DNA of 64,000 bases, from contig CAVPQS010000080.1 in assembly GCA_963707485.1 (NCBI GenBank), forward strand, positions 39,475-103,474. The letters run 5' to 3'. The notes under the pieces are model-generated. The model saw nothing but the letters and a program-made list of their open reading frames with translations. It ran no database searches and was not told where the DNA came from. The translations under genes and the position numbers were made by a program. Below are positions 1 through 64,000 of the stretch, piece after piece; the stretch's first letter is position 1, and the number at the start of each line of letters is the position of its first letter. Source of the DNA: an uncultured bacterium (GTDB lineage Bacteria; Zixibacteria; MSB-5A5; CAIYYT01).

Positions 1-405
1 CATCCACCTTGAAATCGCGACCGGCTTGGATGGTCATCTTCAGAACAGACACAGGTGATGGATCGACCGAATAAATATAGGCTGACAAGTGTTTTCCCTG
101 CGAGTCCCACCCGTAGACATCGTAGGCGCGGTTGAATGAAGCCGATGTCGCCGAAATTCCAAGGATGTGCGGATCCCCGGCCAATTCGTTTTTGAAGCGC
201 TGCAGGAAGTCTGAGTCTTTGATGCTGTTATCGGGCGGTCGCTCCAGCACCATGACGGACGCTGCCGAATAGCCGAGCGGGCGCTGATGCAACCGGTTGT
301 TTTGTCGATGCATGACAATCATCCCGATTATGAGAACCGTGGACAAGGTAAACTGAATGACAATTAGGGAGCGCATGATCGGTCCTGACTTCGCCAAAGT
401 GCTAA
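1..405 (-). pseudogene. MacB/FtsX-like ABC transporter permease, internal fragment; 5' half missing at the IS junction, runs off the window
   Basis: Manual translation: TLAKSGPIMRSLIVIQFTLSTVLIIGMIVMHRQ..RPLGYS..FKNELAGDPHILGIS..AGRDF, typical of the mid-protein TM helix and second periplasmic domain of MacB-like permeases; frame abuts the IS end at 406. Confidence 0.7.
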
Positions 406-1330
406 CAGTTTGCTGAAACCCGGCATCGCGTGTTCATGATTGGCTATCTCGGTGGAGTAATTTCGTCGATTGTCGGGAATCTTGGTGGAAGTTTGTTGTC
501 TTCGGGACGTTTCAGGAGTCTGAGGTTGACTTCAGATCGCGATCCTGTCTCGTTTAGCCAACCACCATTCCTAGATCGGGTTTCAGTTTCGCGATTCGTA
601 AAAGATTGTAGGCAGCGCCGACCATCTCGGCAGCCAATTGCGTTCGCGCTCGACCCTTGTGACGGATCTTGCGCAACCCGCCAATCGTTTTCATCCAGCC
701 GAAGATCTCCTCGATGCGTTTGCGCACTCGTTGACTAATCGCGTAGTCCTGGCGTTTCCTGATCCGGGGATCGACCGCCGAGCCGCCCGGTCGTTTGTCG
801 TTGGCCGCGATATGCGGCGCAATCTGCCGTTTCTGCAACATCTCCACAAACCCCTTCGTGTCATATACCCCTTGTCACCGGCCAACGTCTTCGGCTTCCG
901 TCGTTTCTTCGCTTGACGCTGCAACATCTGCTCCGCCGCTGACCACTGTGATTGGGTATCTGCCGGAGTCACGCTGATGTCCAGCAACAGTCCGATCTGA
1001 AAATACCGTCGCATCAAAACTTTCTTCGATCGGATTCATGTCCAGAAACCAACGAAATAACAGATTGTAATCCAACTGTTCGCATAACTGGCGTTCGCTG
1101 CCCACCGAATACAGCGCCATCAACAAGAGAGCCTTCAACACCCGCTAACGCCTTGATCTTGCGCAACGGATGACTCGTCGGCGCCCGCTGTTCCGGCGTC
1201 CACAAACTCAACATCGTCTCATGGCGATTCGGCTCGCCACGCATGGCAAATTCTTGTTTAAACTTGATCGTGGATATACAAAACCCCCTTAATGCCTCTT
1301 CAACAAAAATCAGTGTTTTTCAGCGAACTG
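406..1330 (-). mobile_element. IS5-family element, internally deleted and degenerate copy (925 bp)
   Basis: Ends CAGTTTGCTGAAA (406) and TTTTTCAGCGAACTG (1330) match the full copies at 27687 and 37646; transposase broken into pieces (554-847, 691-1017, 875-1141, 1014-1244) with deletions near 997 and 1146; flanks CTAA and CTGG are not a duplication. Confidence 0.9.
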
Positions 1331-1821
1331 CTGGAGGCGCACAATGGACTTCCGCGAGCGCCTCCGAAGATGATCGCGAAATCTCGGATGCGCTGATTAC
1401 TATCGAAAAACGCAGCCAAGGTCTGATGCGCTTTGTTAAGTCCTTTCGCGATCTGACGAGGATTTCCCAACCTGATATTCGTATACTTCCGGTACGCGAA
1501 CTGGTTCACCGAGTTGAGCAGCTCATGGGAGGAGAACTTTAGAAAGGACGTGTAGTGTTTACGCCAAGCATCGAACCTTGCGACTTCACCGTCGCCTGCG
1601 ATCCCGACCGGATCGAGCAAGTACTGACTAATCTGACCGATAATGTCAACGGCATTGTGGCAGGAGCCATCGACCAAGTGTTCATTCCTTTCTTCACGAC
1701 AAAAAAGGGCGGCACCGGGATCGGATTGGCGCTGTCTCAGCAAATAATGCGCCTGCATCGCGGGCAAGTCAGCGTCCGCTCGGCACCGAATGAACGCACT
1801 ATATTTACGCTTACATTCTAA
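1331..1821 (+). pseudogene. NtrY-like sensor histidine kinase, C-terminal remnant
   Basis: DALITIEKRSQGLMRFVKSFRDLTR, then stop at 1540-1542, then DPDRIEQVLTNL..DQVFIPFFTTKKGGTGIGLALSQQIMRLHRG (HATPase F and G2 boxes); N-terminus absent. Confidence 0.8.
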
Positions 1822-1839
1822 GAATCTACTTGTTACGGC

Positions 1840-2895
1840 TCACTTCAACTTCAGCGCTTTGGCTTTACCCAGTGTGTCGTGAAAATACTCGTTCTTCTCG
1901 CAGTCCCTTTTCGCAGAGTTAATGTTCTGAACGAGTTCTTTTGCCTCAGCAAGTTTTCCCTGCCCGACACGAATTTGTGCCCGCAGAAAAAGCAACTCCG
2001 AAGACCCGCAACTATCGGCATACTCTGACAACGCCCAGGCCCCTGCGACGACATCAAGCGCCGAGTCGGCAGCGCTCCAATGTGTCAATTCGATCAGCGC
2101 CCTGATGGCGTGTAACTGCGAATTGGAGTCGAAGAACCCATCGACAGCGAGCGTGTCTGCTAAAGCAAGCGTCTCGTCATACCGCTTTTCGTAATTGTAA
2201 ATCGGCAGGAGAGCCTTCCTTGCGTTCGGCTCCATCACGCCGTTCGCTTCAATTGCCCGATAGATTTCTGCCAATCCGACTTTTCGCTGGTCGCTAATAA
2301 AAGGTAAGAACGCAATCTTCTTGGATTTCGCGGACTTCCAATAGTGGTATGCTCCGATACCGGAAAAAGCGTCGGTAAGGCTGCTGTCCAGCGCAAGCGC
2401 CTTCTCGAGATTGGAGCAACTGTGATGTCCATCACGAAAGGCGCCCCACCAGCCGCCATGGATCGATCGAAAGAGCGCCCGACATCCATAGCTGGATCCC
2501 AGCACATAATACGATTCTGGAGTCGGCTCATTAGTTTTGAGTTCATGCTGTGCCAACTTTATCGCCACATCCAGGTAATGAGTAATCGAGTCGACATCTC
2601 GATCCGACCTGTATTGATTCGCAATGGAATAATAGACCAGCCCCATCAGAAAGTATCCCACGGCGTTGCTGTCTTCCTCGACAATCAACTGTCGGCTGCT
2701 GTCAAGAGCAGCTTCGAATTGATAGCGCCAGATGCTTTGCAATATCGCCTGAGCCTTTGCGTCATCTAAAGAGGTTGCAGCGTCAACAGAAGTTGTCAAA
2801 GGAATGGAAACCAGGAATAAGTGGAGACTGGCGAGACGGAGTAGTGCAACGAATCGTTGTCTAAACTTGGTGTTGTTGGAATAGATTTCTGTCAT
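1840..2895 (-). CDS. Exported TPR-repeat protein
   Basis: ATG at 2895 with GGAGA RBS; signal-like hydrophobic N-terminus; TPR-like segments (AVGYFLMGLVY, PESYYVLGSSYG, ALALDSSLTDAFSGIGAY). Confidence 0.7.
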   Translation of the reverse strand: MTEIYSNNTKFRQRFVALLRLASLHLFLVSIPLTTSVDAATSLDDAKAQAILQSIWRYQFEAALDSSRQLIVEEDSNAVGYFLMGLVYYSIANQYRSDRDVDSITHYLDVAIKLAQHELKTNEPTPESYYVLGSSYGCRALFRSIHGGWWGAFRDGHHSCSNLEKALALDSSLTDAFSGIGAYHYWKSAKSKKIAFLPFISDQRKVGLAEIYRAIEANGVMEPNARKALLPIYNYEKRYDETLALADTLAVDGFFDSNSQLHAIRALIELTHWSAADSALDVVAGAWALSEYADSCGSSELLFLRAQIRVGQGKLAEAKELVQNINSAKRDCEKNEYFHDTLGKAKALKLK

Positions 2896-3096
2896 GTTCT
2901 CCAAATCGTTTCGGTTCAGCCGCTGATCGTGTGCTCGAATATTTGATGCTTGCCAATCCAGGCAACGACAAAACCGGGCGCGTGCAAACAGCTCCGGCTT
3001 TTTATCACAGTTTGAAGTCGATAACAGCAACTGCAGCGACAATTTGAGCAGCCCGGTGGATTTCACCGGGCCGACATTTAGACGCATGAATGACTA

Positions 3097-4818
3097 CTAT
3101 TGTGAAGTATATCGATAGGGATAATATCGCGGAGTCCACATGGCGCTCCGGATGAGGTCTGCAAGCCTTTCGTCGGTAACTGCCATTCCGATTCCATCTT
3201 CGCGCGCCTGCTTGGCAACCGCAAGTGCGACCGCGAAGGATACCTCGCGAATATTGCTTAAGGGCGGCAGTAGACGGCCTTTCGCGCGCAGATCGCGACT
3301 TACCATATCGGAAATAGCACAAGTCGCCGCATAGAACATTTTCTGGGTGACTTTCTGCGCCTGACTGACTATCGCACCCAGCCCCATTCCGGGGAAGACA
3401 TATAGATTGTTGCATTGTGAAATCGCAATCTCACGCCCGTCCGGAGTCCTGACCGGCTTGAATGGGCTGCCTGTCGCCATCAACGCCTTGCCGTTCGTAG
3501 CATTCATAACATCGTCTGGGAGTGCTTCGCTACACGACGTCGGATTCGAAAGCGCCAAGACGATGGACCGCTCGCTGTTCTGTGCAAGCGCCTGTAATAT
3601 TTCGCGAGTAAACGCTCCCTTTTGGCCCGATAGACCGATCAGTGTCGTAATGCGGGCATGCTTGACGACTTGCTCGAGATTTGGAGCATGATCTTTCGAA
3701 ATCGGCCAATCAGCAATCGCTTCACGCGGCTGCAGGAAGTTCGTCTGGTAAGTATCTGCCTTGTCCCCCTCCATCAAAAGACCGTTGATGTCAATCGCGT
3801 AGATATGGCGACGCGCTTCTGCGAAAGCCATACCACCTTCGTTCACCATCAACTGCACGACGGCGTTCGCCACACCGCTGCCGGCCTGGCCAAAACCGAG
3901 AATTCCAATTCGCTCGTTCGCCAGCGACCGACCTGCGATTTGATATGCAGTGCGAAGCACCGATGCCGCGGTCGCACCAGTCCCCTGAATGTCATCATTG
4001 AAACTGAGTATACGCGAGTGGTAGCGATCGAGCAATGTTGCTGCATGTTGCTTGCCGAAATCTTCCCACTGTAAGAGAGCGCGCGGAAAGACCCGGCGTA
4101 CACCCTGGATGAAGCGTTCAATAACTTCGTAGTAAGCATCTCCAGTTAATCGCGGCTGATGGAGGCCGATATACAGCGGGTCATTCAGCAGTCGTTCGTT
4201 GTTAGTTCCGACGTCGATCATGACCGGCAGCGTAGATGCCGGATGAATTCCGGCAGCAGCAACATAGAGCGAGATCTTTCCCACCGGAATACCCATTCCA
4301 TCGGCGCCAAGATCACCCAAACCGAGAATGCGCTCGCCGTCGGTGGCAACAATCAACGACACGTCGGGGAGACCAACGTTCTCCAGTATCTTCTCGATTG
4401 AATCAACATTACGCGGCGAGACAAAAATCCCGCGCCAACGGCGGACAATGTGAGAAAGCGTGAGACATGCCTGCCCTACGGTCGGTGTGTAAACGATCGG
4501 CAACATCTCCTCAAGATGCCTCAACAGCAGAGAGTAGAAGACGGTTTCGTTTCGATCAAGTAGCGCCAAAAGGGAGACGTAGCGGCCAAGGTCCGTAGAT
4601 TTGGAATTGTATATGTCGTAGTTGCGGACCATTTGCTCGTCGAGTGTGCCGACGCGGTCCGGAAACAATCCCACTAAGTCAAACTCTGCACGCTCAACAT
4701 TACAGAAGGCATTTCCTTTGTTGAGAAGCGGGTCCGCGACCAGCGCGTGTCCCTTGTGCGGAACGGCGTAGTATATTTCGTTGGTGAGGGGGTCGACTTT
4801 GAGCTCGAAGCGTTTCAT
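3097..4818 (-). CDS. maeA: NAD-dependent malic enzyme
   Basis: PIVYTPTVG, TDGERILGLGDLG, QWEDF, FNDDIQGTG, ALSNPT, SQCNNLYVFPG motifs; AGGA RBS. Confidence 0.93.
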   Translation of the reverse strand: MKRFELKVDPLTNEIYYAVPHKGHALVADPLLNKGNAFCNVERAEFDLVGLFPDRVGTLDEQMVRNYDIYNSKSTDLGRYVSLLALLDRNETVFYSLLLRHLEEMLPIVYTPTVGQACLTLSHIVRRWRGIFVSPRNVDSIEKILENVGLPDVSLIVATDGERILGLGDLGADGMGIPVGKISLYVAAAGIHPASTLPVMIDVGTNNERLLNDPLYIGLHQPRLTGDAYYEVIERFIQGVRRVFPRALLQWEDFGKQHAATLLDRYHSRILSFNDDIQGTGATAASVLRTAYQIAGRSLANERIGILGFGQAGSGVANAVVQLMVNEGGMAFAEARRHIYAIDINGLLMEGDKADTYQTNFLQPREAIADWPISKDHAPNLEQVVKHARITTLIGLSGQKGAFTREILQALAQNSERSIVLALSNPTSCSEALPDDVMNATNGKALMATGSPFKPVRTPDGREIAISQCNNLYVFPGMGLGAIVSQAQKVTQKMFYAATCAISDMVSRDLRAKGRLLPPLSNIREVSFAVALAVAKQAREDGIGMAVTDERLADLIRSAMWTPRYYPYRYTSQ

Positions 4819-5004
4819 TGCAGTTCCTTTCTAACCGCCCATGGGCGGCAATCAAAGGGAAAGAAGGCCACAATTACTTTAGAAGTCAAGCTATCAAAGG
4901 CAGTTTTTGAATCGAAAAAATTTCGCCCAATGCGACCTACGACGAATTGTGTCAGCCAGCTCAAATGTTAAGCAATTCAGCGATTTACTCGCGCAAATGC
5001 CGCA

Positions 5005-5517
5005 CTAACCTTCCAAGCCGATCTTTGTTTTCCCGACCCAGCCAGGCGCAGAATCGATTGACTGACGAAGAATCAAGTTTAATTGCGCCGTATGATGTTG
5101 GACGTGCCGCAGGGAGTATAATAGCAGTTCAAGATTTGTCAGACCTGGGCGTTTTGATCCGCAGTCACGGTTGGCTGATTCCTCCGTCATTGCCAGAATG
5201 GCCTTGCGGCATTTTTGTCGAGCATGATCGAGATACTTGAGAAGTTCATCTTTCGTGTAGACTCTTGGCGGCAGTACGCCGGCAGGATCAAGTTCTTCCA
5301 TACCGAAAGGTTTAGGCGGTGCAAAGTCCTCCCGCCTTTCTTCCAAATAGAAATCGAGCCAGAATATTGTGTGAGACGCGAGATACCAAAAGTCATAGAA
5401 CGAACCGCGTTTACCGGTCCAGACTTCGTCAGGGCAGGCGTTGATTGCGTTTTCCAACATGTCGATACTGGCGCCAAATTGACGCCAAACCGTCTGCTTC
5501 CAAATGACGTCTTGCAT
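5005..5517 (-). CDS. DinB-family protein
   Basis: ATG at 5517 with AAGGAG RBS; FWYLASHTIFWLDFY and LRHVQHHTAQL His motifs. Confidence 0.8.
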   Translation of the reverse strand: MQDVIWKQTVWRQFGASIDMLENAINACPDEVWTGKRGSFYDFWYLASHTIFWLDFYLEERREDFAPPKPFGMEELDPAGVLPPRVYTKDELLKYLDHARQKCRKAILAMTEESANRDCGSKRPGLTNLELLLYSLRHVQHHTAQLNLILRQSIDSAPGWVGKTKIGLEG

Positions 5518-5594
5518 TTGATAACTCCTTTGCGATTTGATCTTTTGCCGAATTTGGTGAATGCGGTCGGTCCTGTCAATCGCATTTACGGCTT

Positions 5595-8384
5595 CTAAAA
5601 GATCAACTTTCGCACTTCGCTCACCCATAACACTGCAGAGGCAATCAGGGTACAAAGCAGCCATTGCTGAAACGTCAACGGCGCTGTTCCAAAGGCAATA
5701 TTGAGAAACGGCACGGTCACAACCAGAATCTGCAGGATCACACCAAGCGCGACCGCGCCGAAAAGCCAGGGGTTGACAAACAGGTGATGAAACGCGCTCG
5801 TGTTTTCTGAACGCGCGTTAAAAACATTGAAGAGCTGTGCAAACACGAGTACAGTAAATCCAGCCGTTCGCGCGACTTCAAGCGAGGAATTACCTTGTAT
5901 TAGCCCGCCCGGTAGATACAGATCAATAGTGAACAGGGTCGTCACAGCCATGACCATTCCCAGCAACAATACGCCGGACCACATGCGCCCGTCAATCACC
6001 CGGTCGTTCCATTTTCGCGGCGGCCGTGACATCACGTCGTCCGTTTCAGGGTCAACTCCCATAGCGAGCGCTGGCGCAGAATCGGTGACGAGATTTATCC
6101 ACAGTATTTGTACGGCCAAAAGCGGCAACACGAATGTCCCGTCGCTGGAGCTTAGTCCGATAACGTCTGCCAGTATTACTCCGAAGAAGACCGTGAAGAC
6201 CTCGCCCATGTTTGAACTTAGCAAGTAGCGGAGAAACTTCTTGATGTTGTCGAAAATTGTGCGGCCCTCGTGCACTGCTTCCACAATCGTCGCGAAATTA
6301 TCGTCGGCAAGGATCAAGTCGCCAGCTTCCTTCGTGACCTCCGACCCGGTGATTCCCATGGCCACGCCGATGTCCGCTGATTTAAGGGCCGGAGCATCGT
6401 TCACGCCGTCTCCAGTCATGGCGACAATATTGCCGGCAGCCTGCAATGCATCGACGATTCGCAGCTTGTGCTCGGGAGAAACGCGTGCAAATACCGAAAT
6501 ATCGCAGACGGCTGTCCGAAAATTCTCGTCATCCAGCTCGTCTATCTGCAATCCGGTCAGAGACCGGGCGCCGGACTCAACTATGCCCAGGTCAGTTGCG
6601 ATGCGCGCTGCCGTCAGCGGATGATCGCCGGTGATCATGATAATTCGAACCCCGGCTTTGCGGGCTTTAACAACAGCTACAGCCGCCTCAGGGCGCGGCG
6701 GATCGATTATTCCCACCATTCCCAAATACACAAGTTCATTTTCCAACGACTCATCAAGCGCGCCATTAATTAGATGCTCCGTGCCCTGCTTGCCTTGAAT
6801 TCGACGATAGGCAACCGCGAGCGTACGAAAGGCCTGCGAGGACAACTTTTCAATGGCAGCTTCGGCTGCTGCCCGACGAGTGTCATCAAGAGGGACGACT
6901 TCGTCGCCTATACGTTGCCCGGTGCAGCGGCGCAGCAGCACGTCCGGGGCGCCTTTCGAGACCAGGGAAACGCGGCCAGTCTCGGAGTTAAGCGCGAGAG
7001 TCGACATCAGTTTGCGATCGGATGTAAACGGTATGTCTCCTTGGCGCTGGAATTGTTCGGTATGGCCAAGAGTTCCTTCGAGCTTATGAGACGCAACCAA
7101 GAATGCCGCTTCGGTTGGGTCGCCTTGTATCTCCCAATTACCTTCTCGCTCGATCAATGAAGCGTTGCCTGCGAGGCTGCCACCGCTGAGCACGAGTCGA
7201 GCTTCCGTGAGCAACGCCGACTCGCTGATTTCATGACCGTCACTCAATGCCTTTCCATCAGGCCGGTAGCCGACGCCAGTGAGTGTCACTTCTCCTGACG
7301 CAGTAATTATCCGCTCGATCGTCATCTCGCTTTTGGTCAGCGTTCCCGTTTTGTCCGAACAAATAACTGAGGCCGCACCCAGTGTTTCTACAGAAGAGAG
7401 CTTCTTCACTATCGCTTTACGCTCTGCCATCCGCTGAACGCCAATTGCCAATACCACTGACAGTATCGCCGGTAGTCCTTCCGGAACCGCAGCTACCGCC
7501 AACGAGACGCCGAGTAGGAGTACAGTGACTGCCTCACTTGGTGTGCTAATCCCGAAAACAGCGAAAATTGTGGCGACGACAATTACCGCTATAGCGACAA
7601 CCGCGTATCCGAGCATTTTGCCCAGTCTCCCGATTTCCTTTTGGAGCGGAGTCGGATCATCAACGGTGGATTGCAGTAGCCGGGCGATCTTGCCCATCTC
7701 CGTATCCATCCCTGTCGCAGTTACTACCGCACGCCCGGTTCCTTGCGTCACGGCGCTTCCTTTAAATACCATATTGAGCCGGTCGCCGATTGATGCTCGC
7801 GCGCTTAGAGTAGCTATGTCTTTTTGGACCGGTTCGCTCTCGCCCGTCAAAGAAGCTTCGGATACGCGCAAATTAATCGCAGATACAAGTCGTGCGTCCG
7901 CACCAACGCTGTCCCCTTCTCCCAGAACAAGGACGTCGCCTCGCACCAACTCGGCGGACGGAACTCGCTGGACCTGACCATCGCGCAACACCGCGGATGA
8001 CACTCTTGTCATGACTGCCAATGCGGCGATCGCGTCTTCAGCGCGAGCTTCCTGGACAAAGCTCAATATCGCATTGGCGATTATGATCGCCAGAATCACA
8101 AGCGCATCCACCGGCCAGCCATGGGAGCCCTCCAATAACCAAGCGATGCCTGAAATTGCGACGGCCCCCAAGAGCAAGTAGATCAACGGATCGTGGAATA
8201 GGGTCAATAGCTTGCGCCACCGCGGTACTGGGGGCGCGCTCTGCAGTTCGTTGGCGCCGTCTTTGGCAAGTCGATTCGCTGCTTCAGCCGGAGTCAGTCC
8301 GGCTTCAAGATTTGCGTTCACGGAATTAGCAGCCGCTTCAACGTCGAGTAGAGAAGGATCGCTGATTGGTTTTGATGGCGTCAT
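5595..8384 (-). CDS. P2-type (Ca2+/cation) P-type ATPase
   Basis: TGES, AAVPEGL, DKTGTLT, KGAP, DPPRPE, MITGD, TGDGVNDAPALK, QILWINLVTD. Confidence 0.93.
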   Translation of the reverse strand: MTPSKPISDPSLLDVEAAANSVNANLEAGLTPAEAANRLAKDGANELQSAPPVPRWRKLLTLFHDPLIYLLLGAVAISGIAWLLEGSHGWPVDALVILAIIIANAILSFVQEARAEDAIAALAVMTRVSSAVLRDGQVQRVPSAELVRGDVLVLGEGDSVGADARLVSAINLRVSEASLTGESEPVQKDIATLSARASIGDRLNMVFKGSAVTQGTGRAVVTATGMDTEMGKIARLLQSTVDDPTPLQKEIGRLGKMLGYAVVAIAVIVVATIFAVFGISTPSEAVTVLLLGVSLAVAAVPEGLPAILSVVLAIGVQRMAERKAIVKKLSSVETLGAASVICSDKTGTLTKSEMTIERIITASGEVTLTGVGYRPDGKALSDGHEISESALLTEARLVLSGGSLAGNASLIEREGNWEIQGDPTEAAFLVASHKLEGTLGHTEQFQRQGDIPFTSDRKLMSTLALNSETGRVSLVSKGAPDVLLRRCTGQRIGDEVVPLDDTRRAAAEAAIEKLSSQAFRTLAVAYRRIQGKQGTEHLINGALDESLENELVYLGMVGIIDPPRPEAAVAVVKARKAGVRIIMITGDHPLTAARIATDLGIVESGARSLTGLQIDELDDENFRTAVCDISVFARVSPEHKLRIVDALQAAGNIVAMTGDGVNDAPALKSADIGVAMGITGSEVTKEAGDLILADDNFATIVEAVHEGRTIFDNIKKFLRYLLSSNMGEVFTVFFGVILADVIGLSSSDGTFVLPLLAVQILWINLVTDSAPALAMGVDPETDDVMSRPPRKWNDRVIDGRMWSGVLLLGMVMAVTTLFTIDLYLPGGLIQGNSSLEVARTAGFTVLVFAQLFNVFNARSENTSAFHHLFVNPWLFGAVALGVILQILVVTVPFLNIAFGTAPLTFQQWLLCTLIASAVLWVSEVRKLIF

Positions 8385-8780
8385 ATCAACTCAGGATAAA
8401 AGAGATGTAGTGAAGAGTTTCCGCTTGAAATTGTCCGTCTTGACTAAAGTGCGGATTTGCCCTAAATACCTACTGTCGAATGTTGCGTTTATGACAATGT
8501 TGGAAACGCTACTGATCTTTGAACGGTCCATATTGTGCATAGTGTCAATTCCTTCCTTGAGTGGTCCGGTGTCGGTAGCTGGAACATAACAGCTATAATG
8601 ACAGCCTCTGTATAATACTGAAGACAGTTGGGAATCAGTAGAGGATTCATTTGATAAACTATGCTTTATTCTCCGTTAGTAGGCAACAAATTGCGTTGCA
8701 GCACAAAGCTCGATGCGTCGCTTCCGCAGCAATCCTAAAAGCAGCTTTCAGAAGTCGTTTCCGTCGTGTCACAAGCCGAA

Positions 8781-9122
8781 TCAGCCGCGGTCGAAATGTG
8801 GAAGATTATTCGGGATAGGAACGGAAATCTCCACGTATCCTTGAAAAGTCCCTTCCTTGAAAAGCGGTATCTGATGAATGATCTTCTTCTGACCATTCTT
8901 TTGGATCGTGTAGTGGTTGGGTCGCTGTTGTTCATACATCGCTTCCAACTTTGACCGCGAGGGCTCAGGATGACAAGCCAGGACCTCGCTTCCGATTAGC
9001 TTTGCTCCTCCGTCCGTCGAAAACGTGGCGATCGATGTGGGATTCATTTCTGTGATTGTCCCATTCGCGTCCGCAACCGTTATTGCGATTGCGACTTGAT
9101 TTACCCAGTTGTTGACCGACAT
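8781..9122 (-). CDS. Stand-alone PAS-domain protein
   Basis: AITVADANGTITEMN..LIGSEVLACHPEP..NHYTIQKNG..GYVEIS; AGGAG RBS. Confidence 0.7.
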   Translation of the reverse strand: MSVNNWVNQVAIAITVADANGTITEMNPTSIATFSTDGGAKLIGSEVLACHPEPSRSKLEAMYEQQRPNHYTIQKNGQKKIIHQIPLFKEGTFQGYVEISVPIPNNLPHFDRG

Positions 9123-9252
9123 CCGGTGTCTCCTGTTTGATTTTCCGTTCTGAGAGGGCGCATCGTCAAACCAATTCCGACTTGCAGCGCTGGAAGTTAA
9201 TATATGGTTTGCAGACAGTGGATGGCCACACTCGTGCCAGCCTGTTCAGCCT

Positions 9253-9826
9253 TCAGACCCTGAGCAAGTCACGAAACGCTCTGACATCATAATACGACCC
9301 GGCGCCGTTGTGATACACGAAGCCTCTGCCAATGCGGCAATCGCCAAAGATGGCGCCCCCGAGTTTCCTTATATCAAAGGAGGGCTTCAGCCAACTTGAT
9401 GTTTTCGTATCGAAATTACCGAGTTCCAGTAACTCTCGATACTCTTCTTCCGTCATGAGTTCAAAGCCCATTTTGGCAGCCATGCCCATAGCGCTATCAT
9501 TTGGTTTGTGCACTTTTCTGGACTCCAGCGGTGCTTGGTTGTAGCAAACACTTCTGCGGTCCTTGGGACTTTTTGCTGAACAATCGTAAAAGACGTATTT
9601 GCCTGTCCTTTTGTCATAACCAACAACATGCGGTTCGCCGCCTGTCTCTTCCATTTCATTGAAGAACCAGAGTTTTTAGGGATTAGGTTCCAGCCAGGCT
9701 TGTACTTTCGCCCATTCAATGCCCTTATGGCGGTTATGTTTTTCTCAAACCGGGATCCCAACATTCGCAATAGTCCATCCCGTTGATCGAAGACAACTTC
9801 TTCTTACTGCTATTCATCTTGCTCAT
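9253..9826 (-). pseudogene. DUF4256-family protein, frameshifted
   Basis: C-terminal MEETGGEP..FYDCS..FDTKTSSW..GGAIFGD..VYHNGA intact; N-terminal RFEKN and RHKGIEWAKVQ blocks lie in different frames near 9735. Confidence 0.7.
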
Positions 9827-10121
9827 GCTCTCAGTATCCTTCGCCGCTCAGGTTTGTTACACATGTGATTGCCGGAAATATTCGATGAATAAACTCGCCT
9901 GCTGTGCTCCGGCAATTTGGACTCATCATCAATTGAAGCTCCGCAATGAGGCGCGCTTCTGTCTTCCTTCAATTTATTTCTCTTGTTGGGCTTGTCAAGC
10001 TGCGCTTTCGTCTTAAATCGAAGTCAACTCGCGCCCGAATGCCGTTTTTACAGGTCACTTGAAATAATTCTGTTTTGATTCCGTAAATCCAAAGTTGATC
10101 TAACAATTTAATTCAAATATA

Positions 10122-10146
10122 TTCCTAAATAGGAACAATTACTTGT
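10122..10146 (+). promoter_or_regulatory. Candidate Fur/PerR operator upstream of fur
   Basis: Palindrome TTCCTA-AA-TAGGAA overlapping ATAGGAACAATTACT; a similar ATGCAAATGATTACT lies upstream of katG (10653-10667). Confidence 0.35.
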
Positions 10147-10165
10147 AAGAAGTCGTTATAAAGCA

Positions 10166-10612
10166 ATGAACAGAAATATCGATTTGTCACAGAGGATGGT
10201 AGACTTTGAGAACGCGCTGCGAGCTAAGGGTCTCCGGATTACTCATCAGCGGACTGAGGTTTTCAAGGCGCTGTTGAAACTCACTGACCACCCAACCGCA
10301 GAGAATGTATTCCATCAGGTGCGGAAACACCTCAAGTCTATATCCCTTGATACCGTTTACAGAACAATTTCAACTTTTGAAGAGCATGGATTGGTTCACA
10401 GGGTTCATTACATCGACAATGCATCACGACTTGACATCAACGTCTCCGATCATCACCATCTCGTTTGTTGTAAATGCAATAAGATGGAAGATTTCTACTG
10501 GCCGGAGTTCGATGAGATGAAACCGCCAAAGACGATTTCTCACTGGGATCAGGTTAATGCCAAACATGTAGTTATAAGCGCAGTGTGTTCAAGCTGCCGA
10601 AGCGAGAAGTAA
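10166..10612 (+). CDS. Fur/PerR-family transcriptional regulator
   Basis: GLRITHQR, HPTAE, SLDTVYRT, HHHLVCCKC, C-terminal CSSC; directly upstream of katG. Confidence 0.9.
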   Translation: MNRNIDLSQRMVDFENALRAKGLRITHQRTEVFKALLKLTDHPTAENVFHQVRKHLKSISLDTVYRTISTFEEHGLVHRVHYIDNASRLDINVSDHHHLVCCKCNKMEDFYWPEFDEMKPPKTISHWDQVNAKHVVISAVCSSCRSEK

Positions 10613-10689
10613 TTGCCATTCACTCGCAATCCGGGAAATCGCGCTGTGGCTAATGCAAATGATTACTAAGTATTTTCAATATGACGTAA

Positions 10690-12912
<2,223 letters not shown>

Positions 12913-12937
12913 CTAATTGCGACAATCCTGATGTCGG

Positions 12938-12970
12938 GGAGGCCGTGCACTGTACGACCTCCCTTCTTTC
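12938..12970 (+). terminator. Intrinsic terminator after katG
   Basis: GGGAGGCCGTGCA-C-TGTACGACCTCCC stem followed by TTCTTT. Confidence 0.65.
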
Positions 12971-12975
12971 ATTCT

Positions 12976-13236
12976 TTAGATTACAACTGCACCCTTGTTG
13001 AGCTTCTCTAAAAACTCCGATTTGTTCATGTCACTCATTGAATCACACCGCGGCAGCATTTAGTCGCCGGGCGGAATGTTGAACGGCCGAAGCGCCGGTT
13101 GGATGGCGTCTTGGTCAGCGAGCTTCTCAAAGTCGTTGGCGTGATACTTAAGGACCATGTGAATAATCCAGCTTGCCACGAAAACAAACACTGCTGAGAG
13201 CGGAATCGGGGTCCCCAACGATGCGAGATATCCCAT
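12976..13236 (-). pseudogene. Truncated membrane protein of unknown function with in-frame stop
   Basis: MGYLASLGTPIPLSAVFVFVASWIIHMVLKYHANDF..NIPPGD*MLPRCDSMSDMNKSEFLEKLNKG; protein-like sequence continues in frame after a TAA. Confidence 0.55.
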
Positions 13237-13473
13237 TGTCGATACCTGCTATGATTTCTTATTTTGGCGTTTTACGATCCAGTTGATAATGCAGAAGCAC
13301 ATCTGGTCTCGGCATTTATAGGAAGTTGGCGCCGTGCACGCAAGCATTAAATCCCGCAGCTCCCCGGCGATGGTACGTCTTGAGTAAAGAAGCAAGTACG
13401 GCTCTTCAGGGCAAACAGCGACTGTCAGGTACGATTGGTTGTGGATCTCGAAATCGATCACCGCTTCCAAACA

Positions 13474-14772
13474 TCAATCGCCGGTCAACTCGGCGTTGGC
13501 AACCGTGCTTCTCCGCTCAAAACGTGTACCTACGTAATAGAAAGCAACAGTCACGACTGCAATCATTCCCGTCATCATTGCGAAGAAATTTCCCGGTGTC
13601 GTCTGCGTATAGACTCGAGCAAAGAAGCCGGCAAGGATGTCACCCAGAAACACGGTGAACCAGAACACTCCTGTGATCATTGATTTCATGCTGTCAGGAG
13701 CTTCTTCAAACGCAAGTTGCAAACCAATTGCCGAGATACACAGTTCCGCGGCCGTCATCAGAACATAGGCTCCCACTTCCCAAAGAATCGATACCTTAGA
13801 ACTGGTCGCCAGATATCCCGCGATAGTCATCAACCCCATGCACAGGATTACCAAGACGAAGCCGATGAGCATCTTGCGCGGCGACGACAGCGGCCGTTCC
13901 GTATTGCGGTCTGTCTTATTCCATAGCCAGGCAAAGAACGGCGACATCAGCACAATCAGGATTGGATTGAGCCCCTGAATCGCATCGGGAGGGATTCTTC
14001 CCACCCAGGTATCAAGAACCAGATAATCTCGCGCAAAAAGCGTCCAAGTCGAGTAGGACTGATCGAAGACCGACCAGAAAAATACAATAAGGAGGAAGAG
14101 ACCGGATAAGCGAACCAAAGTCGTCTTTCGCTCGTGACGTTGCTGCACAGTAATCACGGCTCGGGACAGGGCTCGGACATCCTCCTTGGGATAATGTTTT
14201 TTGCCCAGGTAGAAGACGGCGAGGGCAACCACCATCATGATCGTAGGCGCCATGAATGCCACGCTATAGCCATAGTGGTCTCTGATGAACGGTAGAACTG
14301 TCATCGTCGAGGCTGCGCCTATGTTGATCGCCATGTAGAACCAGGAAAATGCCTGCGACAAAAGATGGCTTTTGCCCTGCTCTTCATACATGCGCCCCAT
14401 CAGAGTGCTGATATTGGGCTTTATCGAACCGGAACCACCGGCCAGCAACGCCAATGCTATGTAGAGGCCAACCTCGGAATTGAATGATCCAAGGATGATG
14501 TGTCCCATAATGTATGGGATCGCAAAATAGATGATCGTGCGGAATTTTCCGAGCCAACGGTCGGCGATGTAGCCGCCGACAATTGGCAGCAGATAACAAG
14601 CTGCTGTGAAAAACGAAGCCACCGTGGAACTGTTGGCGTCAGAGTAACCAAGCTGATCAATCATGTAGAGCACGAGGAGTGCCTTCATTCCGTAGAAGCT
14701 GGCTCGCTCCGCCAGTTCGCCCCAAAAGACAAACCAGAATCCTCTTGGGTGTCGATTTGCCTCTAATGTCAC
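13474..14772 (-). CDS. POT/PTR family di/tripeptide:H+ symporter
   Basis: ELAERASFYG (ExxER motif), GGYIADRWLG, GSIKPNIS, FYMAINIGA. Confidence 0.9.
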   Translation of the reverse strand: MTLEANRHPRGFWFVFWGELAERASFYGMKALLVLYMIDQLGYSDANSSTVASFFTAACYLLPIVGGYIADRWLGKFRTIIYFAIPYIMGHIILGSFNSEVGLYIALALLAGGSGSIKPNISTLMGRMYEEQGKSHLLSQAFSWFYMAINIGAASTMTVLPFIRDHYGYSVAFMAPTIMMVVALAVFYLGKKHYPKEDVRALSRAVITVQQRHERKTTLVRLSGLFLLIVFFWSVFDQSYSTWTLFARDYLVLDTWVGRIPPDAIQGLNPILIVLMSPFFAWLWNKTDRNTERPLSSPRKMLIGFVLVILCMGLMTIAGYLATSSKVSILWEVGAYVLMTAAELCISAIGLQLAFEEAPDSMKSMITGVFWFTVFLGDILAGFFARVYTQTTPGNFFAMMTGMIAVVTVAFYYVGTRFERRSTVANAELTGD

Positions 14773-14818
14773 AGATTCTCGTTCTCGCTATTCACATTAC
14801 CTTGAGCCTTCATTGAGA

Positions 14819-17800
14819 TTAGTGTCCCATGCAACTCTGCGAAACATCGGTTCCCAGAACACCCTCGAGGTTTGGTCCCTTGTCGAGAGTCTTGCGCACT
14901 GGCGCAAGTTGCTCGAGCGTGTTCGCGTCGTAGAGACGACCGTTGATCATCACATACTGTATATTCTCAGATTGTCTCAGGTCACTGAGCGGGTCACCGT
15001 CGATGACGATGATATCCGCCAATAGACCGGGTTGAATACTTCCCAGTTCATTGTCAAGGCCAATTGACCTTGCGCCCATCCACGTCGCACACCGCAGCGC
15101 TTCATGATTTGTCATCCCGCCCTGTTGCAGCATCCAGAGTTCCCAGTGCGCGCCCAATCCCTGAAGCTGCCCATGTGCGCCAAGCTCGACATTGCCGCCG
15201 CGATGCAAGATCTCCGTCGCAGTCTTGGAGAGAGCAAAATGATGATACTCTGAATCAGGCGCCATCGTCCTCCTGATCGAGCGCGGATCAATCACATAGC
15301 GCGGAACGAATCGCGCCAGTCGCTGATTCTCCCAGACATTGCTATGCTGGTACCAATAGTTTTCGCCAAATAAGCCACCATACCCAACGATCAATGTCGG
15401 CGTGTATCCGGTACCAAAACGGCTCAACAATTGCAGTTCGGGATCATAAAGCGGCGCTACCGGTATGGTATGTTCAAGCGTCGTATGTCCATCAAGAAGC
15501 ATCGTGATATTGTTGTTCAGAGTTGAACCACCTTCAGGAATAACCAGGATTCCCAGTTCCCGGGCGGCTTTGATCACCATCTGCCGTTGTTCGCGACGCG
15601 GTTGATTGTAACTCTTTACCGAAATCGCACCCCACGCGGCTGTGCGTTTGATCGCGCTAATCGCATCTTGATAATTGTTGATAACGGTTTTGAAATCGCC
15701 CTCGGCGCCATACAAAATAAGGCCCGTGCTAAAAACGCGCGGAGCAAGCAGAGCTCCCTGTTTCTGAAGTTCGTCGGCGGCAAAGATCATTTGCGAATTG
15801 TTGCTGGGGTCGTGAATCGTTGTGACACCAAAGGCAAGGTTGGCCAGATACGACCAAATTTGTTGAGAATATACAGATTGATTGCTGCTTCCCACATGGG
15901 CGTGAACATCGATAATGCCCGGCATGAGTGTCTTTCCCGCAACGTCGATCACTGTTGCGCCTGCCGGCACCGTAACCATGCTTCGCTCGCCAACCTCGAC
16001 GATTCGATTGCCTTTCACGTGCACAATGCCATCAGCAATGATCGTCAGATCATTCATCGGCAAGATATTCGCCCCGACGAAATAGAGATCGGTTGTTGGA
16101 ACATCCGCCTTTTCCTGCCAGCCAAGGTTGACTGCAGCAGGCTTATATGCCTTGGACGTATCTTTCGTTGTGTCCGCAGCCATCTTTGCAATGTCCGCAG
16201 TGACGTAACCCGGTCCGAGGTTCCACGACACAAATCTGCTGTCTGCCGACCAGCTTAGATAAGTACCGGCATCCTTCGAGAGTTGTTTGATCGGTAAGTT
16301 CCTCATTCCGGGGCTAATTTCAATTGGGGTGCTTACGTTTGGATAAGGCACGACGTATGATTGCCACAATTCTTCAAACGCAAGCCAGTTTTCGTTCGGC
16401 GACAAAACGAAGTCCCCCGCATGTTCCGAAACTGCGTGAACGCGGCGATCCGATCCAAGTAGATTGACGCTCACGAGAGCAGACTTCTCGCCTTCCCGGG
16501 AGAGAAGATAGATTCGTTTGCCATCGCGTGAAAATCGCGGCGTTTCGCCCTCACGTGTGAGAAACTGCGGATTTGATTTGCCGTCAGAAGCGGCAAGATA
16601 GATCCCCGGTTCTTCTTGCCACAATCGGCCGCGGAAACTATCCCCACCGCCGCGATGAAAGACGACTGATCTCCCATCTGGAGAAAAGTGGGCTGAAACA
16701 TAATGCCCCGGCTCGGCAACCACGTTGCGGTCATTCTGGCCACTAACTCCAATAGCACGAATCGTGCCGCCCGTAGTATCGTTCCAAGTGACGTAGACGA
16801 TTTCTTTTCCGTCTGTTGAAAGCGCCGGAGCGAACTCATAATGATCTGTCTGCCGCGTCAATCGAACTGCCGTCCCGGCCGGAAGCGCTTTTTTGTATAA
16901 GTAACCGAGACTCTGAAAGACCACTTCGCGCCCATCCGGCGTAGTCTGCGGCCAGCGAATTACCTTCACCGGAAAATCGGGCCCTCCGGCACTTTGCGAA
17001 AATCTGACTGCCTGAGCAACGGCCTGTTTGACATGCACCCGAAACGGAATTTCCATCGGTGTACCTGTTGCCACATCGACTCGCCAGATCTTGCCTTTCG
17101 CCCAAATGACGATGCTCTTGCCGTCCGGCGTCCAATCAAATCCCGGATGAACTCCAAAGAGCGTCCATGTCTCTTGCTGGTCTTTATCAAGTCCATCCCA
17201 AAGGTGTCGGACACTATTGCTGGCATTATCGAAAAGAGACAGAACTGATTTCCCGCGCACGCGCCGCACAAACGCCACCGTTGCCCCATCGGGGCTGATT
17301 TCCGGCCGGCACGCGCCGCCATTTATCTCAATGATGTTGCGAATTTCGTCAGTCTGTAAATCGAGTCGGCGAATGACAAAGATCGTGCCGTTAGGATCTT
17401 TGTTGTATTGGAAATAGTCTCCACCGGACATATCTTCTGACCAATACAGGTACTTGCCGTCCGGCGAAAATACCGGCTCATTGGCATCTTGTTGATCGTT
17501 CTTCCTCTTGGTCAATTGGATACCGGAACCTGATTCAGGTATACGGTACATCCACATTTCGCCGGCGCCCATGCTGCGCTGGCTGGTGAAGTGTTTTTTC
17601 GCAACGAAATATTCCCCGCTTGGGTGCCAACTCGGATTGTTGAGTAGTCGATAGTCTTCCTTCGTCAACTGGGTCCGATCGCTGCCGTCGGCATTCATCA
17701 TCCAAATATTATCACCACCGTCACGATCGCTGGTGAAGAGTATTTTGCTTCCATCGGGGCTGAAGCGCGGCTGAACCTCGTAAGGAAGTCCCCCGGATAG

Positions 17801-18082
17801 CAAAGTGGCCATGCCGCCGGAGATCGGCACACTGTAAATATCGCCAAGTAAGTCGAAGGCAAGATTCTTACCGTCTGTTGAGACATCGACGGAAATCCAT
17901 GTGCCTTCGGTCGCTTCAAACTCAAGCGTATCGCTGGGCACATGAGAGATGCTGACATCCCACTTACTCGCGGTTGAGTCCTTCTTGGTAACTGTCGAGT
18001 CGGCGCTGCGCGCGTCAGACAACTGGAATAAAGCCAGAGAGCACGCCGCAAGCGCGACTGCGAACCTTCTTGATCTGATCAT
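14819..18082 (-). CDS. Exported amidohydrolase with N-terminal TolB-like (PD40) beta-propellers
   Basis: Signal peptide; repeated P.FSPDG..I.F.S units; PGIIDVHAH, KSYNQPRR, GAHGQLQG, ADIIVIDGDPL; GGAGG RBS before ATG 18082. Confidence 0.88.
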   Translation of the reverse strand: MIRSRRFAVALAACSLALFQLSDARSADSTVTKKDSTASKWDVSISHVPSDTLEFEATEGTWISVDVSTDGKNLAFDLLGDIYSVPISGGMATLLSGGLPYEVQPRFSPDGSKILFTSDRDGGDNIWMMNADGSDRTQLTKEDYRLLNNPSWHPSGEYFVAKKHFTSQRSMGAGEMWMYRIPESGSGIQLTKRKNDQQDANEPVFSPDGKYLYWSEDMSGGDYFQYNKDPNGTIFVIRRLDLQTDEIRNIIEINGGACRPEISPDGATVAFVRRVRGKSVLSLFDNASNSVRHLWDGLDKDQQETWTLFGVHPGFDWTPDGKSIVIWAKGKIWRVDVATGTPMEIPFRVHVKQAVAQAVRFSQSAGGPDFPVKVIRWPQTTPDGREVVFQSLGYLYKKALPAGTAVRLTRQTDHYEFAPALSTDGKEIVYVTWNDTTGGTIRAIGVSGQNDRNVVAEPGHYVSAHFSPDGRSVVFHRGGGDSFRGRLWQEEPGIYLAASDGKSNPQFLTREGETPRFSRDGKRIYLLSREGEKSALVSVNLLGSDRRVHAVSEHAGDFVLSPNENWLAFEELWQSYVVPYPNVSTPIEISPGMRNLPIKQLSKDAGTYLSWSADSRFVSWNLGPGYVTADIAKMAADTTKDTSKAYKPAAVNLGWQEKADVPTTDLYFVGANILPMNDLTIIADGIVHVKGNRIVEVGERSMVTVPAGATVIDVAGKTLMPGIIDVHAHVGSSNQSVYSQQIWSYLANLAFGVTTIHDPSNNSQMIFAADELQKQGALLAPRVFSTGLILYGAEGDFKTVINNYQDAISAIKRTAAWGAISVKSYNQPRREQRQMVIKAARELGILVIPEGGSTLNNNITMLLDGHTTLEHTIPVAPLYDPELQLLSRFGTGYTPTLIVGYGGLFGENYWYQHSNVWENQRLARFVPRYVIDPRSIRRTMAPDSEYHHFALSKTATEILHRGGNVELGAHGQLQGLGAHWELWMLQQGGMTNHEALRCATWMGARSIGLDNELGSIQPGLLADIIVIDGDPLSDLRQSENIQYVMINGRLYDANTLEQLAPVRKTLDKGPNLEGVLGTDVSQSCMGH

Positions 18083-18175
18083 TTTAAGGGAACCTCCAAA
18101 AAACTTGACCATCGATCCTTCACACTGAGCGGTTTAGGACTGATGAGTAATAGCGAGTGAATACATGGGCCTCTT

Positions 18176-18204
18176 AGTATAGCGGCAAAACGCGGTCTCC
18201 GCAA
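18176..18204 (-). promoter_or_regulatory. Sigma70-type promoter for the amidohydrolase-POT operon
   Basis: TTGCGG-17 nt-TATACT on the minus strand. Confidence 0.45.
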
Positions 18205-18468
18205 TCACATTTGTCGTGAGTATCATTGACGGACTGTGCAAAGCGCTTCCCAAAAGACAAGTCGTCAACGATGAGGCAACAGGTCGGGGCAGGAAGCTAA
18301 CCAGGTTTCGCCTGCAGAAACGATCATGACAGTTGAAGTCGATTGTAACAGTCAATAATTTTGCTACCATGCGCGTTCAAAGGACACGTATCATTCCAGA
18401 ATTCTTAATCGGGAGATTAGCGCTCCTCTGAATCAAGGAAGTTTAAGTAGATATAGGAGATAGATGTA

Positions 18469-19125
18469 GTGACGCTACGCTTCATCGCATCAATTGTGTT
18501 GGTGCTTGCTGGTGTTGCCTTTTCTCAAGAGCACACGGAAAGAATGATGGCCGATTCTGCACAGCAGACTATTGACGAAGCGCTGGTGCGATCCCGCGCT
18601 GCAATCGATGAATTCGGCGTGACAGACTCGGCAATGTCCACAATTCAGGGTATTCTTTCAGAGTTGGCAGCGATTCCGGGTATCAAGTCTCGCGGGAAAA
18701 TGAAGGAACTCCATGGCAGTCCGACCATGGGTCGGGCGTTGTTGGCTTCCGAAAACGATTCCGGGATTTGCCTCTATGTCTCTTGGTTTGCCAAAGACGC
18801 AGAAACACCGGTTCATGATCACTTGACATGGGGCGTCATTCGAGTCCTGGAGGGCAAAGACAAGTACAGACATTGGAAGCGCGATACCGATACGAGGTCA
18901 GGCGAGATTGTTGTTAACAAGACAAACGAAAGAATCATCAAAGCGGGCGAATCTGTTTATTGGTTAGGACCACCGAATGACATTCACAGTCAGCAGTCTT
19001 TCGACGTGGAAGTCTGGGAATTGGTGATGACAGGACGAGATTTGTCATCGAATTACGTCAGTAAGAATCAGCAACGGTTTGATACGAAAACTGGTCGAGC
19101 GATTCCGAAGAAGTCTAACGAGTAA
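18469..19125 (+). CDS. Cysteine-dioxygenase-like cupin with signal peptide
   Basis: TPVHDHLTWGVIRVLEG and PPNDIHSQ (3-His cupin); N-terminal signal ending AFS; AGGAG RBS. Confidence 0.7.
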   Translation: MTLRFIASIVLVLAGVAFSQEHTERMMADSAQQTIDEALVRSRAAIDEFGVTDSAMSTIQGILSELAAIPGIKSRGKMKELHGSPTMGRALLASENDSGICLYVSWFAKDAETPVHDHLTWGVIRVLEGKDKYRHWKRDTDTRSGEIVVNKTNERIIKAGESVYWLGPPNDIHSQQSFDVEVWELVMTGRDLSSNYVSKNQQRFDTKTGRAIPKKSNE

Positions 19126-19184
19126 GCTGCTGCCGTCATTAAAAGGCGAATGCAAGCGCTGAGTCCTATTTTGGTCCATGTTAT

Positions 19185-19210
19185 AGGAAGTGGGGGGAAT
19201 CGAACCCCAG
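19185..19210 (-). repeat. Degenerate copy of the ssrA 3' end (distal att of element C)
   Basis: AGGAAGTGGGGGGAATCGAACCCCAG versus TGGAGGTGGGGGGAATCGAACCCCCG at 54845-54870 (3 mismatches in 26). Confidence 0.9.
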
Positions 19211-19274
19211 ACTCGCGTTGCGGGACCAGAGCTTACCCGGCACTGTGTCCAAATTGTGCCCGTTTTTTGTTGAC

Positions 19275-20504
19275 TCATTGATTGTACTTTGACCAGAATG
19301 CGAATTTCCGCTTATGAATGGACAACAGTGTTGCTTTGTAGTTTTCATGCTCCGCGATGATGCCAAGGGTGACAAGCTTTGGTGCGATTTGATCGAGCTT
19401 GCGCAAGTAGCGGATGCCGTGCGAATAGTACTTGGATATTCCCCTGCGTAGAATCGAGTCCAACAGGGCGCGATAGATAATTGTAACTACAAGATGTCTC
19501 TCATGCCGTTCAAATGTTCTTGCCCACGATACGAGATCGGGATAGATTTCTCCATTGATTTGATCACGTCTATCAATCACATAACGCTCAGCTACTCCGA
19601 CGTATTCCGTCTCAATCAGAAAATCGACGTTTGAGTAATTGAGCACGGTGTCTTGTTGAATCAGCTCGATTTCCCCATTCAGAACGTCGTCTTTCTGCTC
19701 CTGACCAACCGCGCTGAGCAACAACGAAAGTGTTTCGGCACTTCGGTACCGTCGAAAAATGCGCCACGCTGCTTGCTCTGCCCGGGACTGGTCCCCGATT
19801 CTTGTGGCAATATTCAGCAATAGGCGGTCTCTCGCGTCAGCCATGACCGTCTCCTCAGGCGGAACCCTTTCAAGCCAGCGGAGTGCGGTAATGGTGTCAC
19901 CAGATTCGAAATACACTTCAGCTATGTCTATGCAGGCCGCGGTCGACAAATCGGGCCACATCGTACGCCGCGCTCTTTCAAACAGCCCTGCATCCTTCAA
20001 TTGGCGGGCAATCATCTCAACGCTGAGGAACCAATGGCGTCTGCGGTATTCGCCTGACTCTTGTAATGCCAGTTCCCAGAATTCATCAGCCATGCGTCTG
20101 AGCCATGGTTCCGTCAGAAAGCTGTTTGCGGCTTCAATCAGAAAATCTCGAACCCCATATTCATCCTGCCGGTATAGACCCAGTATGACGTCATACAGCC
20201 ACCCTTTGTCCTCGCATTGGATGGCGTATCGCACAAAGAAATCCCGGGCCGAATATTTATAAACGTCACCGATTGAACCGTTTGAATCATCTGAATTTCC
20301 GAGCACTGCGCCATCTGTCTCTATGAACTCTCGTATCAGTTCGATTCCGTGCCGCGGATTCTCCACTACACTTTCTATCTCTTCAAGCACTGCTTCCAAC
20401 TCATGCGCGAACGGACCTGATTCACGGTAGTCGATAAACCTCTGCCGGCTCTTCAATGAGGCAAGCCGTCTTTTGACGCTCTTGAGTAGTAGCGCTTCGC
20501 TCAT
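19275..20504 (-). CDS. DUF6880-like helical-repeat protein
   Basis: VKRRLASLKSRQRFIDYRES..NSDDSNGSIGDVY..DEYGVRD..IYRALLDSILRRG.SKYYSHG..YL..H.RK.AFW. Confidence 0.65.
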   Translation of the reverse strand: MSEALLLKSVKRRLASLKSRQRFIDYRESGPFAHELEAVLEEIESVVENPRHGIELIREFIETDGAVLGNSDDSNGSIGDVYKYSARDFFVRYAIQCEDKGWLYDVILGLYRQDEYGVRDFLIEAANSFLTEPWLRRMADEFWELALQESGEYRRRHWFLSVEMIARQLKDAGLFERARRTMWPDLSTAACIDIAEVYFESGDTITALRWLERVPPEETVMADARDRLLLNIATRIGDQSRAEQAAWRIFRRYRSAETLSLLLSAVGQEQKDDVLNGEIELIQQDTVLNYSNVDFLIETEYVGVAERYVIDRRDQINGEIYPDLVSWARTFERHERHLVVTIIYRALLDSILRRGISKYYSHGIRYLRKLDQIAPKLVTLGIIAEHENYKATLLSIHKRKFAFWSKYNQ

Positions 20505-20538
20505 ATAATCTCAATCCTACGATATCAGTGTTGGATAC

Positions 20539-20960
20539 TCAGCCCGTAGCCAAGAGAGCAAGGCATCCCGGCAAGTCGCGAGCAAGCTCCATCGCCTCAG
20601 CTACCTCAGATTCTGTAATTGTCCCAGCGGCATCGTAAGCGACGATTGCTCTCTTCCGGCTAATCGCCTCGAGCGACAGGATCACTTCCGGAGCGGGGTC
20701 AATCGTAGACCTTAGAGACTGGATGGTTCGATAGTGATGGCCCGTCCTCCGGGAATTCGGTACCGGCTCGCGTGAAGAGCAATTGTCGCGCTGCCGAGGC
20801 AGGCATTGTAGGCAATAGCAAGTCCCCAATCGAGGGTGATTTCCTCTTTTGAAGCTTCAGCGATATCACGATCGATTTTGTTAAGCAGGTCCCTGATTTC
20901 CTGGCGACTTGAAGTATGCCTTTTGAGCCAGCCGTTACTTAACCAATCTTGCAAGGTCAT
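20539..20960 (-). pseudogene. HEPN-domain toxin, frameshifted
   Basis: MTLQDWLSNGWLKRH..AIAYNACL..YRIPGG continues in another frame near 20745 as GHHYRTIQSL..RKRAIVAYD; overlaps the end of the MNT gene. Confidence 0.7.
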
Positions 20961-21573
20961 CTTCGTTTCCAACTACAAATAGCTTTTCGGAGCCCAAGAC
21001 GGTGTTGAGAAAGTGGTTCTCGTCCCGAACCTTCTTCGAAAACTCTTTTCTCGAATATAGTGTTGGATTAACTGGCCGCCGCAAGGTTTCTTCAACCGGG
21101 TTGAGAATGGACACCAGTTCTCGAAACGACAGTGAGCCGATTGCCATAACGTCGATGTCGCTCGAACTGCGGTCGGTTCCGCCGGCGATAGAACCATAGA
21201 CCCAAACCACGTCGATATTCTTCTCCGCTATCGGACGGAGCACGTCGCGAATGACATCAGCCACTCCGAATGTCTTTGCAGCAATCGATTTCAGTTCACC
21301 AAATACGGGGCTTGCTGGATTAGCTTGGTAGAATTTCTGAATTCCGATTGACTCCATGTTGAGAATCCCAGCTTCGGTAAGTGACTTCAACTCTCTCTGA
21401 ACAGATCCGGGCGTATCACCCAAGAGTCTCACAGTTTCCCTGAAATAGAATCGCTTATCTGGATTCAGCAAAAACAAAGCAAGCACCTTTCTGCGAATCT
21501 TTGGGAAGAGTGCTTCTCCGATGCCGGATCCGACCCCGAGATTAGTCTCTCGCTTTTTTGCCTTCAATGACAT
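20935..21573 (-). CDS. HTH plus minimal nucleotidyltransferase (MNT) antitoxin
   Basis: N-terminal wHTH (GSVQRELKSLTEAGIL); VYGSIAGGTDRSSSDIDVMAIG (GS..DxD); start uncertain. Confidence 0.85.
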   Translation of the reverse strand: MSLKAKKRETNLGVGSGIGEALFPKIRRKVLALFLLNPDKRFYFRETVRLLGDTPGSVQRELKSLTEAGILNMESIGIQKFYQANPASPVFGELKSIAAKTFGVADVIRDVLRPIAEKNIDVVWVYGSIAGGTDRSSSDIDVMAIGSLSFRELVSILNPVEETLRRPVNPTLYSRKEFSKKVRDENHFLNTVLGSEKLFVVGNEDDLARLVK

Positions 21574-21835
21574 CAGTAACGCATCCGATTCTGAATATGA
21601 ATCAGCCGATACTATTATCGGAACGATTGTACCTAATTCGAGATCACCGGTCAATTACAGAATTCGTATGTGATAGTGATTTTGACCCCGGCTGGCATGT
21701 GACCAAATCGTGACAAGTTTCGTTCCACGTTATCGCTTGTTATTCGCCGTTATTGTTTGGCGGACGGGGGTTCTTGAAATTCGTCCGACTACAGTAGTCG
21801 CTGTACCTGATTGGATAACATAAGCTTAAAATAAT

Positions 21836-21849
21836 TGGAGGTGGGGGGA
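21836..21849 (-). repeat. 14-bp copy of the ssrA 3' end (C/B junction att)
   Basis: TGGAGGTGGGGGGA identical to 54845-54858. Confidence 0.85.
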
Positions 21850-22038
21850 GACGAAAATGGCCATCTTGGTAACTTCTTGACAACCACAGACTTGCAGCGC
21901 AACTAATTGAACGGCAGCACTTTTCAGCTTTTATTTGGTTTTGTTTGCTTCTGGAAAATGAGCCTGTTTTACACGCAAGTTGGCACAAATTTGGCACAAA
22001 CTACATTGGTCAAACTGCCCATTCCAAGCTCATGAAGG

Positions 22039-23406
22039 CTAATATATTTTGAGGAGCTCCTCCAAGGATATTACAATGCCATGTTCTCCTAAGGCCGCTT
22101 CCCGCTTTTTGAACAGGATTGATATTGGCTCACCGGTCTGGCTCTCCTCCCCCTGATGAAGCAACCTATGGCAATTGGGACAGAGCGCCACGACATTGCC
22201 GGGTGCATCCAAACTTACGTCGAACTTGTCTTGGAGCACCATCGGAACCAAATGGTGCGCTTCTACGTAGTTCTTTCCGGTCGCGCGTGATGTAAATGTC
22301 TTGTGTGTAGGATCAAGCATACAAGAAAAATCAGCTTCCACTAGCGCATTCTTCGCTATTCTCGGATCGCGCTTCCAGACTCGGCCGCTTACGTCATTCG
22401 AACTCGGTTTTTGGATGGGGCCGGAGGGTAAGTCGCGGGCTTCCGCAGTCTGGACCTGTGCCTGAAATAGTGATTCGTCGCTATCATCATCATTAGCAGC
22501 ACCGCCAATGAACGACAAGACCTTCTCCACGATGGGTTGTTCAGCACGATCTGCGGCAAACCATACGTTGGACCGTCCCATGCCACCCTTTCCCGTGGGA
22601 ATTTCGATACCGATCTGATCTCTTACACTCTCAGTCAAGAGAGTCTGATTGCCGTCGGTGGTAGTTATGTAGTATCCAAGCTCCTCGCCCCTATAAGTAC
22701 GCTCTGAGCCCTTAGGAGGGATCTGTCGCTTTCTATACACGGTGGCATTCTTGTACCAGCCTACGATCCGGCGGCGTTTTGAGTGAGGCGATTTAGAAAC
22801 GAATATAATAGTAACCCCATCCACCATCTCGTCATCTGCGGACGCGCCAAGACGTTCTATCCTAATCGATCCGTCTTCAAAGTCGTTCTTGGCCACCGGT
22901 TGGACATACCCATATAGTTTCCCTGCAAATGGTCTGAAATTCAAGATCTCGAAGCCGTAGCCGTGTTCATCTACATATCTGCCACCGCCCTCGATTCGAT
23001 CGGATTTATCCGGAGGAATTCCCTGATAGAACTTCATCCAGCCAATGTTGCAGAAGAGCACTTTCTCCGGAGCTAACAGTGGGCTTCTCGTATTCAGTTT
23101 GTCATTCGTCTGCACGACTAACAGCTTCGCATCTTTCGATATCGTAAATCTTAGGTCACAGCTTGAGTAAGCCAGCATCCGTTGGTCATTCAGCAAACTT
23201 CTCAATGCATCGGCATGCGCCATCTCTGATTTGAAAGCAAAATTACGTCTGCTATAAACTTGGCCATGCCAAGACGCTCTATTTCCAAGTTTCTTTATTG
23301 CTGAAACGTCGAGCGTTGCTGATTTACCGTTTGTCACAGCTTCTTCAATCAGAGTTGCAATGGCGTTCCTTATTCCGAGCCAAAATGCATCGTATTTGCT
23401 AGCCAT
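22039..23406 (-). CDS. Multidomain HNH endonuclease (McrA-like C-terminus)
   Basis: RDPRIAKNAL..YVEAHHLVPM..NVVALCPNCHRLLH; central FCNIGWMKFYQG..IVGWYKNATVYR domain. Confidence 0.85.
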   Translation of the reverse strand: MASKYDAFWLGIRNAIATLIEEAVTNGKSATLDVSAIKKLGNRASWHGQVYSRRNFAFKSEMAHADALRSLLNDQRMLAYSSCDLRFTISKDAKLLVVQTNDKLNTRSPLLAPEKVLFCNIGWMKFYQGIPPDKSDRIEGGGRYVDEHGYGFEILNFRPFAGKLYGYVQPVAKNDFEDGSIRIERLGASADDEMVDGVTIIFVSKSPHSKRRRIVGWYKNATVYRKRQIPPKGSERTYRGEELGYYITTTDGNQTLLTESVRDQIGIEIPTGKGGMGRSNVWFAADRAEQPIVEKVLSFIGGAANDDDSDESLFQAQVQTAEARDLPSGPIQKPSSNDVSGRVWKRDPRIAKNALVEADFSCMLDPTHKTFTSRATGKNYVEAHHLVPMVLQDKFDVSLDAPGNVVALCPNCHRLLHQGEESQTGEPISILFKKREAALGEHGIVISLEELLKIY

Positions 23407-23427
23407 TTCCGGACCCCTTTCCTGCTC

Positions 23428-24369
23428 TCATCCGGTATGAGCCGGCGGGTTCATCTTCTTCCACTTGGTATCAGTCCATTCGTATTTGAACGGATAGCCA
23501 AACCCGGCGGCTTGAAGTGGTTTCAACAAAAATTCTCCAATCGCTTTTACTAGCTGCGGAAAAGCAACACCGAAATCTTCAAGATCATTCCGGTTTATGA
23601 ACGCCTTCCACTGATTATTCTTATCCGTGGCGTCGGCAAATTCATGACTCAGGGCAAGAGGTATCTTCTCAGGAATCGGAGTGCCTCTGCGTTCGAATGT
23701 AGCCTTGATCGCTTGAACAAGAGTATCGCCGTCAAACGAAAATGTCTTAGCCAGAATGAAAACATCATAGAAATCTTTCATTCGACTGTTAGCCATTCCC
23801 AAAAACACCATCGACTGCAATTTCTCCGCGATCTGAGTCTCTTTGGGATAAGCTCGGATTCGAGGAGCCGGATATTGAAGCAATACCGGATAGCTGATGA
23901 CATTTGCTTTGGGGGTTACAGCATCACCGAAACCGACATCGATCTGGATTCTGATTTTGGCATTACCGAGAGTTACATTTACTTTCACCCGCTGTCCCGG
24001 GTACTCCTGATTTTCACGAATCTCTTCTATGTCAACGCCGTCGGCATCGAATTCAAGTCCATCCTTCTCGACCTCTGCCCGACATATCTCACTAATTGCT
24101 GCTCCGAGAGTTTCGGCTTCGGCCTCTCCAAAGCCAAGCAAGTCAAGATCACGAGTCGGTCGATGCACTTCACCTATCCAAATAGCCATCAGCATCGCAC
24201 CTTTGAGAATGAATCTGTCGGCGTGTTTAGATTTGGATAGCCGATACAAGAATCGTTCTATCGCATAACGTGTCAGGATTAGATTGAAATCCTCTTTACG
24301 TTCGCGACTGAGATTCAAGAGACGTTGACGAACTGAAGCATCGAGATCTGTAGGCTGTTTCTTGCTCAA
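23428..24369 (-). CDS. abiEii: AbiEii-family nucleotidyltransferase toxin (type IV TA)
   Basis: SVRQRLLN, YAIERFLYRLS, FILKGAML, RPTRDLDL, IDVGFGD, AEKL, NSRMKDFYD; TTG start overlaps the antitoxin stop. Confidence 0.9.
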   Translation of the reverse strand: MSKKQPTDLDASVRQRLLNLSRERKEDFNLILTRYAIERFLYRLSKSKHADRFILKGAMLMAIWIGEVHRPTRDLDLLGFGEAEAETLGAAISEICRAEVEKDGLEFDADGVDIEEIRENQEYPGQRVKVNVTLGNAKIRIQIDVGFGDAVTPKANVISYPVLLQYPAPRIRAYPKETQIAEKLQSMVFLGMANSRMKDFYDVFILAKTFSFDGDTLVQAIKATFERRGTPIPEKIPLALSHEFADATDKNNQWKAFINRNDLEDFGVAFPQLVKAIGEFLLKPLQAAGFGYPFKYEWTDTKWKKMNPPAHTG

Positions 24370-24968
24370 ACTACGGATTCCAAATATGGTTTCATGATAT
24401 TGGCGACCCTGCAGATTTTGGCGTATTTCCACAGATCATCCATCGTGCATTTACTAGTCCGGTGGCAATCGCGCAGTGCTTCAATGGCAACGTCTAGGCC
24501 TATCTTGTTTCTAAATTTGAAACAATCGGCGACGGTCTTAGCCGGATCATATACTCGGACTGTTACACCTTCGATTGTGTGTTGCTCAACTCCCGATGTC
24601 AGCGCTTGCCCTGAGTATCTGGCAATCCGTATAGGAATTCCCAGATCTCTTGGGCTTCGAGCTTTGTGGTCAATAGCCATCCAGATTTCATATGGCGATT
24701 GGGTTGTCAGACCGTGAAACCTAAGCGCAGAGAGCAGGCAGATTATCCCGGATGAAACCTGCTTGCTGGCCTCAGCTAGACTCCTGTTTTCAGACGGTTC
24801 AGTCTCAGGTAAAGTATAAAGTCCTCGTCCAATCCGACGTAGAAGACCCAGGCTATACAGTTCCTGAACATACTTGCGGTGTATACCGTGTTCATCCATG
24901 TCTTTCGGCCTGACGATACCCAGCCGTCTGACAATTCGAATAATCTGATCCGTAGTTTCCGCATTCAT
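24366..24968 (-). CDS. abiEi: AbiEi-family antitoxin and autoregulator
   Basis: RIGRGLY, ICLLSALRFHGLTTQSP, KTVADCFKFRNKIGLDVAIEAL, CRVANIMKPYLE. Confidence 0.9.
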   Translation of the reverse strand: MNAETTDQIIRIVRRLGIVRPKDMDEHGIHRKYVQELYSLGLLRRIGRGLYTLPETEPSENRSLAEASKQVSSGIICLLSALRFHGLTTQSPYEIWMAIDHKARSPRDLGIPIRIARYSGQALTSGVEQHTIEGVTVRVYDPAKTVADCFKFRNKIGLDVAIEALRDCHRTSKCTMDDLWKYAKICRVANIMKPYLESVV

Positions 24969-24989
24969 AATCAATAACAATATATCATG

Positions 24990-25023
24990 ATATGTCGGCA
25001 GATATTAATAACTGCCGACATAT
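24990..25023. promoter_or_regulatory. Inverted-repeat operator upstream of abiEi
   Basis: ATATGTCGGCAG-ATATTAATAA-CTGCCGACATAT, perfect 12-bp arms; AbiEi proteins are known to autoregulate through promoter inverted repeats. Confidence 0.75.
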
Positions 25024-25250
25024 TATACCACACTGAACAACACTGAGCAACAGAATTGCTGTTACTTCCTAGTGATCTTCCGAGCTTCGACCGGGTTATT
25101 CATGATCGTTGTGAGAACAAGAGTGGCACAGAGTGATTCTTGTGAATCATAACTCTGTAGACGATTGCAACTTACGGAATAGCCGAGGAGGTGTGACCAC
25201 CGAACCTGATAAGATCATATCATATTGTACAACAACGACTTACAAACTAT

Positions 25251-25276
25251 TGGAGGTGGGTGGAATCGAACCCCCG
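25251..25276 (-). repeat. 26-bp copy of the ssrA 3' end (B/A junction att)
   Basis: TGGAGGTGGGTGGAATCGAACCCCCG, 1 mismatch to 54845-54870. Confidence 0.93.
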
Positions 25277-25654
25277 ACTCGCTATGCAGGACAAAGGCTT
25301 ACGTGCCACTGTGTCCAAATTGTGACCGTTTTTGGGGGAGCCATCTTAACCAATAAGACCTGAGGGGTCCACAATTGAGTGACCTTAGTACACGGCAGAG
25401 GAGCAAGGAGAACGGTTTCAGATGGCCAGATCTGCACCTCGGCCGCTCGGAGGACTAATCCTTTTTTCAATCGTTTGGGCTATTGTCCGACTGTCGTATC
25501 TCTGTAAATTGAGTCAATGATGGAAAGGAACATCTTGTGACTTGGAAATGACCAGAACGACCTGCGTCGAAACTGCATTCAGCAAAGGGCATTTATCCAG
25601 AACACCAGCCGCCAAGAGCGTACGTATTGGATCCAAAACCAGGAAGGACTCGAC

Positions 25655-25867
25655 ATGAATAAATACAACCCTAAACACAATTTGCACACGGCCGAACGCC
25701 AAAACGAGGACATCGCTGAGTTGGCTCACTCGTTCTTCGAGACAGAAGGCAGAAGAAATGGCCACGACGTCGAACACTGGCTGCGCGCCGAATACCAATT
25801 GATAAATGGTGGCCTAACCGAGATTAAGGCCAGACAGCGCGCCACCCGAAAGCACACCGGCCAGTAG
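25655..25867 (+). CDS. DUF2934-family small protein
   Basis: IAELAHSFFETEGRRNGHDVEHWLRAE; AAGGA RBS. Confidence 0.8.
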   Translation: MNKYNPKHNLHTAERQNEDIAELAHSFFETEGRRNGHDVEHWLRAEYQLINGGLTEIKARQRATRKHTGQ

Positions 25868-26056
25868 CGGCGTCATCCTTCAGTGCGCCGTAGACGAGGC
25901 TGGCCGCATCGGTCAACGATTTCGCACTCGTGAAGTCCAAAGTTTGTTGCCGCGACGACCTGGTCCAAGTAGCTCTGGATTAGCAGACGCCGCGTCTGAT
26001 GTCATTTGCTGCCATCAGCGGCGTTGTAGCTATCACAGTTTCGCCAGGAGAACAAA

Positions 26057-26422
26057 ATGCAAGTCCAAGTCAACACTGATCATAATATCGAAGTTTGTGT
26101 AGCGAAGGCTGCTAAGGGCAGTGAAGTAATAGAGACTGCCCTGGCCAGATTAAGCGACCGCATAACGCGGGTGGAGGTCCACTTGAGCGACGTGAACAGT
26201 GACAAAAGCAGCGAGAATGACAAGCGCTGCGTGATAGAAGCCCGTCTTGAACGCCGTCGACCCCTCGCAGTCTCTCACCAGGCGGCGACTTTGGACCAGG
26301 CCGTCGATGGTGCGGTAGAAAAGTTAACCAGGCTGATCGAGAGCACCCTCGGGCGGTCGCGCGATAGAAGGATCCATGAAACTGATCAGATTCCGCCTGA
26401 CGCGGAATTGGGAGATGAGTGA
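26057..26422 (+). CDS. HPF/RaiA-family ribosome-associated protein
   Basis: MQVQVNTDHNI, RITRVEVHLSD, DKRCVIEARL, LDQAVDGAVEKL; AGGAG RBS. Confidence 0.8.
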   Translation: MQVQVNTDHNIEVCVAKAAKGSEVIETALARLSDRITRVEVHLSDVNSDKSSENDKRCVIEARLERRRPLAVSHQAATLDQAVDGAVEKLTRLIESTLGRSRDRRIHETDQIPPDAELGDE

Positions 26423-26999
26423 TTCACGACACCATTGGCTCGTCCAGTAATCCTTGTTAATGAGCTGTCTTGTTGGTCGGTTTGGGACTTGATTGCTTTC
26501 GTGACTGTTTCACATCTCTCATCAAGGAGCCCAGCACAGGACGTCACCATCGGAACCGCTCCTTGTTCAGTATCTGATGACTCAAAGTGTTTTCGAAAAA
26601 CCGCCCGGAGAGCTATTGCAGAAGGACTGTATTAATGGATTAGGAGAAGGCGGACCTTTGCTCTGTGTGCGATTTCTCGACAGAATGCGAAGTGATTGAT
26701 AAACTATCGGCAGTGCTAGATCGCACAATGGTCTGGAAGGAGAGTCTCAATTGCTCGTCGATGGCTAATCGACGCGCTTGCCCGATCGTTTGAGCCAAGA
26801 GCAAGCAAGACAGTTCTTTGAGGCACCTGGGAATGAACGGCAAGGGCGCCAACGAGGCGCGCGGACTGATAGAGCTGCCACCGGGACCGGACATCAGCGT
26901 CGAGATCTGCGCGGCAACTTTATGACGAAAGCGTCGAGAAATTCAAAAGATCGTTTATCGAGGACCTGACGAAATCATCGCTGCGACCTGTAATTAGAG

Positions 27000-27566
27000 A
27001 TGAATGGAGGCGAGTTCATGAATCACTGCAATCCAAACGCGGCATCCTATTCGAAGAACGCAACTGCAGTAGTCGCCGATGCTGTGGCCGATTATCCTAC
27101 TGCGTCCCATCTGGAGTTGGCCGAAGTGAAAGACCGCTATCTGCGGCTCTCTGCCGAATTCGAGAATTTCAGGAAGCGCACTCGGCGAGACTCAGAGCAA
27201 GCAGCAGCGGCAGAAAAGGAACTGTTCATCCGGGGCTTGCTTCCTGTTCTCGACAATATCGATCGCGCCTTGGCCGCAGGGCAATCCAATTCCTACAACC
27301 CAGAGCAAAGAGGATTGGAAATAACGCTGCAACAGTTGATCCGATTACTCAACGACCACGGCATCGAGGTTATCGAAGATGAAGGTCAGCTTTTCGATCC
27401 ACACTGGCACGAGGCTCTTTCATTGCGACACGATCCCAGCCAGCCCGATAATGTCATACTTGAAGTCGTTCAGCGTGGTTACAGCCATGGCGATAAGGTG
27501 TTTCGTCCTGCTCAGGTCATCGTGAATGACCTGGGAGATTCCCCCGGAGTCAGCCACGCCAGTTGA
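27000..27566 (+). CDS. grpE: Nucleotide exchange factor GrpE
   Basis: [48 protein letters not shown]; start may be 27018. Confidence 0.9.
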
Positions 27567-27686
27567 ATTCAAAGACTACTATGAAGTTCTCGGTGTAGCA
27601 CGCGACGCGAGCGACGAGGAGATCAAGAAGGCCTTCCGGAGTCAGGCACGCAAGTATCATCCTGACGTCGCCAAAGACAAGGCTAG

Positions 27687-29041
27687 CAGTTTGCTGAAAA
27701 ACGGCATCTGGAGTCGATAATTTGCGGTTTCGCTGCTGCGATTTCGTGGATTTCGGATTTTGCGGAGGGAAGTGTGTTGTTTTCCGAGTGTTGTTAGGCT
27801 CAGCGGCCGGCTATCGAACCGGCATCGGCGTCAAGTTCTCTCTGTTTTATCTTCAGACCAGTCCCGGATCCGGTTTGAGTTTTGCCATTCGCAACAGATT
27901 GTAGGCAGCGCCGACCATCTCGGCGGCCAATTGCGTTCGCGCTCGACCTTTGTGACGGGTCTTGCGCAACCCGCCAATCGTTTTCATCCAGCCGAAGATC
28001 TCCTCGATGCGTTTACGCACGCGTTGACTAATCGCGTAGTCCTGGCGTTTCCTGATCCGGGCATCGACCGCCGAGCCGCCCGGACGTCTGTCGTTGGCCG
28101 CGATATGCGGCGCAATCTGCCGTTTCTGCAACATCTCAACAAACCCCTTCGTGTCATACCCCTTGTCACCGGCCAACGTCTTCGGTCGCCGGCGTTTCCT
28201 CGCTTGACGCTTCAACATCTGCTCCGCCGCTGACCACTGCGACTTGGTATCCGCCGCTGTTACACTAATGTCCAGCAACAGTCCATGCCTGTTCTCCATC
28301 AAGGCATGGCCATTGTAATACAGCTTCGCCTCCTTTCCCGAACCCTTCCGATACAACCGGCTCTCCGGATCGGTCGTCGATTGATGCGTCTCATTGCTCC
28401 GCTTCTCGCCGTGAAAGTTTACGTTCGGATTGCCTGGATCATCATCGTCATCAGACCGATCACTCTCCTTGCGCCGAAAACTCTTCAGCGAGGCCCAGGC
28501 CTCAATCAACGTCGAGTCCACCGTAAAATGATCGGCGCTCAGCAATCCCCCGTTCTGCGCTGTCTTCACCACACCATCAAAAAATAGCTTCCCGACCTCA
28601 TGCTCCAGCAGTCGCTGCCGATTCTTGCTGAACACCGTCGCGTCGAAACTGTCCTCGACCTGATTCATGTCCAGAAACCAGCGAAATAACAGATTGTAAT
28701 CCAACTGCTCGCACATCTGGCGCTCGCTGCGCACCGAATACAGCGCCATCAGCAGGAGAGCCTTCAACACCCGCTCCGGCGGAACCGATGGTCGGCCAGT
28801 ATGCGAATACATCGTGTCAAACACCGGCGATAACCGTTTCAGTTCCTGATCCGCCAACTTCTTAATCCTTCGGATCGGATGATCGGCCGGAACCCGCTGT
28901 TCCGGCGTCCACAAACTCAAAAATGTCTCCTGCCGATTCGACTCTCCGCGCATGGCAAACTCCTTCTACGAAAATCCGCCAAACGATAACCCCGCCTCTT
29001 TTACTTTTCAACTACAACAAGTAGAGTTTTTCAGCAAACTG
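27687..29041 (-). mobile_element. IS5-family insertion sequence, full length (1355 bp)
   Basis: Terminal IRs CAGTTTGCTGAAAAAC and GTTTTTCAGCAAACTG; CTAG duplication at 27683-27686 and 29042-29045. Confidence 0.95.
27853..28953 (-). CDS. IS5-family DDE transposase
   Basis: [31 protein letters not shown]; [25 protein letters not shown]. Confidence 0.93.
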   Translation of the reverse strand: MRGESNRQETFLSLWTPEQRVPADHPIRRIKKLADQELKRLSPVFDTMYSHTGRPSVPPERVLKALLLMALYSVRSERQMCEQLDYNLLFRWFLDMNQVEDSFDATVFSKNRQRLLEHEVGKLFFDGVVKTAQNGGLLSADHFTVDSTLIEAWASLKSFRRKESDRSDDDDDPGNPNVNFHGEKRSNETHQSTTDPESRLYRKGSGKEAKLYYNGHALMENRHGLLLDISVTAADTKSQWSAAEQMLKRQARKRRRPKTLAGDKGYDTKGFVEMLQKRQIAPHIAANDRRPGGSAVDARIRKRQDYAISQRVRKRIEEIFGWMKTIGGLRKTRHKGRARTQLAAEMVGAAYNLLRMAKLKPDPGLV

Positions 29042-29873
29042 CTAGTGCGGAAGATAGATTCAAGGAGATCAATGAGGCAAACGAAGTTCTCAGTGACCCT
29101 GATAGGCGTCGAAAATATAATGAGCTGTCGGCGGACTGGAACCATCAGGAACGGCAGTCGGCGCGACAGCAGGAGGGGTTCGGCGGAGGCTCCGGGCAGG
29201 CTTCCGAATTTCATTTTGAGGGCACGGGCTTCAGCGACTTCTTCGAACAGTTTTTTGGCAGCCACAGTCGCTCTTCTGGAGGCTTCGGCCGGACGCACAC
29301 GAATGGCAGGGCAAGCGCACAGAACGGTCAAGACATCGAGGGTGACATTCTGGTAACGCTCGATGAAATCTTGCATGGTTCTACTCGCACGATCGGACTG
29401 CAGCGTGCCGATCCCCGAAGCGGACAGTCGACCGAGGAGACATTGCGGGTGAAAATTCCACCTGGCGTTCGGGAATCACAGCTCATTCGTCTCACGAGCA
29501 AAGGCCAGGAAGGCATTGGCGGTGGCGCGCCAGGAAACTTGTATCTGCGCGTGAAGTTTGCTAAGCATCCCGATTTCCGGGTGCGGGGTGCCGACCTATA
29601 TTACGATTTGGAGGTGACCCCATGGGAAGCGATTTTGGGCGCCATAGTTCACATTCCGAGTCTTGATGGCAAGTTGGCTTTGAAGATTCCGGCAGGTACA
29701 GTGGCTGGTCGACAATTTCGCTTACGCGCGAAAGGTGTGCCTGCGGGCGACGGAATACGAGGCAACCTGTATGCTACTGTGTCCATCCAAGTCCCTTCGC
29801 ATACGACACCTGAAGAGAAGACTTTGTGGGAAGAGTTATCCCATAAATCGACTTTCAACCCGAGGAAGGACTC

Positions 29874-30212
29874 ATGAGCAAGCAGTTTGATTCGGATATT
29901 CCCTCCTCGTTTGCTCTGGAGTTGGTACAGCCAAAGCCAAACGTCCAGTACAGCCTCGATGCGGCAGCTCATCTCGCCGGGGTTCCTCGCCGGTCCATTC
30001 TGATCTATTGCCGTGCCGGCCTCATCCGACCTGTCCTTCTCCCACCCCATGGCGTGATGGAGTTCACGGAAGAGGCGATTTACGCCGTGCGGCGAATCGA
30101 GTACTTGCGGACCACTCACGGGCTTGATTTGGCTTGTCTCAAAACGATGTTCGATCTCCTCGATGAAGTTGAGCGTCTGCGCGCCGAGTTGCGCTTTTTT
30201 CGGAGCCGCTGA
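29874..30212 (+). CDS. CbpM/MerR-type HTH chaperone modulator
   Basis: Overlaps the cbpA stop; YSLDAAAHLAGV..YCRAGLI..RRIEYLR..LLDEVERLRAEL. Confidence 0.75.
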   Translation: MSKQFDSDIPSSFALELVQPKPNVQYSLDAAAHLAGVPRRSILIYCRAGLIRPVLLPPHGVMEFTEEAIYAVRRIEYLRTTHGLDLACLKTMFDLLDEVERLRAELRFFRSR

Positions 30213-30245
30213 TAAGGTGAGACGGAAAGGGATGAACTGAAATTT

Positions 30246-30653
30246 ATGAGGAACCAAAAGCGACAGCTCACCCGGGCTCAGTTTCGGCGCTTCATGTTCA
30301 CGAAATCGAAACCCCACCACGAGATGATCGACCTGGTCTCTCATCTCAAGGTCCAATACGGGCTGAAGATCGTCGTGGTCAGCAACGAAGGACGTGAACT
30401 CAATGCGTATCGGATTCGCAAGTTCAAGCTGGACGCGTTTGTGGATTCTTTCGTTTCCTCGTGCTTGGTCCACTTGCGAAAACCTGATGCGGACATCTTT
30501 CGGGTTGCCTTGGACATCGCCCAGACGCCAGCCCAGCCGGTAGTCTATATCGAAAACATCCTGATCGCGGAAGGTTTGGGGATTCGAAGCATTCTTCACG
30601 AGGACTACAAGTCCATGCGCGCGAAACTGGCTTCGCTCGGATTGCAGAGTTAG
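30246..30653 (+). pseudogene. HAD-family phosphatase, N-terminally truncated
   Basis: VVSNEGRELN, RKPDADIF, VYIEN present; motif I (DxD) missing. Confidence 0.65.
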
Positions 30654-33600
30654 GAACGAGATGCACACCGTATCGTTGCCCTGGCGAAGAAGGAAAGCTA
30701 CCCAGACGCTTTCGCGTGCAAGCGAGCCGCCCTTGCGTGCTGAGCTGTTCAGTGGCGAGCAACTGGGCCGGCATGCCGTCGCGGTGGCGGGACAACATCA
30801 ACTCGACCCGAAACCCGGCCCGAATCGGTTATTGCTGCGGTTGACGGACAACGAGCAGGTGCTCATTCAAGCATACGATCTAGTGACCCGTGCGCAGGCC
30901 GAGGGTTGGCGCATCGCGCCGGCGGGCGAATGGCTCTTGGACAACTTCTATCTGATCGAGCAGCAAATCCGCTTGACGCGGCTGCATCTGCCGCGGACCT
31001 ACAGCCGTGAGTTACCGCGGTTGCGGAATGGGGCGGCAGCGGATTTTCCCCGCGTCTATGACATCGCCCTGGAGTTGATCTCCCACGTGGACGGGCGCGT
31101 AGACGCGGAAAACGTCAGCCACTTCGTCACCGCCTATCAGTCTGTCACTCCACTGACCCTCGGCGAATTGTGGGCCGTGCCGATCATGCTGCGTTTGGGG
31201 CTGATCGAGAACTTGCGGCGCGTATCGGTACACATTGCCACGCGGTGGCGCGATCGGAATCTGGCCAATCTATGGGCTAGCCGCCTCTTGGCGGCGCTTG
31301 AGAATGAGCCGACAACAGTCCTCCAAGTGTTGGCGGAGATGGCCCAGTCCGATCCGCCGTTCAACAACCAGTTTGTGGAGGGGTTCTGCGGACGCTTGCA
31401 GGGGCAGAGCCCGTCGCTGGCGACCGTTCATAGTTGGGTTCAGCACCGGCTCGCCGAACAGGGCATGACTCGCGAGCAATTGCAACGGGCGGACAACCAG
31501 ACCCAGGCTGCCGATCAGGTGTCCATCGGCAACAGCATCGGCAGTCTGCGCTTCCTGAGCGCGATGGACTGGCGGAAATTCGTCGAGACGATGAGCATTA
31601 TCGAGCGGGTGCTGCGCACCGATCCCGCCGATGTGTATGCCGCTATGGATTTCGTCACGCGCGACCGCTATCGCCATTGCGTAGAAGCCATGTCGCGGCA
31701 ATCCGGGGGCGCCGAGGAGGGGGTGGCCCGCGCCGCTATCCAGCTCGCGGCGGATGCGTCTCAACGCGACGGTCCGCAGGCGCGCACCGCCCATGTGGGA
31801 TTCTATCTCATCGGCAAAGGCCGACCACGATTGGAGCGCTTAGTACGCGTCCACTGGTCCCTCCGTCGGTCCCTCACACGGACGGTTCGCCGGTTCCCGG
31901 TTTTTTGCTATGTCAGTTCCCTGCTGATAATCACAGCGGCCACGGCCAGTCTGATGTTGGAGAGGCTCAACCTGTTGGGCTGGCATGATTGGCGGGTCTG
32001 GCTGCTGATGATGCTGGGAATCATCGGCGCGTCGCAGATGGCGGTCGCGCTGGTGAACTTGCTGACAAATGTCATGGTAGGCCCGCGCCTCCTGCCGCGC
32101 CTCGATTTCTCAAAAGGGATCCCGGCAGCCGACCGCACCATGGTAGTAATCCCTACGCTCTTGACCAGTCGGCGGGCCGTCACCGAGTTGCTGGAAGGTC
32201 TGGAGATACGCTACTTGGGGAACCGCGACCCGAATCTATTTTTCGCGCTGCTAACCGACTTCCGCGATGCACCCGAGTCCGTGCAGCCCGACGACGCGGA
32301 CCTTCTGCGCCTGGTGCGCGACGGTGTCCAATCCTTGAATGCGCGATACAGCCCCAAGGGCGTTTTCATCTTCCATCTGTATCATCGGCTGCGCATTTGG
32401 AATCCGCACGAGCGTCTGTGGATGGGCTACGAACGCAAACGTGGCAAACTGGAGCAATTCAATGCGCTCTTGCGCGGAGGTCTGCACGACCCGTTCTCCG
32501 AAATCATCGGCGATCTGGCGATCCTCCCCACTATCCGATACGTCCTCACGTTGGATACCGATACTGGTTTGCCTCGCGATACCGCCCGCAAGCTTGTCGG
32601 CACGATGGCGCATCCGCTTAACCGGCCGCAATTTGATCCGACGGTTGGTCGCGTGGTCGAGGGCTACGCCATTTTGCAACCTCGCACGCCCATCAGTCTG
32701 CTATCGGCCAATCGCTCGCGGTTCTCCCAGATCAGTGCCGGCGAAGCGGGGATCGATCCCTACACGCGCGAAGTTTCCGACGTGTATCAGGATCTGTTTG
32801 CTGAGGGGTCATACGTCGGCAAAGGCATCTACGACGTGGACGCATTCCGGCAGGCCACGGCCGGGCGCTTCCCGGAAAATCTCATCCTGAGTCACGATCT
32901 GCTGGAGAGCGGTTATGCCCGCTCGGCGCTAGTCACGGATGTGGAGTTGCATGAGGACCACCCCGCCAGTTTTGCCGCCGAAATGAGCCGTCGCCATCGC
33001 TGGATCCGGGGCGACTGGCAGATAGCCGGTTGGCTCTTGCCGCGAGTGCTCGGGCCAGCCAACAAGCGTCTGCCCAACACTCTGACCGCTCTCGGTTGGT
33101 GGAAGATCTTCGACAACCTGCGCCGCAGCCTCGTGCCGCCCGCCCTACTGGTTTTCCTACTTACGGGTTGGATGCTGATACCGGGACTGACCGGCTTCTG
33201 GACGCTGTTCGTGCTTCTCTTGCTCCTGCTACCAGTGTTCTTAGCGACGCTAGTGGAACTGGTTCGCAAACCCCGCGAACGGACTTGGGCCATGCATCTG
33301 GACTCCACCCTGAAATCGTTGGGCCGCCAGTTAGCGGAGGTCGGCCTCACGTTATGTACGTTGCCATATCGTGCCATTATCAATCTGGATGCAATTGTCG
33401 TTTCCGGCGTGCGCATGCTGTTCACCCGTAGCGGATTGCTGCTCTGGCACACGTCGGGCTATGCACAGCGCAACGCCCGCACCACGCTGGCCGACTTCTT
33501 TCAAGAGATGTGGGTTGCGCCCGTGTTCGCAGTGGTCGGTATCGCAGGGCTCGTGTTGACGCATCCCGGTGAAATGTTAGTCAGCGGGCCGGTGTTGCTG

Positions 33601-36600
33601 CTGTGGCTAGCTTCACCCTTCGTCGGCTGGTGGATCAGCCAGCCACTCGTGGCTGGCCAGCCGGTGTTATCTGAGGCGCAACAGACGTTTCTACGCGGCT
33701 TGGCTCGGCAAACATGGCGATATTTCGAAGTGCTGGTCAACGCGGAGGAACATTGGTTGCCGCCCGATAACTTTCAGGAAGGTCTGACGCCCGAGGTCGC
33801 CTCCCGCACTTCGCCCACCAACATCGGCATGGCCTTGCTGGCCAACCTGGCGGCGAGCGATTTCGGCTACCTCTCAACGGGCCAACTGCTCGACCGCACT
33901 GACAAAACCCTCACCACGCTGGAACAACTCGAACACTACCGGGGTCATCTCTACAACTGGTACGATACGCGCACGCTCAAACCGCTTCACCCACACTACG
34001 TGTCGAGCGTCGATAGCGGCAATCTGGCTGCGGCGTTGTTCACCTTGCGAGCTGGGTTGTGGGAATTGAAAAACCAACCCATCGTTTCGCCCCGCGTCTT
34101 TACCGGGCTGCAGGATACCCTGGAAGAGATCTCGTCTTCGACCATCGTTTGGCTCCGGGAAAAGTTGCAGGTATCGCCGCCGCTCAATCTCCCAACTGCG
34201 TTAGCGTTGCTCCAGGAACTCAGCCAAAATGTCGCCGCGCTGCCAGCCAACGACGACGTGAAACAGCAATGGTGGACGCAGGCTCTTGTCCAGCAGTGCC
34301 ACGCCGCGCGGGACGATTTGAAGTTGCTTACTCCCGATCCCGAGCAGTTCGATCATGTACCGACGTTGCAAGAGTTGGCCGGCGCGTCCACCGGGGGCGA
34401 CCGAGCTGTCGAGCGTATCCGGCGGATCGATCAACTTGCTCAGCGTTGCACCGAGTTGGCCGTGATGGATTTCGCCTTCCTGTACGATCCGGCCCGCGAT
34501 TTGTTATCGATCGGGTACAACGTCACCGACCGTCGCCGCGATCCCTCGTATTACGACCTGCTCGCCTCGGAGGCGCGAGTGGCGAGTTTCATTCTCGTGG
34601 CCCAGAACCAGTTGCCGCAGGATCATTGGTTTGCCTTGGGTCGGCAGTTGACCACCCACGCTGGCGCGATGGCGTTGTTGTCGTGGAGCGGCTCGATGTT
34701 CGAGTACCTGATGCCGTTGTTGGTAATGCCGACCTACGAGCACACGCTGCTCGATCAGACCTACAGAGCGGTCGTGGCCCGCCAGATTGAATACGGCCGC
34801 CAGCGCGGTATGCCGTGGGGCATTTCCGAGTCGTGCTACAACTTCACGGACGCCCGCGGCGTTTATCAGTATGGTGCGTTCGGCGTGCCGGGGTTGGGGT
34901 TCAAGCGCGGTCTTGCCGACGATCTGGTCGTCGCGCCGTATGCGTCGGTGATGGCGTTGATGGTCGCGCCCCGGGAGGCATGCCAGAATCTGGAAATGCT
35001 GTCGGAGAGTGGTTATCGCGGCGCATACGGGCTGTATGAAGCGATCGATTTCACACCCGCCCGCGTGCCCCGCGGCAAGACCTGCGTTCCGCTCCGTAGT
35101 TACATGGCGCATCACCAGGGGATGAGTTTCCTGGCGCTCACGTACCTGCTCTTGGACCGGCCTATGCAGCGCCGGTTCCTCTCTGATCCGTACTTCAAAG
35201 CGTCCGAGCTGTTATTGCACGAACGTATTCCCAAGGTCGTTTCCCCACTTCAGCCGCACGCGGCGGAAGTCAGTGCCTCGCGAAGGCCGATGTCAGTCGC
35301 CGAAACCATGCGTGTGTTCTCCTCACCGTACTCTCCGATTCCCGAGGTGCATCTGCTGTCCAATGGCCGCTATCACGTCATGGTCACCAACGCCGGGGGC
35401 GGGTATAGCCGGTGGAAAAATCTGGCGGTCACGCGGTGGCGCGAAGACGCGACGTGCGATGGGTGGGGCACGTTCTGCTATCTGCGCGACATCGCCACGG
35501 GCGCGCTCTGGTCGTCGGCATATCAACCGACGCGCCGGCCGTCGAGGAAATACGAGGCGATTTTCGTGCAGGGCCGCGCTGAATATCGCCGCCGCGAAGA
35601 GGACATCGACGCGCATACGGAAATCGCCGTATCGCCGGAAGACGACGTCGAAGTTCGCCGTGTTACGTTGACGAATCGCTCGCCCCAGTCCCGCACTATC
35701 GAGCTGACCAGTTACGCGGAAGTTGTCCTCGCTCCAACGAGCACCGACCTCGCGCACCCGGCCTTCAGCAATCTGTTCGTACAGACAGAGATTCTCCATG
35801 ACTTGCAAGCCATTATGTGTATGCGTCGGCCGCGCGCACCCGGTGAGAAACCACCGTGGATGTTCCATCTGATGACCACGCAAGGCACACTGGCAGGCGA
35901 CGCGTCCTACGAAACGGATCGGGCCAAATTCATCGGTCGCTGCCGCTCCGTCGCCCATCCGTTCGCGTTTGACAAGGTCGCTCCGCTATCCAACACTGAT
36001 GGCGCAGTGCTCGATCCTATCGTCGCGATTCGACAGAGCGTCGTCATCGAACCCGACACTTCGGCCAACTGGCACATCATCTCCGGTATGGCCCAGACGC
36101 GCGCGGCGGCGTTGGCGTTGATCGCTAGGTATCGCGACCCCAGCATCGCGGGGCGCGCGTTCGAGATGGCTTGGTCGCACAGCCGACTTGTGTTGCGCCA
36201 GGTGGAGACGACCGAGGCCGAAGCCCAGTTGTATGTGCAGTTGGCCAGCTCGGTCATTCACGCGAACCCGCTCCACCGCGCCGGCACCGGCATCCTTACC
36301 CGCAATCAGCTTGGCCAGTCCAGCTTGTGGGCCTTCGGGATATCTGGCGACATACCGATCATCCTTATGCGAATCGCCGACATACATCGGATCGATCTGG
36401 TAAAACAGGTGCTCCAGGCCCATGCCTACTGGCGCGAGATAGGACTGGAAGTCGATTTAGTTATCCTAAATGAAGATTTCTCCGGCTATCGTCAAGTTTT
36501 GCAAGACCGCATCTTGGGCTTGATCGCCGCTGGCACGGAGGGACACCTGGTGGACAAGCCCGGCGGGATCTTTTTGCGGCGTAGCGAACAGTTGTCGGAG

Positions 36601-37645
36601 GAAGAGAGGGTGCTATTGCAGACGGTCGCGCGTGTGATCCTCACCGACGGCGTCAAGACCTTGGCCGAGCAGGTTGAGCGGCGGGCGCCAGTTGAGCGGA
36701 AGATTCCGCACTTCATCCCGACGCGGTCGATGCTGCCAGCGACAACATCCACGCCGGACTCACGTGAGCGTGTCTTTTTCAACGGTCTGGGCGGGTTCAC
36801 GCCCGATGGACGCGAGTACGTGACCTCACTCGCGCCCGGACAGACTACCCCCGCACCGTGGGCCAACGTGATAGCCAACTCCCAGATCGGCACGGTGATC
36901 ACGGAAAGTGGTGGGGCCTATACCTGGGTGGACAACGCCCACGAATTCCGGCTCACCCCCTGGTGCAACGATCCCGTAGGCGACACCAGCGGGGAGGCGT
37001 TTTACCTCCGCGACGAGGAAAGCGGTCAATTCTGGTCGCCGACGGCCTTGCCTGCGCGCGGGACCGGCACATACGTCTGCCGACACGGTTTTGGCTACAG
37101 CGTGTTTGAGTACACACAATTAGGAATCAGCACAGAAATATGGACCTATGTCACGTTGGACTCGCCCGTGAAATTGCTGGTGGTCAAAGTGCGGAATTGC
37201 TCGGACCGGGCAAGGCGCCTGTCGGTCACGGGTTACTGGGAGTTGGTCCTCGGCCAGTGGCGGCACGCAAACCTGATGCATGTGGTCACCGAGATCGACC
37301 CGACTACGGGTGCTTTGTTCGCCCGCAATGTGTACAACCGCGAGTTTGCCAATAAGATTGTTTTCATCAACGTCAGCGACGCGGCGCGGACCATTACCGG
37401 CAGCCGCACTGAGTTTCTTGGAAGTAACGGCTCGCCAGCCAGTCCCGCCGCGATGAGGCAAACGCAACTTTCCGGCCAGACGGGCGCTGGCCTCGACCCC
37501 TGCGCGGCACTGCAGGTACCCTTCGACCTGGCGGAAGGCCAGGAGCGCGAACTGGTTTTCGTGGTGGGAGCTGGTAACAATATCGAGGAAGCCCACCAAC
37601 TTCTCCGACGGTTCGGCAGCCCGGCTAGTGCGCGGCTAGCCCTAG

Positions 37646-39000
37646 CAGTTTGCTGAAAAACAGCATCTGGAGTTGATAATTTGCGATTTCGCTGCTGCGA
37701 TTTCGAGGATTTCTGATTTTGCGGAGGGAAGTTTGTTGTTTCCCGAGTGTTGTTAGGCTCAGCGGCCGGCTATCGAACCGACATCGGCGTCAAGTTCTCT
37801 CTGTTTTATCTTCAGACCAGTCCCGGATCCGGTTTGAGTTTCGCCATTCGCAACAGATTGTAGGCAGCGCCGACCATCTCGGCGGCCAATTGCGTTCGCG
37901 CTCGACCTTTGTGACGGGTCTTGCGCAACCCGCCAATCGTTTTCATCCAGCCGAAGATCTCCTCGATGCGTTTACGCACGCGTTGACTAATCGCGTAGTC
38001 CTGGCGTTTCCTGATCCGGGGATCGACCGCCGAGCCGCCCGGACGTTTGTTGTTGGCCGCGATATGCGGCGCAATCTGCCGTTTCTGCAACATCTCAACA
38101 AACCCCTTCGTGTCATACCCCTTGTCACCGGCCAACGTCTTCGGCTTCCGTCGTTTCTTCGCTTGACGCTTCAACATCTGCTCCGCCGCTGACCACTGCG
38201 ACTTAGTATCCGCCGCCGTTACACTAATGTCCAGCAACAGTCCATGCCTGTTCTCCATCAAGGCATGGCCATTGTAATACAGCTTCGCCTCCTTTCCCGA
38301 ACCCTTCCGATACAACCGACTCTCCGGATCGGTCGTCGATTCATGTGTCTCATTGCTCCGCTTCTCCCCGTGAAAGTTGACGTTCGGATTGCCTGGATCA
38401 TCATCGTCATCAGACCGATCACTCTCCTTGCGCCGAAAACTCTTCAGCGAGGCCCAGGCCTCAATCAACGTCGAGTCCACCGTAAAATGATCGGCGCTCA
38501 GCAATCCCCCGTTCTGCGCCGTCTTCACCACACCATCAAAAAATAGCTTCCCGACCTCATGCTCCAGCAGTCGCTGCCGATTCTTGCTGAACACCGTCGC
38601 GTCGAAACTGTCCTCGACCTGATTCATGTCCAGAAACCAGCGAAATAACAGATTGTAATCCAACTGCTCGCACATCTGGCGCTCGCTTCTCACCGAATAT
38701 AGCGCCATCAACAACAGCGCCTTCAACACCCGCTCCGGCGGTACGCTCGGACGTCCCGTCGACGAATACATCGTGTCAAACACCGGCGATAACCGTTTCA
38801 GTTCCTGATCCGCCAACTTCTTAATCCTTCGGATCGGATGATCGGCCGGAACCCGCTGTTCCGGCGTCCACAAACTCAAAAATGTCTCCTGACGATTCGA
38901 CTCTCCACGCATGGCAATCTCCTTCAACAAAAATCCGCCAAACGATAACCCCGCCTCTTTTACTTTTCAACTACAACAAGTAGAGTTTTTCAGCAAACTG
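37646..39000 (-). mobile_element. IS5-family insertion sequence, full length (1355 bp)
   Basis: Same IRs as the 27687 copy; CTAG duplication at 37642-37645 and 39001-39004. Confidence 0.95.
37812..38912 (-). CDS. IS5-family DDE transposase
   Basis: Near-identical to 27853-28953. Confidence 0.93.
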
Positions 39001-40529
39001 CTAGAGAGTGTCTGGGAATTCTGGAAACGGACGTTGGGCGTAGTGTATGCCGAGACGCCGGACCCCGCCTTGAACTTGCTGGTCAACGGTTGGCTGGAGT
39101 ACCAGACGCTTGCCGGTCGCTATTGGGGACGGAGCGGGTATTACCAATCTGGCGGGGCGTACGGTTTCCGCGACCAGCTCCAGGACACGACCGCGTTGCT
39201 CCACGCCGCACCGTGGACCGCCCGCGAACACTTGTTGCGGTGCGCCGGGAGGCAGTTTCGCGAAGGCGACGTGCAGCATTGGTGGCATCCACCCACCGGC
39301 CGCGGTGTGCGCACGCACTGCTCCGACGATTATCTCTGGCTACCGTACGCGACCTGCCGCTATGTGAAGACAACCGGTGACTCCGGTGTGCTCGATGAGC
39401 ACGTTCCGTTCCTCGAAGGCCGCTCGGTGAATGCGGACGAGGAATCGTACTACGATCTGCCGCAACGTTCAGGGGAGGACGGCACGCTCTATGAGCACTG
39501 CGTGCGGGCGATCAAACATGGACTGAAATTCGGCACGCACGGCTTGCCGTTGATCGGCTGCGGCGATTGGAACGACGGGATGAATCTCGTTGGCGAGAAA
39601 GGCAAGGGCGAGAGCGTGTGGCTGGCGTTCTTCCTGTACCACGTGTTGCAGAGCTTTGTGGAGTTGGCCCGCAGTCAGGGTGATTCCGAGTTTGCCGATC
39701 ATTGCAACGCCCAGGCTGCGCAGTTGCAGCCGAACATCGAACTGCATGGATGGGATGGCGACTGGTACCGGCGCGCATACTTCGACAACGGCACACCGCT
39801 CGGTTCCGCCGCAAACGATGAGTGCCAGATCGACTCCATCGCTCAGAGTTGGGCGGTGTTGTCGGGCGCGGCGAATCCGGCGCGGGCGCGGTTGGCTATG
39901 GAGCGCGTGGATCAACGTCTGGTCCGGCGCGACTCGCGGCTAATCCAGCTCTTCGATCCGCCATTCAAGGACTCTGCGCTCGAACCCGGCTACATCAAAG
40001 GCTATCCGCCTGGCGTGCGGGAGAATGGTGGCCAGTACACTCACGCCGCGATCTGGGCCGTCATGGCGTTCGCGGATCTGGGTGAGACCGAACGGGCGTG
40101 GGAACTGTTCTCGTTGCTGAACCCGATCCGTCACGCGACAGACATAACGGAGGTCAATCGCTATAGAGTTGAACCGTATGTCGCCGCAGCCGACGTTTAC
40201 GCCGCCGAGCCATACACCGGCCGTGGCGGCTGGACTTGGTACACGGGTTCCGCGGGCTGGATGTACCGGCTGATCGTCGAGACACTGCTCGGTCTATGGC
40301 TCGAAGCGGACCAACTGCGGATGAGTCCGCGGCTGCCACGTGCCTGGGAGTCACTCAAGCTTCACTACCGCCATCGCGATACCTTTTACCACATCACCGT
40401 GAGACGGGCTGGAGGAGAAGTCGCCCGGCCCGTCCGCTTAATCGTTGATGGCGAAGAGCAACCCGAGGCCACGATTCACCTGGTAGACGACGGCCATGAG
40501 CATACCGTCGAAATCGTAGTCGCTGACTC

Positions 40530-40860
40530 ATGAAAACTGCATTGCCGCGTATCCTGACGATCAACGGCGGCTCGCCGACTATCAAGTTCGCGATATTCGA
40601 GGTCGGTGATCCGCCCTGACGGATTCTGGATGGCGGATTTGACCGGATCGGATTGCCTGATGCCACTCTGAAAGTGAAGGGCATAGACTAGGCGGACAAC
40701 TTTTCTCGGTTAGTGACGGCGCCGGACCACACGGTGGCGGTGAACGCTCTGATGGATTGGATCGGCGAACGGAGTGAGCGAGATAGATTGACGGCGGTGG
40801 GGCATCGCGTGGTGCATGGCGGACCAAATTATAGTAACCCGCAGCGAATCACTGCTCGGT
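40530..40860 (+). pseudogene. ackA: Acetate kinase N-terminal remnant
   Basis: [37 protein letters not shown] with two in-frame stops; truncated. Confidence 0.8.
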
Positions 40861-40861
40861 A

Positions 40862-41296
40862 ATGATCGGCAAACCGGATCTCTTGCGAGACGATAAGATT
40901 ACCGGTCGGGGCCGCTTGAGGCGTCGGCCGCGAAACTCCAAGAAGAAGGCAAGACCGTGATGTTTGTCGCCACAGGTGGCAAGCCAACGGGAATCCTTGC
41001 CGTCGCTGACCCGATCAAATCCACCACAGCTGAAGCCATTCGCGAGCTCCACGCGCTCGGGTTGAAGCTCGTCATGCTCAGTGTGTGACAACCGCCATAC
41101 TACCACCGCCGTGGCCAGTAAACTTGGCCTTGATGCGGTGGAACCGGAGATCGAACCCGCCGGAGAAGTCTCCCAGGTCAAAAAACTGCGTGCGGAAGGC
41201 AAACACGTTGCGAAGGCAGGCGACGGCATAACGACGCACCTGCCCTCAGCGAAGCTGAAATCGGCATTGCCATGGGCACAGGCACGGACGTGGCCA
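40862..41296 (+). pseudogene. Heavy-metal (CopA-like) P1B ATPase internal remnant
   Basis: EGKTVMFV..GILAVADPIK..VML/DN..AGDGI/DAPAL..GIAMGTGTDVA across frameshifts. Confidence 0.8.
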
Positions 41297-41356
41297 GGCC
41301 AAAGTTAGTTGCACTTTCAACTCAAACCTACCCTGGTCTGCATAAGCCAGTGCGTA

Positions 41357-42250
41357 TCATTCTTCCTTTGCGCTCAGAGCTTCGAAGCCGGAGACGACGT
41401 CGAATAGTTCCTCGTCGATACCACTTTGGCGCAAACGATGGAATTTCCCGTTGAGGTCCTCCAGCAATTCGCTGATGTTTTTGTCGGCACGTTGCATAGC
41501 CGCTAGGCGGCTCGCGTTCTCGCTCGCGAGGGATTCGGCGCACGCCCGGAAGAGCGAGACGAAAAGATATTCGCGGATGAACGCCCGCAAGGTCGTGGTG
41601 CCGCCGCCTAAGACCTCGGGCAAGTTTCCCGTCGGCCAGGGAAGTTCTGCCAGATTGCGTCGCCAAGTCTCGTCCAGCGGTAGCAATCGCTGACTGACGG
41701 GCGCATAGGCCGCCCCGGACGTGGGGCGGTTGTAGAAAAGGTGGAGCTCGGCGACTCCACCCTGGCTGCGATGCGTCTCGCTCTCCACAAGAATCTGCCC
41801 GACGAGTGAGGTGATAGCCTTGACGGAGTTCGGCACGGTGAAGAGTCCTATCAGCGGCAGGCCCGCGTCTGCCAGGCGGGCCTGAACGCGCTCACCGACA
41901 GCCCAGACTTGGGGTTTGCCGGGCAGAACCGCCAGCGTCTTAACCGCATAGTCTGCGATCAAATCATTAAATTCGCCCACCAGTCCTTGGTCCGAGCCAA
42001 ACACAACTGCACCTATCGCACCTGCGATCGTTCGTCTTTTCCGTTCTGTGATAAAGGACGCTTGCCCGATTCCACGGAAGCATGTGCGCAACCCCAGTTC
42101 CACAGTGCGATTGTAGTCGGCTAATGCCAGCACCGATTTCTCGTATTGTCCAATGCTCGAAGCTGCCACAGCCTTCATCGTTCGGACGACCGATTGGAGA
42201 TCGCCTGCTCCTTGGATCTTTCGGCGCAGACTCGCAGTGGTGTCACTCAT
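41357..42250 (-). CDS. atpG: N-ATPase gamma subunit
   Basis: [42 protein letters not shown]. Confidence 0.92.
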
Positions 42251-43878
42251 GTCTTCTCCTCGGGTTCAGGCTCGGCTTTGGCTTGAGAGTTAGGCTCGCT
42301 CTTGATGCCGGGTTGTGGTATGGCTCTAGTTCCCGGTTTGGATTCCGGCTTGGGTTGGAAACGGGCGAGCGCTTTGCGGGCGATTTCGACAATCGTCTTA
42401 CGATCCTCGTCGCTCAGTTCTTCCACAGAATTCAATCGCCCGCTGACCTCTGTCGGCATATCCGTCGCCGCCTCGCGCAGTGCGTGCTCGGCATCTGTCA
42501 TCTGGTCAAGCGCCACATGGTCGAAGAGGTCTGCGATCAACGCCAGCAACACAGCGATTTGCGCCGGTACGGACACCGGGGCGAATTCCGGCTGTTTGAG
42601 GCAGGAGCGAATGCGCCGTCCGTGCTCGATGATCTTGCGAGTGTCTTCATCCAGGCGGGCGCCGAACCTGGAAAAGGTCTCGAGTTCCTCAAACTGCGCG
42701 TAAGCGAGCTTGAGGTCGCCTGCTACCGCGCGGTAGGCCGCGCGTTGTGCTTTGCCGCCGACGCGTGATACGGATTTTCCGACATCGACAGCGGGGAGCA
42801 CACCCAATTCAAACAGCGAGGGCGAGAGGTAGATCTGCCCGTCCGTGATGGAAATCAAGTTGGTCGGAATGTAGGCAGAAATGTCCTGGGCTTCGGTTTC
42901 GATGATGGGCAGCGCAGTGAGGGATCCGCCGCCGAGATCCTTGCGTAAGTGCGTTGCACGCTCGAGCAGCCGCGAGTGGATATAGAAGATGTCGCCGGGA
43001 AACGCTTCGCGACCTGGCGGACGGCGCAGCAAGAGAGAGAGTTCGCGGTAGGCGCGCGCATGATGGGTGAGGTCGTCGTAAACGATGAGCACGTCCCGGC
43101 CCGCTTCCATGAAGGACTCTGCGATGCTTGTCGCGGCATAAGGAGCGATATACGCGAGACCCGGAGGATCGTTCCCCTCGGTAACAACGATGACGGTGTA
43201 GTCCATCGCGTCCTTTTCCCGCAAGGTTGTAACAGTCTTGGCAACGGCTGACGCGCGCTGGCCGATGGCGCAATAAACGCACAGGACATTCTGGCCGCGC
43301 TGGTTGAGGATGGTGTCGATCGCAATAGAGGTCTTGCCTGTCTGACGATCACCGATAATCAACTCGCGCTGGCCGCGCCCAACCGGAATGAGCGCATCAA
43401 TGACTTTGAGGCCGGTTTGAAGAGGTACCGTGACGGGTGCACGGTCCATGATGGGCACGGCGGGGCGTTCCGCTGGCAGGCGTTTACTGGAGGCGACCGG
43501 TCCGTTGCCATCGAGTGGCCGGCCGAGCGGATCGATGACGCGCCCCAGCACTCCATCGCCCACGGCAATGTCCATGACCCGGCCTGTGCGCTGGACTTCA
43601 TCTCCTGCGTGGAGATGCCAATATTCACCGAGCAGAACGACGCCAATTTCGTCTGCGTCGACGTTGAATGCAATGCCGAGAACATCGCCGGGAAACACAA
43701 CCAATTCATCAAAGCCCACACTCGGGAGTCCTGACACCGTGGCGATGCCAGTGTTGACGCTGGTGATCGTGCCCACCTCCCGTGGCGTCAGTTGCGGCGT
43801 GAATGCTTCGCGCACCTGGCTTATGCTAGTGAACGCGCTGTCGAAAGCGTCTTGGAGACTCTCGGGTTTCATGTTCAA
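42247..43878 (-). CDS. atpA: N-ATPase alpha subunit
   Basis: [44 protein letters not shown]. Confidence 0.95.
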
Positions 43879-44720
43879 CGGCTATTTGTTTCGGGCTTAG
43901 GTTCTTCAGTTTCAAACTCGGCTGAGGCTTCAGACTTCGGTTCAGCCTTAGCTACGGGTTTGGCTTTCTCTTTCAGAAGTTCGTCGACTCCCTTTTCTAG
44001 AGACACCAGATAATCCGCGATGCTCCACGCCACCTTCTGTCCATTCGTGGTAAGTTCAATGCCGCTGATCAGTTCGGGAGCGGTCTCGAAACGGATGTGG
44101 ATTTCAGCCGAGAAGGTTTCGTTGAGCGCATTTTGTATCGCCGCTCGTTGCTCCTCAGGCAGATCAAACGCGCTGCGTACAAGTGCGGGATCAGATGCTG
44201 TCTTAAAAGCCTCAGCGAGGCCCGCTTTCGATTGAACATCCATTTCCCGCAGCCGGCGAGTGAACACATCGCCCAAGCGTTCTTCCAAACTCGTCGCGGA
44301 AAGATCCATCAGCGCTTTTCGTGCGATGGCAAATACTTCCTGCTGCGTCCGGCGGCTGATTGCTTGATGTATGTTCTGTTCTTCGGTTCTCAACGCTTCC
44401 TGCCGCTTTGAACTCAGAGCCGCGGCGGCTTTCCGCGCTTCGTCGAGGAGCCGTTGGCGTTCGGCTTTTGCCTCGTCCGTTGCTTTGCTCAAAAGCGCGA
44501 CGCGTTGCTGGTCGAACTCCTCATTCTTGTGTCTGAACTCGTCACTCTCCCGTTGGGCTTCGGCCTTTTTCTTATCGGCGTTTGCCAGCTCTGTGGCAAT
44601 CCGCTTCTCCCGTTCATCAATCGCGTGAAGGATAGGTTTGTAAAGGAACCGCTTCATCAACCACACCAGGATGAGAAAATTTAGCGCTTGTGCTGCAACT
44701 GTGAACCAATCGATTAACAT
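43875..44720 (-). CDS. atpF: N-ATPase b subunit with delta-like C-terminal extension
   Basis: [28 protein letters not shown], coiled coil, PELISGIEL. Confidence 0.9.
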
Positions 44721-44738
44721 AGGTTTACTCTTCTTGGC

Positions 44739-45005
44739 TTAGCGGATGACGTGGTTCCAAAACGGGTTGGCGAAAATGAGAATCATCGAGACCACGAAAC
44801 AGTAGATGGCCGTGGATTCGATCATCGCCAAGCCCACGAACAAAGTTCTGGTGATGGTAGCGGAGGCGTCAGGTTGCTCAGCCAAGGAAGTCAGTGCAGT
44901 CGCGACCGCCTTCCCTTCTGCAAGGGCGGGACCCATGGTGCCGAAGCCGGTGGTAATGCCAGCGGTGACAATCGATGCCACGGCGATAGTAGTCATGCTA
45001 TCCAT
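44739..45005 (-). CDS. atpE: N-ATPase c subunit
   Basis: GPALAEG..QPD..LAMIESTAIY. Confidence 0.95.
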   Translation of the reverse strand: MDSMTTIAVASIVTAGITTGFGTMGPALAEGKAVATALTSLAEQPDASATITRTLFVGLAMIESTAIYCFVVSMILIFANPFWNHVIR

Positions 45006-45029
45006 TGTATCTCCTTGTGTTATTGTAGA

Positions 45030-45731
45030 TCATGCTTCAATGTGTGCTTCGGGTGCGGCTTTGGGCTTGCGGACTCTCGTAGCTGCCGCGATGTAAACCG
45101 CTGCCAAAATGCTGAAGATGTAGGCCTGCACCATGCCAGTGAGCAGACCAAGCATCGTCATAATAATCGGGAAAACAAAAGGCGTAATGGTGAGCAAGAT
45201 ACCGATAATCATCGCGCCGCTCATCATGTTTCCGAATAAACGCACGGCGAGGGCCAGCGTGCGTGAAAGTTCGCCAATAATGTTAAACGGCAGCATGATG
45301 AACGTCGGCTTCACATAGGACTTGAGGTAATTGCCCATCCCTTGCTCCTCGATGCCGAAGAACGGCACGGCCACAAACACGCACAGTGCGAGTGCAGCCG
45401 TGGTCGAGAGCGAGCCGGTCGGCGGCTCGTAGCCGGGAATGACGGTGCAGAGGCTGGCTGCGCCTACGAAGAGGAACAGCGTGCCCAGGAAGCCGAGATA
45501 TTTATGCGGCTGACTCAGGCCCACCTCTTCAATTTGCTTCATGATGCTGGTGACGACAATTTCCAGAAGGTTCTGCCAGCGGGAACGATCCATACCCGTG
45601 GAAAGTTGGCGCGTAATGACTGTTGAACCGAGGGCCAACACGAGCATCAGTCCCCACGTGAACACAATAGTGGCGTTGAGCTTCAGAAAGCCATACTGCC
45701 AGAAGACCATCTCATCGGGAGTAAGATGCAT
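45030..45731 (-). CDS. atpB: N-ATPase a subunit
   Basis: PPTGSLST, ELSRTLALAVRLFGNM, VQAYIFSILAAVY. Confidence 0.93.
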   Translation of the reverse strand: MHLTPDEMVFWQYGFLKLNATIVFTWGLMLVLALGSTVITRQLSTGMDRSRWQNLLEIVVTSIMKQIEEVGLSQPHKYLGFLGTLFLFVGAASLCTVIPGYEPPTGSLSTTAALALCVFVAVPFFGIEEQGMGNYLKSYVKPTFIMLPFNIIGELSRTLALAVRLFGNMMSGAMIIGILLTITPFVFPIIMTMLGLLTGMVQAYIFSILAAVYIAAATRVRKPKAAPEAHIEA

Positions 45732-46032
45732 GGCTGGCCTCCTGTGACGAGTTCGCTGGCTTTTCCGCCAATCGGGTGAAGCGCATCACGATAAGGCGCG
45801 CGATTATAAACCCAAGGAGGCACACCAGCAGCCTCGCCCAATGACCGCGCGCGATAACATAGAAACCTACCAAGGCAACGCTCATTCGCAGCAACAGGCT
45901 GGCGAAGAGCCAAAGTGACGAACGCCTGGACGAAACGACTTTCTGAACTGTCCACCAAAGGCCGCCGAAGAAGATTGCACCGAGCAATGCGCCCGTCACC
46001 AGAGCCAGCATCAAACTCAAAGTTTCATTCAT
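45712..46032 (-). CDS. atpR: N-ATPase AtpR subunit
   Basis: FFGGLWWTV..SLLLR..GFIIAR; position between atpQ and atpB. Confidence 0.8.
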   Translation of the reverse strand: MNETLSLMLALVTGALLGAIFFGGLWWTVQKVVSSRRSSLWLFASLLLRMSVALVGFYVIARGHWARLLVCLLGFIIARLIVMRFTRLAEKPANSSQEASHASYSR

Positions 46033-46355
46033 TAGTATCCTCTTGTTCCTCTCGCATTTCCATGTCTTGCTTACGCACCCAATACCAGGCATTCAAACAG
46101 CCGATGACCAGTCCAATGACCAGCAGCATCAGCGTCCAGGAATAACCTCCTGGATGGCTATTGTCTAGCCAGACACCGAACGCCGCACCGAGCAGTGTTG
46201 GAACCACCACCGACCAGCCGATGAGCCCCATCATGCCCAAACCAAACCAGACGCCGTGCGTGGGGTTGCGCCGCGCCTTGAGCTTTCGTGCCGCCTTCGA
46301 GCCGACCTCCTGACTGAACACATCCCGGTCCTTTGCTCTTCCCATGTCCGATCCT

Positions 46356-46363
<8 letters not shown>
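46025..46363 (-). CDS. atpQ: N-ATPase AtpQ (AtpZ/gene 1) subunit
   Basis: GLGMMGLIGWSVVVPTLLG..GCLNAWYWV. Confidence 0.8.
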
Positions 46364-49656
<3,293 letters not shown>

Positions 49657-49664
<8 letters not shown>

Positions 49665-52047
49665 TGGCGCCCCAAGTCCAATTCCGGATTTCCGGCATGT
49701 CCTGGCCGTGATTGTCGATGTACTGCTTGTGCTCGATCAGCTTGTCGTGGAGCTGCTGCTTCAGGTGAAAGCCCCTGTCGCCGGTCTGCGGCAGGCGGTC
49801 GATGACGTCCATCACGAGGTGGAAGCGGTCCAGATCGTTCAGCACCGTCATGTCGAACGGCGTGGTGATGGTGCCTTCTTCCTTGTAGCCGCGGACGTGG
49901 ATGTTGTCGTGGTTGGTGCGGCGGTAGGTCAGCCGGTGGATCAACCACGGGTAGGCGTGGAAGGCGAATATGACCGGCTTGTCCCTAGTGAACAGCTCGT
50001 CGAAATCCGTGTCGGAGAGCCCATGCGGGTGCTCGGTTTGCGGCTGCAGCTTCATGAGGTCGACAACGTTGACCACCCGGAATTTCAGGTCTGGCAGATG
50101 CTCGCGCATGATGGAGACGGCGGCCAGCGTTTCCAGCGTGGGCACGTCGCCACAGCAGGCCATAACGACATCGGGTTCTTCGCCGGCGTCACTGCCGGCC
50201 CAGTGCCAAATGCCGATACCTTTGGTGCAATGTTTGACGGCGGCGTCCATAGTCAGCCACTGGGGAGCTTGATATTTGCCCGCGACCACGACGTTGACGT
50301 AGTGCTGGCTGCGCAGGCAATGGTCAAAGACGGATAGCAGACAGTTGGCATCTGGCGGCAGATAGATGCGCACGACGGAGGCCTTCTTGTTCACAACGTG
50401 ATCTATGAAACCGGGGCCCTGATGAGTCAGTCCGTTGTGCATCTGTTGCCAGACATGGGAAGCCAGTAGGTAGTTCAGCGACGCGATTTGCCGCCGCCAC
50501 GGCAGCCCCGCTGAGACCTTTAACCACTTAGCGTGTTGGTTGAACATCGAATCCACAATGTGGATGAAAGCTTCATAGCTATTGAACAGCCCGTGCCGGC
50601 CGGTGAGCAGATATCCTTCGAGCCAGCCTTCACACTGGTGTTCGCTCAACATTTCCATGACGCGACCGTCCAGGGCGAGGAATTCGTCGTTGTCCTGCAT
50701 TCGCGCGTCCCACTGCCGATTGGTAACCTCGAATACGGCGCCCAACCGGTCCGAGAGTGTCACGTCGGCACCGAAGATCCGGAAATTGCGCTGCTTCTGG
50801 TTGAGCTTGGCTACGTCGCGCAGGAACTCCCCGAGCACGTGCGTATCGGCAGCCTGAACTGATCCTGGTGATGGCACCTTCACTGCGTAAGTCCTGAAGT
50901 CAGGCATGATGAGGTCGCGCAACAGCAGGCCTCCGTTGGCGTGGGGATTCGCGCCCATTCTTCGCTCGCCCTTCGGCGCGAGATCGGCCAGTTCAGGCAA
51001 GAGACGGCCGCTCTTGTCGAAGAGTTCCTCGGGCTTATAGCTTTTCATCCAGTTCTCAAGCAGCTTGAGATGATCTGGATGCTCAGAATCCACCTGCAGG
51101 GGAATTTGGTGTGCTCGAAAGGTGCCCTCGATTTGCACACCATCGACGACTTTCGGCCCGGTCCAGCCCTTGGGTGATTTAAGGACGATCATGGGCCAGC
51201 GAGGGCGCATCGTGTTGCCGTTGTCGCGGGCTTCGTGCTGGATGCGCTTAATGTCTTCCACCACCGCGTTGAGCGTCGCGGCCATGGCCTCGTGCATCAG
51301 CTCCGGCTCATGCCCCTCGACATAGTACGGCGTCCAGCCGTTGCCGCGCAGCAACTGGTCCAGCTCTTCCGGCTCGATGCGCGCCAGGACGGTCGGATTG
51401 CCAATCTTGTAGCCGTTGAGATGCAGGATCGGCAGCACCGCGCCATCGGTTATCGGATTAAGAAATTTGTTGGTGTGCCATGCTGTAGCCAGCGGACCAG
51501 TTTCCGCCTCGCCGTCACCGATAACGCATGCGACAATCAGTTCCGGGTTGTCGAACACCGCCCCGAAGGCATGGCTGAGCGAGTACCCCAGTTCGCCCCC
51601 CTCGTGAATAGACCCCGGGCACTCCGGTGAAACATGGCTGGGAATCCCACCGGGGAAAGAGAACTGCTTGAAAAGCTTGCGGAGACCGGCTTCATCCTGG
51701 CTGATGTTGAGATAGATCTCGCTGTAGGTACCCTCAAGATAGGTGTTGCCTACCACAGCGGGGCCGCCATGCCCGGGGCCGGAGACGTAGATCATGTCGA
51801 GATCGTACTCTTTAATAACCCTGTTCAAGTGTACATAAATAAAGTTCTGTCCCGGCGTCGTGCCCCAATGCCCGAGCAGCATCAACTTCACGTGCGACAG
51901 CTTCAGCGGCTCCCGAAGCAAAGGATTGTCGCAAAGATAGAGCTGTCCGACCGACAGATAGTTGGCAGCGCGCCAGTAGGCATCCATCTTGTGGAGCAGT
52001 TCCGGGGAGAGGGTATATGTCTTCATGGCTAAATTCCTTTTGTTCAT
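49657..52047 (-). CDS. xfp: Phosphoketolase (XFP)
   Basis: [48 protein letters not shown]; some conserved motifs altered. Confidence 0.92.
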
Positions 52048-52958
52048 GCCGCAACGATAGCATCTGCTCGCAAGGAATGTTCATCAGCTTGCACGGCGCA
52101 CAGACAGGCGCCAAATATGACAATGCACCCGAATAGATAAATGCACAGCAGGAATGCTGTGAACCCGCCGAACACCCCATAGACCGCGTTTGATGTGGCA
52201 AAGTTCTTGAGGTAGATCAGAAATAGACTTTCGGTCACCTGTAAGAGAACTGTGGCACACAGGGCGGCAACCCACACCTGAGCAAATTGCTTGGACCCGC
52301 TCGGAGCCAGCCTATAAAACAAACTCAGGCTGAAAAATACTAGTACCAAGGGAACGATAAAACTTCCGAGTCCATAGACCCAGGAATGGATATTGATCGC
52401 GGGAAGGAGCCATCCTCTCGCGAAATGCATTAGCATCAGCACAGCCATGCCCACAAGGACCGCACTCGCCGTGATGCCGATCTGTACCGCACTCTTCAGC
52501 GGTAGTCGCCACCATTTGGACACTTGTGTCTCCCAGGCACGATTGGTCGCACTTATGAGGCTGGTGAACGATTGTATGCCGACCCAGATCAGGATCAAAA
52601 ACGCGACCGCACCTGCCTGCCCACGACTCTTGACCACACCGTCGATGGTGTTAAGAATGTGGCTCTGCATTTCACCACTAACCGGAACATAGGTTTCCAT
52701 ATGGGCAATGATCTCTTTCGTTGCCCGGTCTCGGTCAACAAAGGCTGAAGCAATGCTGACGGAAAGCACAACCAATGGAAATAGCGAGAAGAACGCATTG
52801 AAGGCAAACGCGCCCGCCCGCTGTTCCCCGTCAATCCGAAGAAACCTCTCGACGGCCAGACAAAGTATCGTCCAGATGCGATGAGCCTCTCGGCTAAGTC
52901 TGCTTGGCCTGCCCGGGGGCGGTGAGGGCTGCGAGCGTATCGTGCTGGCGGCCATCAT
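52044..52958 (-). CDS. YihY/BrkB-family membrane protein
   Basis: [29 protein letters not shown]; start uncertain. Confidence 0.8.
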
Positions 52959-52986
52959 CGCCCCCCGGCCATTTGAGGCGTTTGCG

Positions 52987-53757
52987 TCAACGGAAATGCT
53001 CCTTGGAGGTCGGTTCATCGACCCAGTATCCCAGGAGGTCATAATGTCGATGTAGTCCGGTCTCGTAATCCCGAGTCAGTAGAGACTCCTCCGTGTATTC
53101 CGGTGACTGTCGGATGGTTTTGCGAGAAAGATCGACGAGGACTTTCGACTCGTTCCAACTAACACGCTTGATCCATCGAGGCGAAACCAGGATCTTTTTC
53201 CCTGGCCACCAATTCTCTGTATCGACGATGAGATATCGAATTGCCCACGTCTCGTCATCGATAATGAAATCCTCAACGTGACCAATTTCACCGTCATCAG
53301 CCTGGATGTGATTGCCACTGACAGCGTTAGTGCTTCGCAAATGGGGATCCCAAGCTCTCTCAGTTTGATTGGAGCCTGGCCATTTTGCAGGGTCGCGCAA
53401 GAGATAGGGATTTGATCCCCACATAAGCGGGCCGCCCCAGTAAGTCGGCCAACCATAATACCCATAGTATGCTTCTTCGAATTGTCGCGACACGGGCTTG
53501 TCACTGTCTAAAGATGGGCTGTCCTCAACCTGCTTTTTGGTCAAATCAATGACGATGTGTTGCTCGTTTTCAATGATGGCACCCAGCGCATATGGGGAGA
53601 TCAAAACCTGCCTTCCGGTGAGCCAGCTTCCCGTGTCGGCTATTAGATAGCGAATCGCCCAGTGCTGGTCATCGAAGTAGAACTCTTTGACCTTTCCTAT
53701 TTCCCCATCGAGGCTGTCAAGTCTGTACCCCTTCAGTGTTTTGGCCTTGCATAGCAT
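52987..53757 (-). CDS. Tandem PRC-barrel domain protein
   Basis: Two copies of DGEIG.V..F..DD..WAIRYLI.DT..W..G...L.SP; AAGGA RBS. Confidence 0.85.
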   Translation of the reverse strand: MLCKAKTLKGYRLDSLDGEIGKVKEFYFDDQHWAIRYLIADTGSWLTGRQVLISPYALGAIIENEQHIVIDLTKKQVEDSPSLDSDKPVSRQFEEAYYGYYGWPTYWGGPLMWGSNPYLLRDPAKWPGSNQTERAWDPHLRSTNAVSGNHIQADDGEIGHVEDFIIDDETWAIRYLIVDTENWWPGKKILVSPRWIKRVSWNESKVLVDLSRKTIRQSPEYTEESLLTRDYETGLHRHYDLLGYWVDEPTSKEHFR

Positions 53758-53792
53758 AGAATTCCTTTCGTCTATTTGTTCTTTGTCTTTGT

Positions 53793-54227
53793 TCACCGTT
53801 GTCGCCCGACTGACAGTGCGTTCGAACAATCGGTTTCACCTCGATTTACATGGGTGCAAACACTCCAATGTCGCTGACGAGAGTAGCTTTGGTCATGTCT
53901 CTTCGACTCTGCTTCCAACAGCTCCGGCAATTCATTGAAACGCGAGTTCCCAGCGTTGTCCGCAAGCTCTCGCGTGACCCGCATCTCCCGCGAATGATGG
54001 CGTTCGTTGACGAATCCGGATTTCTTTGCGTAGATGACAAACGCAAGAAACAGCGCTGTGAAAAGGGTCAACAATCCTAGTATGACAGCCCCCAGAGGCG
54101 CTTGGACGGTGGCAACTCCTAAGGAAAGAGTTGCCGGTATCATTATTGCGATCCAATTGAGGGCGATGAAAGCGACCATGACGAAAAGCGCATTTGTCAG
54201 CGTAATTGTGCGACTTTTCATGCTCAT
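53793..54227 (-). CDS. Hypothetical protein with two TM helices
   Basis: AGGAGA RBS; two hydrophobic segments. Confidence 0.45.
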   Translation of the reverse strand: MSMKSRTITLTNALFVMVAFIALNWIAIMIPATLSLGVATVQAPLGAVILGLLTLFTALFLAFVIYAKKSGFVNERHHSREMRVTRELADNAGNSRFNELPELLEAESKRHDQSYSRQRHWSVCTHVNRGETDCSNALSVGRQR

Positions 54228-54503
54228 TCTCCTGGAAACATTATGTGTCTGACCCATAGTAAAGATAACTGCATTGATTGGACTGACAATCGGCCAAAGG
54301 ATTGAAAAGAGATATAGTCCATCGGAGTGAGAGGCTATCGCGGCTTTTTTGGTTGCGCACTGAAGCATTGTTGTTTAGGCCGTTGGGTCGGTGAGAAAAT
54401 GGTCCGTTGCAAAATACTTCTACCTGTATCGGTTCAGCAACAATTGGACACATTAGGGTGTTGAGCTAAGACACGGATTGTGTGATCTTAGCGGAGAGAT
54501 TCC

Positions 54504-54531
54504 CCGGCTCGCTGGGGGGAGAGCGAGCCGG
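54504..54531. other. GC-rich hairpin near the island end
   Basis: CCGGCTCGCT-GGGGGGAG-AGCGAGCCGG, 10-bp perfect stem, no U tract. Confidence 0.5.
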
Positions 54532-54844
54532 CTCCAAGACCTTAACAATTTACCCAAACCTTATCTTAACTCAAGCACCCCTTGTGTCCAGATTTAGCTG
54601 ACGGCGAACAGGCACGATTGCTGCAAAAAGTGAGTCCCGACTTCATCTTGCGTGAAAGTGGTTGTCTAAGTATGGAGTAGATCAACCCTTGTTTGGTGGA
54701 GAGTTTGTGTGACAAAAACGTGACCAGAATGGTCGCACGATATTTTATGTTATTGCATGATATGCGGGGCGGACGGGGGTTTGGGGAATTCGTCCGGCCA
54801 CTGCAGTCGTTGTACTTGATTGAATGACATAGCCTTACAAGAAT

Positions 54845-55203
54845 TGGAGGTGGGGGGAATCGAACCCCCGTCCGAAATAACCAGCAACTAACCGTCTACG
54901 CGCGTGTCCTTTGCATTTATTCTCGCTGATCAGATCGCCGCAAGGCTAAAGCTACCAATCAGCCAGTCTTGCTATTTATTTCGCCCCGCAACCGCCAGAC
55001 CGAGCTACAAGGCTATCCATCATTTATCGACGCCTTGCACAACGCCTAATGGCGGGCTTCGTGCAACGCGGCATGCTTAGTTTAGTTAAGCAGCAATGGC
55101 GTAGTTGTTGCCATTCAATTGGTTTACGCCTGTTTAACGAGACCGGCGCAATCTCGGCGCGCAAGTTAATCCACGTTCATCCCGTCGAAACCAAGTCACC
55201 CCC
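54845..55203 (-). ncRNA. ssrA: tmRNA (359 nt), predicted tag (A)GNNYAIAA
   Basis: 5' GGGGGTGACTTGGTTTCGACGGG; 3' GACGGGGGTTCGATTCCCCCCACCTCCA; G3:U70-type alanine acceptor; tag frame GGC AAC AAC TAC GCC ATT GCT GCT TAA; CCA not encoded. Confidence 0.97.
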
Positions 55204-55223
55204 AAAGGACTAACAAGTCTTTC

Positions 55224-55252
55224 ATTATATATATCGGATATCTCGGCGTCAA
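55224..55252 (-). promoter_or_regulatory. Sigma70 promoter of ssrA
   Basis: TTGACG-17 nt-TATAAT, 20 nt upstream of the mature 5' end. Confidence 0.8.
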
Positions 55253-55344
55253 GTTCCGTTAATATTGATTGGCTCCCTGTAACAAGCTGTACTGACCGTC
55301 GACAATTTTGATTTGTCTACGCAGGCATTATTGTCTATCTTAGA

Positions 55345-55908
55345 ATGAGTGACGGCTTTCAAGGAGGGTCTTTGGGCAGCTTGACAGTTTTCGCAGTTAT
55401 AGCACTGCTTGGTTATGGTAGTATCTTTGCAGGTGACACAAAGACATTCGGCGGCGAGAAAGTCGACGAAGATTCAGTCGCCGTCTTGAAACTGTATGCA
55501 GAGATTGGTCGGATCGACAAACCAAGCACGATATTCGTTTTTGCCACGAAGATCGACAGTATGCGTATCTATGACGCGACATTTTCCGGCGAAGACCCGT
55601 CGGGCGCTTATCTCACGACGCACGAAAAATTCCTAAATGACCTGTTAACAGACTTTGTAACTGCTCAACGAGTCAACACGGCAAAACTTGATTGCCGGAG
55701 CCATTCCATCACTGTGCAGTGTGTCCAGCGTTACAACCGCAAGCAAAATGGCGAATTTGGATCGTCTGGGCCAACCCAACTCGTCTTCACTCCTGAACCC
55801 GGCCGTAAGTATGAGCCGCGCGCTACTTGTGAAGGTCTCGAATGGAGGATCTGGATCGCTGACCAAAAAACAAAGCAGATTGTCAGCCTCACTCCGGAGT
55901 CGAAATAG
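55345..55908 (+). CDS. Hypothetical exported protein
   Basis: Signal-like N-terminus; probable TTG start at 55372 after AGGAGG; no recognised family. Confidence 0.55.
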   Translation: MSDGFQGGSLGSLTVFAVIALLGYGSIFAGDTKTFGGEKVDEDSVAVLKLYAEIGRIDKPSTIFVFATKIDSMRIYDATFSGEDPSGAYLTTHEKFLNDLLTDFVTAQRVNTAKLDCRSHSITVQCVQRYNRKQNGEFGSSGPTQLVFTPEPGRKYEPRATCEGLEWRIWIADQKTKQIVSLTPESK

Positions 55909-55934
55909 CTCAAAGCTTCCAAGCGCAGAAAATA

Positions 55935-57170
55935 TCAGACATAGAGTATCTTCTCCCCGACTCCGCTCCGAAGTGCCAGCATCAAGGTCAAATACTCCCT
56001 CAAATGTCTCGTCAAAAGAAAACTCTCGCGCACGTTAGTCTGAGCAATCTTGCCCATCTCGGCAAGGCGCTGGCGATAGCGCAACAAATAGCGAATACGA
56101 TGAGCGGCGCCTTCGGGTGTGTTCACCAAAAACCCAGTATAGAAATTGACAACCTGCAATCTGATACCTCCGGTATCGCCGCCGATCACGGGTTTGCGTT
56201 TCCACATAGCCTCGGTAACAGTAAGCCCAAATCCTTCTCTGGTCGACTTCTGAATCACAATATCGGCGAGCCGCTGAAGCGCATTGATCGTGCGGTTGGC
56301 ATCGGGCGGCAGCAAGAGTATATGAATATCCGGATCGCCTTCGGCAGCAGAGAGAACGTCATCAAGGACTGCCTGCCCCTCCGGATCATCAGTTGCACTG
56401 CCGCCTGCAAGAACAAGTTGGACCGGCAAAACTCGTTTTACCAACCGATATGCTTGAATAACTCCGACCGGGTCCTTAAAACGGTCAAATCGAGAAATCT
56501 GCACGAGTAATGGTCGCGATGGATCAAGTCCGTACTCTGCCTGAACAGCTTCCATTTCGCCGGCAGTGAGATCACGATTTTTCTCGCTGAGTGGATCAAT
56601 ACTCGGCGCCACGATCACCTGTGGATGCGGCAACGGCTGGGCGAATTCGGCCATTGAAAAGATGCTGGCATCGTACTTTTCGACGAAAGTGCGGAGATAA
56701 CGCCACACCGGCCGATATGGATGGCTAATGTCAATATGGGCGCGCCAAATCCATTTGCCGCGGCGATTAGGCATCATTCCCAATAAAGCGGCGGGCTGCG
56801 GATCGTGAATAATAACGAAGTCTGAATCTTCGAGTATTGGCCGAAGCCGCTCGACATTGGCAGCGTTCGTTTCCCGGTAGTGATCCCAATCCTTGCGCGT
56901 CAAATTGACCGGCTGGCCCTGGAGTCCGTTGTGGATAGACTTGGTGATCTCAAAAAAACGTTGATTGCCGCTAATGACATCCCAACGCGCATCGAGGCCG
57001 ACCTCGCACATCGGCGGAACCAGCCATTCGAGAATCTCGGCGACACCTCCACCCAAACGCGTGGAGTTGATATGAACTATTCGGGCGCCTTTGAGTCGAT
57101 TGCCAAGTTGGCGCAACTGCTTGATCGTAGCCGAGCCAACGATGCTTTCATATGCCTGCAGGCTTCTCAT
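55935..57170 (-). CDS. treT: TreT-like trehalose synthase (GT4 glycosyltransferase)
   Basis: HINSTRLGGGVAEIL, IHDPQP, WRAHID, SRFDRFKDP, DDPEG, EGFGLTVTEAMWK. Confidence 0.88.
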   Translation of the reverse strand: MRSLQAYESIVGSATIKQLRQLGNRLKGARIVHINSTRLGGGVAEILEWLVPPMCEVGLDARWDVISGNQRFFEITKSIHNGLQGQPVNLTRKDWDHYRETNAANVERLRPILEDSDFVIIHDPQPAALLGMMPNRRGKWIWRAHIDISHPYRPVWRYLRTFVEKYDASIFSMAEFAQPLPHPQVIVAPSIDPLSEKNRDLTAGEMEAVQAEYGLDPSRPLLVQISRFDRFKDPVGVIQAYRLVKRVLPVQLVLAGGSATDDPEGQAVLDDVLSAAEGDPDIHILLLPPDANRTINALQRLADIVIQKSTREGFGLTVTEAMWKRKPVIGGDTGGIRLQVVNFYTGFLVNTPEGAAHRIRYLLRYRQRLAEMGKIAQTNVRESFLLTRHLREYLTLMLALRSGVGEKILYV

Positions 57171-57832
57171 AATCGCCCTCCGCCAATGGTTGCCAAGACA
57201 CGGACAATTTCGGAACGAATTTCAGACAGGGTGCGAAAGTAAAAATCTATTTCGCGCAACGAGTGAATTATGTCGTCATACTCAGGGCTTAATTCGCTTA
57301 ACCACGCACTAAAATCGTCTATCTGGACGGGCGGTCGGCGACGGGCCTCAAGAAAGTGGAAATATATACTGCCCCCTGTCATCCGTTCGACCGCCGACAC
57401 CAATTCGTTTGGTGAGTTGACAGTTTGTCCGGTATCGAATACAACAGTCGTCGCCTGGCTGAGAAACATTTCCGAACCGGGACGCGACGTCGGTACCCAT
57501 GGCTGGAGTTCGCCGAGGCGATCCTCGAAGATTTCACAAACGTACATTCGCAAGTGTTCGAGTGACTCAAACTCGTTGGGGTCGATGATTGCCAGACGCT
57601 CGGCAAGAACGCGGTCGCCCAAAGCCGTTTTTGCCCAAACGGCAAAGTCATTGCGATAGTCAGGGTCGTCGAATCGCGGCCGCAACCAAGTCTCACTGAA
57701 ATGATGGTAAAGCACATCTTCGCTGCAAATCGTGACGCGATCCCGAAGTTCACGCAGGTTGTAGGCCGGCGGCAGCCCGCTCATTCGCGTCAGCAGCGTA
57801 CAATCCATTACTGTAAAGGGAGCCACAATCAA
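57167..57832 (-). CDS. DUF5752-family protein
   Basis: Duplicated LYHHF..NDFAVW and IYFHF..DDFSAW halves; directly upstream of treT. Confidence 0.75.
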   Translation of the reverse strand: MIVAPFTVMDCTLLTRMSGLPPAYNLRELRDRVTICSEDVLYHHFSETWLRPRFDDPDYRNDFAVWAKTALGDRVLAERLAIIDPNEFESLEHLRMYVCEIFEDRLGELQPWVPTSRPGSEMFLSQATTVVFDTGQTVNSPNELVSAVERMTGGSIYFHFLEARRRPPVQIDDFSAWLSELSPEYDDIIHSLREIDFYFRTLSEIRSEIVRVLATIGGGRL

Positions 57833-58590
57833 CTCCTTTCCTCGATTTTGTCCTGCTCTATAGTTGCGATAATTTCGGTCACTCGCTGTACCAAAGCTTT
57901 TGGGCTGGCTACAGACTCAACATCAGGAACGGCGATTTTCGCACCGACCGTGAATGCTGCGCCACCCAACGACGTCAGCCATTTGATCGCCTGAGCGTCG
58001 TTTTCATCGTCGCCGGCATAAATTATGTGGTGCGGCTCATAGTCATCACCAATAACGGCAAGCAGTCGTTTGAGTCCATTGACCTTGCGAACTTCTTCAT
58101 CAAAACTCACTTCCAGGGAAAGCTGACCGGCTGAGTGAAAGAGTCGGCGCTGAGCGCAATATTCAACGAGCTCGCCCGCAAAGTAGTCGCGCTGATTCGG
58201 CGGCGTGTCGCGTAAATGGGCGGTCACTGCCCAGCTCTTGTCTTCCAACTCCACCGGAGTGTCGTAGAAGAGTCTGACAAGGTCCGGCATAATGCAATTG
58301 CGGCGCTCGCGGATTTTGGCCAGAAGCGATTCAGGGGGCGACAGCGTATCGCCGTGCGGCGTCCGCCAAAACAGACCACAGGAACCACCGAGGTAGATTC
58401 CGGAAACGTCGACACGGCTGACAATGTCATCCAATTTGCGGCTTGATATAATCGCCACAGTTGTCGCCGGCATGCTTTTCAGGCGGTTCAGCAGTGACCG
58501 TGCTTCCGGAAGCAACGCTGCCAAGCCTCGATCCGCCACGAACTCGGAAAGAGTTCCGTCAAAATCGAATATCCACAACCGTTTCGTCAC
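57829..58590 (-). CDS. otsB: Trehalose-6-phosphate phosphatase
   Basis: FDFDGTL, ISSR, EDK...T.H.R, K..G, GDDEND. Confidence 0.85.
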   Translation of the reverse strand: MTKRLWIFDFDGTLSEFVADRGLAALLPEARSLLNRLKSMPATTVAIISSRKLDDIVSRVDVSGIYLGGSCGLFWRTPHGDTLSPPESLLAKIRERRNCIMPDLVRLFYDTPVELEDKSWAVTAHLRDTPPNQRDYFAGELVEYCAQRRLFHSAGQLSLEVSFDEEVRKVNGLKRLLAVIGDDYEPHHIIYAGDDENDAQAIKWLTSLGGAAFTVGAKIAVPDVESVASPKALVQRVTEIIATIEQDKIEERS

Positions 58591-60209
58591 GCCTCACCCC
58601 GACGTATCGCAAGCGTCGGCATTATGCGCCGGACTTCGCTGAAGATTTTCTTGCCCCAGTCGTAGACATTATTATTCCTGACGACGTCGCGCATTCGGCT
58701 CATGCGCGCGCGTCGCTCGGGCTCTTCCATCATGATTGCCTGTTTGAGCGCCCCGGCCAATTCGTCCGTATCAAATGGGTTTACCTGAATCGCGTCGACA
58801 AGTTCCCTTGCGGCTCCGGTGTATTGCGACAGCAGAAGAATGCCGTCGCCGTCGGAGCGTGAAGCAACAAATTCTTTTGCGACCAGATTCATCCCGTCAT
58901 GAAGCGAAGTCACCATTAATACACGCGCCAGCCGGTAAGCCGCCAGGACCGATATGTAGTCATGCTGTGAACGCAAAAGATAGATCGGCGTCCATTGGTT
59001 GGTCTCATGCCGATAGTTGATGTCGGCAACCAGCGCCTCAGTCTCTTCGTTCAGTCGGCGGTATGCATCAACAACCGTGCGGCTGGGAGCGGCAAACTGC
59101 AGCATCGTGACGTGTTCTTTGAAATCAGGGTTTTCAGTGAGCAGTAGATCGAAGGCGTGCAGTCGCTCCAGTATGCCCTTGGTATAGTCAAGCCGATCGA
59201 CACCGACGAGAACAATCTGGTTTGTTCCGGGAATGCTCGTCTCCGCAAGTAGTTCATTGGCGCGCGCTTTGATTCGCTCGTTGGTGACGTCTATTTGAAT
59301 TTGATCAAAATCCACGCTGATCGGAAAGGGCCGGACATAGGTTGGACGACCTCCGCGTACGACGCAGAATTTTTCTCGATCGATGCGCGACTCCAGGCGT
59401 TGATCGACGGTATCGATAAAATTATTGCAGTGATACTGTATGTGAAATCCGAGCAAGTCGTTTCCCAACAGGCCATCGAGGATTTCGTCATCCCATGGGA
59501 ATACGCGAAAAGCTTCGGGATTCGGCCAGGGAATGTGCCAAAACTGGATTAAGGTCAAATCGCTGCGGCGTTCGCGAAGCATTCGCGGAAGCAGCGCCAA
59601 ATGGTAATCCTGGATAAAGATGATTGCGTTGTCATTGCCGACCTCTTCGAGGACGGCTTCACAAAATCTTTCGTTTACTCGCTTATAAATTTCCCATTGG
59701 GACCGCGAAAACTGCGGCCGCGCATAGACAATGTGGCACAGCGGCCAGAGGGCGCTGTTGGCGACACCGTGATAATAACCAAGCTCTTCCTCGCGGCTGA
59801 GCCAGACGCGGCGCAAGGTGAAGTGTGGATCTTCTCGTGGGATCGCCAGGCGGCTCGACTCATCAACAACCCGGCGATCCGCCGATCCAGAACCGTGGGC
59901 AACCCACGTCCCACGAACGGCCCGGACAATCGGTTCGAGACCCGTGACCATTCCGCTTGCGGGGCGTGTAGCGCGCACCGCGTTGCCGATGCGTTCATGG
60001 ATAACCGGTTCGCGATTGGATACGACAATCAACTTACTGCCGGCGGCTACTTCACGAATCATCTCGGCGAGTTTGCCGGCTTGCATTGGCGTGCGCCCGG
60101 AGTTCGCGAATTCAGCTTCGGGGTTCTGCGTTGGGTCAGACGACGTTGGGTTTTTCCAGCTTGAAGCATCCTGCAACTGAAGGCGCCGTTTGAATTCCGC
60201 GTTATCCAT
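58587..60209 (-). CDS. otsA: Trehalose-6-phosphate synthase (GT20)
   Basis: VVSNREP, LWPLCH, QDYHL, FWHIPWP, DRLDYTKGI, DGMNLVAKEFVA; start uncertain. Confidence 0.92.
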   Translation of the reverse strand: MDNAEFKRRLQLQDASSWKNPTSSDPTQNPEAEFANSGRTPMQAGKLAEMIREVAAGSKLIVVSNREPVIHERIGNAVRATRPASGMVTGLEPIVRAVRGTWVAHGSGSADRRVVDESSRLAIPREDPHFTLRRVWLSREEELGYYHGVANSALWPLCHIVYARPQFSRSQWEIYKRVNERFCEAVLEEVGNDNAIIFIQDYHLALLPRMLRERRSDLTLIQFWHIPWPNPEAFRVFPWDDEILDGLLGNDLLGFHIQYHCNNFIDTVDQRLESRIDREKFCVVRGGRPTYVRPFPISVDFDQIQIDVTNERIKARANELLAETSIPGTNQIVLVGVDRLDYTKGILERLHAFDLLLTENPDFKEHVTMLQFAAPSRTVVDAYRRLNEETEALVADINYRHETNQWTPIYLLRSQHDYISVLAAYRLARVLMVTSLHDGMNLVAKEFVASRSDGDGILLLSQYTGAARELVDAIQVNPFDTDELAGALKQAIMMEEPERRARMSRMRDVVRNNNVYDWGKKIFSEVRRIMPTLAIRRGEA

Positions 60210-60383
60210 GTCTGCACCGCACTTTCGGTAATTCACGCCTCGCACGGTCACCGAACTTGATGGCCGGATCCAGCATGGCGAAATGATTTCGCAAAAACGT
60301 GCTTCAATCGCAACTCATGGTTGCTGATTTTGGTTCTGAACGGGCAATAGTCTCAGCAGAAACAGCGAATGTTTCGATGAATA

Positions 60384-60399
60384 GGCGAAGACTGTGCCC
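60384..60399 (-). promoter_or_regulatory. Candidate sigma54 promoter of the trehalose operon
   Basis: GGGCACAGTCTTCGCC with GG-N10-GC spacing. Confidence 0.35.
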
Positions 60400-60749
60400 G
60401 ATATATGGCGCCGAAAATTTTCAACGGAGGTTGAAATCTTAATCGGCGATTTATTCATCCGGCGGAGCCTTAGGATTCGGTTCGGACCCGGACGAAGTGA
60501 TGCAATCCCCTCTATAATATATATGCACGCGGTTCCAGAATGTTTGAGGCTGTTTGAATATAGTTCCGAGTTAACCCAGGTTTGGTTGACCGCGGATAAG
60601 CAAAGATGTCGCCAAGAAATACTCAATATGACCGTGCTCTCTCACTCGTGAGGCGAATTGACGCGGATTGAATGCAAGTTCGGGATCGCCGCTATGTCCA
60701 AGCGTCCGAGATTTTGTGCTTGTATTCCTCGGGTGTCGTGCCTATAAAT

Positions 60750-61040
60750 ATGGAGATGTTTAATCGACGCACTTTCGTTCGTCTCTTGGCGTTTGCCTTT
60801 ATCTGCCTGATTGGCTCTGCTGCTTTGCATCTTGCCGAACATTACCACGAGCATGGTGCCGAGGACAGCCAGTGTCCGATCTGCCATAGCGGCTTGGCGG
60901 AAGCGGTTCCAGCTTTTGAGATCGTCATCGCAGCCGCGAACGTTCAGAGCAGCGAGACCGTTGTCGCTCGTTTCTTTCATCCATCCAATCTGATCCTCGC
61001 GAATTCGTCACTTCGCCGAGCTCCTCCAGCGGCGGCGTAA
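60750..61040 (+). CDS. DUF2946-like small His/Cys protein
   Basis: TM helix, HLAEHYHEH, CPICH, C-terminal RAPP. Confidence 0.7.
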   Translation: MEMFNRRTFVRLLAFAFICLIGSAALHLAEHYHEHGAEDSQCPICHSGLAEAVPAFEIVIAAANVQSSETVVARFFHPSNLILANSSLRRAPPAAA

Positions 61041-61114
61041 TTCCGCTGTAAATTTCCCTTTAGCTTAAGACCATAGATCCGATGCGAAACTTTTGATCGC
61101 ATCAGGAGGAGTTC

Positions 61115-62218
61115 ATGTTTGCACGAGTGTTTTTGCTCGCCTTCGCGAGCATGTTTATTGTTCAAATGGCGGTCGCCTTTGGACAGACGACGCTGAATCC
61201 AGACATTTCTTTGGTCGGCGATGTACGCGCCTTTACCCATAACGATAAGATACGCCCGAGCGAGAATAACGAGTTTAATCTCCAATCGCCCGATATGGAA
61301 ATTATAGTCGCCGGCTACCTCAACCCTTATGCGCGTGCCGATGCCGTGCTCGCATGGGAGGACGGTGCCAACGCTGAAGTCGAAGAACTCTATGCCACAA
61401 TTCTTCGCGGGCTTCCCCTTAATCTGAATTTGCGCGTCGGCAAATACCGGCTCGAATTTGGGCGCATCAATCCGGTTCACCCGCACGCCTATTCATTCCT
61501 GCATCAACCGTTGCCGCATGAGGTGTATTTCGGAGAAGAGGGGCTCAACAACATGGCGGTTCGCGCATCGTTTACCCTTCCGACTGGACCATTATACACC
61601 GAAGTCATGGGCGCCGTTCTCAAGGGCGAAGTACTTTCCGGCGAGGAAGCTGAAATCACGGACGATCCAATTGCACTTGCCAAAAACGCGGCGATCCATC
61701 AGGACGAGACGCTTCGAATCAAGCCGGGATTTTTCGTCCGAGCGGCAACATCCGGCGCGCTCTCGGAATCCGCCGAACTGAGCACAGGCGCTTCATTCGT
61801 GACGGCTGAGTATGACCGCGACAAACAACTGCGCGCGCGAGTAGTTGGTGTTGACGCCAAATACAAATGGAAGCCGAACCGGAATACATCGCTCACAATT
61901 GAAGGCGAGTTTCTTTCGAGCCATCGCGAGATGTTTGAAAGCGAAGCGGTAAACGCAAACGGAGTTTATGGCTACATCGACTATCGTTTTCGACAAAAGT
62001 ACAATGCCGGATCGATGTTTGAGTACAGTCAAGACGTGAACGACGCGTCGGCACATGTCTCTCGTATAGCCGGCTTCGCCGGTTTCGCTCCAATCGAGGA
62101 AACGACACTAATTCGTTTGGCCGGCGATTGGACTGAGCCGAACGAAGGCGAGGGCTTCTGGACCCTGACACTGCAATTTGTGTTCTCCCTTGGACCCCAT
62201 CAACCGCACAATTTTTAG
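61115..62218 (+). CDS. Outer-membrane beta-barrel of a metal uptake operon
   Basis: Signal peptide; LNPDISLVGD, VEELY, FGRINPVHPH, C-terminal GPHQPHNF; AGGAGG RBS. Confidence 0.75.
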   Translation: MFARVFLLAFASMFIVQMAVAFGQTTLNPDISLVGDVRAFTHNDKIRPSENNEFNLQSPDMEIIVAGYLNPYARADAVLAWEDGANAEVEELYATILRGLPLNLNLRVGKYRLEFGRINPVHPHAYSFLHQPLPHEVYFGEEGLNNMAVRASFTLPTGPLYTEVMGAVLKGEVLSGEEAEITDDPIALAKNAAIHQDETLRIKPGFFVRAATSGALSESAELSTGASFVTAEYDRDKQLRARVVGVDAKYKWKPNRNTSLTIEGEFLSSHREMFESEAVNANGVYGYIDYRFRQKYNAGSMFEYSQDVNDASAHVSRIAGFAGFAPIEETTLIRLAGDWTEPNEGEGFWTLTLQFVFSLGPHQPHNF

Positions 62219-62227
62219 GAGACTCTT

Positions 62228-63115
62228 ATGTTAAAGATAATCGCATTGATAGTTGCGGCGTTACTGATCGCTCCATCGAAAGGCGAAGGCGCCGTCAAGA
62301 TCGTGACTTCGACAAGCGATCTCGCCTATTTCGCGCGAGTGATCGGCGCTGACAAGGTCGACGTAACCAGCATCGCCTCTCCAACTGCCGATCTTCACTA
62401 TGTCGAAGTTCGTCCCAGTTACATGGTGAAAATGAAGGACGCGCAACTTGTTCTGAAAGTAGGACTCGAGTTGGACTCATGGATCGAACGGATCATTGAC
62501 GGATCGCGCAATGCCAAGTTGAAGAAAGTCGATTGCTCGAAGTATATAGCGCCGCTCGAAATTCCCGCTTTCAAGGCAGACGCTTCTTACGGCGACTTGC
62601 ACCGATACGGTAACCCGCACTACTGGCTCTCGCCAGAGAACATCGAACCGATCACACGCGCAATCTTGGAAGGACTTGCAACGGTAGATCCGGCGAACGA
62701 ACAACTCTACCGAGATAATCGCGACAGGTTCCTCGCTGAAATTGACAGCGAATTGCCGGCAATGAAGGCGCTCGCCGCTCCTCTCGTCGGAATTGAGATG
62801 ATCACTTATCACAACTCGTGGCCCTATTTCGCTCACTACTTCGGTATCGAACTGCCGGGCTTTGTTGAGAAGTACGCCGGGGTAGCACCCTCGCCATCGC
62901 ATATGGGCGAGATAATCGATCTGGTCAAGAAGGACCAGATCAAGATTATCGCGATGGAACCGTACTTTGAGAAACGGGTTCCCCAACGCATAGCCGAAGC
63001 CACCGGCGCTAAGTTGATCACTCTGTATCCTTCAATCGGCGGTCGCAGGGCCGATGAGAGTTATCTTGACTTGTTGCGCGGAAATATTGATGCTCTGCTG
63101 GAAGCTGCGAGGTAA
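62228..63115 (+). CDS. ZnuA/TroA-family metal ABC substrate-binding protein
   Basis: DLHY, GNPHYWLSP, TYHNSWPYFA, PSPSH. Confidence 0.9.
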   Translation: MLKIIALIVAALLIAPSKGEGAVKIVTSTSDLAYFARVIGADKVDVTSIASPTADLHYVEVRPSYMVKMKDAQLVLKVGLELDSWIERIIDGSRNAKLKKVDCSKYIAPLEIPAFKADASYGDLHRYGNPHYWLSPENIEPITRAILEGLATVDPANEQLYRDNRDRFLAEIDSELPAMKALAAPLVGIEMITYHNSWPYFAHYFGIELPGFVEKYAGVAPSPSHMGEIIDLVKKDQIKIIAMEPYFEKRVPQRIAEATGAKLITLYPSIGGRRADESYLDLLRGNIDALLEAAR

Positions 63116-63120
63116 CGGCA

Positions 63121-63933
63121 ATGATTGACCTTCTCATCTGGCCGTTTGTCGTCTGTGTTGTGCTCGTCGGTATTCATGTGTACTTCGGATTACACGTCAT
63201 CAAGCGCGGCATCATTTTCGTCGATCTCTCCCTGGCGCAGGTAGCTGCGCTGGGGAGCACGCTGGCGTTCCTGATGGGGTTCGAACTTGACAGCAACACA
63301 GCGTATCTGTTCTCGCTTGGGTTTGCGCTTCTTGGAGCACTGATCTTTGCGTTTACTCGCGACATCGAAGGCAACATACCGCCGGAAGCCATCATTGGCA
63401 TAGCATATGCTGTCAGTTCCGCGGCGGCAATCATGGCTGTCAGTCATTCTCCCGAAGGCGCCGAGCACATTAAATACCTGCTCATTGGCAGTATTCTAAC
63501 GGTTACGCCGGGAGTAGTGCTCAAGACAGCCATGGTGTATGCTCTGGTTGGTGCGTTTCACATAGTCTTTTTCAGCAAGTTCGCTGCATTGACCTTCCGC
63601 AAAGAAGAAAAACAGAACAAGCGGCGGTTTTGGGACTTCTTGTTTTATGCGTCGTTCGGCGTTGTCGTAACGAGTTCGGTGAAGATTTGCGGCGTGCTGC
63701 TGGTGTTTATCTTTCTGGTGGTCCCTTCAGTGTTTTCGGCTCTGACGACTGACGGGATCGCAAAACATCTGATGTTTGGTTGGCTTTTTGGGTTGGTCGG
63801 ATCGGCGCTCGGGTTGCTCTTGTCCTTCTGGATCGACACACCGCCCGGAGCGACAATTGTCTGTGTCTTTGGGGCAATGCTCCTGCTATTCGCGGCAGTA
63901 CGCATCATCGGAACGTCTCTGGTGAAGGCTTAA
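63121..63933 (+). CDS. ZnuB/MntB-family metal ABC permease
   Basis: HVYFGLHVIKRGIIFVDLSLAQ, EAIIGIAY, GVLLVFIFLVVP, P.GATIV. Confidence 0.88.
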   Translation: MIDLLIWPFVVCVVLVGIHVYFGLHVIKRGIIFVDLSLAQVAALGSTLAFLMGFELDSNTAYLFSLGFALLGALIFAFTRDIEGNIPPEAIIGIAYAVSSAAAIMAVSHSPEGAEHIKYLLIGSILTVTPGVVLKTAMVYALVGAFHIVFFSKFAALTFRKEEKQNKRRFWDFLFYASFGVVVTSSVKICGVLLVFIFLVVPSVFSALTTDGIAKHLMFGWLFGLVGSALGLLLSFWIDTPPGATIVCVFGAMLLLFAAVRIIGTSLVKA

Positions 63934-63968
63934 TGCGTTTGAGTTGAACTTGCTGTAGATTCTGACTT

Positions 63969-63995
63969 ACGCTTGCGGTACTAAGCAAGCGTTTT
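63969..63995 (+). terminator. Intrinsic terminator after the permease
   Basis: ACGCTTGC-GGTACTAA-GCAAGCGT followed by TTT. Confidence 0.6.
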
Positions 63996-64000
63996 CGTAT

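Follow-up and report, generated by a model that had tools for sequence, protein, structure and literature searches.

Tandem integrase-less islands with two kinds of att arm at the tmRNA gene of an uncultured soil bacterium

Three DNA units lie in tandem at the 3' end of the tmRNA gene (ssrA) in the window, that is, the whole stretch of 64,000 nucleotides analyzed here. In all likelihood, they belong to integrase-based families, having att boundaries but no integrase, and were stacked by site-specific insertion. We give a probability of roughly 0.6 to reading the locus as an array built up by accretion of non-autonomous, CIME-like islands. The odds are about even that the units were inserted, or can still be moved, by an integrase from outside the unit. 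The host is described as a soil bacterium of a little-studied, uncultured phylum, which appears to be Zixibacteria, and its genome (G000) is a bin of 112 contigs (97.5% complete, 2.4% contamination). The genus comparison covered 12 other genomes and the family comparison 21 genomes; read-level evidence (runs X1, X2 and X3) consists of assembled contigs.

The array is faced by the 3' end of an intact ssrA, for which ARAGORN predicts the tag peptide VNQLNGNNYAIAA. The 26 nt that form the att core are identical in ssrA of relatives and recur, in full or in part, at 25251, 21836 and 19185, giving core-to-core lengths (start to start) of 29594 bp for unit 1, 3415 bp for unit 2 and 2651 bp for unit 3. 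The matches, mismatches and unit lengths of the preliminary description of this DNA were all reproduced, and the farthest copy is the most decayed, as stated there (23/26 at 19185 versus 25/26 at 25251). At up to three mismatches, the core has 3 matches versus 0.00 expected from 100 dinucleotide shuffles, and by our own arithmetic a given 14-mer is expected ~5e-4 times per 64 kb on both strands. The 97 nt around the 14-nt copy share 81% identity with the DNA left of ssrA, and at 19185-19210 Rfam finds only a 15-nt match to the tmRNA T-arm (E 0.034). Beyond the core, the repeats run on into two differing kinds of arm, a feature that the preliminary description had missed; it treated the three units as one kind, whereas two att families are represented, one by units 1 and 3 and the other by unit 2. 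The att features, from ssrA outward, are as follows.

54842/54845-55203, minus strand: tmRNA gene (ssrA), intact (ARAGORN; Rfam RF00023, 172.4 bits, model 1-374, full length)
54845..54870: att core within ssrA, 26 nt, spanning the T-arm and 3' acceptor strand; copy to which the repeats are compared
54703..54844, plus strand: right att arm, family A, unit 1 (nhmmer E 6.9e-23, relatives-only profile)
25277..25334, plus strand: left att arm, family A, unit 1 (nhmmer E 1.4e-16); repeat GTGTCCAAATTGTGAC at 25311-25326
25251..25276: displaced core copy, 25/26 (1 mismatch), distal end of unit 1
24981..25250: right end of unit 2; arm unrecognised, only half-site TGGCACAGA near 25116
21850..22007, plus strand: left arm, family B, unit 2; direct repeat TGGCACAAATTTGGCACAAA at 21981-22000; homology to L055/L056
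21836..21849: truncated core, exact (14/14), identity block of family-B unit 2
21697..21835, plus strand: right att arm, family A, unit 3 (nhmmer E 1.9e-18); repeat GTGACCAAATCGTGAC at 21699-21714
19211..19271, plus strand: left att arm, family A, unit 3 (nhmmer E 2.5e-14); repeat GTGTCCAAATTGTGCC at 19245-19260
19185..19210: displaced core copy, 23/26 (3 mismatches), outermost recognisable copy

Family A is defined by the mutually homologous left and right arms of units 1 and 3, which carry the arm-type repeat GTGACnAAAnnGTGAC; the left arm of unit 1 is 80% identical to 19182-19278 and the right arm of unit 3 is 81% identical to 54768-54864. The right arm of unit 1, alignable with the integrase-adjacent arms of G012 and G016, consists of the direct repeat GTGACAAAAACGTGAC (54709-54724), a GC hairpin (GGCGGACGGGGG...CGTCCGGCC) and then GTACTTGATTGA. 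Profiles built from relatives only recovered exactly two right and two left arms over the window, all at the predicted places. As reconstructed from sequence, the family-A attP would measure ~225 bp (140-nt right arm, core and 57-nt left arm). We infer that the direct repeat GTGACnAAAnnGTGAC, found in both arms, is the arm-type binding site of Int_A, a tyrosine integrase of relatives, with GTGACCAAATTGTGAC as the predicted Int_A binding sequence. Unit 2 shows the 14-nt identity block and a differing left arm with the repeat TGGCACAAAnnTGGCACAAA (family B). This repeat occurs at 5 places across all loci compared, in L088 between the start of a 32%-identical integrase and a core copy. No homologue of the L088 right arm was found in unit 2, and one hairpin region of its right end matched L020. 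Truncated core stubs that precede a non-A left arm are also present in G011 (two sites), L055, L085 and G001.

Genes per unit range from 3 to more than 20. The cargo of unit 1 spans 25335..54702, with a G+C content of 0.52-0.62 compared to ~0.51 in the flanks; units 2 and 3 are packed with cargo, as the preliminary description held, with coding stretches of 22039-24980 and 19275-21654, respectively, and all their genes on the ssrA strand. Domain assignments are from Pfam where indicated.

26057-26422: HPF, unit 1 (Pfam)
27000-27566: GrpE, unit 1 (Pfam)
27683-29045: IS copy, unit 1
29371-29877: DnaJ C-terminal fragment, unit 1 (Pfam)
30661-37656 and 38911-40533: NdvB-like GH94 glucan synthase, unit 1, split by the second IS copy
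37642-39004: second IS copy, unit 1
41357-48465: N-ATPase operon, including AtpR, unit 1 (Pfam)
48312-49664: DUF2254, unit 1 (Pfam)
49657-52047: phosphoketolase, unit 1 (Pfam)
52044-53042: BrkB-family, unit 1 (Pfam)
52987-53829: PRC-barrel, unit 1 (Pfam)
53793-54368: 191-aa ORF, unit 1
22039-23406, minus strand: DUF7664-HNH nuclease, unit 2 (Pfam; PADLOC mREase_IV-like, 4.2e-08)
23428-24432, minus strand: AbiEii, unit 2 (Pfam; PADLOC 3.9e-117)
24366-24980, minus strand: AbiEi, unit 2 (Pfam; PADLOC 2.2e-84)
19275-20504, minus strand: DUF6880 protein, unit 3 (Pfam)
20539-20829, minus strand: PDC-M05B, 96 aa, unit 3 (PADLOC 4e-15)
20935-21654, minus strand: PDC-M05A, Pol-beta-type nucleotidyltransferase, unit 3 (Pfam; PADLOC 5.9e-70)
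13355..19184: accessory segment, which separates the conserved chromosomal flank from the outermost core copy

Decay is under way in unit 1, where two IS copies (96.6% identity over 1364 nt) have split the glucan synthase gene and truncated the GrpE-DnaJ cluster. Its phosphoketolase is 82-83% identical at the protein level to copies in two other families, which themselves sit inside integrase-less, arm-bounded ssrA units; the 12 other genus genomes yielded no copy. This distribution and the high G+C content point to a foreign origin of unit 1. Sporadic occurrence among relatives and foreign composition, as expected of islands, are both observed, and the cargo has no homology to that of the arrays in G001, G002, G003, G010 and G011. 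The accessory segment encodes a POT transporter, a PD40/amidohydrolase protein of 1097 aa (present in 1/12 other genus genomes, on another contig) and ORFs of 78 and 218 aa; flank homology with G001, G002 and G010 stops near 13350. No nhmmer match to a family-A arm was found in 13355..19184, which is possibly an older unit without a surviving att. To the right of ssrA lie trehalose genes and a 187-aa ORF that has no Pfam match.

The earlier claim that no unit holds a recombinase or its remnant is borne out across the window by both six-frame HMM and tblastn searches. Six-frame HMM analysis of the whole genome gave no match at E<=1 to tyrosine (PF00589) or serine (PF00239) recombinases on the contig containing the window, the one PF00239 match in the genome being on another contig. 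Among the 29 ORFs between 19275 and 54368, the sole recombinase identified by Pfam was a DDE transposase, belonging to an IS present in two copies. With four family integrases as Int_A and Int_B queries, tblastn yielded only noise of 20-23 bits in the window, and genome matches were limited to two Xer-like genes, a tRNA-Leu integrase and a broken tRNA-Thr integrase; Int_A had no match in G000 at E<=1e-20. Furthermore, no recombination, conjugation or mobilisation module was detected among the unit ORFs by Pfam and PADLOC. Neither integrase is encoded in any unit or contig, and the units are therefore non-autonomous.

The integrase-bearing element with the same arms that the preliminary description sought is absent from G000, but exists in relatives. 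In G012, G016 and G041, a family-A right arm separates ssrA from the start codon of Int_A (336-365 aa; 76-88% identity among the three), which is encoded immediately inside that arm; nhmmer recognised the integrase-adjacent arm with E-values of 2.4e-22 in G012 and 5e-23 in G041. An alignment of 14 right arms shows homology setting in abruptly at the arm-type repeat, whether or not the unit has an integrase. In the first 20 sources, all 11/11 core copies outside ssrA are followed by a left arm, and the left-arm pattern was found in 49 public genome stretches, titled mostly as Candidatus Zixiibacteriota MAGs, related ends with other cargo being common in relatives, as anticipated. A PF00589 match was present in 2 and absent from 25 of 27 bounded units in a census of 9 arrays (G000, G001, G002, G003, G004, G008, G013, G041 and G045), a non-random sample picked via core or left-arm matches, in which several unit boundaries have nhmmer matches as their sole basis. 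In the complete genome G041, two integrase-less, two-armed units stand behind the Int_A-bearing one.

Unit content varies between species and between ~99%-identical strains. Contigs from X1 and X2, two runs from different samples, span the junctions 21849 and 25251 as in the window. By contrast, an X3 contig matches 21593-21849 with 1 difference and continues into 30 letters of the ssrA body, representing a ~99%-identical sibling strain from another sample in which unit 3 is joined directly to ssrA; units 1 and 2 are therefore absent from a strain diverged by ~1% across unit 3. Similarly, a 97%-identical variant contig of G004 lacks a 6361-bp integrase-less unit, the gap lying exactly between core copies. 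Since that unit has no right arm, the 26-nt repeat alone may suffice for precise loss, through homologous recombination, and strain-level presence or absence can also be explained by homologous replacement through the flanks. Of the outcomes named beforehand as speaking against the proposed array, namely, integrase remnants and a lack of variable related ends, neither occurred, and a tandem accretion array at ssrA is supported.

We propose that at least three islands each entered at the 3' end of ssrA by site-specific recombination, the newest unit probably being the one that adjoins ssrA. Family A would recombine within the 26-nt core, which spans both T-arm and acceptor 3' strand; family B would have only the terminal 14 nt of ssrA in common and use its own repeat. 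Units would be mobile only when a same-family helper or another transient source supplies the integrase, and would probably move together with their neighbours, by accretion. Because G000 has no cognate integrase and a close Int_A (>=59% identity) occurs in only 3/21 family genomes, most arrays are currently stranded, a situation that would also suit inert relics. A far broader proposal, which we regard as speculative and unlikely, is that ssrA serves in this phylum as a standing accretion platform, where integrase-less cargo with ~225-bp att is the normal transferable form and a rare itinerant tyrosine integrase from few helpers would insert, excise and reshuffle units singly or in blocks. 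Two integrase/att systems would then share one gene, as a multi-gene analogue of integron cassettes based on lambda-type, arm-dependent recombination.

Alternatively, the units could be inert relics left by a ratchet, in which every unit arrived with an integrase, islands retaining the gene excised and disappeared, and islands from which it was deleted were trapped, so that integrase-less remains came to fill the arrays, strain differences reflecting homologous recombination through the 26-nt repeats or flanks with no integrase acting in trans. The scarcity of cognate integrases and the IS-mediated decay of unit 1 agree with this course of events. So do the junctions: the right-arm repeat is present in 13/81 distinct junctions, at positions -134 to -147 relative to the core, and absent from 68/81, many of which have a left arm, as expected if integrase deletions often remove the right arm, and the unit without a right arm that is lost in the G004 variant is common to G002, G003 and G004, where its identity of 79-86% is in keeping with vertical descent. 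However, no integrase remnant was found in the window or, at E<0.05, in the 1.28-kb flanks of 16 right arms from integrase-less units, both positive controls matching at E=0, and homology of 12 integrase-less right arms ends exactly at the outer arm-type site. Moreover, there are clean-ended units of just 1.1-1.2 kb (G013), three different families have related cargo in arm-bounded ssrA units without an integrase, the 14 nt shared by the 21849 junction and ssrA are short for homologous deletion, and, with strains ~1% apart already differing in units 1 and 2, two integrases would have had little time to disappear without a trace. On balance, we consider such a ratchet the less probable course, albeit a serious contender.

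The preliminary description had likened the locus to an integron-style array for defence and stress genes. In a dedicated integron-like platform, ssrA would be a fixed site at which a resident integrase captures and reshuffles promoterless cassettes of such genes. Up to 9 units with one integrase in G002, the abundance of defence pairs in units 2 and 3 and the single orientation of their genes are compatible with such a platform, yet the locus lacks the defining integron features, namely an integrase gene next to the primary insertion site, attC-type imperfect palindromes at cassette ends and units that are mostly single promoterless genes, and we find such a platform very improbable. G000 has no integrase on either side of the site, and where one is present it is inside a unit (G045), so that the next insertion would push it outward. 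The sites are of lambda-type core-plus-arm organization rather than attC hairpins, units can be as large as 30-50 kb, have genes on either strand and include their own IS elements, and a hairpin separates ssrA from cargo in every aligned right arm. As for chance repeats or a chimaeric assembly, the genome is a bin with many contigs and some contamination, but 0.00 core matches are expected from the shuffles, and the X1 and X2 contigs cross both junctions exactly as in the window. Repeats common to the assembly paths are <=17 nt, shorter than the 31-letter assembly word that those contigs presumably used, and the identical architecture recurs in many genomes, making an artefact the least credible explanation. 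The accretion array of non-autonomous islands thus remains our preferred reading, under which a single site in a poorly known uncultured phylum gains and stores genes for defence (AbiE, PDC-M05, HNH nuclease) and stress (N-ATPase, phosphoketolase, HPF, chaperone parts). Two att/integrase systems with predicted binding motifs are defined from sequence alone and, if trans mobilisation is true, Int_A and its att would be a compact site-specific system targeting a universally conserved gene. Island finders requiring an integrase per island would overlook nearly all such units, and therefore arrays of this kind are probably under-counted in metagenome-assembled genomes.

A CIME has attL and attR related to those of an integrase-bearing element, lacks recombination and transfer genes, and is adjacent to or in tandem with such elements; streptococcal CIMEs are reportedly excised and mobilised by an incoming ICE in experiments. 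The attL and attR of units 1 and 3 likewise match profiles that include the Int_A-adjacent arms of G012, G016 and G041, only the left arm of unit 2 is recognised, and Pfam and PADLOC detected no recombination, conjugation or mobilisation module in any unit. Unlike the streptococcal elements, those described here are known from sequence, and G000 contains no helper. CIMEs and the tandem accretion of ICESt1-type elements in Streptococcus were described by Pavlovic et al. (2004), as cited in PMC3146451. In the sections of Hudson et al. (2015; PMC4383910) that describe Islander, island ends are marked by an intact target and a displaced 3' fragment in the same orientation, attP is ~250 bp, crossovers in the T-stem region form a counted class, and ssrA is the most enriched target. 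Our locus has the same intact ssrA and displaced, directly oriented 3' fragments. However, as stated in those sections, an integrase gene is demanded in every island of a tandem array, which would filter out all three units, and arrays of at least three islands number just 4 among 3919 islands. Like an integron, the locus is an array of adaptive genes that grows from one side, at one recombination site, but it has no intI beside the site, no attC/attI, no common promoter, and multi-gene units of up to 30 kb. The closest counterpart comes from Dehalococcoides, where, according to the portions of McMurdie et al. (2011; PMC3146451) drawn on here, tandem islands downstream of the single-copy ssrA are bounded by ssrA and 20-bp repeats of its 3' end and are a major source of strain-level diversity. 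There, 15/31 islands are without an integration module and were proposed to be cis-mobilizable, moving with neighbours by accretion, and the recombinases are of the serine type (DsiA/DsiB, in a syntenic module). As far as those portions go, the two systems share tandem integrase-less ssrA islands and strain diversity, with repeats of 26 or 14 nt here versus 20 bp, and differ in that the family integrase here is a tyrosine recombinase (PF00589) with arm-type sites, PF00239 being absent from the window, the integrase-less share is higher (25/27 versus 15/31), and two att families occupy one array in another phylum with other cargo. Set beside this close precedent, the integrase-less tandem ssrA islands reported here are a known arrangement, found in a phylum that has been little studied.

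The three units in the window are very probably att-bounded islands that lack an integrase and were stacked at ssrA by site-specific insertion. The 26-nt core, that is, the 3′ end of ssrA (plus strand, 54845–54870), recurs as displaced copies at 25251 (25/26 identical) and 19185 (23/26), and an exact 14-nt copy of it occupies 21836–21849. At up to three mismatches the core is matched three times in the window and not once in 100 shuffles. The positions and counts given in the preliminary description are correct. From core to core, the units measure 2651 bp (unit 3, outermost), 3415 bp (unit 2, middle) and 29594 bp (unit 1, next to ssrA).

Features at the unit ends (E-values from nhmmer)
54842–55203, minus strand: ssrA (tmRNA gene), the sole tmRNA gene of the window
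54703–54842: right arm of unit 1 (E 6.9e-23)
25275–25334: left arm of unit 1 (E 1.4e-16)
21697–21834: right arm of unit 3 (E 1.9e-18)
19210–19271: left arm of unit 3 (E 2.5e-14)

The left arms, 3′ of the core, are 80% identical between 19182–19278 and 25248–25344, and the right arms, which precede the core, are 81% identical between 21759–21855 and 54768–54864. Profiles made from relatives alone, with the genome of the window excluded, found exactly two right and two left arms in the window, the remaining matches below 0.01 being cross-matches of a motif common to both arm types. Units 1 and 3 thus belong to one family (A), each with both ends. The direct repeat GTGACnAAAnnGTGAC is present in right and left arms alike; of 81 distinct junctions (all loci and unit 3), 13 have the right-arm repeat 134–147 nt before the core, and the left-arm repeat, with a consensus drawn from 47 distinct left arms, lies about 35 nt past the core. 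The right arm additionally displays a GC-rich hairpin and a GTAMYTNATTGA box. Judging from position and conservation, GTGACCAAATTGTGAC is the predicted arm-type site of Int_A, a tyrosine recombinase found in relatives. When 14 right arms are aligned, they become similar abruptly at the arm-type repeat, and only the two integrase-bearing sequences stay alike further inward. The left arm could be ruled out as a foreign tmRNA or tRNA piece: Rfam in E-value mode matches only a 15-nt T-arm (19194–19208), and ARAGORN makes no call in that region. The non-coding gap between the cargo and right arm of unit 1 contains a stretch of about 100 nt (54504–54611) with a strong hairpin (CCGGCTCGCT...AGCGAGCCGG). 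It recurs at 85–95% identity on contigs C105 and C68 of the same genome and in the relatives G010, G011 and G013; a short mobile repeat and a terminator common to these places are possible identities.

Unit 2 represents a second att family (B). It begins after just 14 nt of core with DNA unrelated to family A, and its left arm bears TGGCACAAATTTGGCACAAA at 21981–22000. A truncated core stub followed by a non-A left arm is also found in the relatives G001 and G011 (twice) and at loci L055 and L085; the left arm of G001 is similar to that of G011, and those of L055 and L056 to that of unit 2. The TGGCACAAA repeat occurs in five places among all loci compared. Since these related junctions in other genomes have their own left arm and repeat, the idea that unit 2 is a family-A unit reduced by deletion was set aside. 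At locus L088, the start of an integrase 32% identical to Int_A is separated by 17 nt from a TGGCACAAA-type repeat and by about 110 nt from a core copy. We regard this enzyme as a candidate for Int_B, with TGGCACAAAnnTGGCACAAA, by its position and conservation, as the predicted arm-type repeat. No right arm was recognised in unit 2, where the L088 right-arm homologue is absent and only a half-site was found.

By arm profiles and flank comparison, 13355–19184 is accessory DNA without a recognisable att, and the array might reach further outward across it. A fourth core at 13319 (TATAGGAAGT, common to 19182) was ruled out, as it lies within flanking DNA that G001, G002 and G010 also have; it matches no arm profile. 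On the other side, a 187-aa ORF without a Pfam match (55345–55908) lies directly upstream of ssrA, its DNA is not conserved in the closest relative (G003), and smpB is not adjacent to ssrA in the window. Locus L046 (G017:C4:1262000–1281999) has two ssrA-like copies about 3.2 kb apart, the second spanning about 317 nt of the gene; so long a displaced fragment, compared with the 26-nt core, suggests an element with its crossover further 5′ in ssrA. In two more distant relatives, the ssrA 3′ end has an apparent GC-rich insertion of about 40 nt in the T-loop region (L086, ATCGAA...ACCCCGTCCG) or a similar GC-rich stretch following ATCGAA (L024). At L085, the displaced core is interrupted by a 29-nt insertion.

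Cargo of the units and insertion sequences
Unit 3: PDC-M05A/B candidate defence pair; DUF6880 protein
Unit 2: AbiEi/AbiEii; DUF7664-HNH nuclease
Unit 1: HPF, GrpE, DnaJ fragment, IS-split glucan synthase, N-ATPase operon, DUF2254, phosphoketolase, BrkB-family and PRC-barrel genes
27683–29045 and 37642–39004, in direct orientation: IS copies of DDE type (DUF772/DDE_Tnp_1), 96.6% identical

Pfam analysis of 29 ORFs of the units revealed only cargo and a single DDE transposase family. One IS copy interrupts an NdvB-like GH94 gene and the other lies between GrpE and the C-terminal fragment of DnaJ, where no DnaK remains; a partial copy is located near 400–1335, with related copies in G011 and a public Zixibacteria contig. 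The 92-nt tRNA-Gly(GCC) called by ARAGORN at 33726–33817, within the 2331-aa glucan synthase ORF, is probably false, Rfam being silent at gathering score. The G+C content of unit 1 reaches 0.62 against about 0.51 outside. Its phosphoketolase block was not found in any of the 12 other genomes in the genus. Elsewhere in the phylum, in other families, it occurs at 66–79% nucleotide identity, 32 of 285 genomes searched having any match. The phosphoketolase protein is 82–83% identical in G176 (its core coordinates match those of G041) and G054, where it is found beside HPF and homologues of PRC (G054) or orf191 (G176), inside integrase-less ssrA units with family-A arms. Two chromosomal genes that border the array are 85–88% identical in the same-genus G003 and 34–36% identical or unmatched in these distant genomes, a comparison that is only a rough yardstick for distant families, as paralogues are possible.

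Consistent with the earlier claim that no unit carries a tyrosine or serine recombinase, a whole-genome six-frame search for PF00589 and PF00239 (E≤1) gave no match on the contig of the window; tblastn hits from a window-only search (E 0.7–8, 20–23 bits) all fall within known genes and were dismissed as noise. Elsewhere in the genome, four PF00589 genes exceed the cut-off (two Xer-like, one by tRNA-Leu and a frameshifted one by tRNA-Thr), a fifth match lies below it (E 0.21), and there is one serine recombinase; all recombinases sit on other contigs. The same four genes are the only homologues of Int_A or Int_B in the genome, at 21–29% identity over >100 aa, and no Int_A match reaches E≤1e-20. 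As the genome is a 112-contig bin, the absent integrase could sit in unassembled DNA.

Integrases outside the window
C89:927–2195: tyrosine integrase adjoining tRNA-Leu(CAA), 388-aa frame
C52:115779–117105: tRNA-Thr(TGT), then an integrase in two frames (172 + 161 aa)

The C89 enzyme is unsupported as a trans-acting integrase, its identity to the four query integrases, best with Int_B, being within the 21–29% range. A displaced tRNA-Leu fragment of about 52 nt at C35:3750–3800 is its att fragment, and the element is an ordinary integrase-bearing island; the tRNA-Leu target and ssrA have 18 nt of T-arm in common. The C52 integrase is broken, has about 25% identity with Int_A and is not credible as a helper. 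About 200 nt beyond it lies a family-A-like repeat (GTCACAATTTGATGAC, plus strand; nhmmer E 0.0014), and the element looks like a related but broken one at another tRNA gene.

An integrase-bearing element with the same right arm was sought in relatives and found in three of them. In G012, the start of Int_A (336 aa) lies about 45 nt inward of the right-arm repeat and about 180 nt from ssrA; G016 has a 77%-identical integrase in the same position; and in the complete chromosome G041 an integrase 76% identical to that of G012 and 88% to that of G016 is followed by the right arm (E 5e-23) and then ssrA. In G002, a 58%-identical integrase lies near ssrA in a different arrangement. Some match to Int_A is present in 14 of 21 family genomes, and in only 3 of the 21 at ≥59% identity. 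Among the first 20 sources, all 11 core copies outside ssrA are followed by the family-A left arm, another 11 copies being within ssrA genes. The pattern of core and left arm was found in 49 stretches of the public species collection, mostly titled Candidatus Zixiibacteriota, with some uncultured Ignavibacteria/Ignavibacteriales, Planctomycetales, KSB1 and Bacteroidetes.

Bounded units per array, with those matching PF00589 in brackets
G000 (genome of the window): 3 (0)
G001: 3 (0)
G002: 9 (1)
G003: 1 (0)
G004: 1 (0)
G008: 2 (0)
G013: 2 (0), sized 1.1–1.2 kb
G041: 3 (1)
G045: 3 (0)

Boundaries were set by core matches and arm profiles, and PF00589 matches were then placed on the units. An integrase is present in 2 of 27 bounded units (9 arrays), a census biased in that arrays were located via the repeats and several relatives' boundaries are profile matches, and omitting one-ended integrase-bearing units (G012, G016 and the distal unit of G045). 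Moreover, when 1.28 kb inside 18 right arms was searched with four integrases, both positive controls were recovered (E=0) and none of the 16 integrase-less flanks displayed a remnant at E<0.05; three weak matches (E 0.058–0.76) were discounted because of their location or strand.

Strain-level variation was followed in assembled contigs throughout. Contigs from two samples (X1 and X2) span 21849 and 25251 as in the window. In a third sample of the same study (X3), unit 3 has 27 differences in 2791 aligned letters, and a 2326-nt contig matches 21593–21849 and continues for 30 letters, 29 of which agree with the body of ssrA immediately internal to the core. This contig runs directly from unit 3 into ssrA, implying a sibling strain that lacks units 1 and 2 (33 kb), and the junction shows that the 14-nt stub at 21836–21849 is the leftover of a full core. 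It is unlikely to be an assembly artefact, because repeats common to both assembly paths are ≤17 nt, shorter than the 31-letter assembly word of these contigs. In X3, the 96-aa PDC-M05B gene is altered by a 24-nt deletion and a 1-nt insertion (20556, 20744), so that the smaller member of the defence pair may be non-functional in the sibling strain. Run X4, which comes from another study and has a small share, yielded only 150–400-nt contigs at 90–97% identity to unit 2 cargo, too short for context. The comparison reported no joints, and stretches of the window left uncovered by X3 and X4 are no evidence of absence. In G004, a 97%-identical variant contig goes from a unit end into ssrA, and the integrase-less unit that it omits, 6361 bp long, is missing precisely from core copy to core copy. 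G002 and G003 have this unit at 79–86% identity, farther from ssrA owing to later units inserted beside the gene, a position that fits a newest-beside-ssrA order. The loss in G004 is compatible with integrase action as well as with repeat-mediated deletion.

Taken together, we favour an accretion array of non-autonomous islands (probability roughly 0.6), in which two integrase/att systems would have inserted sequentially at ssrA and left units with att sites and without integrase. Whether the units were mobilised in trans by an integrase from outside the unit, as the preliminary description proposed, is evenly balanced. Several observations favour such insertion or mobilisation: integrase remnants are completely lacking, conservation breaks off sharply at the outer arm site, some units are very small, and units 1 and 2 were recently gained or else lost from the sibling strain. 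Arrangements in relatives argue in the same direction: G041 has two complete integrase-less units behind its Int_A-bearing unit, and in G045 three integrase-less units lie nearer to ssrA than an integrase-bearing one. The units might instead be trapped relics reshuffled by homologous exchange. In favour of this, a helper is absent from this genome and most relatives, many junctions have no right arm, the unit lost precisely in G004 had none either, and unit 1 is decaying through IS. The 14-nt junction is short for homologous recombination and favours action in trans. We consider relics the less likely reading. The proposed likeness to an integron breaks down on integrase position, site type and cassette structure.

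The units fit the definition of cis-mobilizable elements, since att sites are kept and the integrase is absent. Joined, left arm, core and right arm of family A give an attP of about 225 bp, close to the ~250 bp stated for such elements in PMC4383910. According to the same paper, Islander-type searches require an integrase in every island of an array and would therefore miss these units. No report of ssrA island arrays in Zixibacteria was found in the literature collection searched. The closest precedent is the ssrA-specific islands of Dehalococcoides (PMC3146451), which are tandem and bounded by a 20-bp ssrA repeat; the integration module is present in 16 of 31 and absent in 15 of 31, and the authors proposed that the module-less islands are cis-mobilizable elements moved by accretion. 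Compared with that description, the arrays studied here occur in a different phylum, have a tyrosine integrase with arm-type sites in contrast to serine recombinases, include a higher share of integrase-less units and, unlike the Dehalococcoides islands, combine two att families within one array.

Follow-up and report, generated by a model that had tools for sequence, protein, structure and literature searches.

An array of integrase-less elements with shared attachment-type arms at the tmRNA gene of an uncultured member of the Zixibacteria

In the genome of an uncultured bacterium of the Zixibacteria lineage, a 2.7-kb islet (B) and a 29.6-kb island (A) have both of their ends in common and nothing in between, which raises the question of what kind of element can carry such different loads between the same termini. 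We addressed this question by analyzing a 64,000-nucleotide stretch of DNA (hereinafter, the window) that includes both, together with related genomes, all of which are metagenome assemblies. A blastn comparison of the ends with the whole 3.655-Mb assembly aligned the left ends (19182-19267 and 25248-25333) at 83.7% identity over 86 bp (72/86, E 4e-20) and the right ends (21698-21855 and 54708-54864) at 74.7% over 158 columns (118/158, E 1e-22), in agreement with the 69/83 and about 114/152 counted by hand in a first-pass annotation of this DNA; besides the 3' end of ssrA, no further copy of either end was detected across the assembly. The similarity ceases at a repeat motif that a motif scan located, in the left ends, at 19245-19260 of B (GGCACAATTTGGACAC) and 25311-25326 of A (GTCACAATTTGGACAC) and, in the right ends, at 21699-21714 of B (GTCACGATTTGGTCAC) and 54709-54724 of A (GTCACGTTTTTGTCAC). 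Inward of this motif, the cargo of the islet and that of the island are unrelated, as had been claimed, and neither the end alignments nor the whole-assembly search extended the homology into the cargo.

Three elements in tandem at the 3' end of ssrA

The first-pass annotation did not include the context of these ends, namely, the ssrA copies within them, the intact ssrA at the right edge of the island, and an additional element, C, with an arm of its own. The outer 24-28 nt of both left ends are copies of the 3' end of ssrA, and the outer edge of both right ends likewise copies this sequence, so that the terminal ~25 nt of the tmRNA gene recur in every end common to A and B. Copies of the ssrA 3' end were identified at positions 19189, 25255 and 54849, against 0.03 expected by chance, along with a partial core copy at 21836-21849. 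The ssrA gene itself is intact, with the tag VNQLNGNNYAIAA predicted by ARAGORN, and its 3' end, which directly adjoins island A, is the integration target (attB). The islet and the island sharing ends are both real, but two elements are too few to describe the locus because 21850-25250 is a third, separate element. The array consists of three integrase-less elements arranged head to tail, A (29.6 kb), C (3.4 kb) and B (2.7 kb), in the order, in the direction of ssrA, ssrA-core-P'(A)-A-P(A)-core-P'(C)-C-P(C)-core-P'(B)-B-P(B)-core-flank (Table 1). The shared ends are attR-type (P arm and core) and attL-type (core and P' arm) junctions.

Table 1. Positions of the ssrA gene, the three elements and their junctions in the window
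Feature	Position	Strand	Basis
ssrA, intact tmRNA gene	54842-55203	minus	Rfam RF00023, 172 bits (gathering score 47); ARAGORN
attL of A (right end R_A)	54703-54869	minus	nhmmer R profile, 157 bits, model positions 2-168
Cargo of A (29.6-kb island, without integrase)	25341-54702	.	Pfam scans
attR of A (left end L_A)	25251-25340	minus	nhmmer L profile, 80 bits
Element C (3.4 kb, without integrase)	21861-25250	minus	Pfam; P arm alignment
AbiEi-like gene (C)	24366-24980	.	Pfam
AbiEii gene (C)	23428-24432	.	Pfam
DUF7664-HNH protein gene (C)	22039-23406	.	Pfam
Degenerate ssrA core, C/B junction	21836-21860	minus	Sequence; run X3 contig
P' arm of B (right end R_B)	21696-21855	minus	nhmmer R profile, 136 bits; motif scan
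Cargo of B	19275-21654	minus	Pfam; tblastn
Pol-beta-type nucleotidyltransferase gene (B)	20935-21654	.	Pfam
146-aa partner gene, frameshifted (B)	20539-20972	.	tblastn (G059 partner protein matches two frames)
DUF6880 protein gene (B)	19275-20504	.	Pfam
attR of B (left end L_B)	19185-19274	minus	nhmmer L profile, 78 bits; ssrA alignment

The ends of A and B share a common plan. In L_A and L_B, the repeat-containing P arm is followed by a displaced core of ssrA, with one mismatch in the former (a 28-nt match at 96% by blastn) and two mismatches in the latter, which forms the outer edge of the array. The right end R_A combines the ssrA core (54845-54869) with a P' arm that contains a hairpin and the repeat, and R_B holds the corresponding hairpin and repeat. 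Two features of the Islander signature of genomic islands are present, an intact tmRNA gene at one end, abutting island A, and displaced ssrA 3' fragments in direct orientation (25251-25276, 19185-19208 and the partial 21836-21849). The third, an integrase gene, is absent: PF00589 was not detected among the open reading frames of the window, tblastn with four integrase queries yielded no homologue in the window at E<=0.1, and Pfam scans of 19185-54845 revealed no relaxase, type IV secretion or integrase family.

The elements differ in cargo and in state of preservation. Island A encodes, according to the Pfam scans, grpE- and hpf-like genes, two IS5-type transposases, an N-ATPase operon with AtpR, a phosphoketolase, and BrkB-like and PRC-barrel proteins; a cyclic beta-1,2-glucan synthase-like gene is interrupted by one of the insertion sequences, and the GC content is 58-62% across 31-52 kb, compared to ~50% in the flanks. 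As a unit, island A was not found in 284 genomes of the class, where the 2.3-2.7 kb beside each arm gave only scattered short matches. Element C has its own P arm (~21861-22000) with TTTGTGCCA repeats (~21975-22000), which differs in type from the arms of A and B and matches, at 75% identity over 165 nt, the distal end of an ICE-like element of 26 kb that bears an integrase and is located at ssrA in a relative (G043). The P' side of C was compared with the P' arm of the G043 element, but no alignment extends past the core. At the C/B junction, identity to ssrA is confined to the first 14 nt (21836-21849), and the sequences diverge from 21850. C retains a P arm with a degenerate core on one side and a core alone on the other. 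Beyond the outer edge of the array, the PD40/amidohydrolase gene (14819-18112) lies on another contig in one congener (G003), and a search of four further congeners did not recover it.

An arm family linked to a lambda-type integrase in relatives

The P arm comprises ~60 nt and the P' arm ~140 nt, with a core of ~25 nt, identical to the T-arm and the acceptor end of tmRNA, between them. Each arm contains a direct GGTCAC-N5-GGTCAC repeat that is distinct from the core and located ~45 nt from it in the P arm and ~125 nt in the P' arm. The repeat is found in the same orientation in both arms, in 26/26 aligned L ends and 11/11 R arms at no more than one mismatch. An L end that reaches well past the core was identified in 16 of 60 relatives, from 5 families, and public genomes contain 43 exact instances of the motif-plus-core pattern. 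The first-pass annotation had asked whether paired ends always flank an integrase. They do not: 24 of the 26 L-bounded segments (1.1-29.6 kb, 12 genomes) contain neither a tyrosine or serine recombinase nor an integrase remnant. Such integrase-less segments total 36 kb in the window and up to ~46 kb, in seven segments, in a relative; overall, they carry an N-type ATPase operon, phosphoketolase, a Tad pilus operon, arsenic-resistance-like genes, two-component systems, and toxin-antitoxin or defence genes. Of the 26 L-arm ends scanned, just 7 have a full-length R arm behind the core, and 1.1-kb segments in G013 possess the L arm and lack the P' repeat; therefore, two intact arms are not universal.

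The cargo of islet B is present in 28 of 284 other genomes of the class and in none of 12 congeners. In all five loci that were fetched, which include other families, the arms adjoin this cargo, and the position of B in the array differs among these loci, with B located directly at ssrA in G078. By this comparison, islet B behaves as a unit, with arms and cargo conserved across several bacterial families.

Two other interpretations of the shared ends were considered. Each end occurs in two copies on one contig and in the same orientation, as would be expected if the ends of one island had been duplicated locally, within this genome, and the interior then deleted or replaced. Identity between the copies, however, is only 84% and 75%, and for each end, one from another genome is a nearer match than the partner: L_A shares 86.6% identity with an end in G002 and 84.1% with L_B, and R_A shares 85.5% with the ssrA-adjacent arm in G011, where the cargo differs, and 72.7% with R_B. 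Furthermore, the same arms surround unrelated cargo in many genomes, and the junctions fall exactly at ssrA core copies. Given that the cargos share no homology and the ends are nearer to those of other genomes, we reject local duplication, which is extremely improbable; the earlier judgment that the divergence of the ends argues against a recent event of this kind is supported. Equally improbable is the view that the 85-bp left end, instead of being a recombination arm, is a functional RNA or a regulatory repeat, be it a tRNA-like or tmRNA-fragment gene, a terminator or a promoter. The end does include a T-arm-like hairpin and is ~80% conserved across families, but RNAalifold, run on 24 sequences, detected no conserved fold, its 4 pairs all being inside the T-arm/acceptor core copy, with 0 compensatory changes. 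At the gathering threshold, Rfam recognizes intact tmRNA alone, and the best-conserved block of the end is the GGTCAC repeat, which is also present in the P' arm beside the integrase gene.

In relatives, this integrase gene, which adjoins ssrA and the P' arm, encodes a lambda-type tyrosine integrase (PF00589) of 336-365 aa. Among the 13 loci with an integrase of at least 58% identity, 12 also hold ssrA, and in 11 of those 12, a full-length R arm lies between ssrA and the integrase gene, the start or end of which is normally 2-38 nt from the arm repeat. No Pfam domain was detected in residues 1-90 of the integrase at E<=1. The AlphaFold model (pLDDT 82) contains a three-strand sheet and a helix in residues 3-46, and its best Foldseek matches are full-length structures of lambda Int (1z1b, 1z1g and 5j0n; 343-348 columns). 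The integrase of the relatives is thus predicted to possess an N-terminal domain of the arm-binding type that characterizes lambda-type enzymes. The arm repeats and the core most likely represent the arm-type and core-type sites of a lambda-like (heterobivalent) tyrosine integrase, which presumably binds the GGTCAC repeats. The resemblance to the lambda att system includes the three-domain integrase model and the repeats in P and P' that are distinct from the core; the two systems differ in that the integrases are only 18-19% identical, and the sequences and the number of the arm sites are not the same.

Origin and mobility of the elements

The cis-mobilizable elements known as CIMEs, of the ICESt1 family, keep attL and attR and lack integration and transfer genes (Pavlovic 2004; Bellanger 2011; as cited in PMC5704250 and PMC3146451), and are described as products of decay in place. 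The window displays both features: integration and transfer genes are absent from 19185-54845 by Pfam, and attL and attR are kept, with A and B each having a full P' arm and a P arm with the core. We propose, with a probability of roughly 0.7, that the array consists of non-autonomous, CIME-like elements stacked at the 3' end of ssrA and moved by an integrase from elsewhere. In relatives, the integrase is encoded next to ssrA and the P' arm; since it was not found here, A, B and probably C would be non-autonomous. Under this proposal, the three elements would have inserted successively into the 3' end of ssrA; the ends common to A and B would be the two arms of one attP type; and A, B and probably C would carry att arms and arbitrary cargo and nothing else. 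Insertion and excision would occur at the core by the action of an external integrase, supplied either in trans or by a neighbouring element that bears the integrase, moves jointly with them ('accretion') and departs afterwards. From the comparative data and the strain polymorphism described below, we infer that mobilisation proceeds by one of these routes, in trans or in cis. No homologue of the cognate integrase was found in this genome (97.5% complete, in 112 contigs), which means that none of the elements can move here at present. As a possible helper, we rejected an integrase encoded on another contig of the same genome (C89), which is located beside tRNA-Leu(CAA) and is only 21-27% identical to the ssrA-linked integrases (tblastn).

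Strain variation at the locus was assessed using contigs only, over 7 kb. In a contig from another sample (run X3), which is ~99% identical to the window over B, islet B is located directly at ssrA, without A and C: the contig departs from the window exactly after 21849, at the P' arm of B, and continues into ssrA, with 29/30 positions matching 54859-54888. This version of B has one extra T behind 20744. The contigs of run X2 span the B/C and C/A junctions with 0 differences, and runs X4 and X6 yielded only short, fragmentary C-like contig pieces with 90-99% identity and other flanks. Alternatively, the X3 difference could have arisen without an integrase, if the short direct repeats of the core recombined with one another and A and C were thereby lost.

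Several observations count against mobility, in particular, signs of decay in B, which has two core mismatches and a frameshifted partner gene, and in C, where the core is degenerate and the P' arm is not recognizable. These observations, together with the loss of the distal P' arm at many junctions and the failure to find the integrase in this genome, would be expected if the elements were dead relics, that is, autonomous islands that lost their own integrase in place and have not moved since, with the arms left uneroded; this scenario covers the initial two steps of the textbook CIME model and omits later mobility, and such decay is the usual origin of CIMEs according to PMC5704250. With respect to an origin by decay of an ICE or IME, the P arm of C matches the ICE-like element of G043, and no remnants of integrase or transfer genes were detected. 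We nevertheless consider relics the poorer explanation and rather unlikely. Neither the window nor any of the integrase-less segments contains an integrase remnant detectable by tblastn at E<=0.1, and the repeat that normally lies 2-38 nt from the integrase gene has stayed intact in A as well as in B, where unrelated cargo adjoins it. Moreover, B holds its arms and cargo together in other families, at varying positions in the array, and the presence of A and C (33 kb) varies between strains that are ~99% identical in B, leaving little time for two integrases to vanish without a trace.

The proposal of non-autonomous elements moved by an external integrase can be extended, tentatively and with more doubt than confidence, to a view of the tmRNA locus of this lineage as an integron-like cassette platform. 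Here, the dedicated lambda-type integrase of transient helpers would bring in, cut out and reshuffle integrase-less cassettes that need no definition beyond a ~60-nt and a ~140-nt arm, and some of these, such as the 2.7-kb nucleotidyltransferase/DUF6880 islet, might be long-lived selfish hitch-hikers that cross families.

Relationship to known mobile elements

The first-pass annotation interpreted the islet and the island as cargo-agnostic, MITE-like derivatives of an integrative element. An att-arm chassis with arbitrary cargo agrees with our findings; the analogy with MITEs does not. MITEs have inverted terminal repeats and target-site duplications, occur in many dispersed copies and are driven by a transposase. 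The elements described here resemble them in being non-autonomous and in keeping ends recognized by an enzyme encoded elsewhere. However, terminal inverted repeats are absent, and the ends are direct, unlike each other and, in this genome, confined to the region downstream of ssrA, which implies site-specific recombination. Because the ends are direct and not inverted, the fitting analogy is the CIME. As in the CIMEs described in PMC5704250 and PMC3146451, the elements lie in tandem with others at the 3' end of the target gene and keep attL and attR; they differ in that at least one of them, islet B, has been conserved together with its arms in several bacterial families.

Islands identified by Islander/TIGER are bounded, as described in PMC4383910, by an intact tDNA on one side and by a displaced 3' fragment on the opposite side, and tmRNA is the most enriched target. 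The array shares the intact tmRNA gene and the displaced 3' fragment with these islands, whereas A, B and C have no integrase. According to the same paper, Islander accepts an island, or a member of a tandem array, only if it contains an integrase gene. Elements of the type of A, B and C are thus excluded by design, and arrays such as this one are invisible to standard island finders, which need an integrase per island. If a pair of ~60-nt and ~140-nt arms suffices for mobilisation, it would provide a simple rule by which mobile cargo hidden in uncultured lineages could be recognized, a small integrase/att pair that can be tested and is aimed at a universal single-copy gene, and a test case for whether non-autonomous integrative elements last as families of their own.

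The tycheposons of Prochlorococcus (bioRxiv 10.1101/2020.12.28.424599) are likewise cargo elements at tRNA and tmRNA genes, with successive integrations pushing older elements outward and with partial tRNAs and remnants lying in the islands. In that report, each of the 937 tycheposons defined has a site-specific integrase gene of its own (for a tyrosine integrase in 910 and for a large serine recombinase in the others), and the integrase-less parts are described as degenerate remnants without clear boundaries, whereas the segments stacked at the tmRNA gene here lack an integrase and yet are bounded by arms.

The array is hitch-hiking mobile DNA of a known style, here in a little-studied bacterial lineage; among the papers listed by a limited literature search for Zixibacteria with integrase or tmRNA, none names the lineage, which is a weak basis for regarding the family as unpublished. 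The closest precedent is the ssrA island arrays of Dehalococcoides. In the account of McMurdie et al. 2011 (PMC3146451), these islands form tandem arrays within ~100 kb downstream of ssrA, with the insertion point in the T-loop region; 15 of the 31 islands have no integration module and were proposed to be cis-mobilizable and moved by accretion; and the enzyme is a 540-aa serine recombinase, DsiB, encoded in a six-gene module. Tandem arrays at ssrA, insertion in the T-loop region and integrase-less members are common to both systems as so described. Here, in another host lineage, the integrase linked to the arms is not of the DsiB type but a tyrosine recombinase (PF00589) of 336-365 aa and lambda type, arm repeats are present on both sides of the core, and integrase-less segments, down to 1.1 kb in length, are the large majority (24/26).

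Layout of the ssrA array and polymorphism among strains

On its right side, the 29.6-kb island A is bounded by an intact tmRNA gene, ssrA, and a 20-nt probe from the T-arm/acceptor end of this gene matches three sites (19189, 25255 and 54849; 0.03 expected by chance); a partial, 14-nt copy of the ssrA 3' end lies at 21836-21849. The resulting layout (see the table) bears the hallmark of elements that integrated site-specifically, one after another, into the 3' end of a single target gene: the right ends are attL-type junctions, in which the core (the ~25-nt copy of the ssrA 3' end) is joined to a P' arm, and the left ends are attR-type junctions, in which a P arm is joined to a displaced core. 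The interval between island A and the 2.7-kb islet B is a third element, C. Over 165 nt, its P arm (21836-22000) and the distal end of a 26-kb ICE-like element from a related genome, G043, are 75% identical; the integrase of that element adjoins ssrA. On the P' side of C, nothing recognisable lies beyond the core.

Features of the ssrA array and of insertion sequences in the window
Feature	Coordinates	Strand	Description
IS5-type element, partial copy	402-989		DUF772 + DDE_Tnp_1
Element C	21850-25250		AbiEi/AbiEii and DUF7664-HNH protein
IS5-type element, full copy	27677-29045		DUF772 + DDE_Tnp_1
IS5-type element, full copy	37642-39005		DUF772 + DDE_Tnp_1
ssrA, intact tmRNA gene	54842-55203	minus	Rfam, 172 bits; also called by ARAGORN
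Array in ssrA direction, first			ssrA and core, R_A (right end of A), 29.6 kb of cargo, L_A (left end of A) with core copy
Array in ssrA direction, second			another 3.4 kb of cargo, followed by an arm of a different type with degenerate core
Array in ssrA direction, third			R_B (right end of B), 2.4 kb of cargo, L_B (left end of B) with core copy, flank

The first-pass annotation had claimed that A and B share both ends, and the two matching pairs are real: in blastn searches of the whole 3.655-Mb assembly, the left ends align with 72/86 identities (E 4e-20) and the right ends with 118/158 (E 1e-22), and the only further match to either end is the ssrA 3' end. As also claimed, the similarity stops at the short repeat, and homology does not reach into the cargo, which is unrelated beyond that point. 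A local duplication of the ends, already doubted in that annotation, is rejected as highly improbable, given that every end is closer to ends from other genomes than to its own partner. The suggested likeness to MITEs does not fit well, the ends being direct, unlike each other and confined to a single locus.

Contigs of four public sequencing runs were compared with a 7-kb part of the window (18800-25800). The run X2 spans both the B/C junction (21258-21913) and the C/A junction (24977-25800) without differences, so the arrangement is not an assembly artefact of one sample. The run X3, from a different sample of the same study, is ~99% identical to the window across the flank and islet B, with 27 differences in 2791 nt; a 2326-nt contig of this run matches 21593-21849 and then agrees at 29 of 30 positions with 54859-54888, in the body of ssrA. 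Thus, the X3 strain lacks A and C (33 kb), and its islet B adjoins ssrA directly. This breakpoint coincides exactly with the point where the degenerate core of C departs from ssrA. Whether A and C were gained or lost, recombination at the core involving integrase-less elements has taken place within ~1% sequence divergence. In the partner gene of islet B, X3 further differs from the window by lacking 24 nt at 20556 and by an additional T behind 20744; this T falls where the gene's two reading frames overlap.

Conserved arms and a linked tyrosine integrase

Left ends reaching well past the core were detected in 16 of 60 relatives (a manual count from the search table), in five families and often several times downstream of ssrA, and the exact motif-plus-core pattern occurs at 43 places in public genomes with record titles that include Zixibacteria, Ignavibacteria/Ignavibacteriales, KSB1, GN15 and others. 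In the consensus built from alignments of 26 left and 11 right ends, the P arm reads AAAAACGGTCACAATTTGGTCACA, followed by ~40 nt and the core GGGGGTTCGATTCCCCCCACCTCCA; the P' arm comprises the core, an AT-rich stretch, a hairpin and GGTCACGATTTGGTCACA, ~125 nt from the core. A GGTCAC-N5-GGTCAC direct repeat is common to both arms, in identical orientation. In the genome G011, an arm 85.5% identical to R_A adjoins ssrA and the cargo is entirely different. For 24 left ends, RNAalifold predicted just four pairs, all inside the T-arm/acceptor copy in the core, and no compensatory changes, which indicates conservation at the level of DNA sequence, as protein-binding sites would show. This result, along with the linkage of the arms to an integrase, leaves very little room for the left end being an RNA or regulatory repeat, and we reject that reading. 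At two loci (L034:11113-11202 and L046:1390-1479), the P arm is kept and the core breaks off after TTCGATT(A) into unrelated DNA; such broken cores might be traces of recombination with a secondary site and hint at a crossover in the T-loop.

A tyrosine integrase of 336-365 aa adjoins ssrA in three relatives (G002, G012 and G016), with a pseudogene form in G044. Scanning the species genomes with an alignment of three of these integrases yielded 13 loci with at least 58% identity, which necessarily include some of the query genomes themselves. The ssrA gene is present at 12 of these loci, and in 11 of the 12, a full-length right-end arm lies between ssrA and the integrase gene. At seven loci (among L095-L106), ssrA is followed by the arm and then, 38 nt on, by the start of a co-directional integrase gene; at five, this gene is inverted and terminates 2-15 nt from the arm (1.7 kb in one case), and the full-length arms present at inverted loci are themselves unaltered. 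Pfam recognizes only the SAM-like and catalytic domains of the integrase. The AlphaFold model (pLDDT 82; 10-sequence alignment) consists of an N-terminal three-strand sheet with a helix, a linker, a core-binding domain and a catalytic domain, and its top structural matches are full-length lambda integrase chains (343-348 columns aligned). From this modelled architecture, the N-terminal domain is predicted to bind the GGTCAC repeats. The integrase-bearing elements adjoining ssrA in G002 and G043 (L031-L035) are ICE- or IME-like and encode Replic_Relax and TrwB/TraG-like proteins, serine recombinases and many defence systems, including HamA with a neighbouring DEAD/DEAH-box helicase gene, restriction-modification, DndB-like and SIR2 genes.

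A cognate integrase of this type was not found in G000, the genome that holds the window: the G043 and G002 integrases gave no match at 1e-20 and 1e-30, tblastn detected no integrase in the window at E<=0.1, and the four PF00589 matches are two Xer-like genes, a 177-aa fragment and a gene on contig C89. The latter (L048:882-2195) encodes a 367-aa tyrosine integrase and adjoins tRNA-Leu(CAA), in a separate island at another tDNA; the T-arm of this tRNA is similar enough to the ssrA core to produce a weak match to the right-end profile.

Segments without recombinases

We surveyed arrays from 12 genomes (all genomes compared are metagenome assemblies), with segment borders defined by left-end matches and ssrA; two spurious 0.2-kb segments, where right arms cross-matched the left-end profile, were removed by hand, and the profile scan supplied the additional ssrA ends of G044, G052 and G059. 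The check asked for in the first-pass annotation, whether paired ends always flank an integrase, gave a negative answer: tyrosine and serine recombinases are absent from 24 of the 26 left-end-bounded segments (1.1 to 29.6 kb), the two exceptions being 45-kb and 26-kb ICE-like elements adjoining ssrA. The recombinase check combined whole-genome PF00589 scans of five genomes, tblastn with four integrases, and Pfam searches of 225 of the 242 ORFs of at least 80 aa, none of the remaining 17 falling within a counted segment; for the G044 segment, tblastn was the sole check. The cargo is varied and includes a Tad pilus operon, two-component systems, ArsR/ACR3-like genes, GH15/glucose dehydrogenase/aquaporin, radical-SAM genes, large surface proteins, and Fic and other defence-like genes.

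Of 284 other genomes in the class, 28, from eight families, encode homologues of the islet B cargo, and none of the 12 congeners does; at all five fetched loci, arms lie beside this cargo. In G078, the islet (2.6 kb) lies between a left end and a right end, and the right end is followed by ssrA; in G124 and G081, it occupies an inner position of an array, and G052 and G059 carry shorter, 1.4-kb versions with just the nucleotidyltransferase and its 146-aa partner, the gene for which is frameshifted in G000. For the arm-adjacent cargo of island A, only scattered matches were found, and A was not recovered as a unit.

With a probability of about 0.7, we propose that A and B, and probably also C, are non-autonomous elements made up of att arms and cargo alone, with no integrase of their own. 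A lambda-type integrase encoded elsewhere would insert or remove them at the ssrA core, acting in trans or moving them together with a neighbour that carries the integrase and would excise later. The main rival, that these are inert relics of once-autonomous islands, is favoured by the decay of B and C and by the missing integrase in G000; we consider it unlikely, however, because no integrase remnant was found, the repeat is intact a few bases from the expected start of the integrase gene, B is conserved with its arms across families, and the A/C polymorphism is recent. A full-length right arm follows the core at only 7 of the 26 left-arm ends scanned, which counts against a simple picture, and the P' repeat is missing from the G013 segments.

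Comparison with known systems and further observations

The closest precedent is found in the ssrA arrays of Dehalococcoides, for which the available part of the report describes islands in tandem downstream of ssrA, with ~85 bp conserved around a repeat of 20 bp; 15 of the islands lack an integration module and were proposed to be cis-mobilizable (PMC3146451), a concept (CIME) defined in PMC5704250 in the portion available. That system, in the same account, employs a serine recombinase, whereas the enzyme linked to the arms here is a tyrosine integrase. Tycheposons, according to the available text, all encode an integrase (bioRxiv 10.1101/2020.12.28.424599). Compared with these precedents, the arrays here differ by a tyrosine-integrase family with two-arm att sites in a different lineage, in which integrase-less segments are dominant and at least one such element is kept as a unit across families. 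As described in the accessible part of PMC4383910, Islander demands an integrase in every island and would for this reason leave A, B and C unreported.

Within island A, an N-type ATPase operon with AtpR and a phosphoketolase gene (41357-52047) lie in a part with 58-62% GC, compared to ~50% in the flanks. The transposases of the two full IS5-type copies have 366 and 372 aa; the copy at ~37.6-39.0 kb interrupts a cyclic beta-1,2-glucan synthase-like gene, leaving a 2331-aa part (GT2 and GH94 supersandwich) and a 540-aa part (GH94 catalytic). A 92-nt tRNA-Gly(GCC) called by ARAGORN inside the large glucan-synthase ORF (33726-33817) is probably false, with no Rfam tRNA at the gathering threshold. 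R_A and the first cargo gene are separated by non-coding DNA that contains, at 54504-54610, a repeat of ~100 nt with a strong GC hairpin; it is present in three copies in G000 (C80, C105 and C68; 91-95% identity) and, at 85-93%, in several relatives; the copies in G002 and G012 lie a few hundred bases from left ends.
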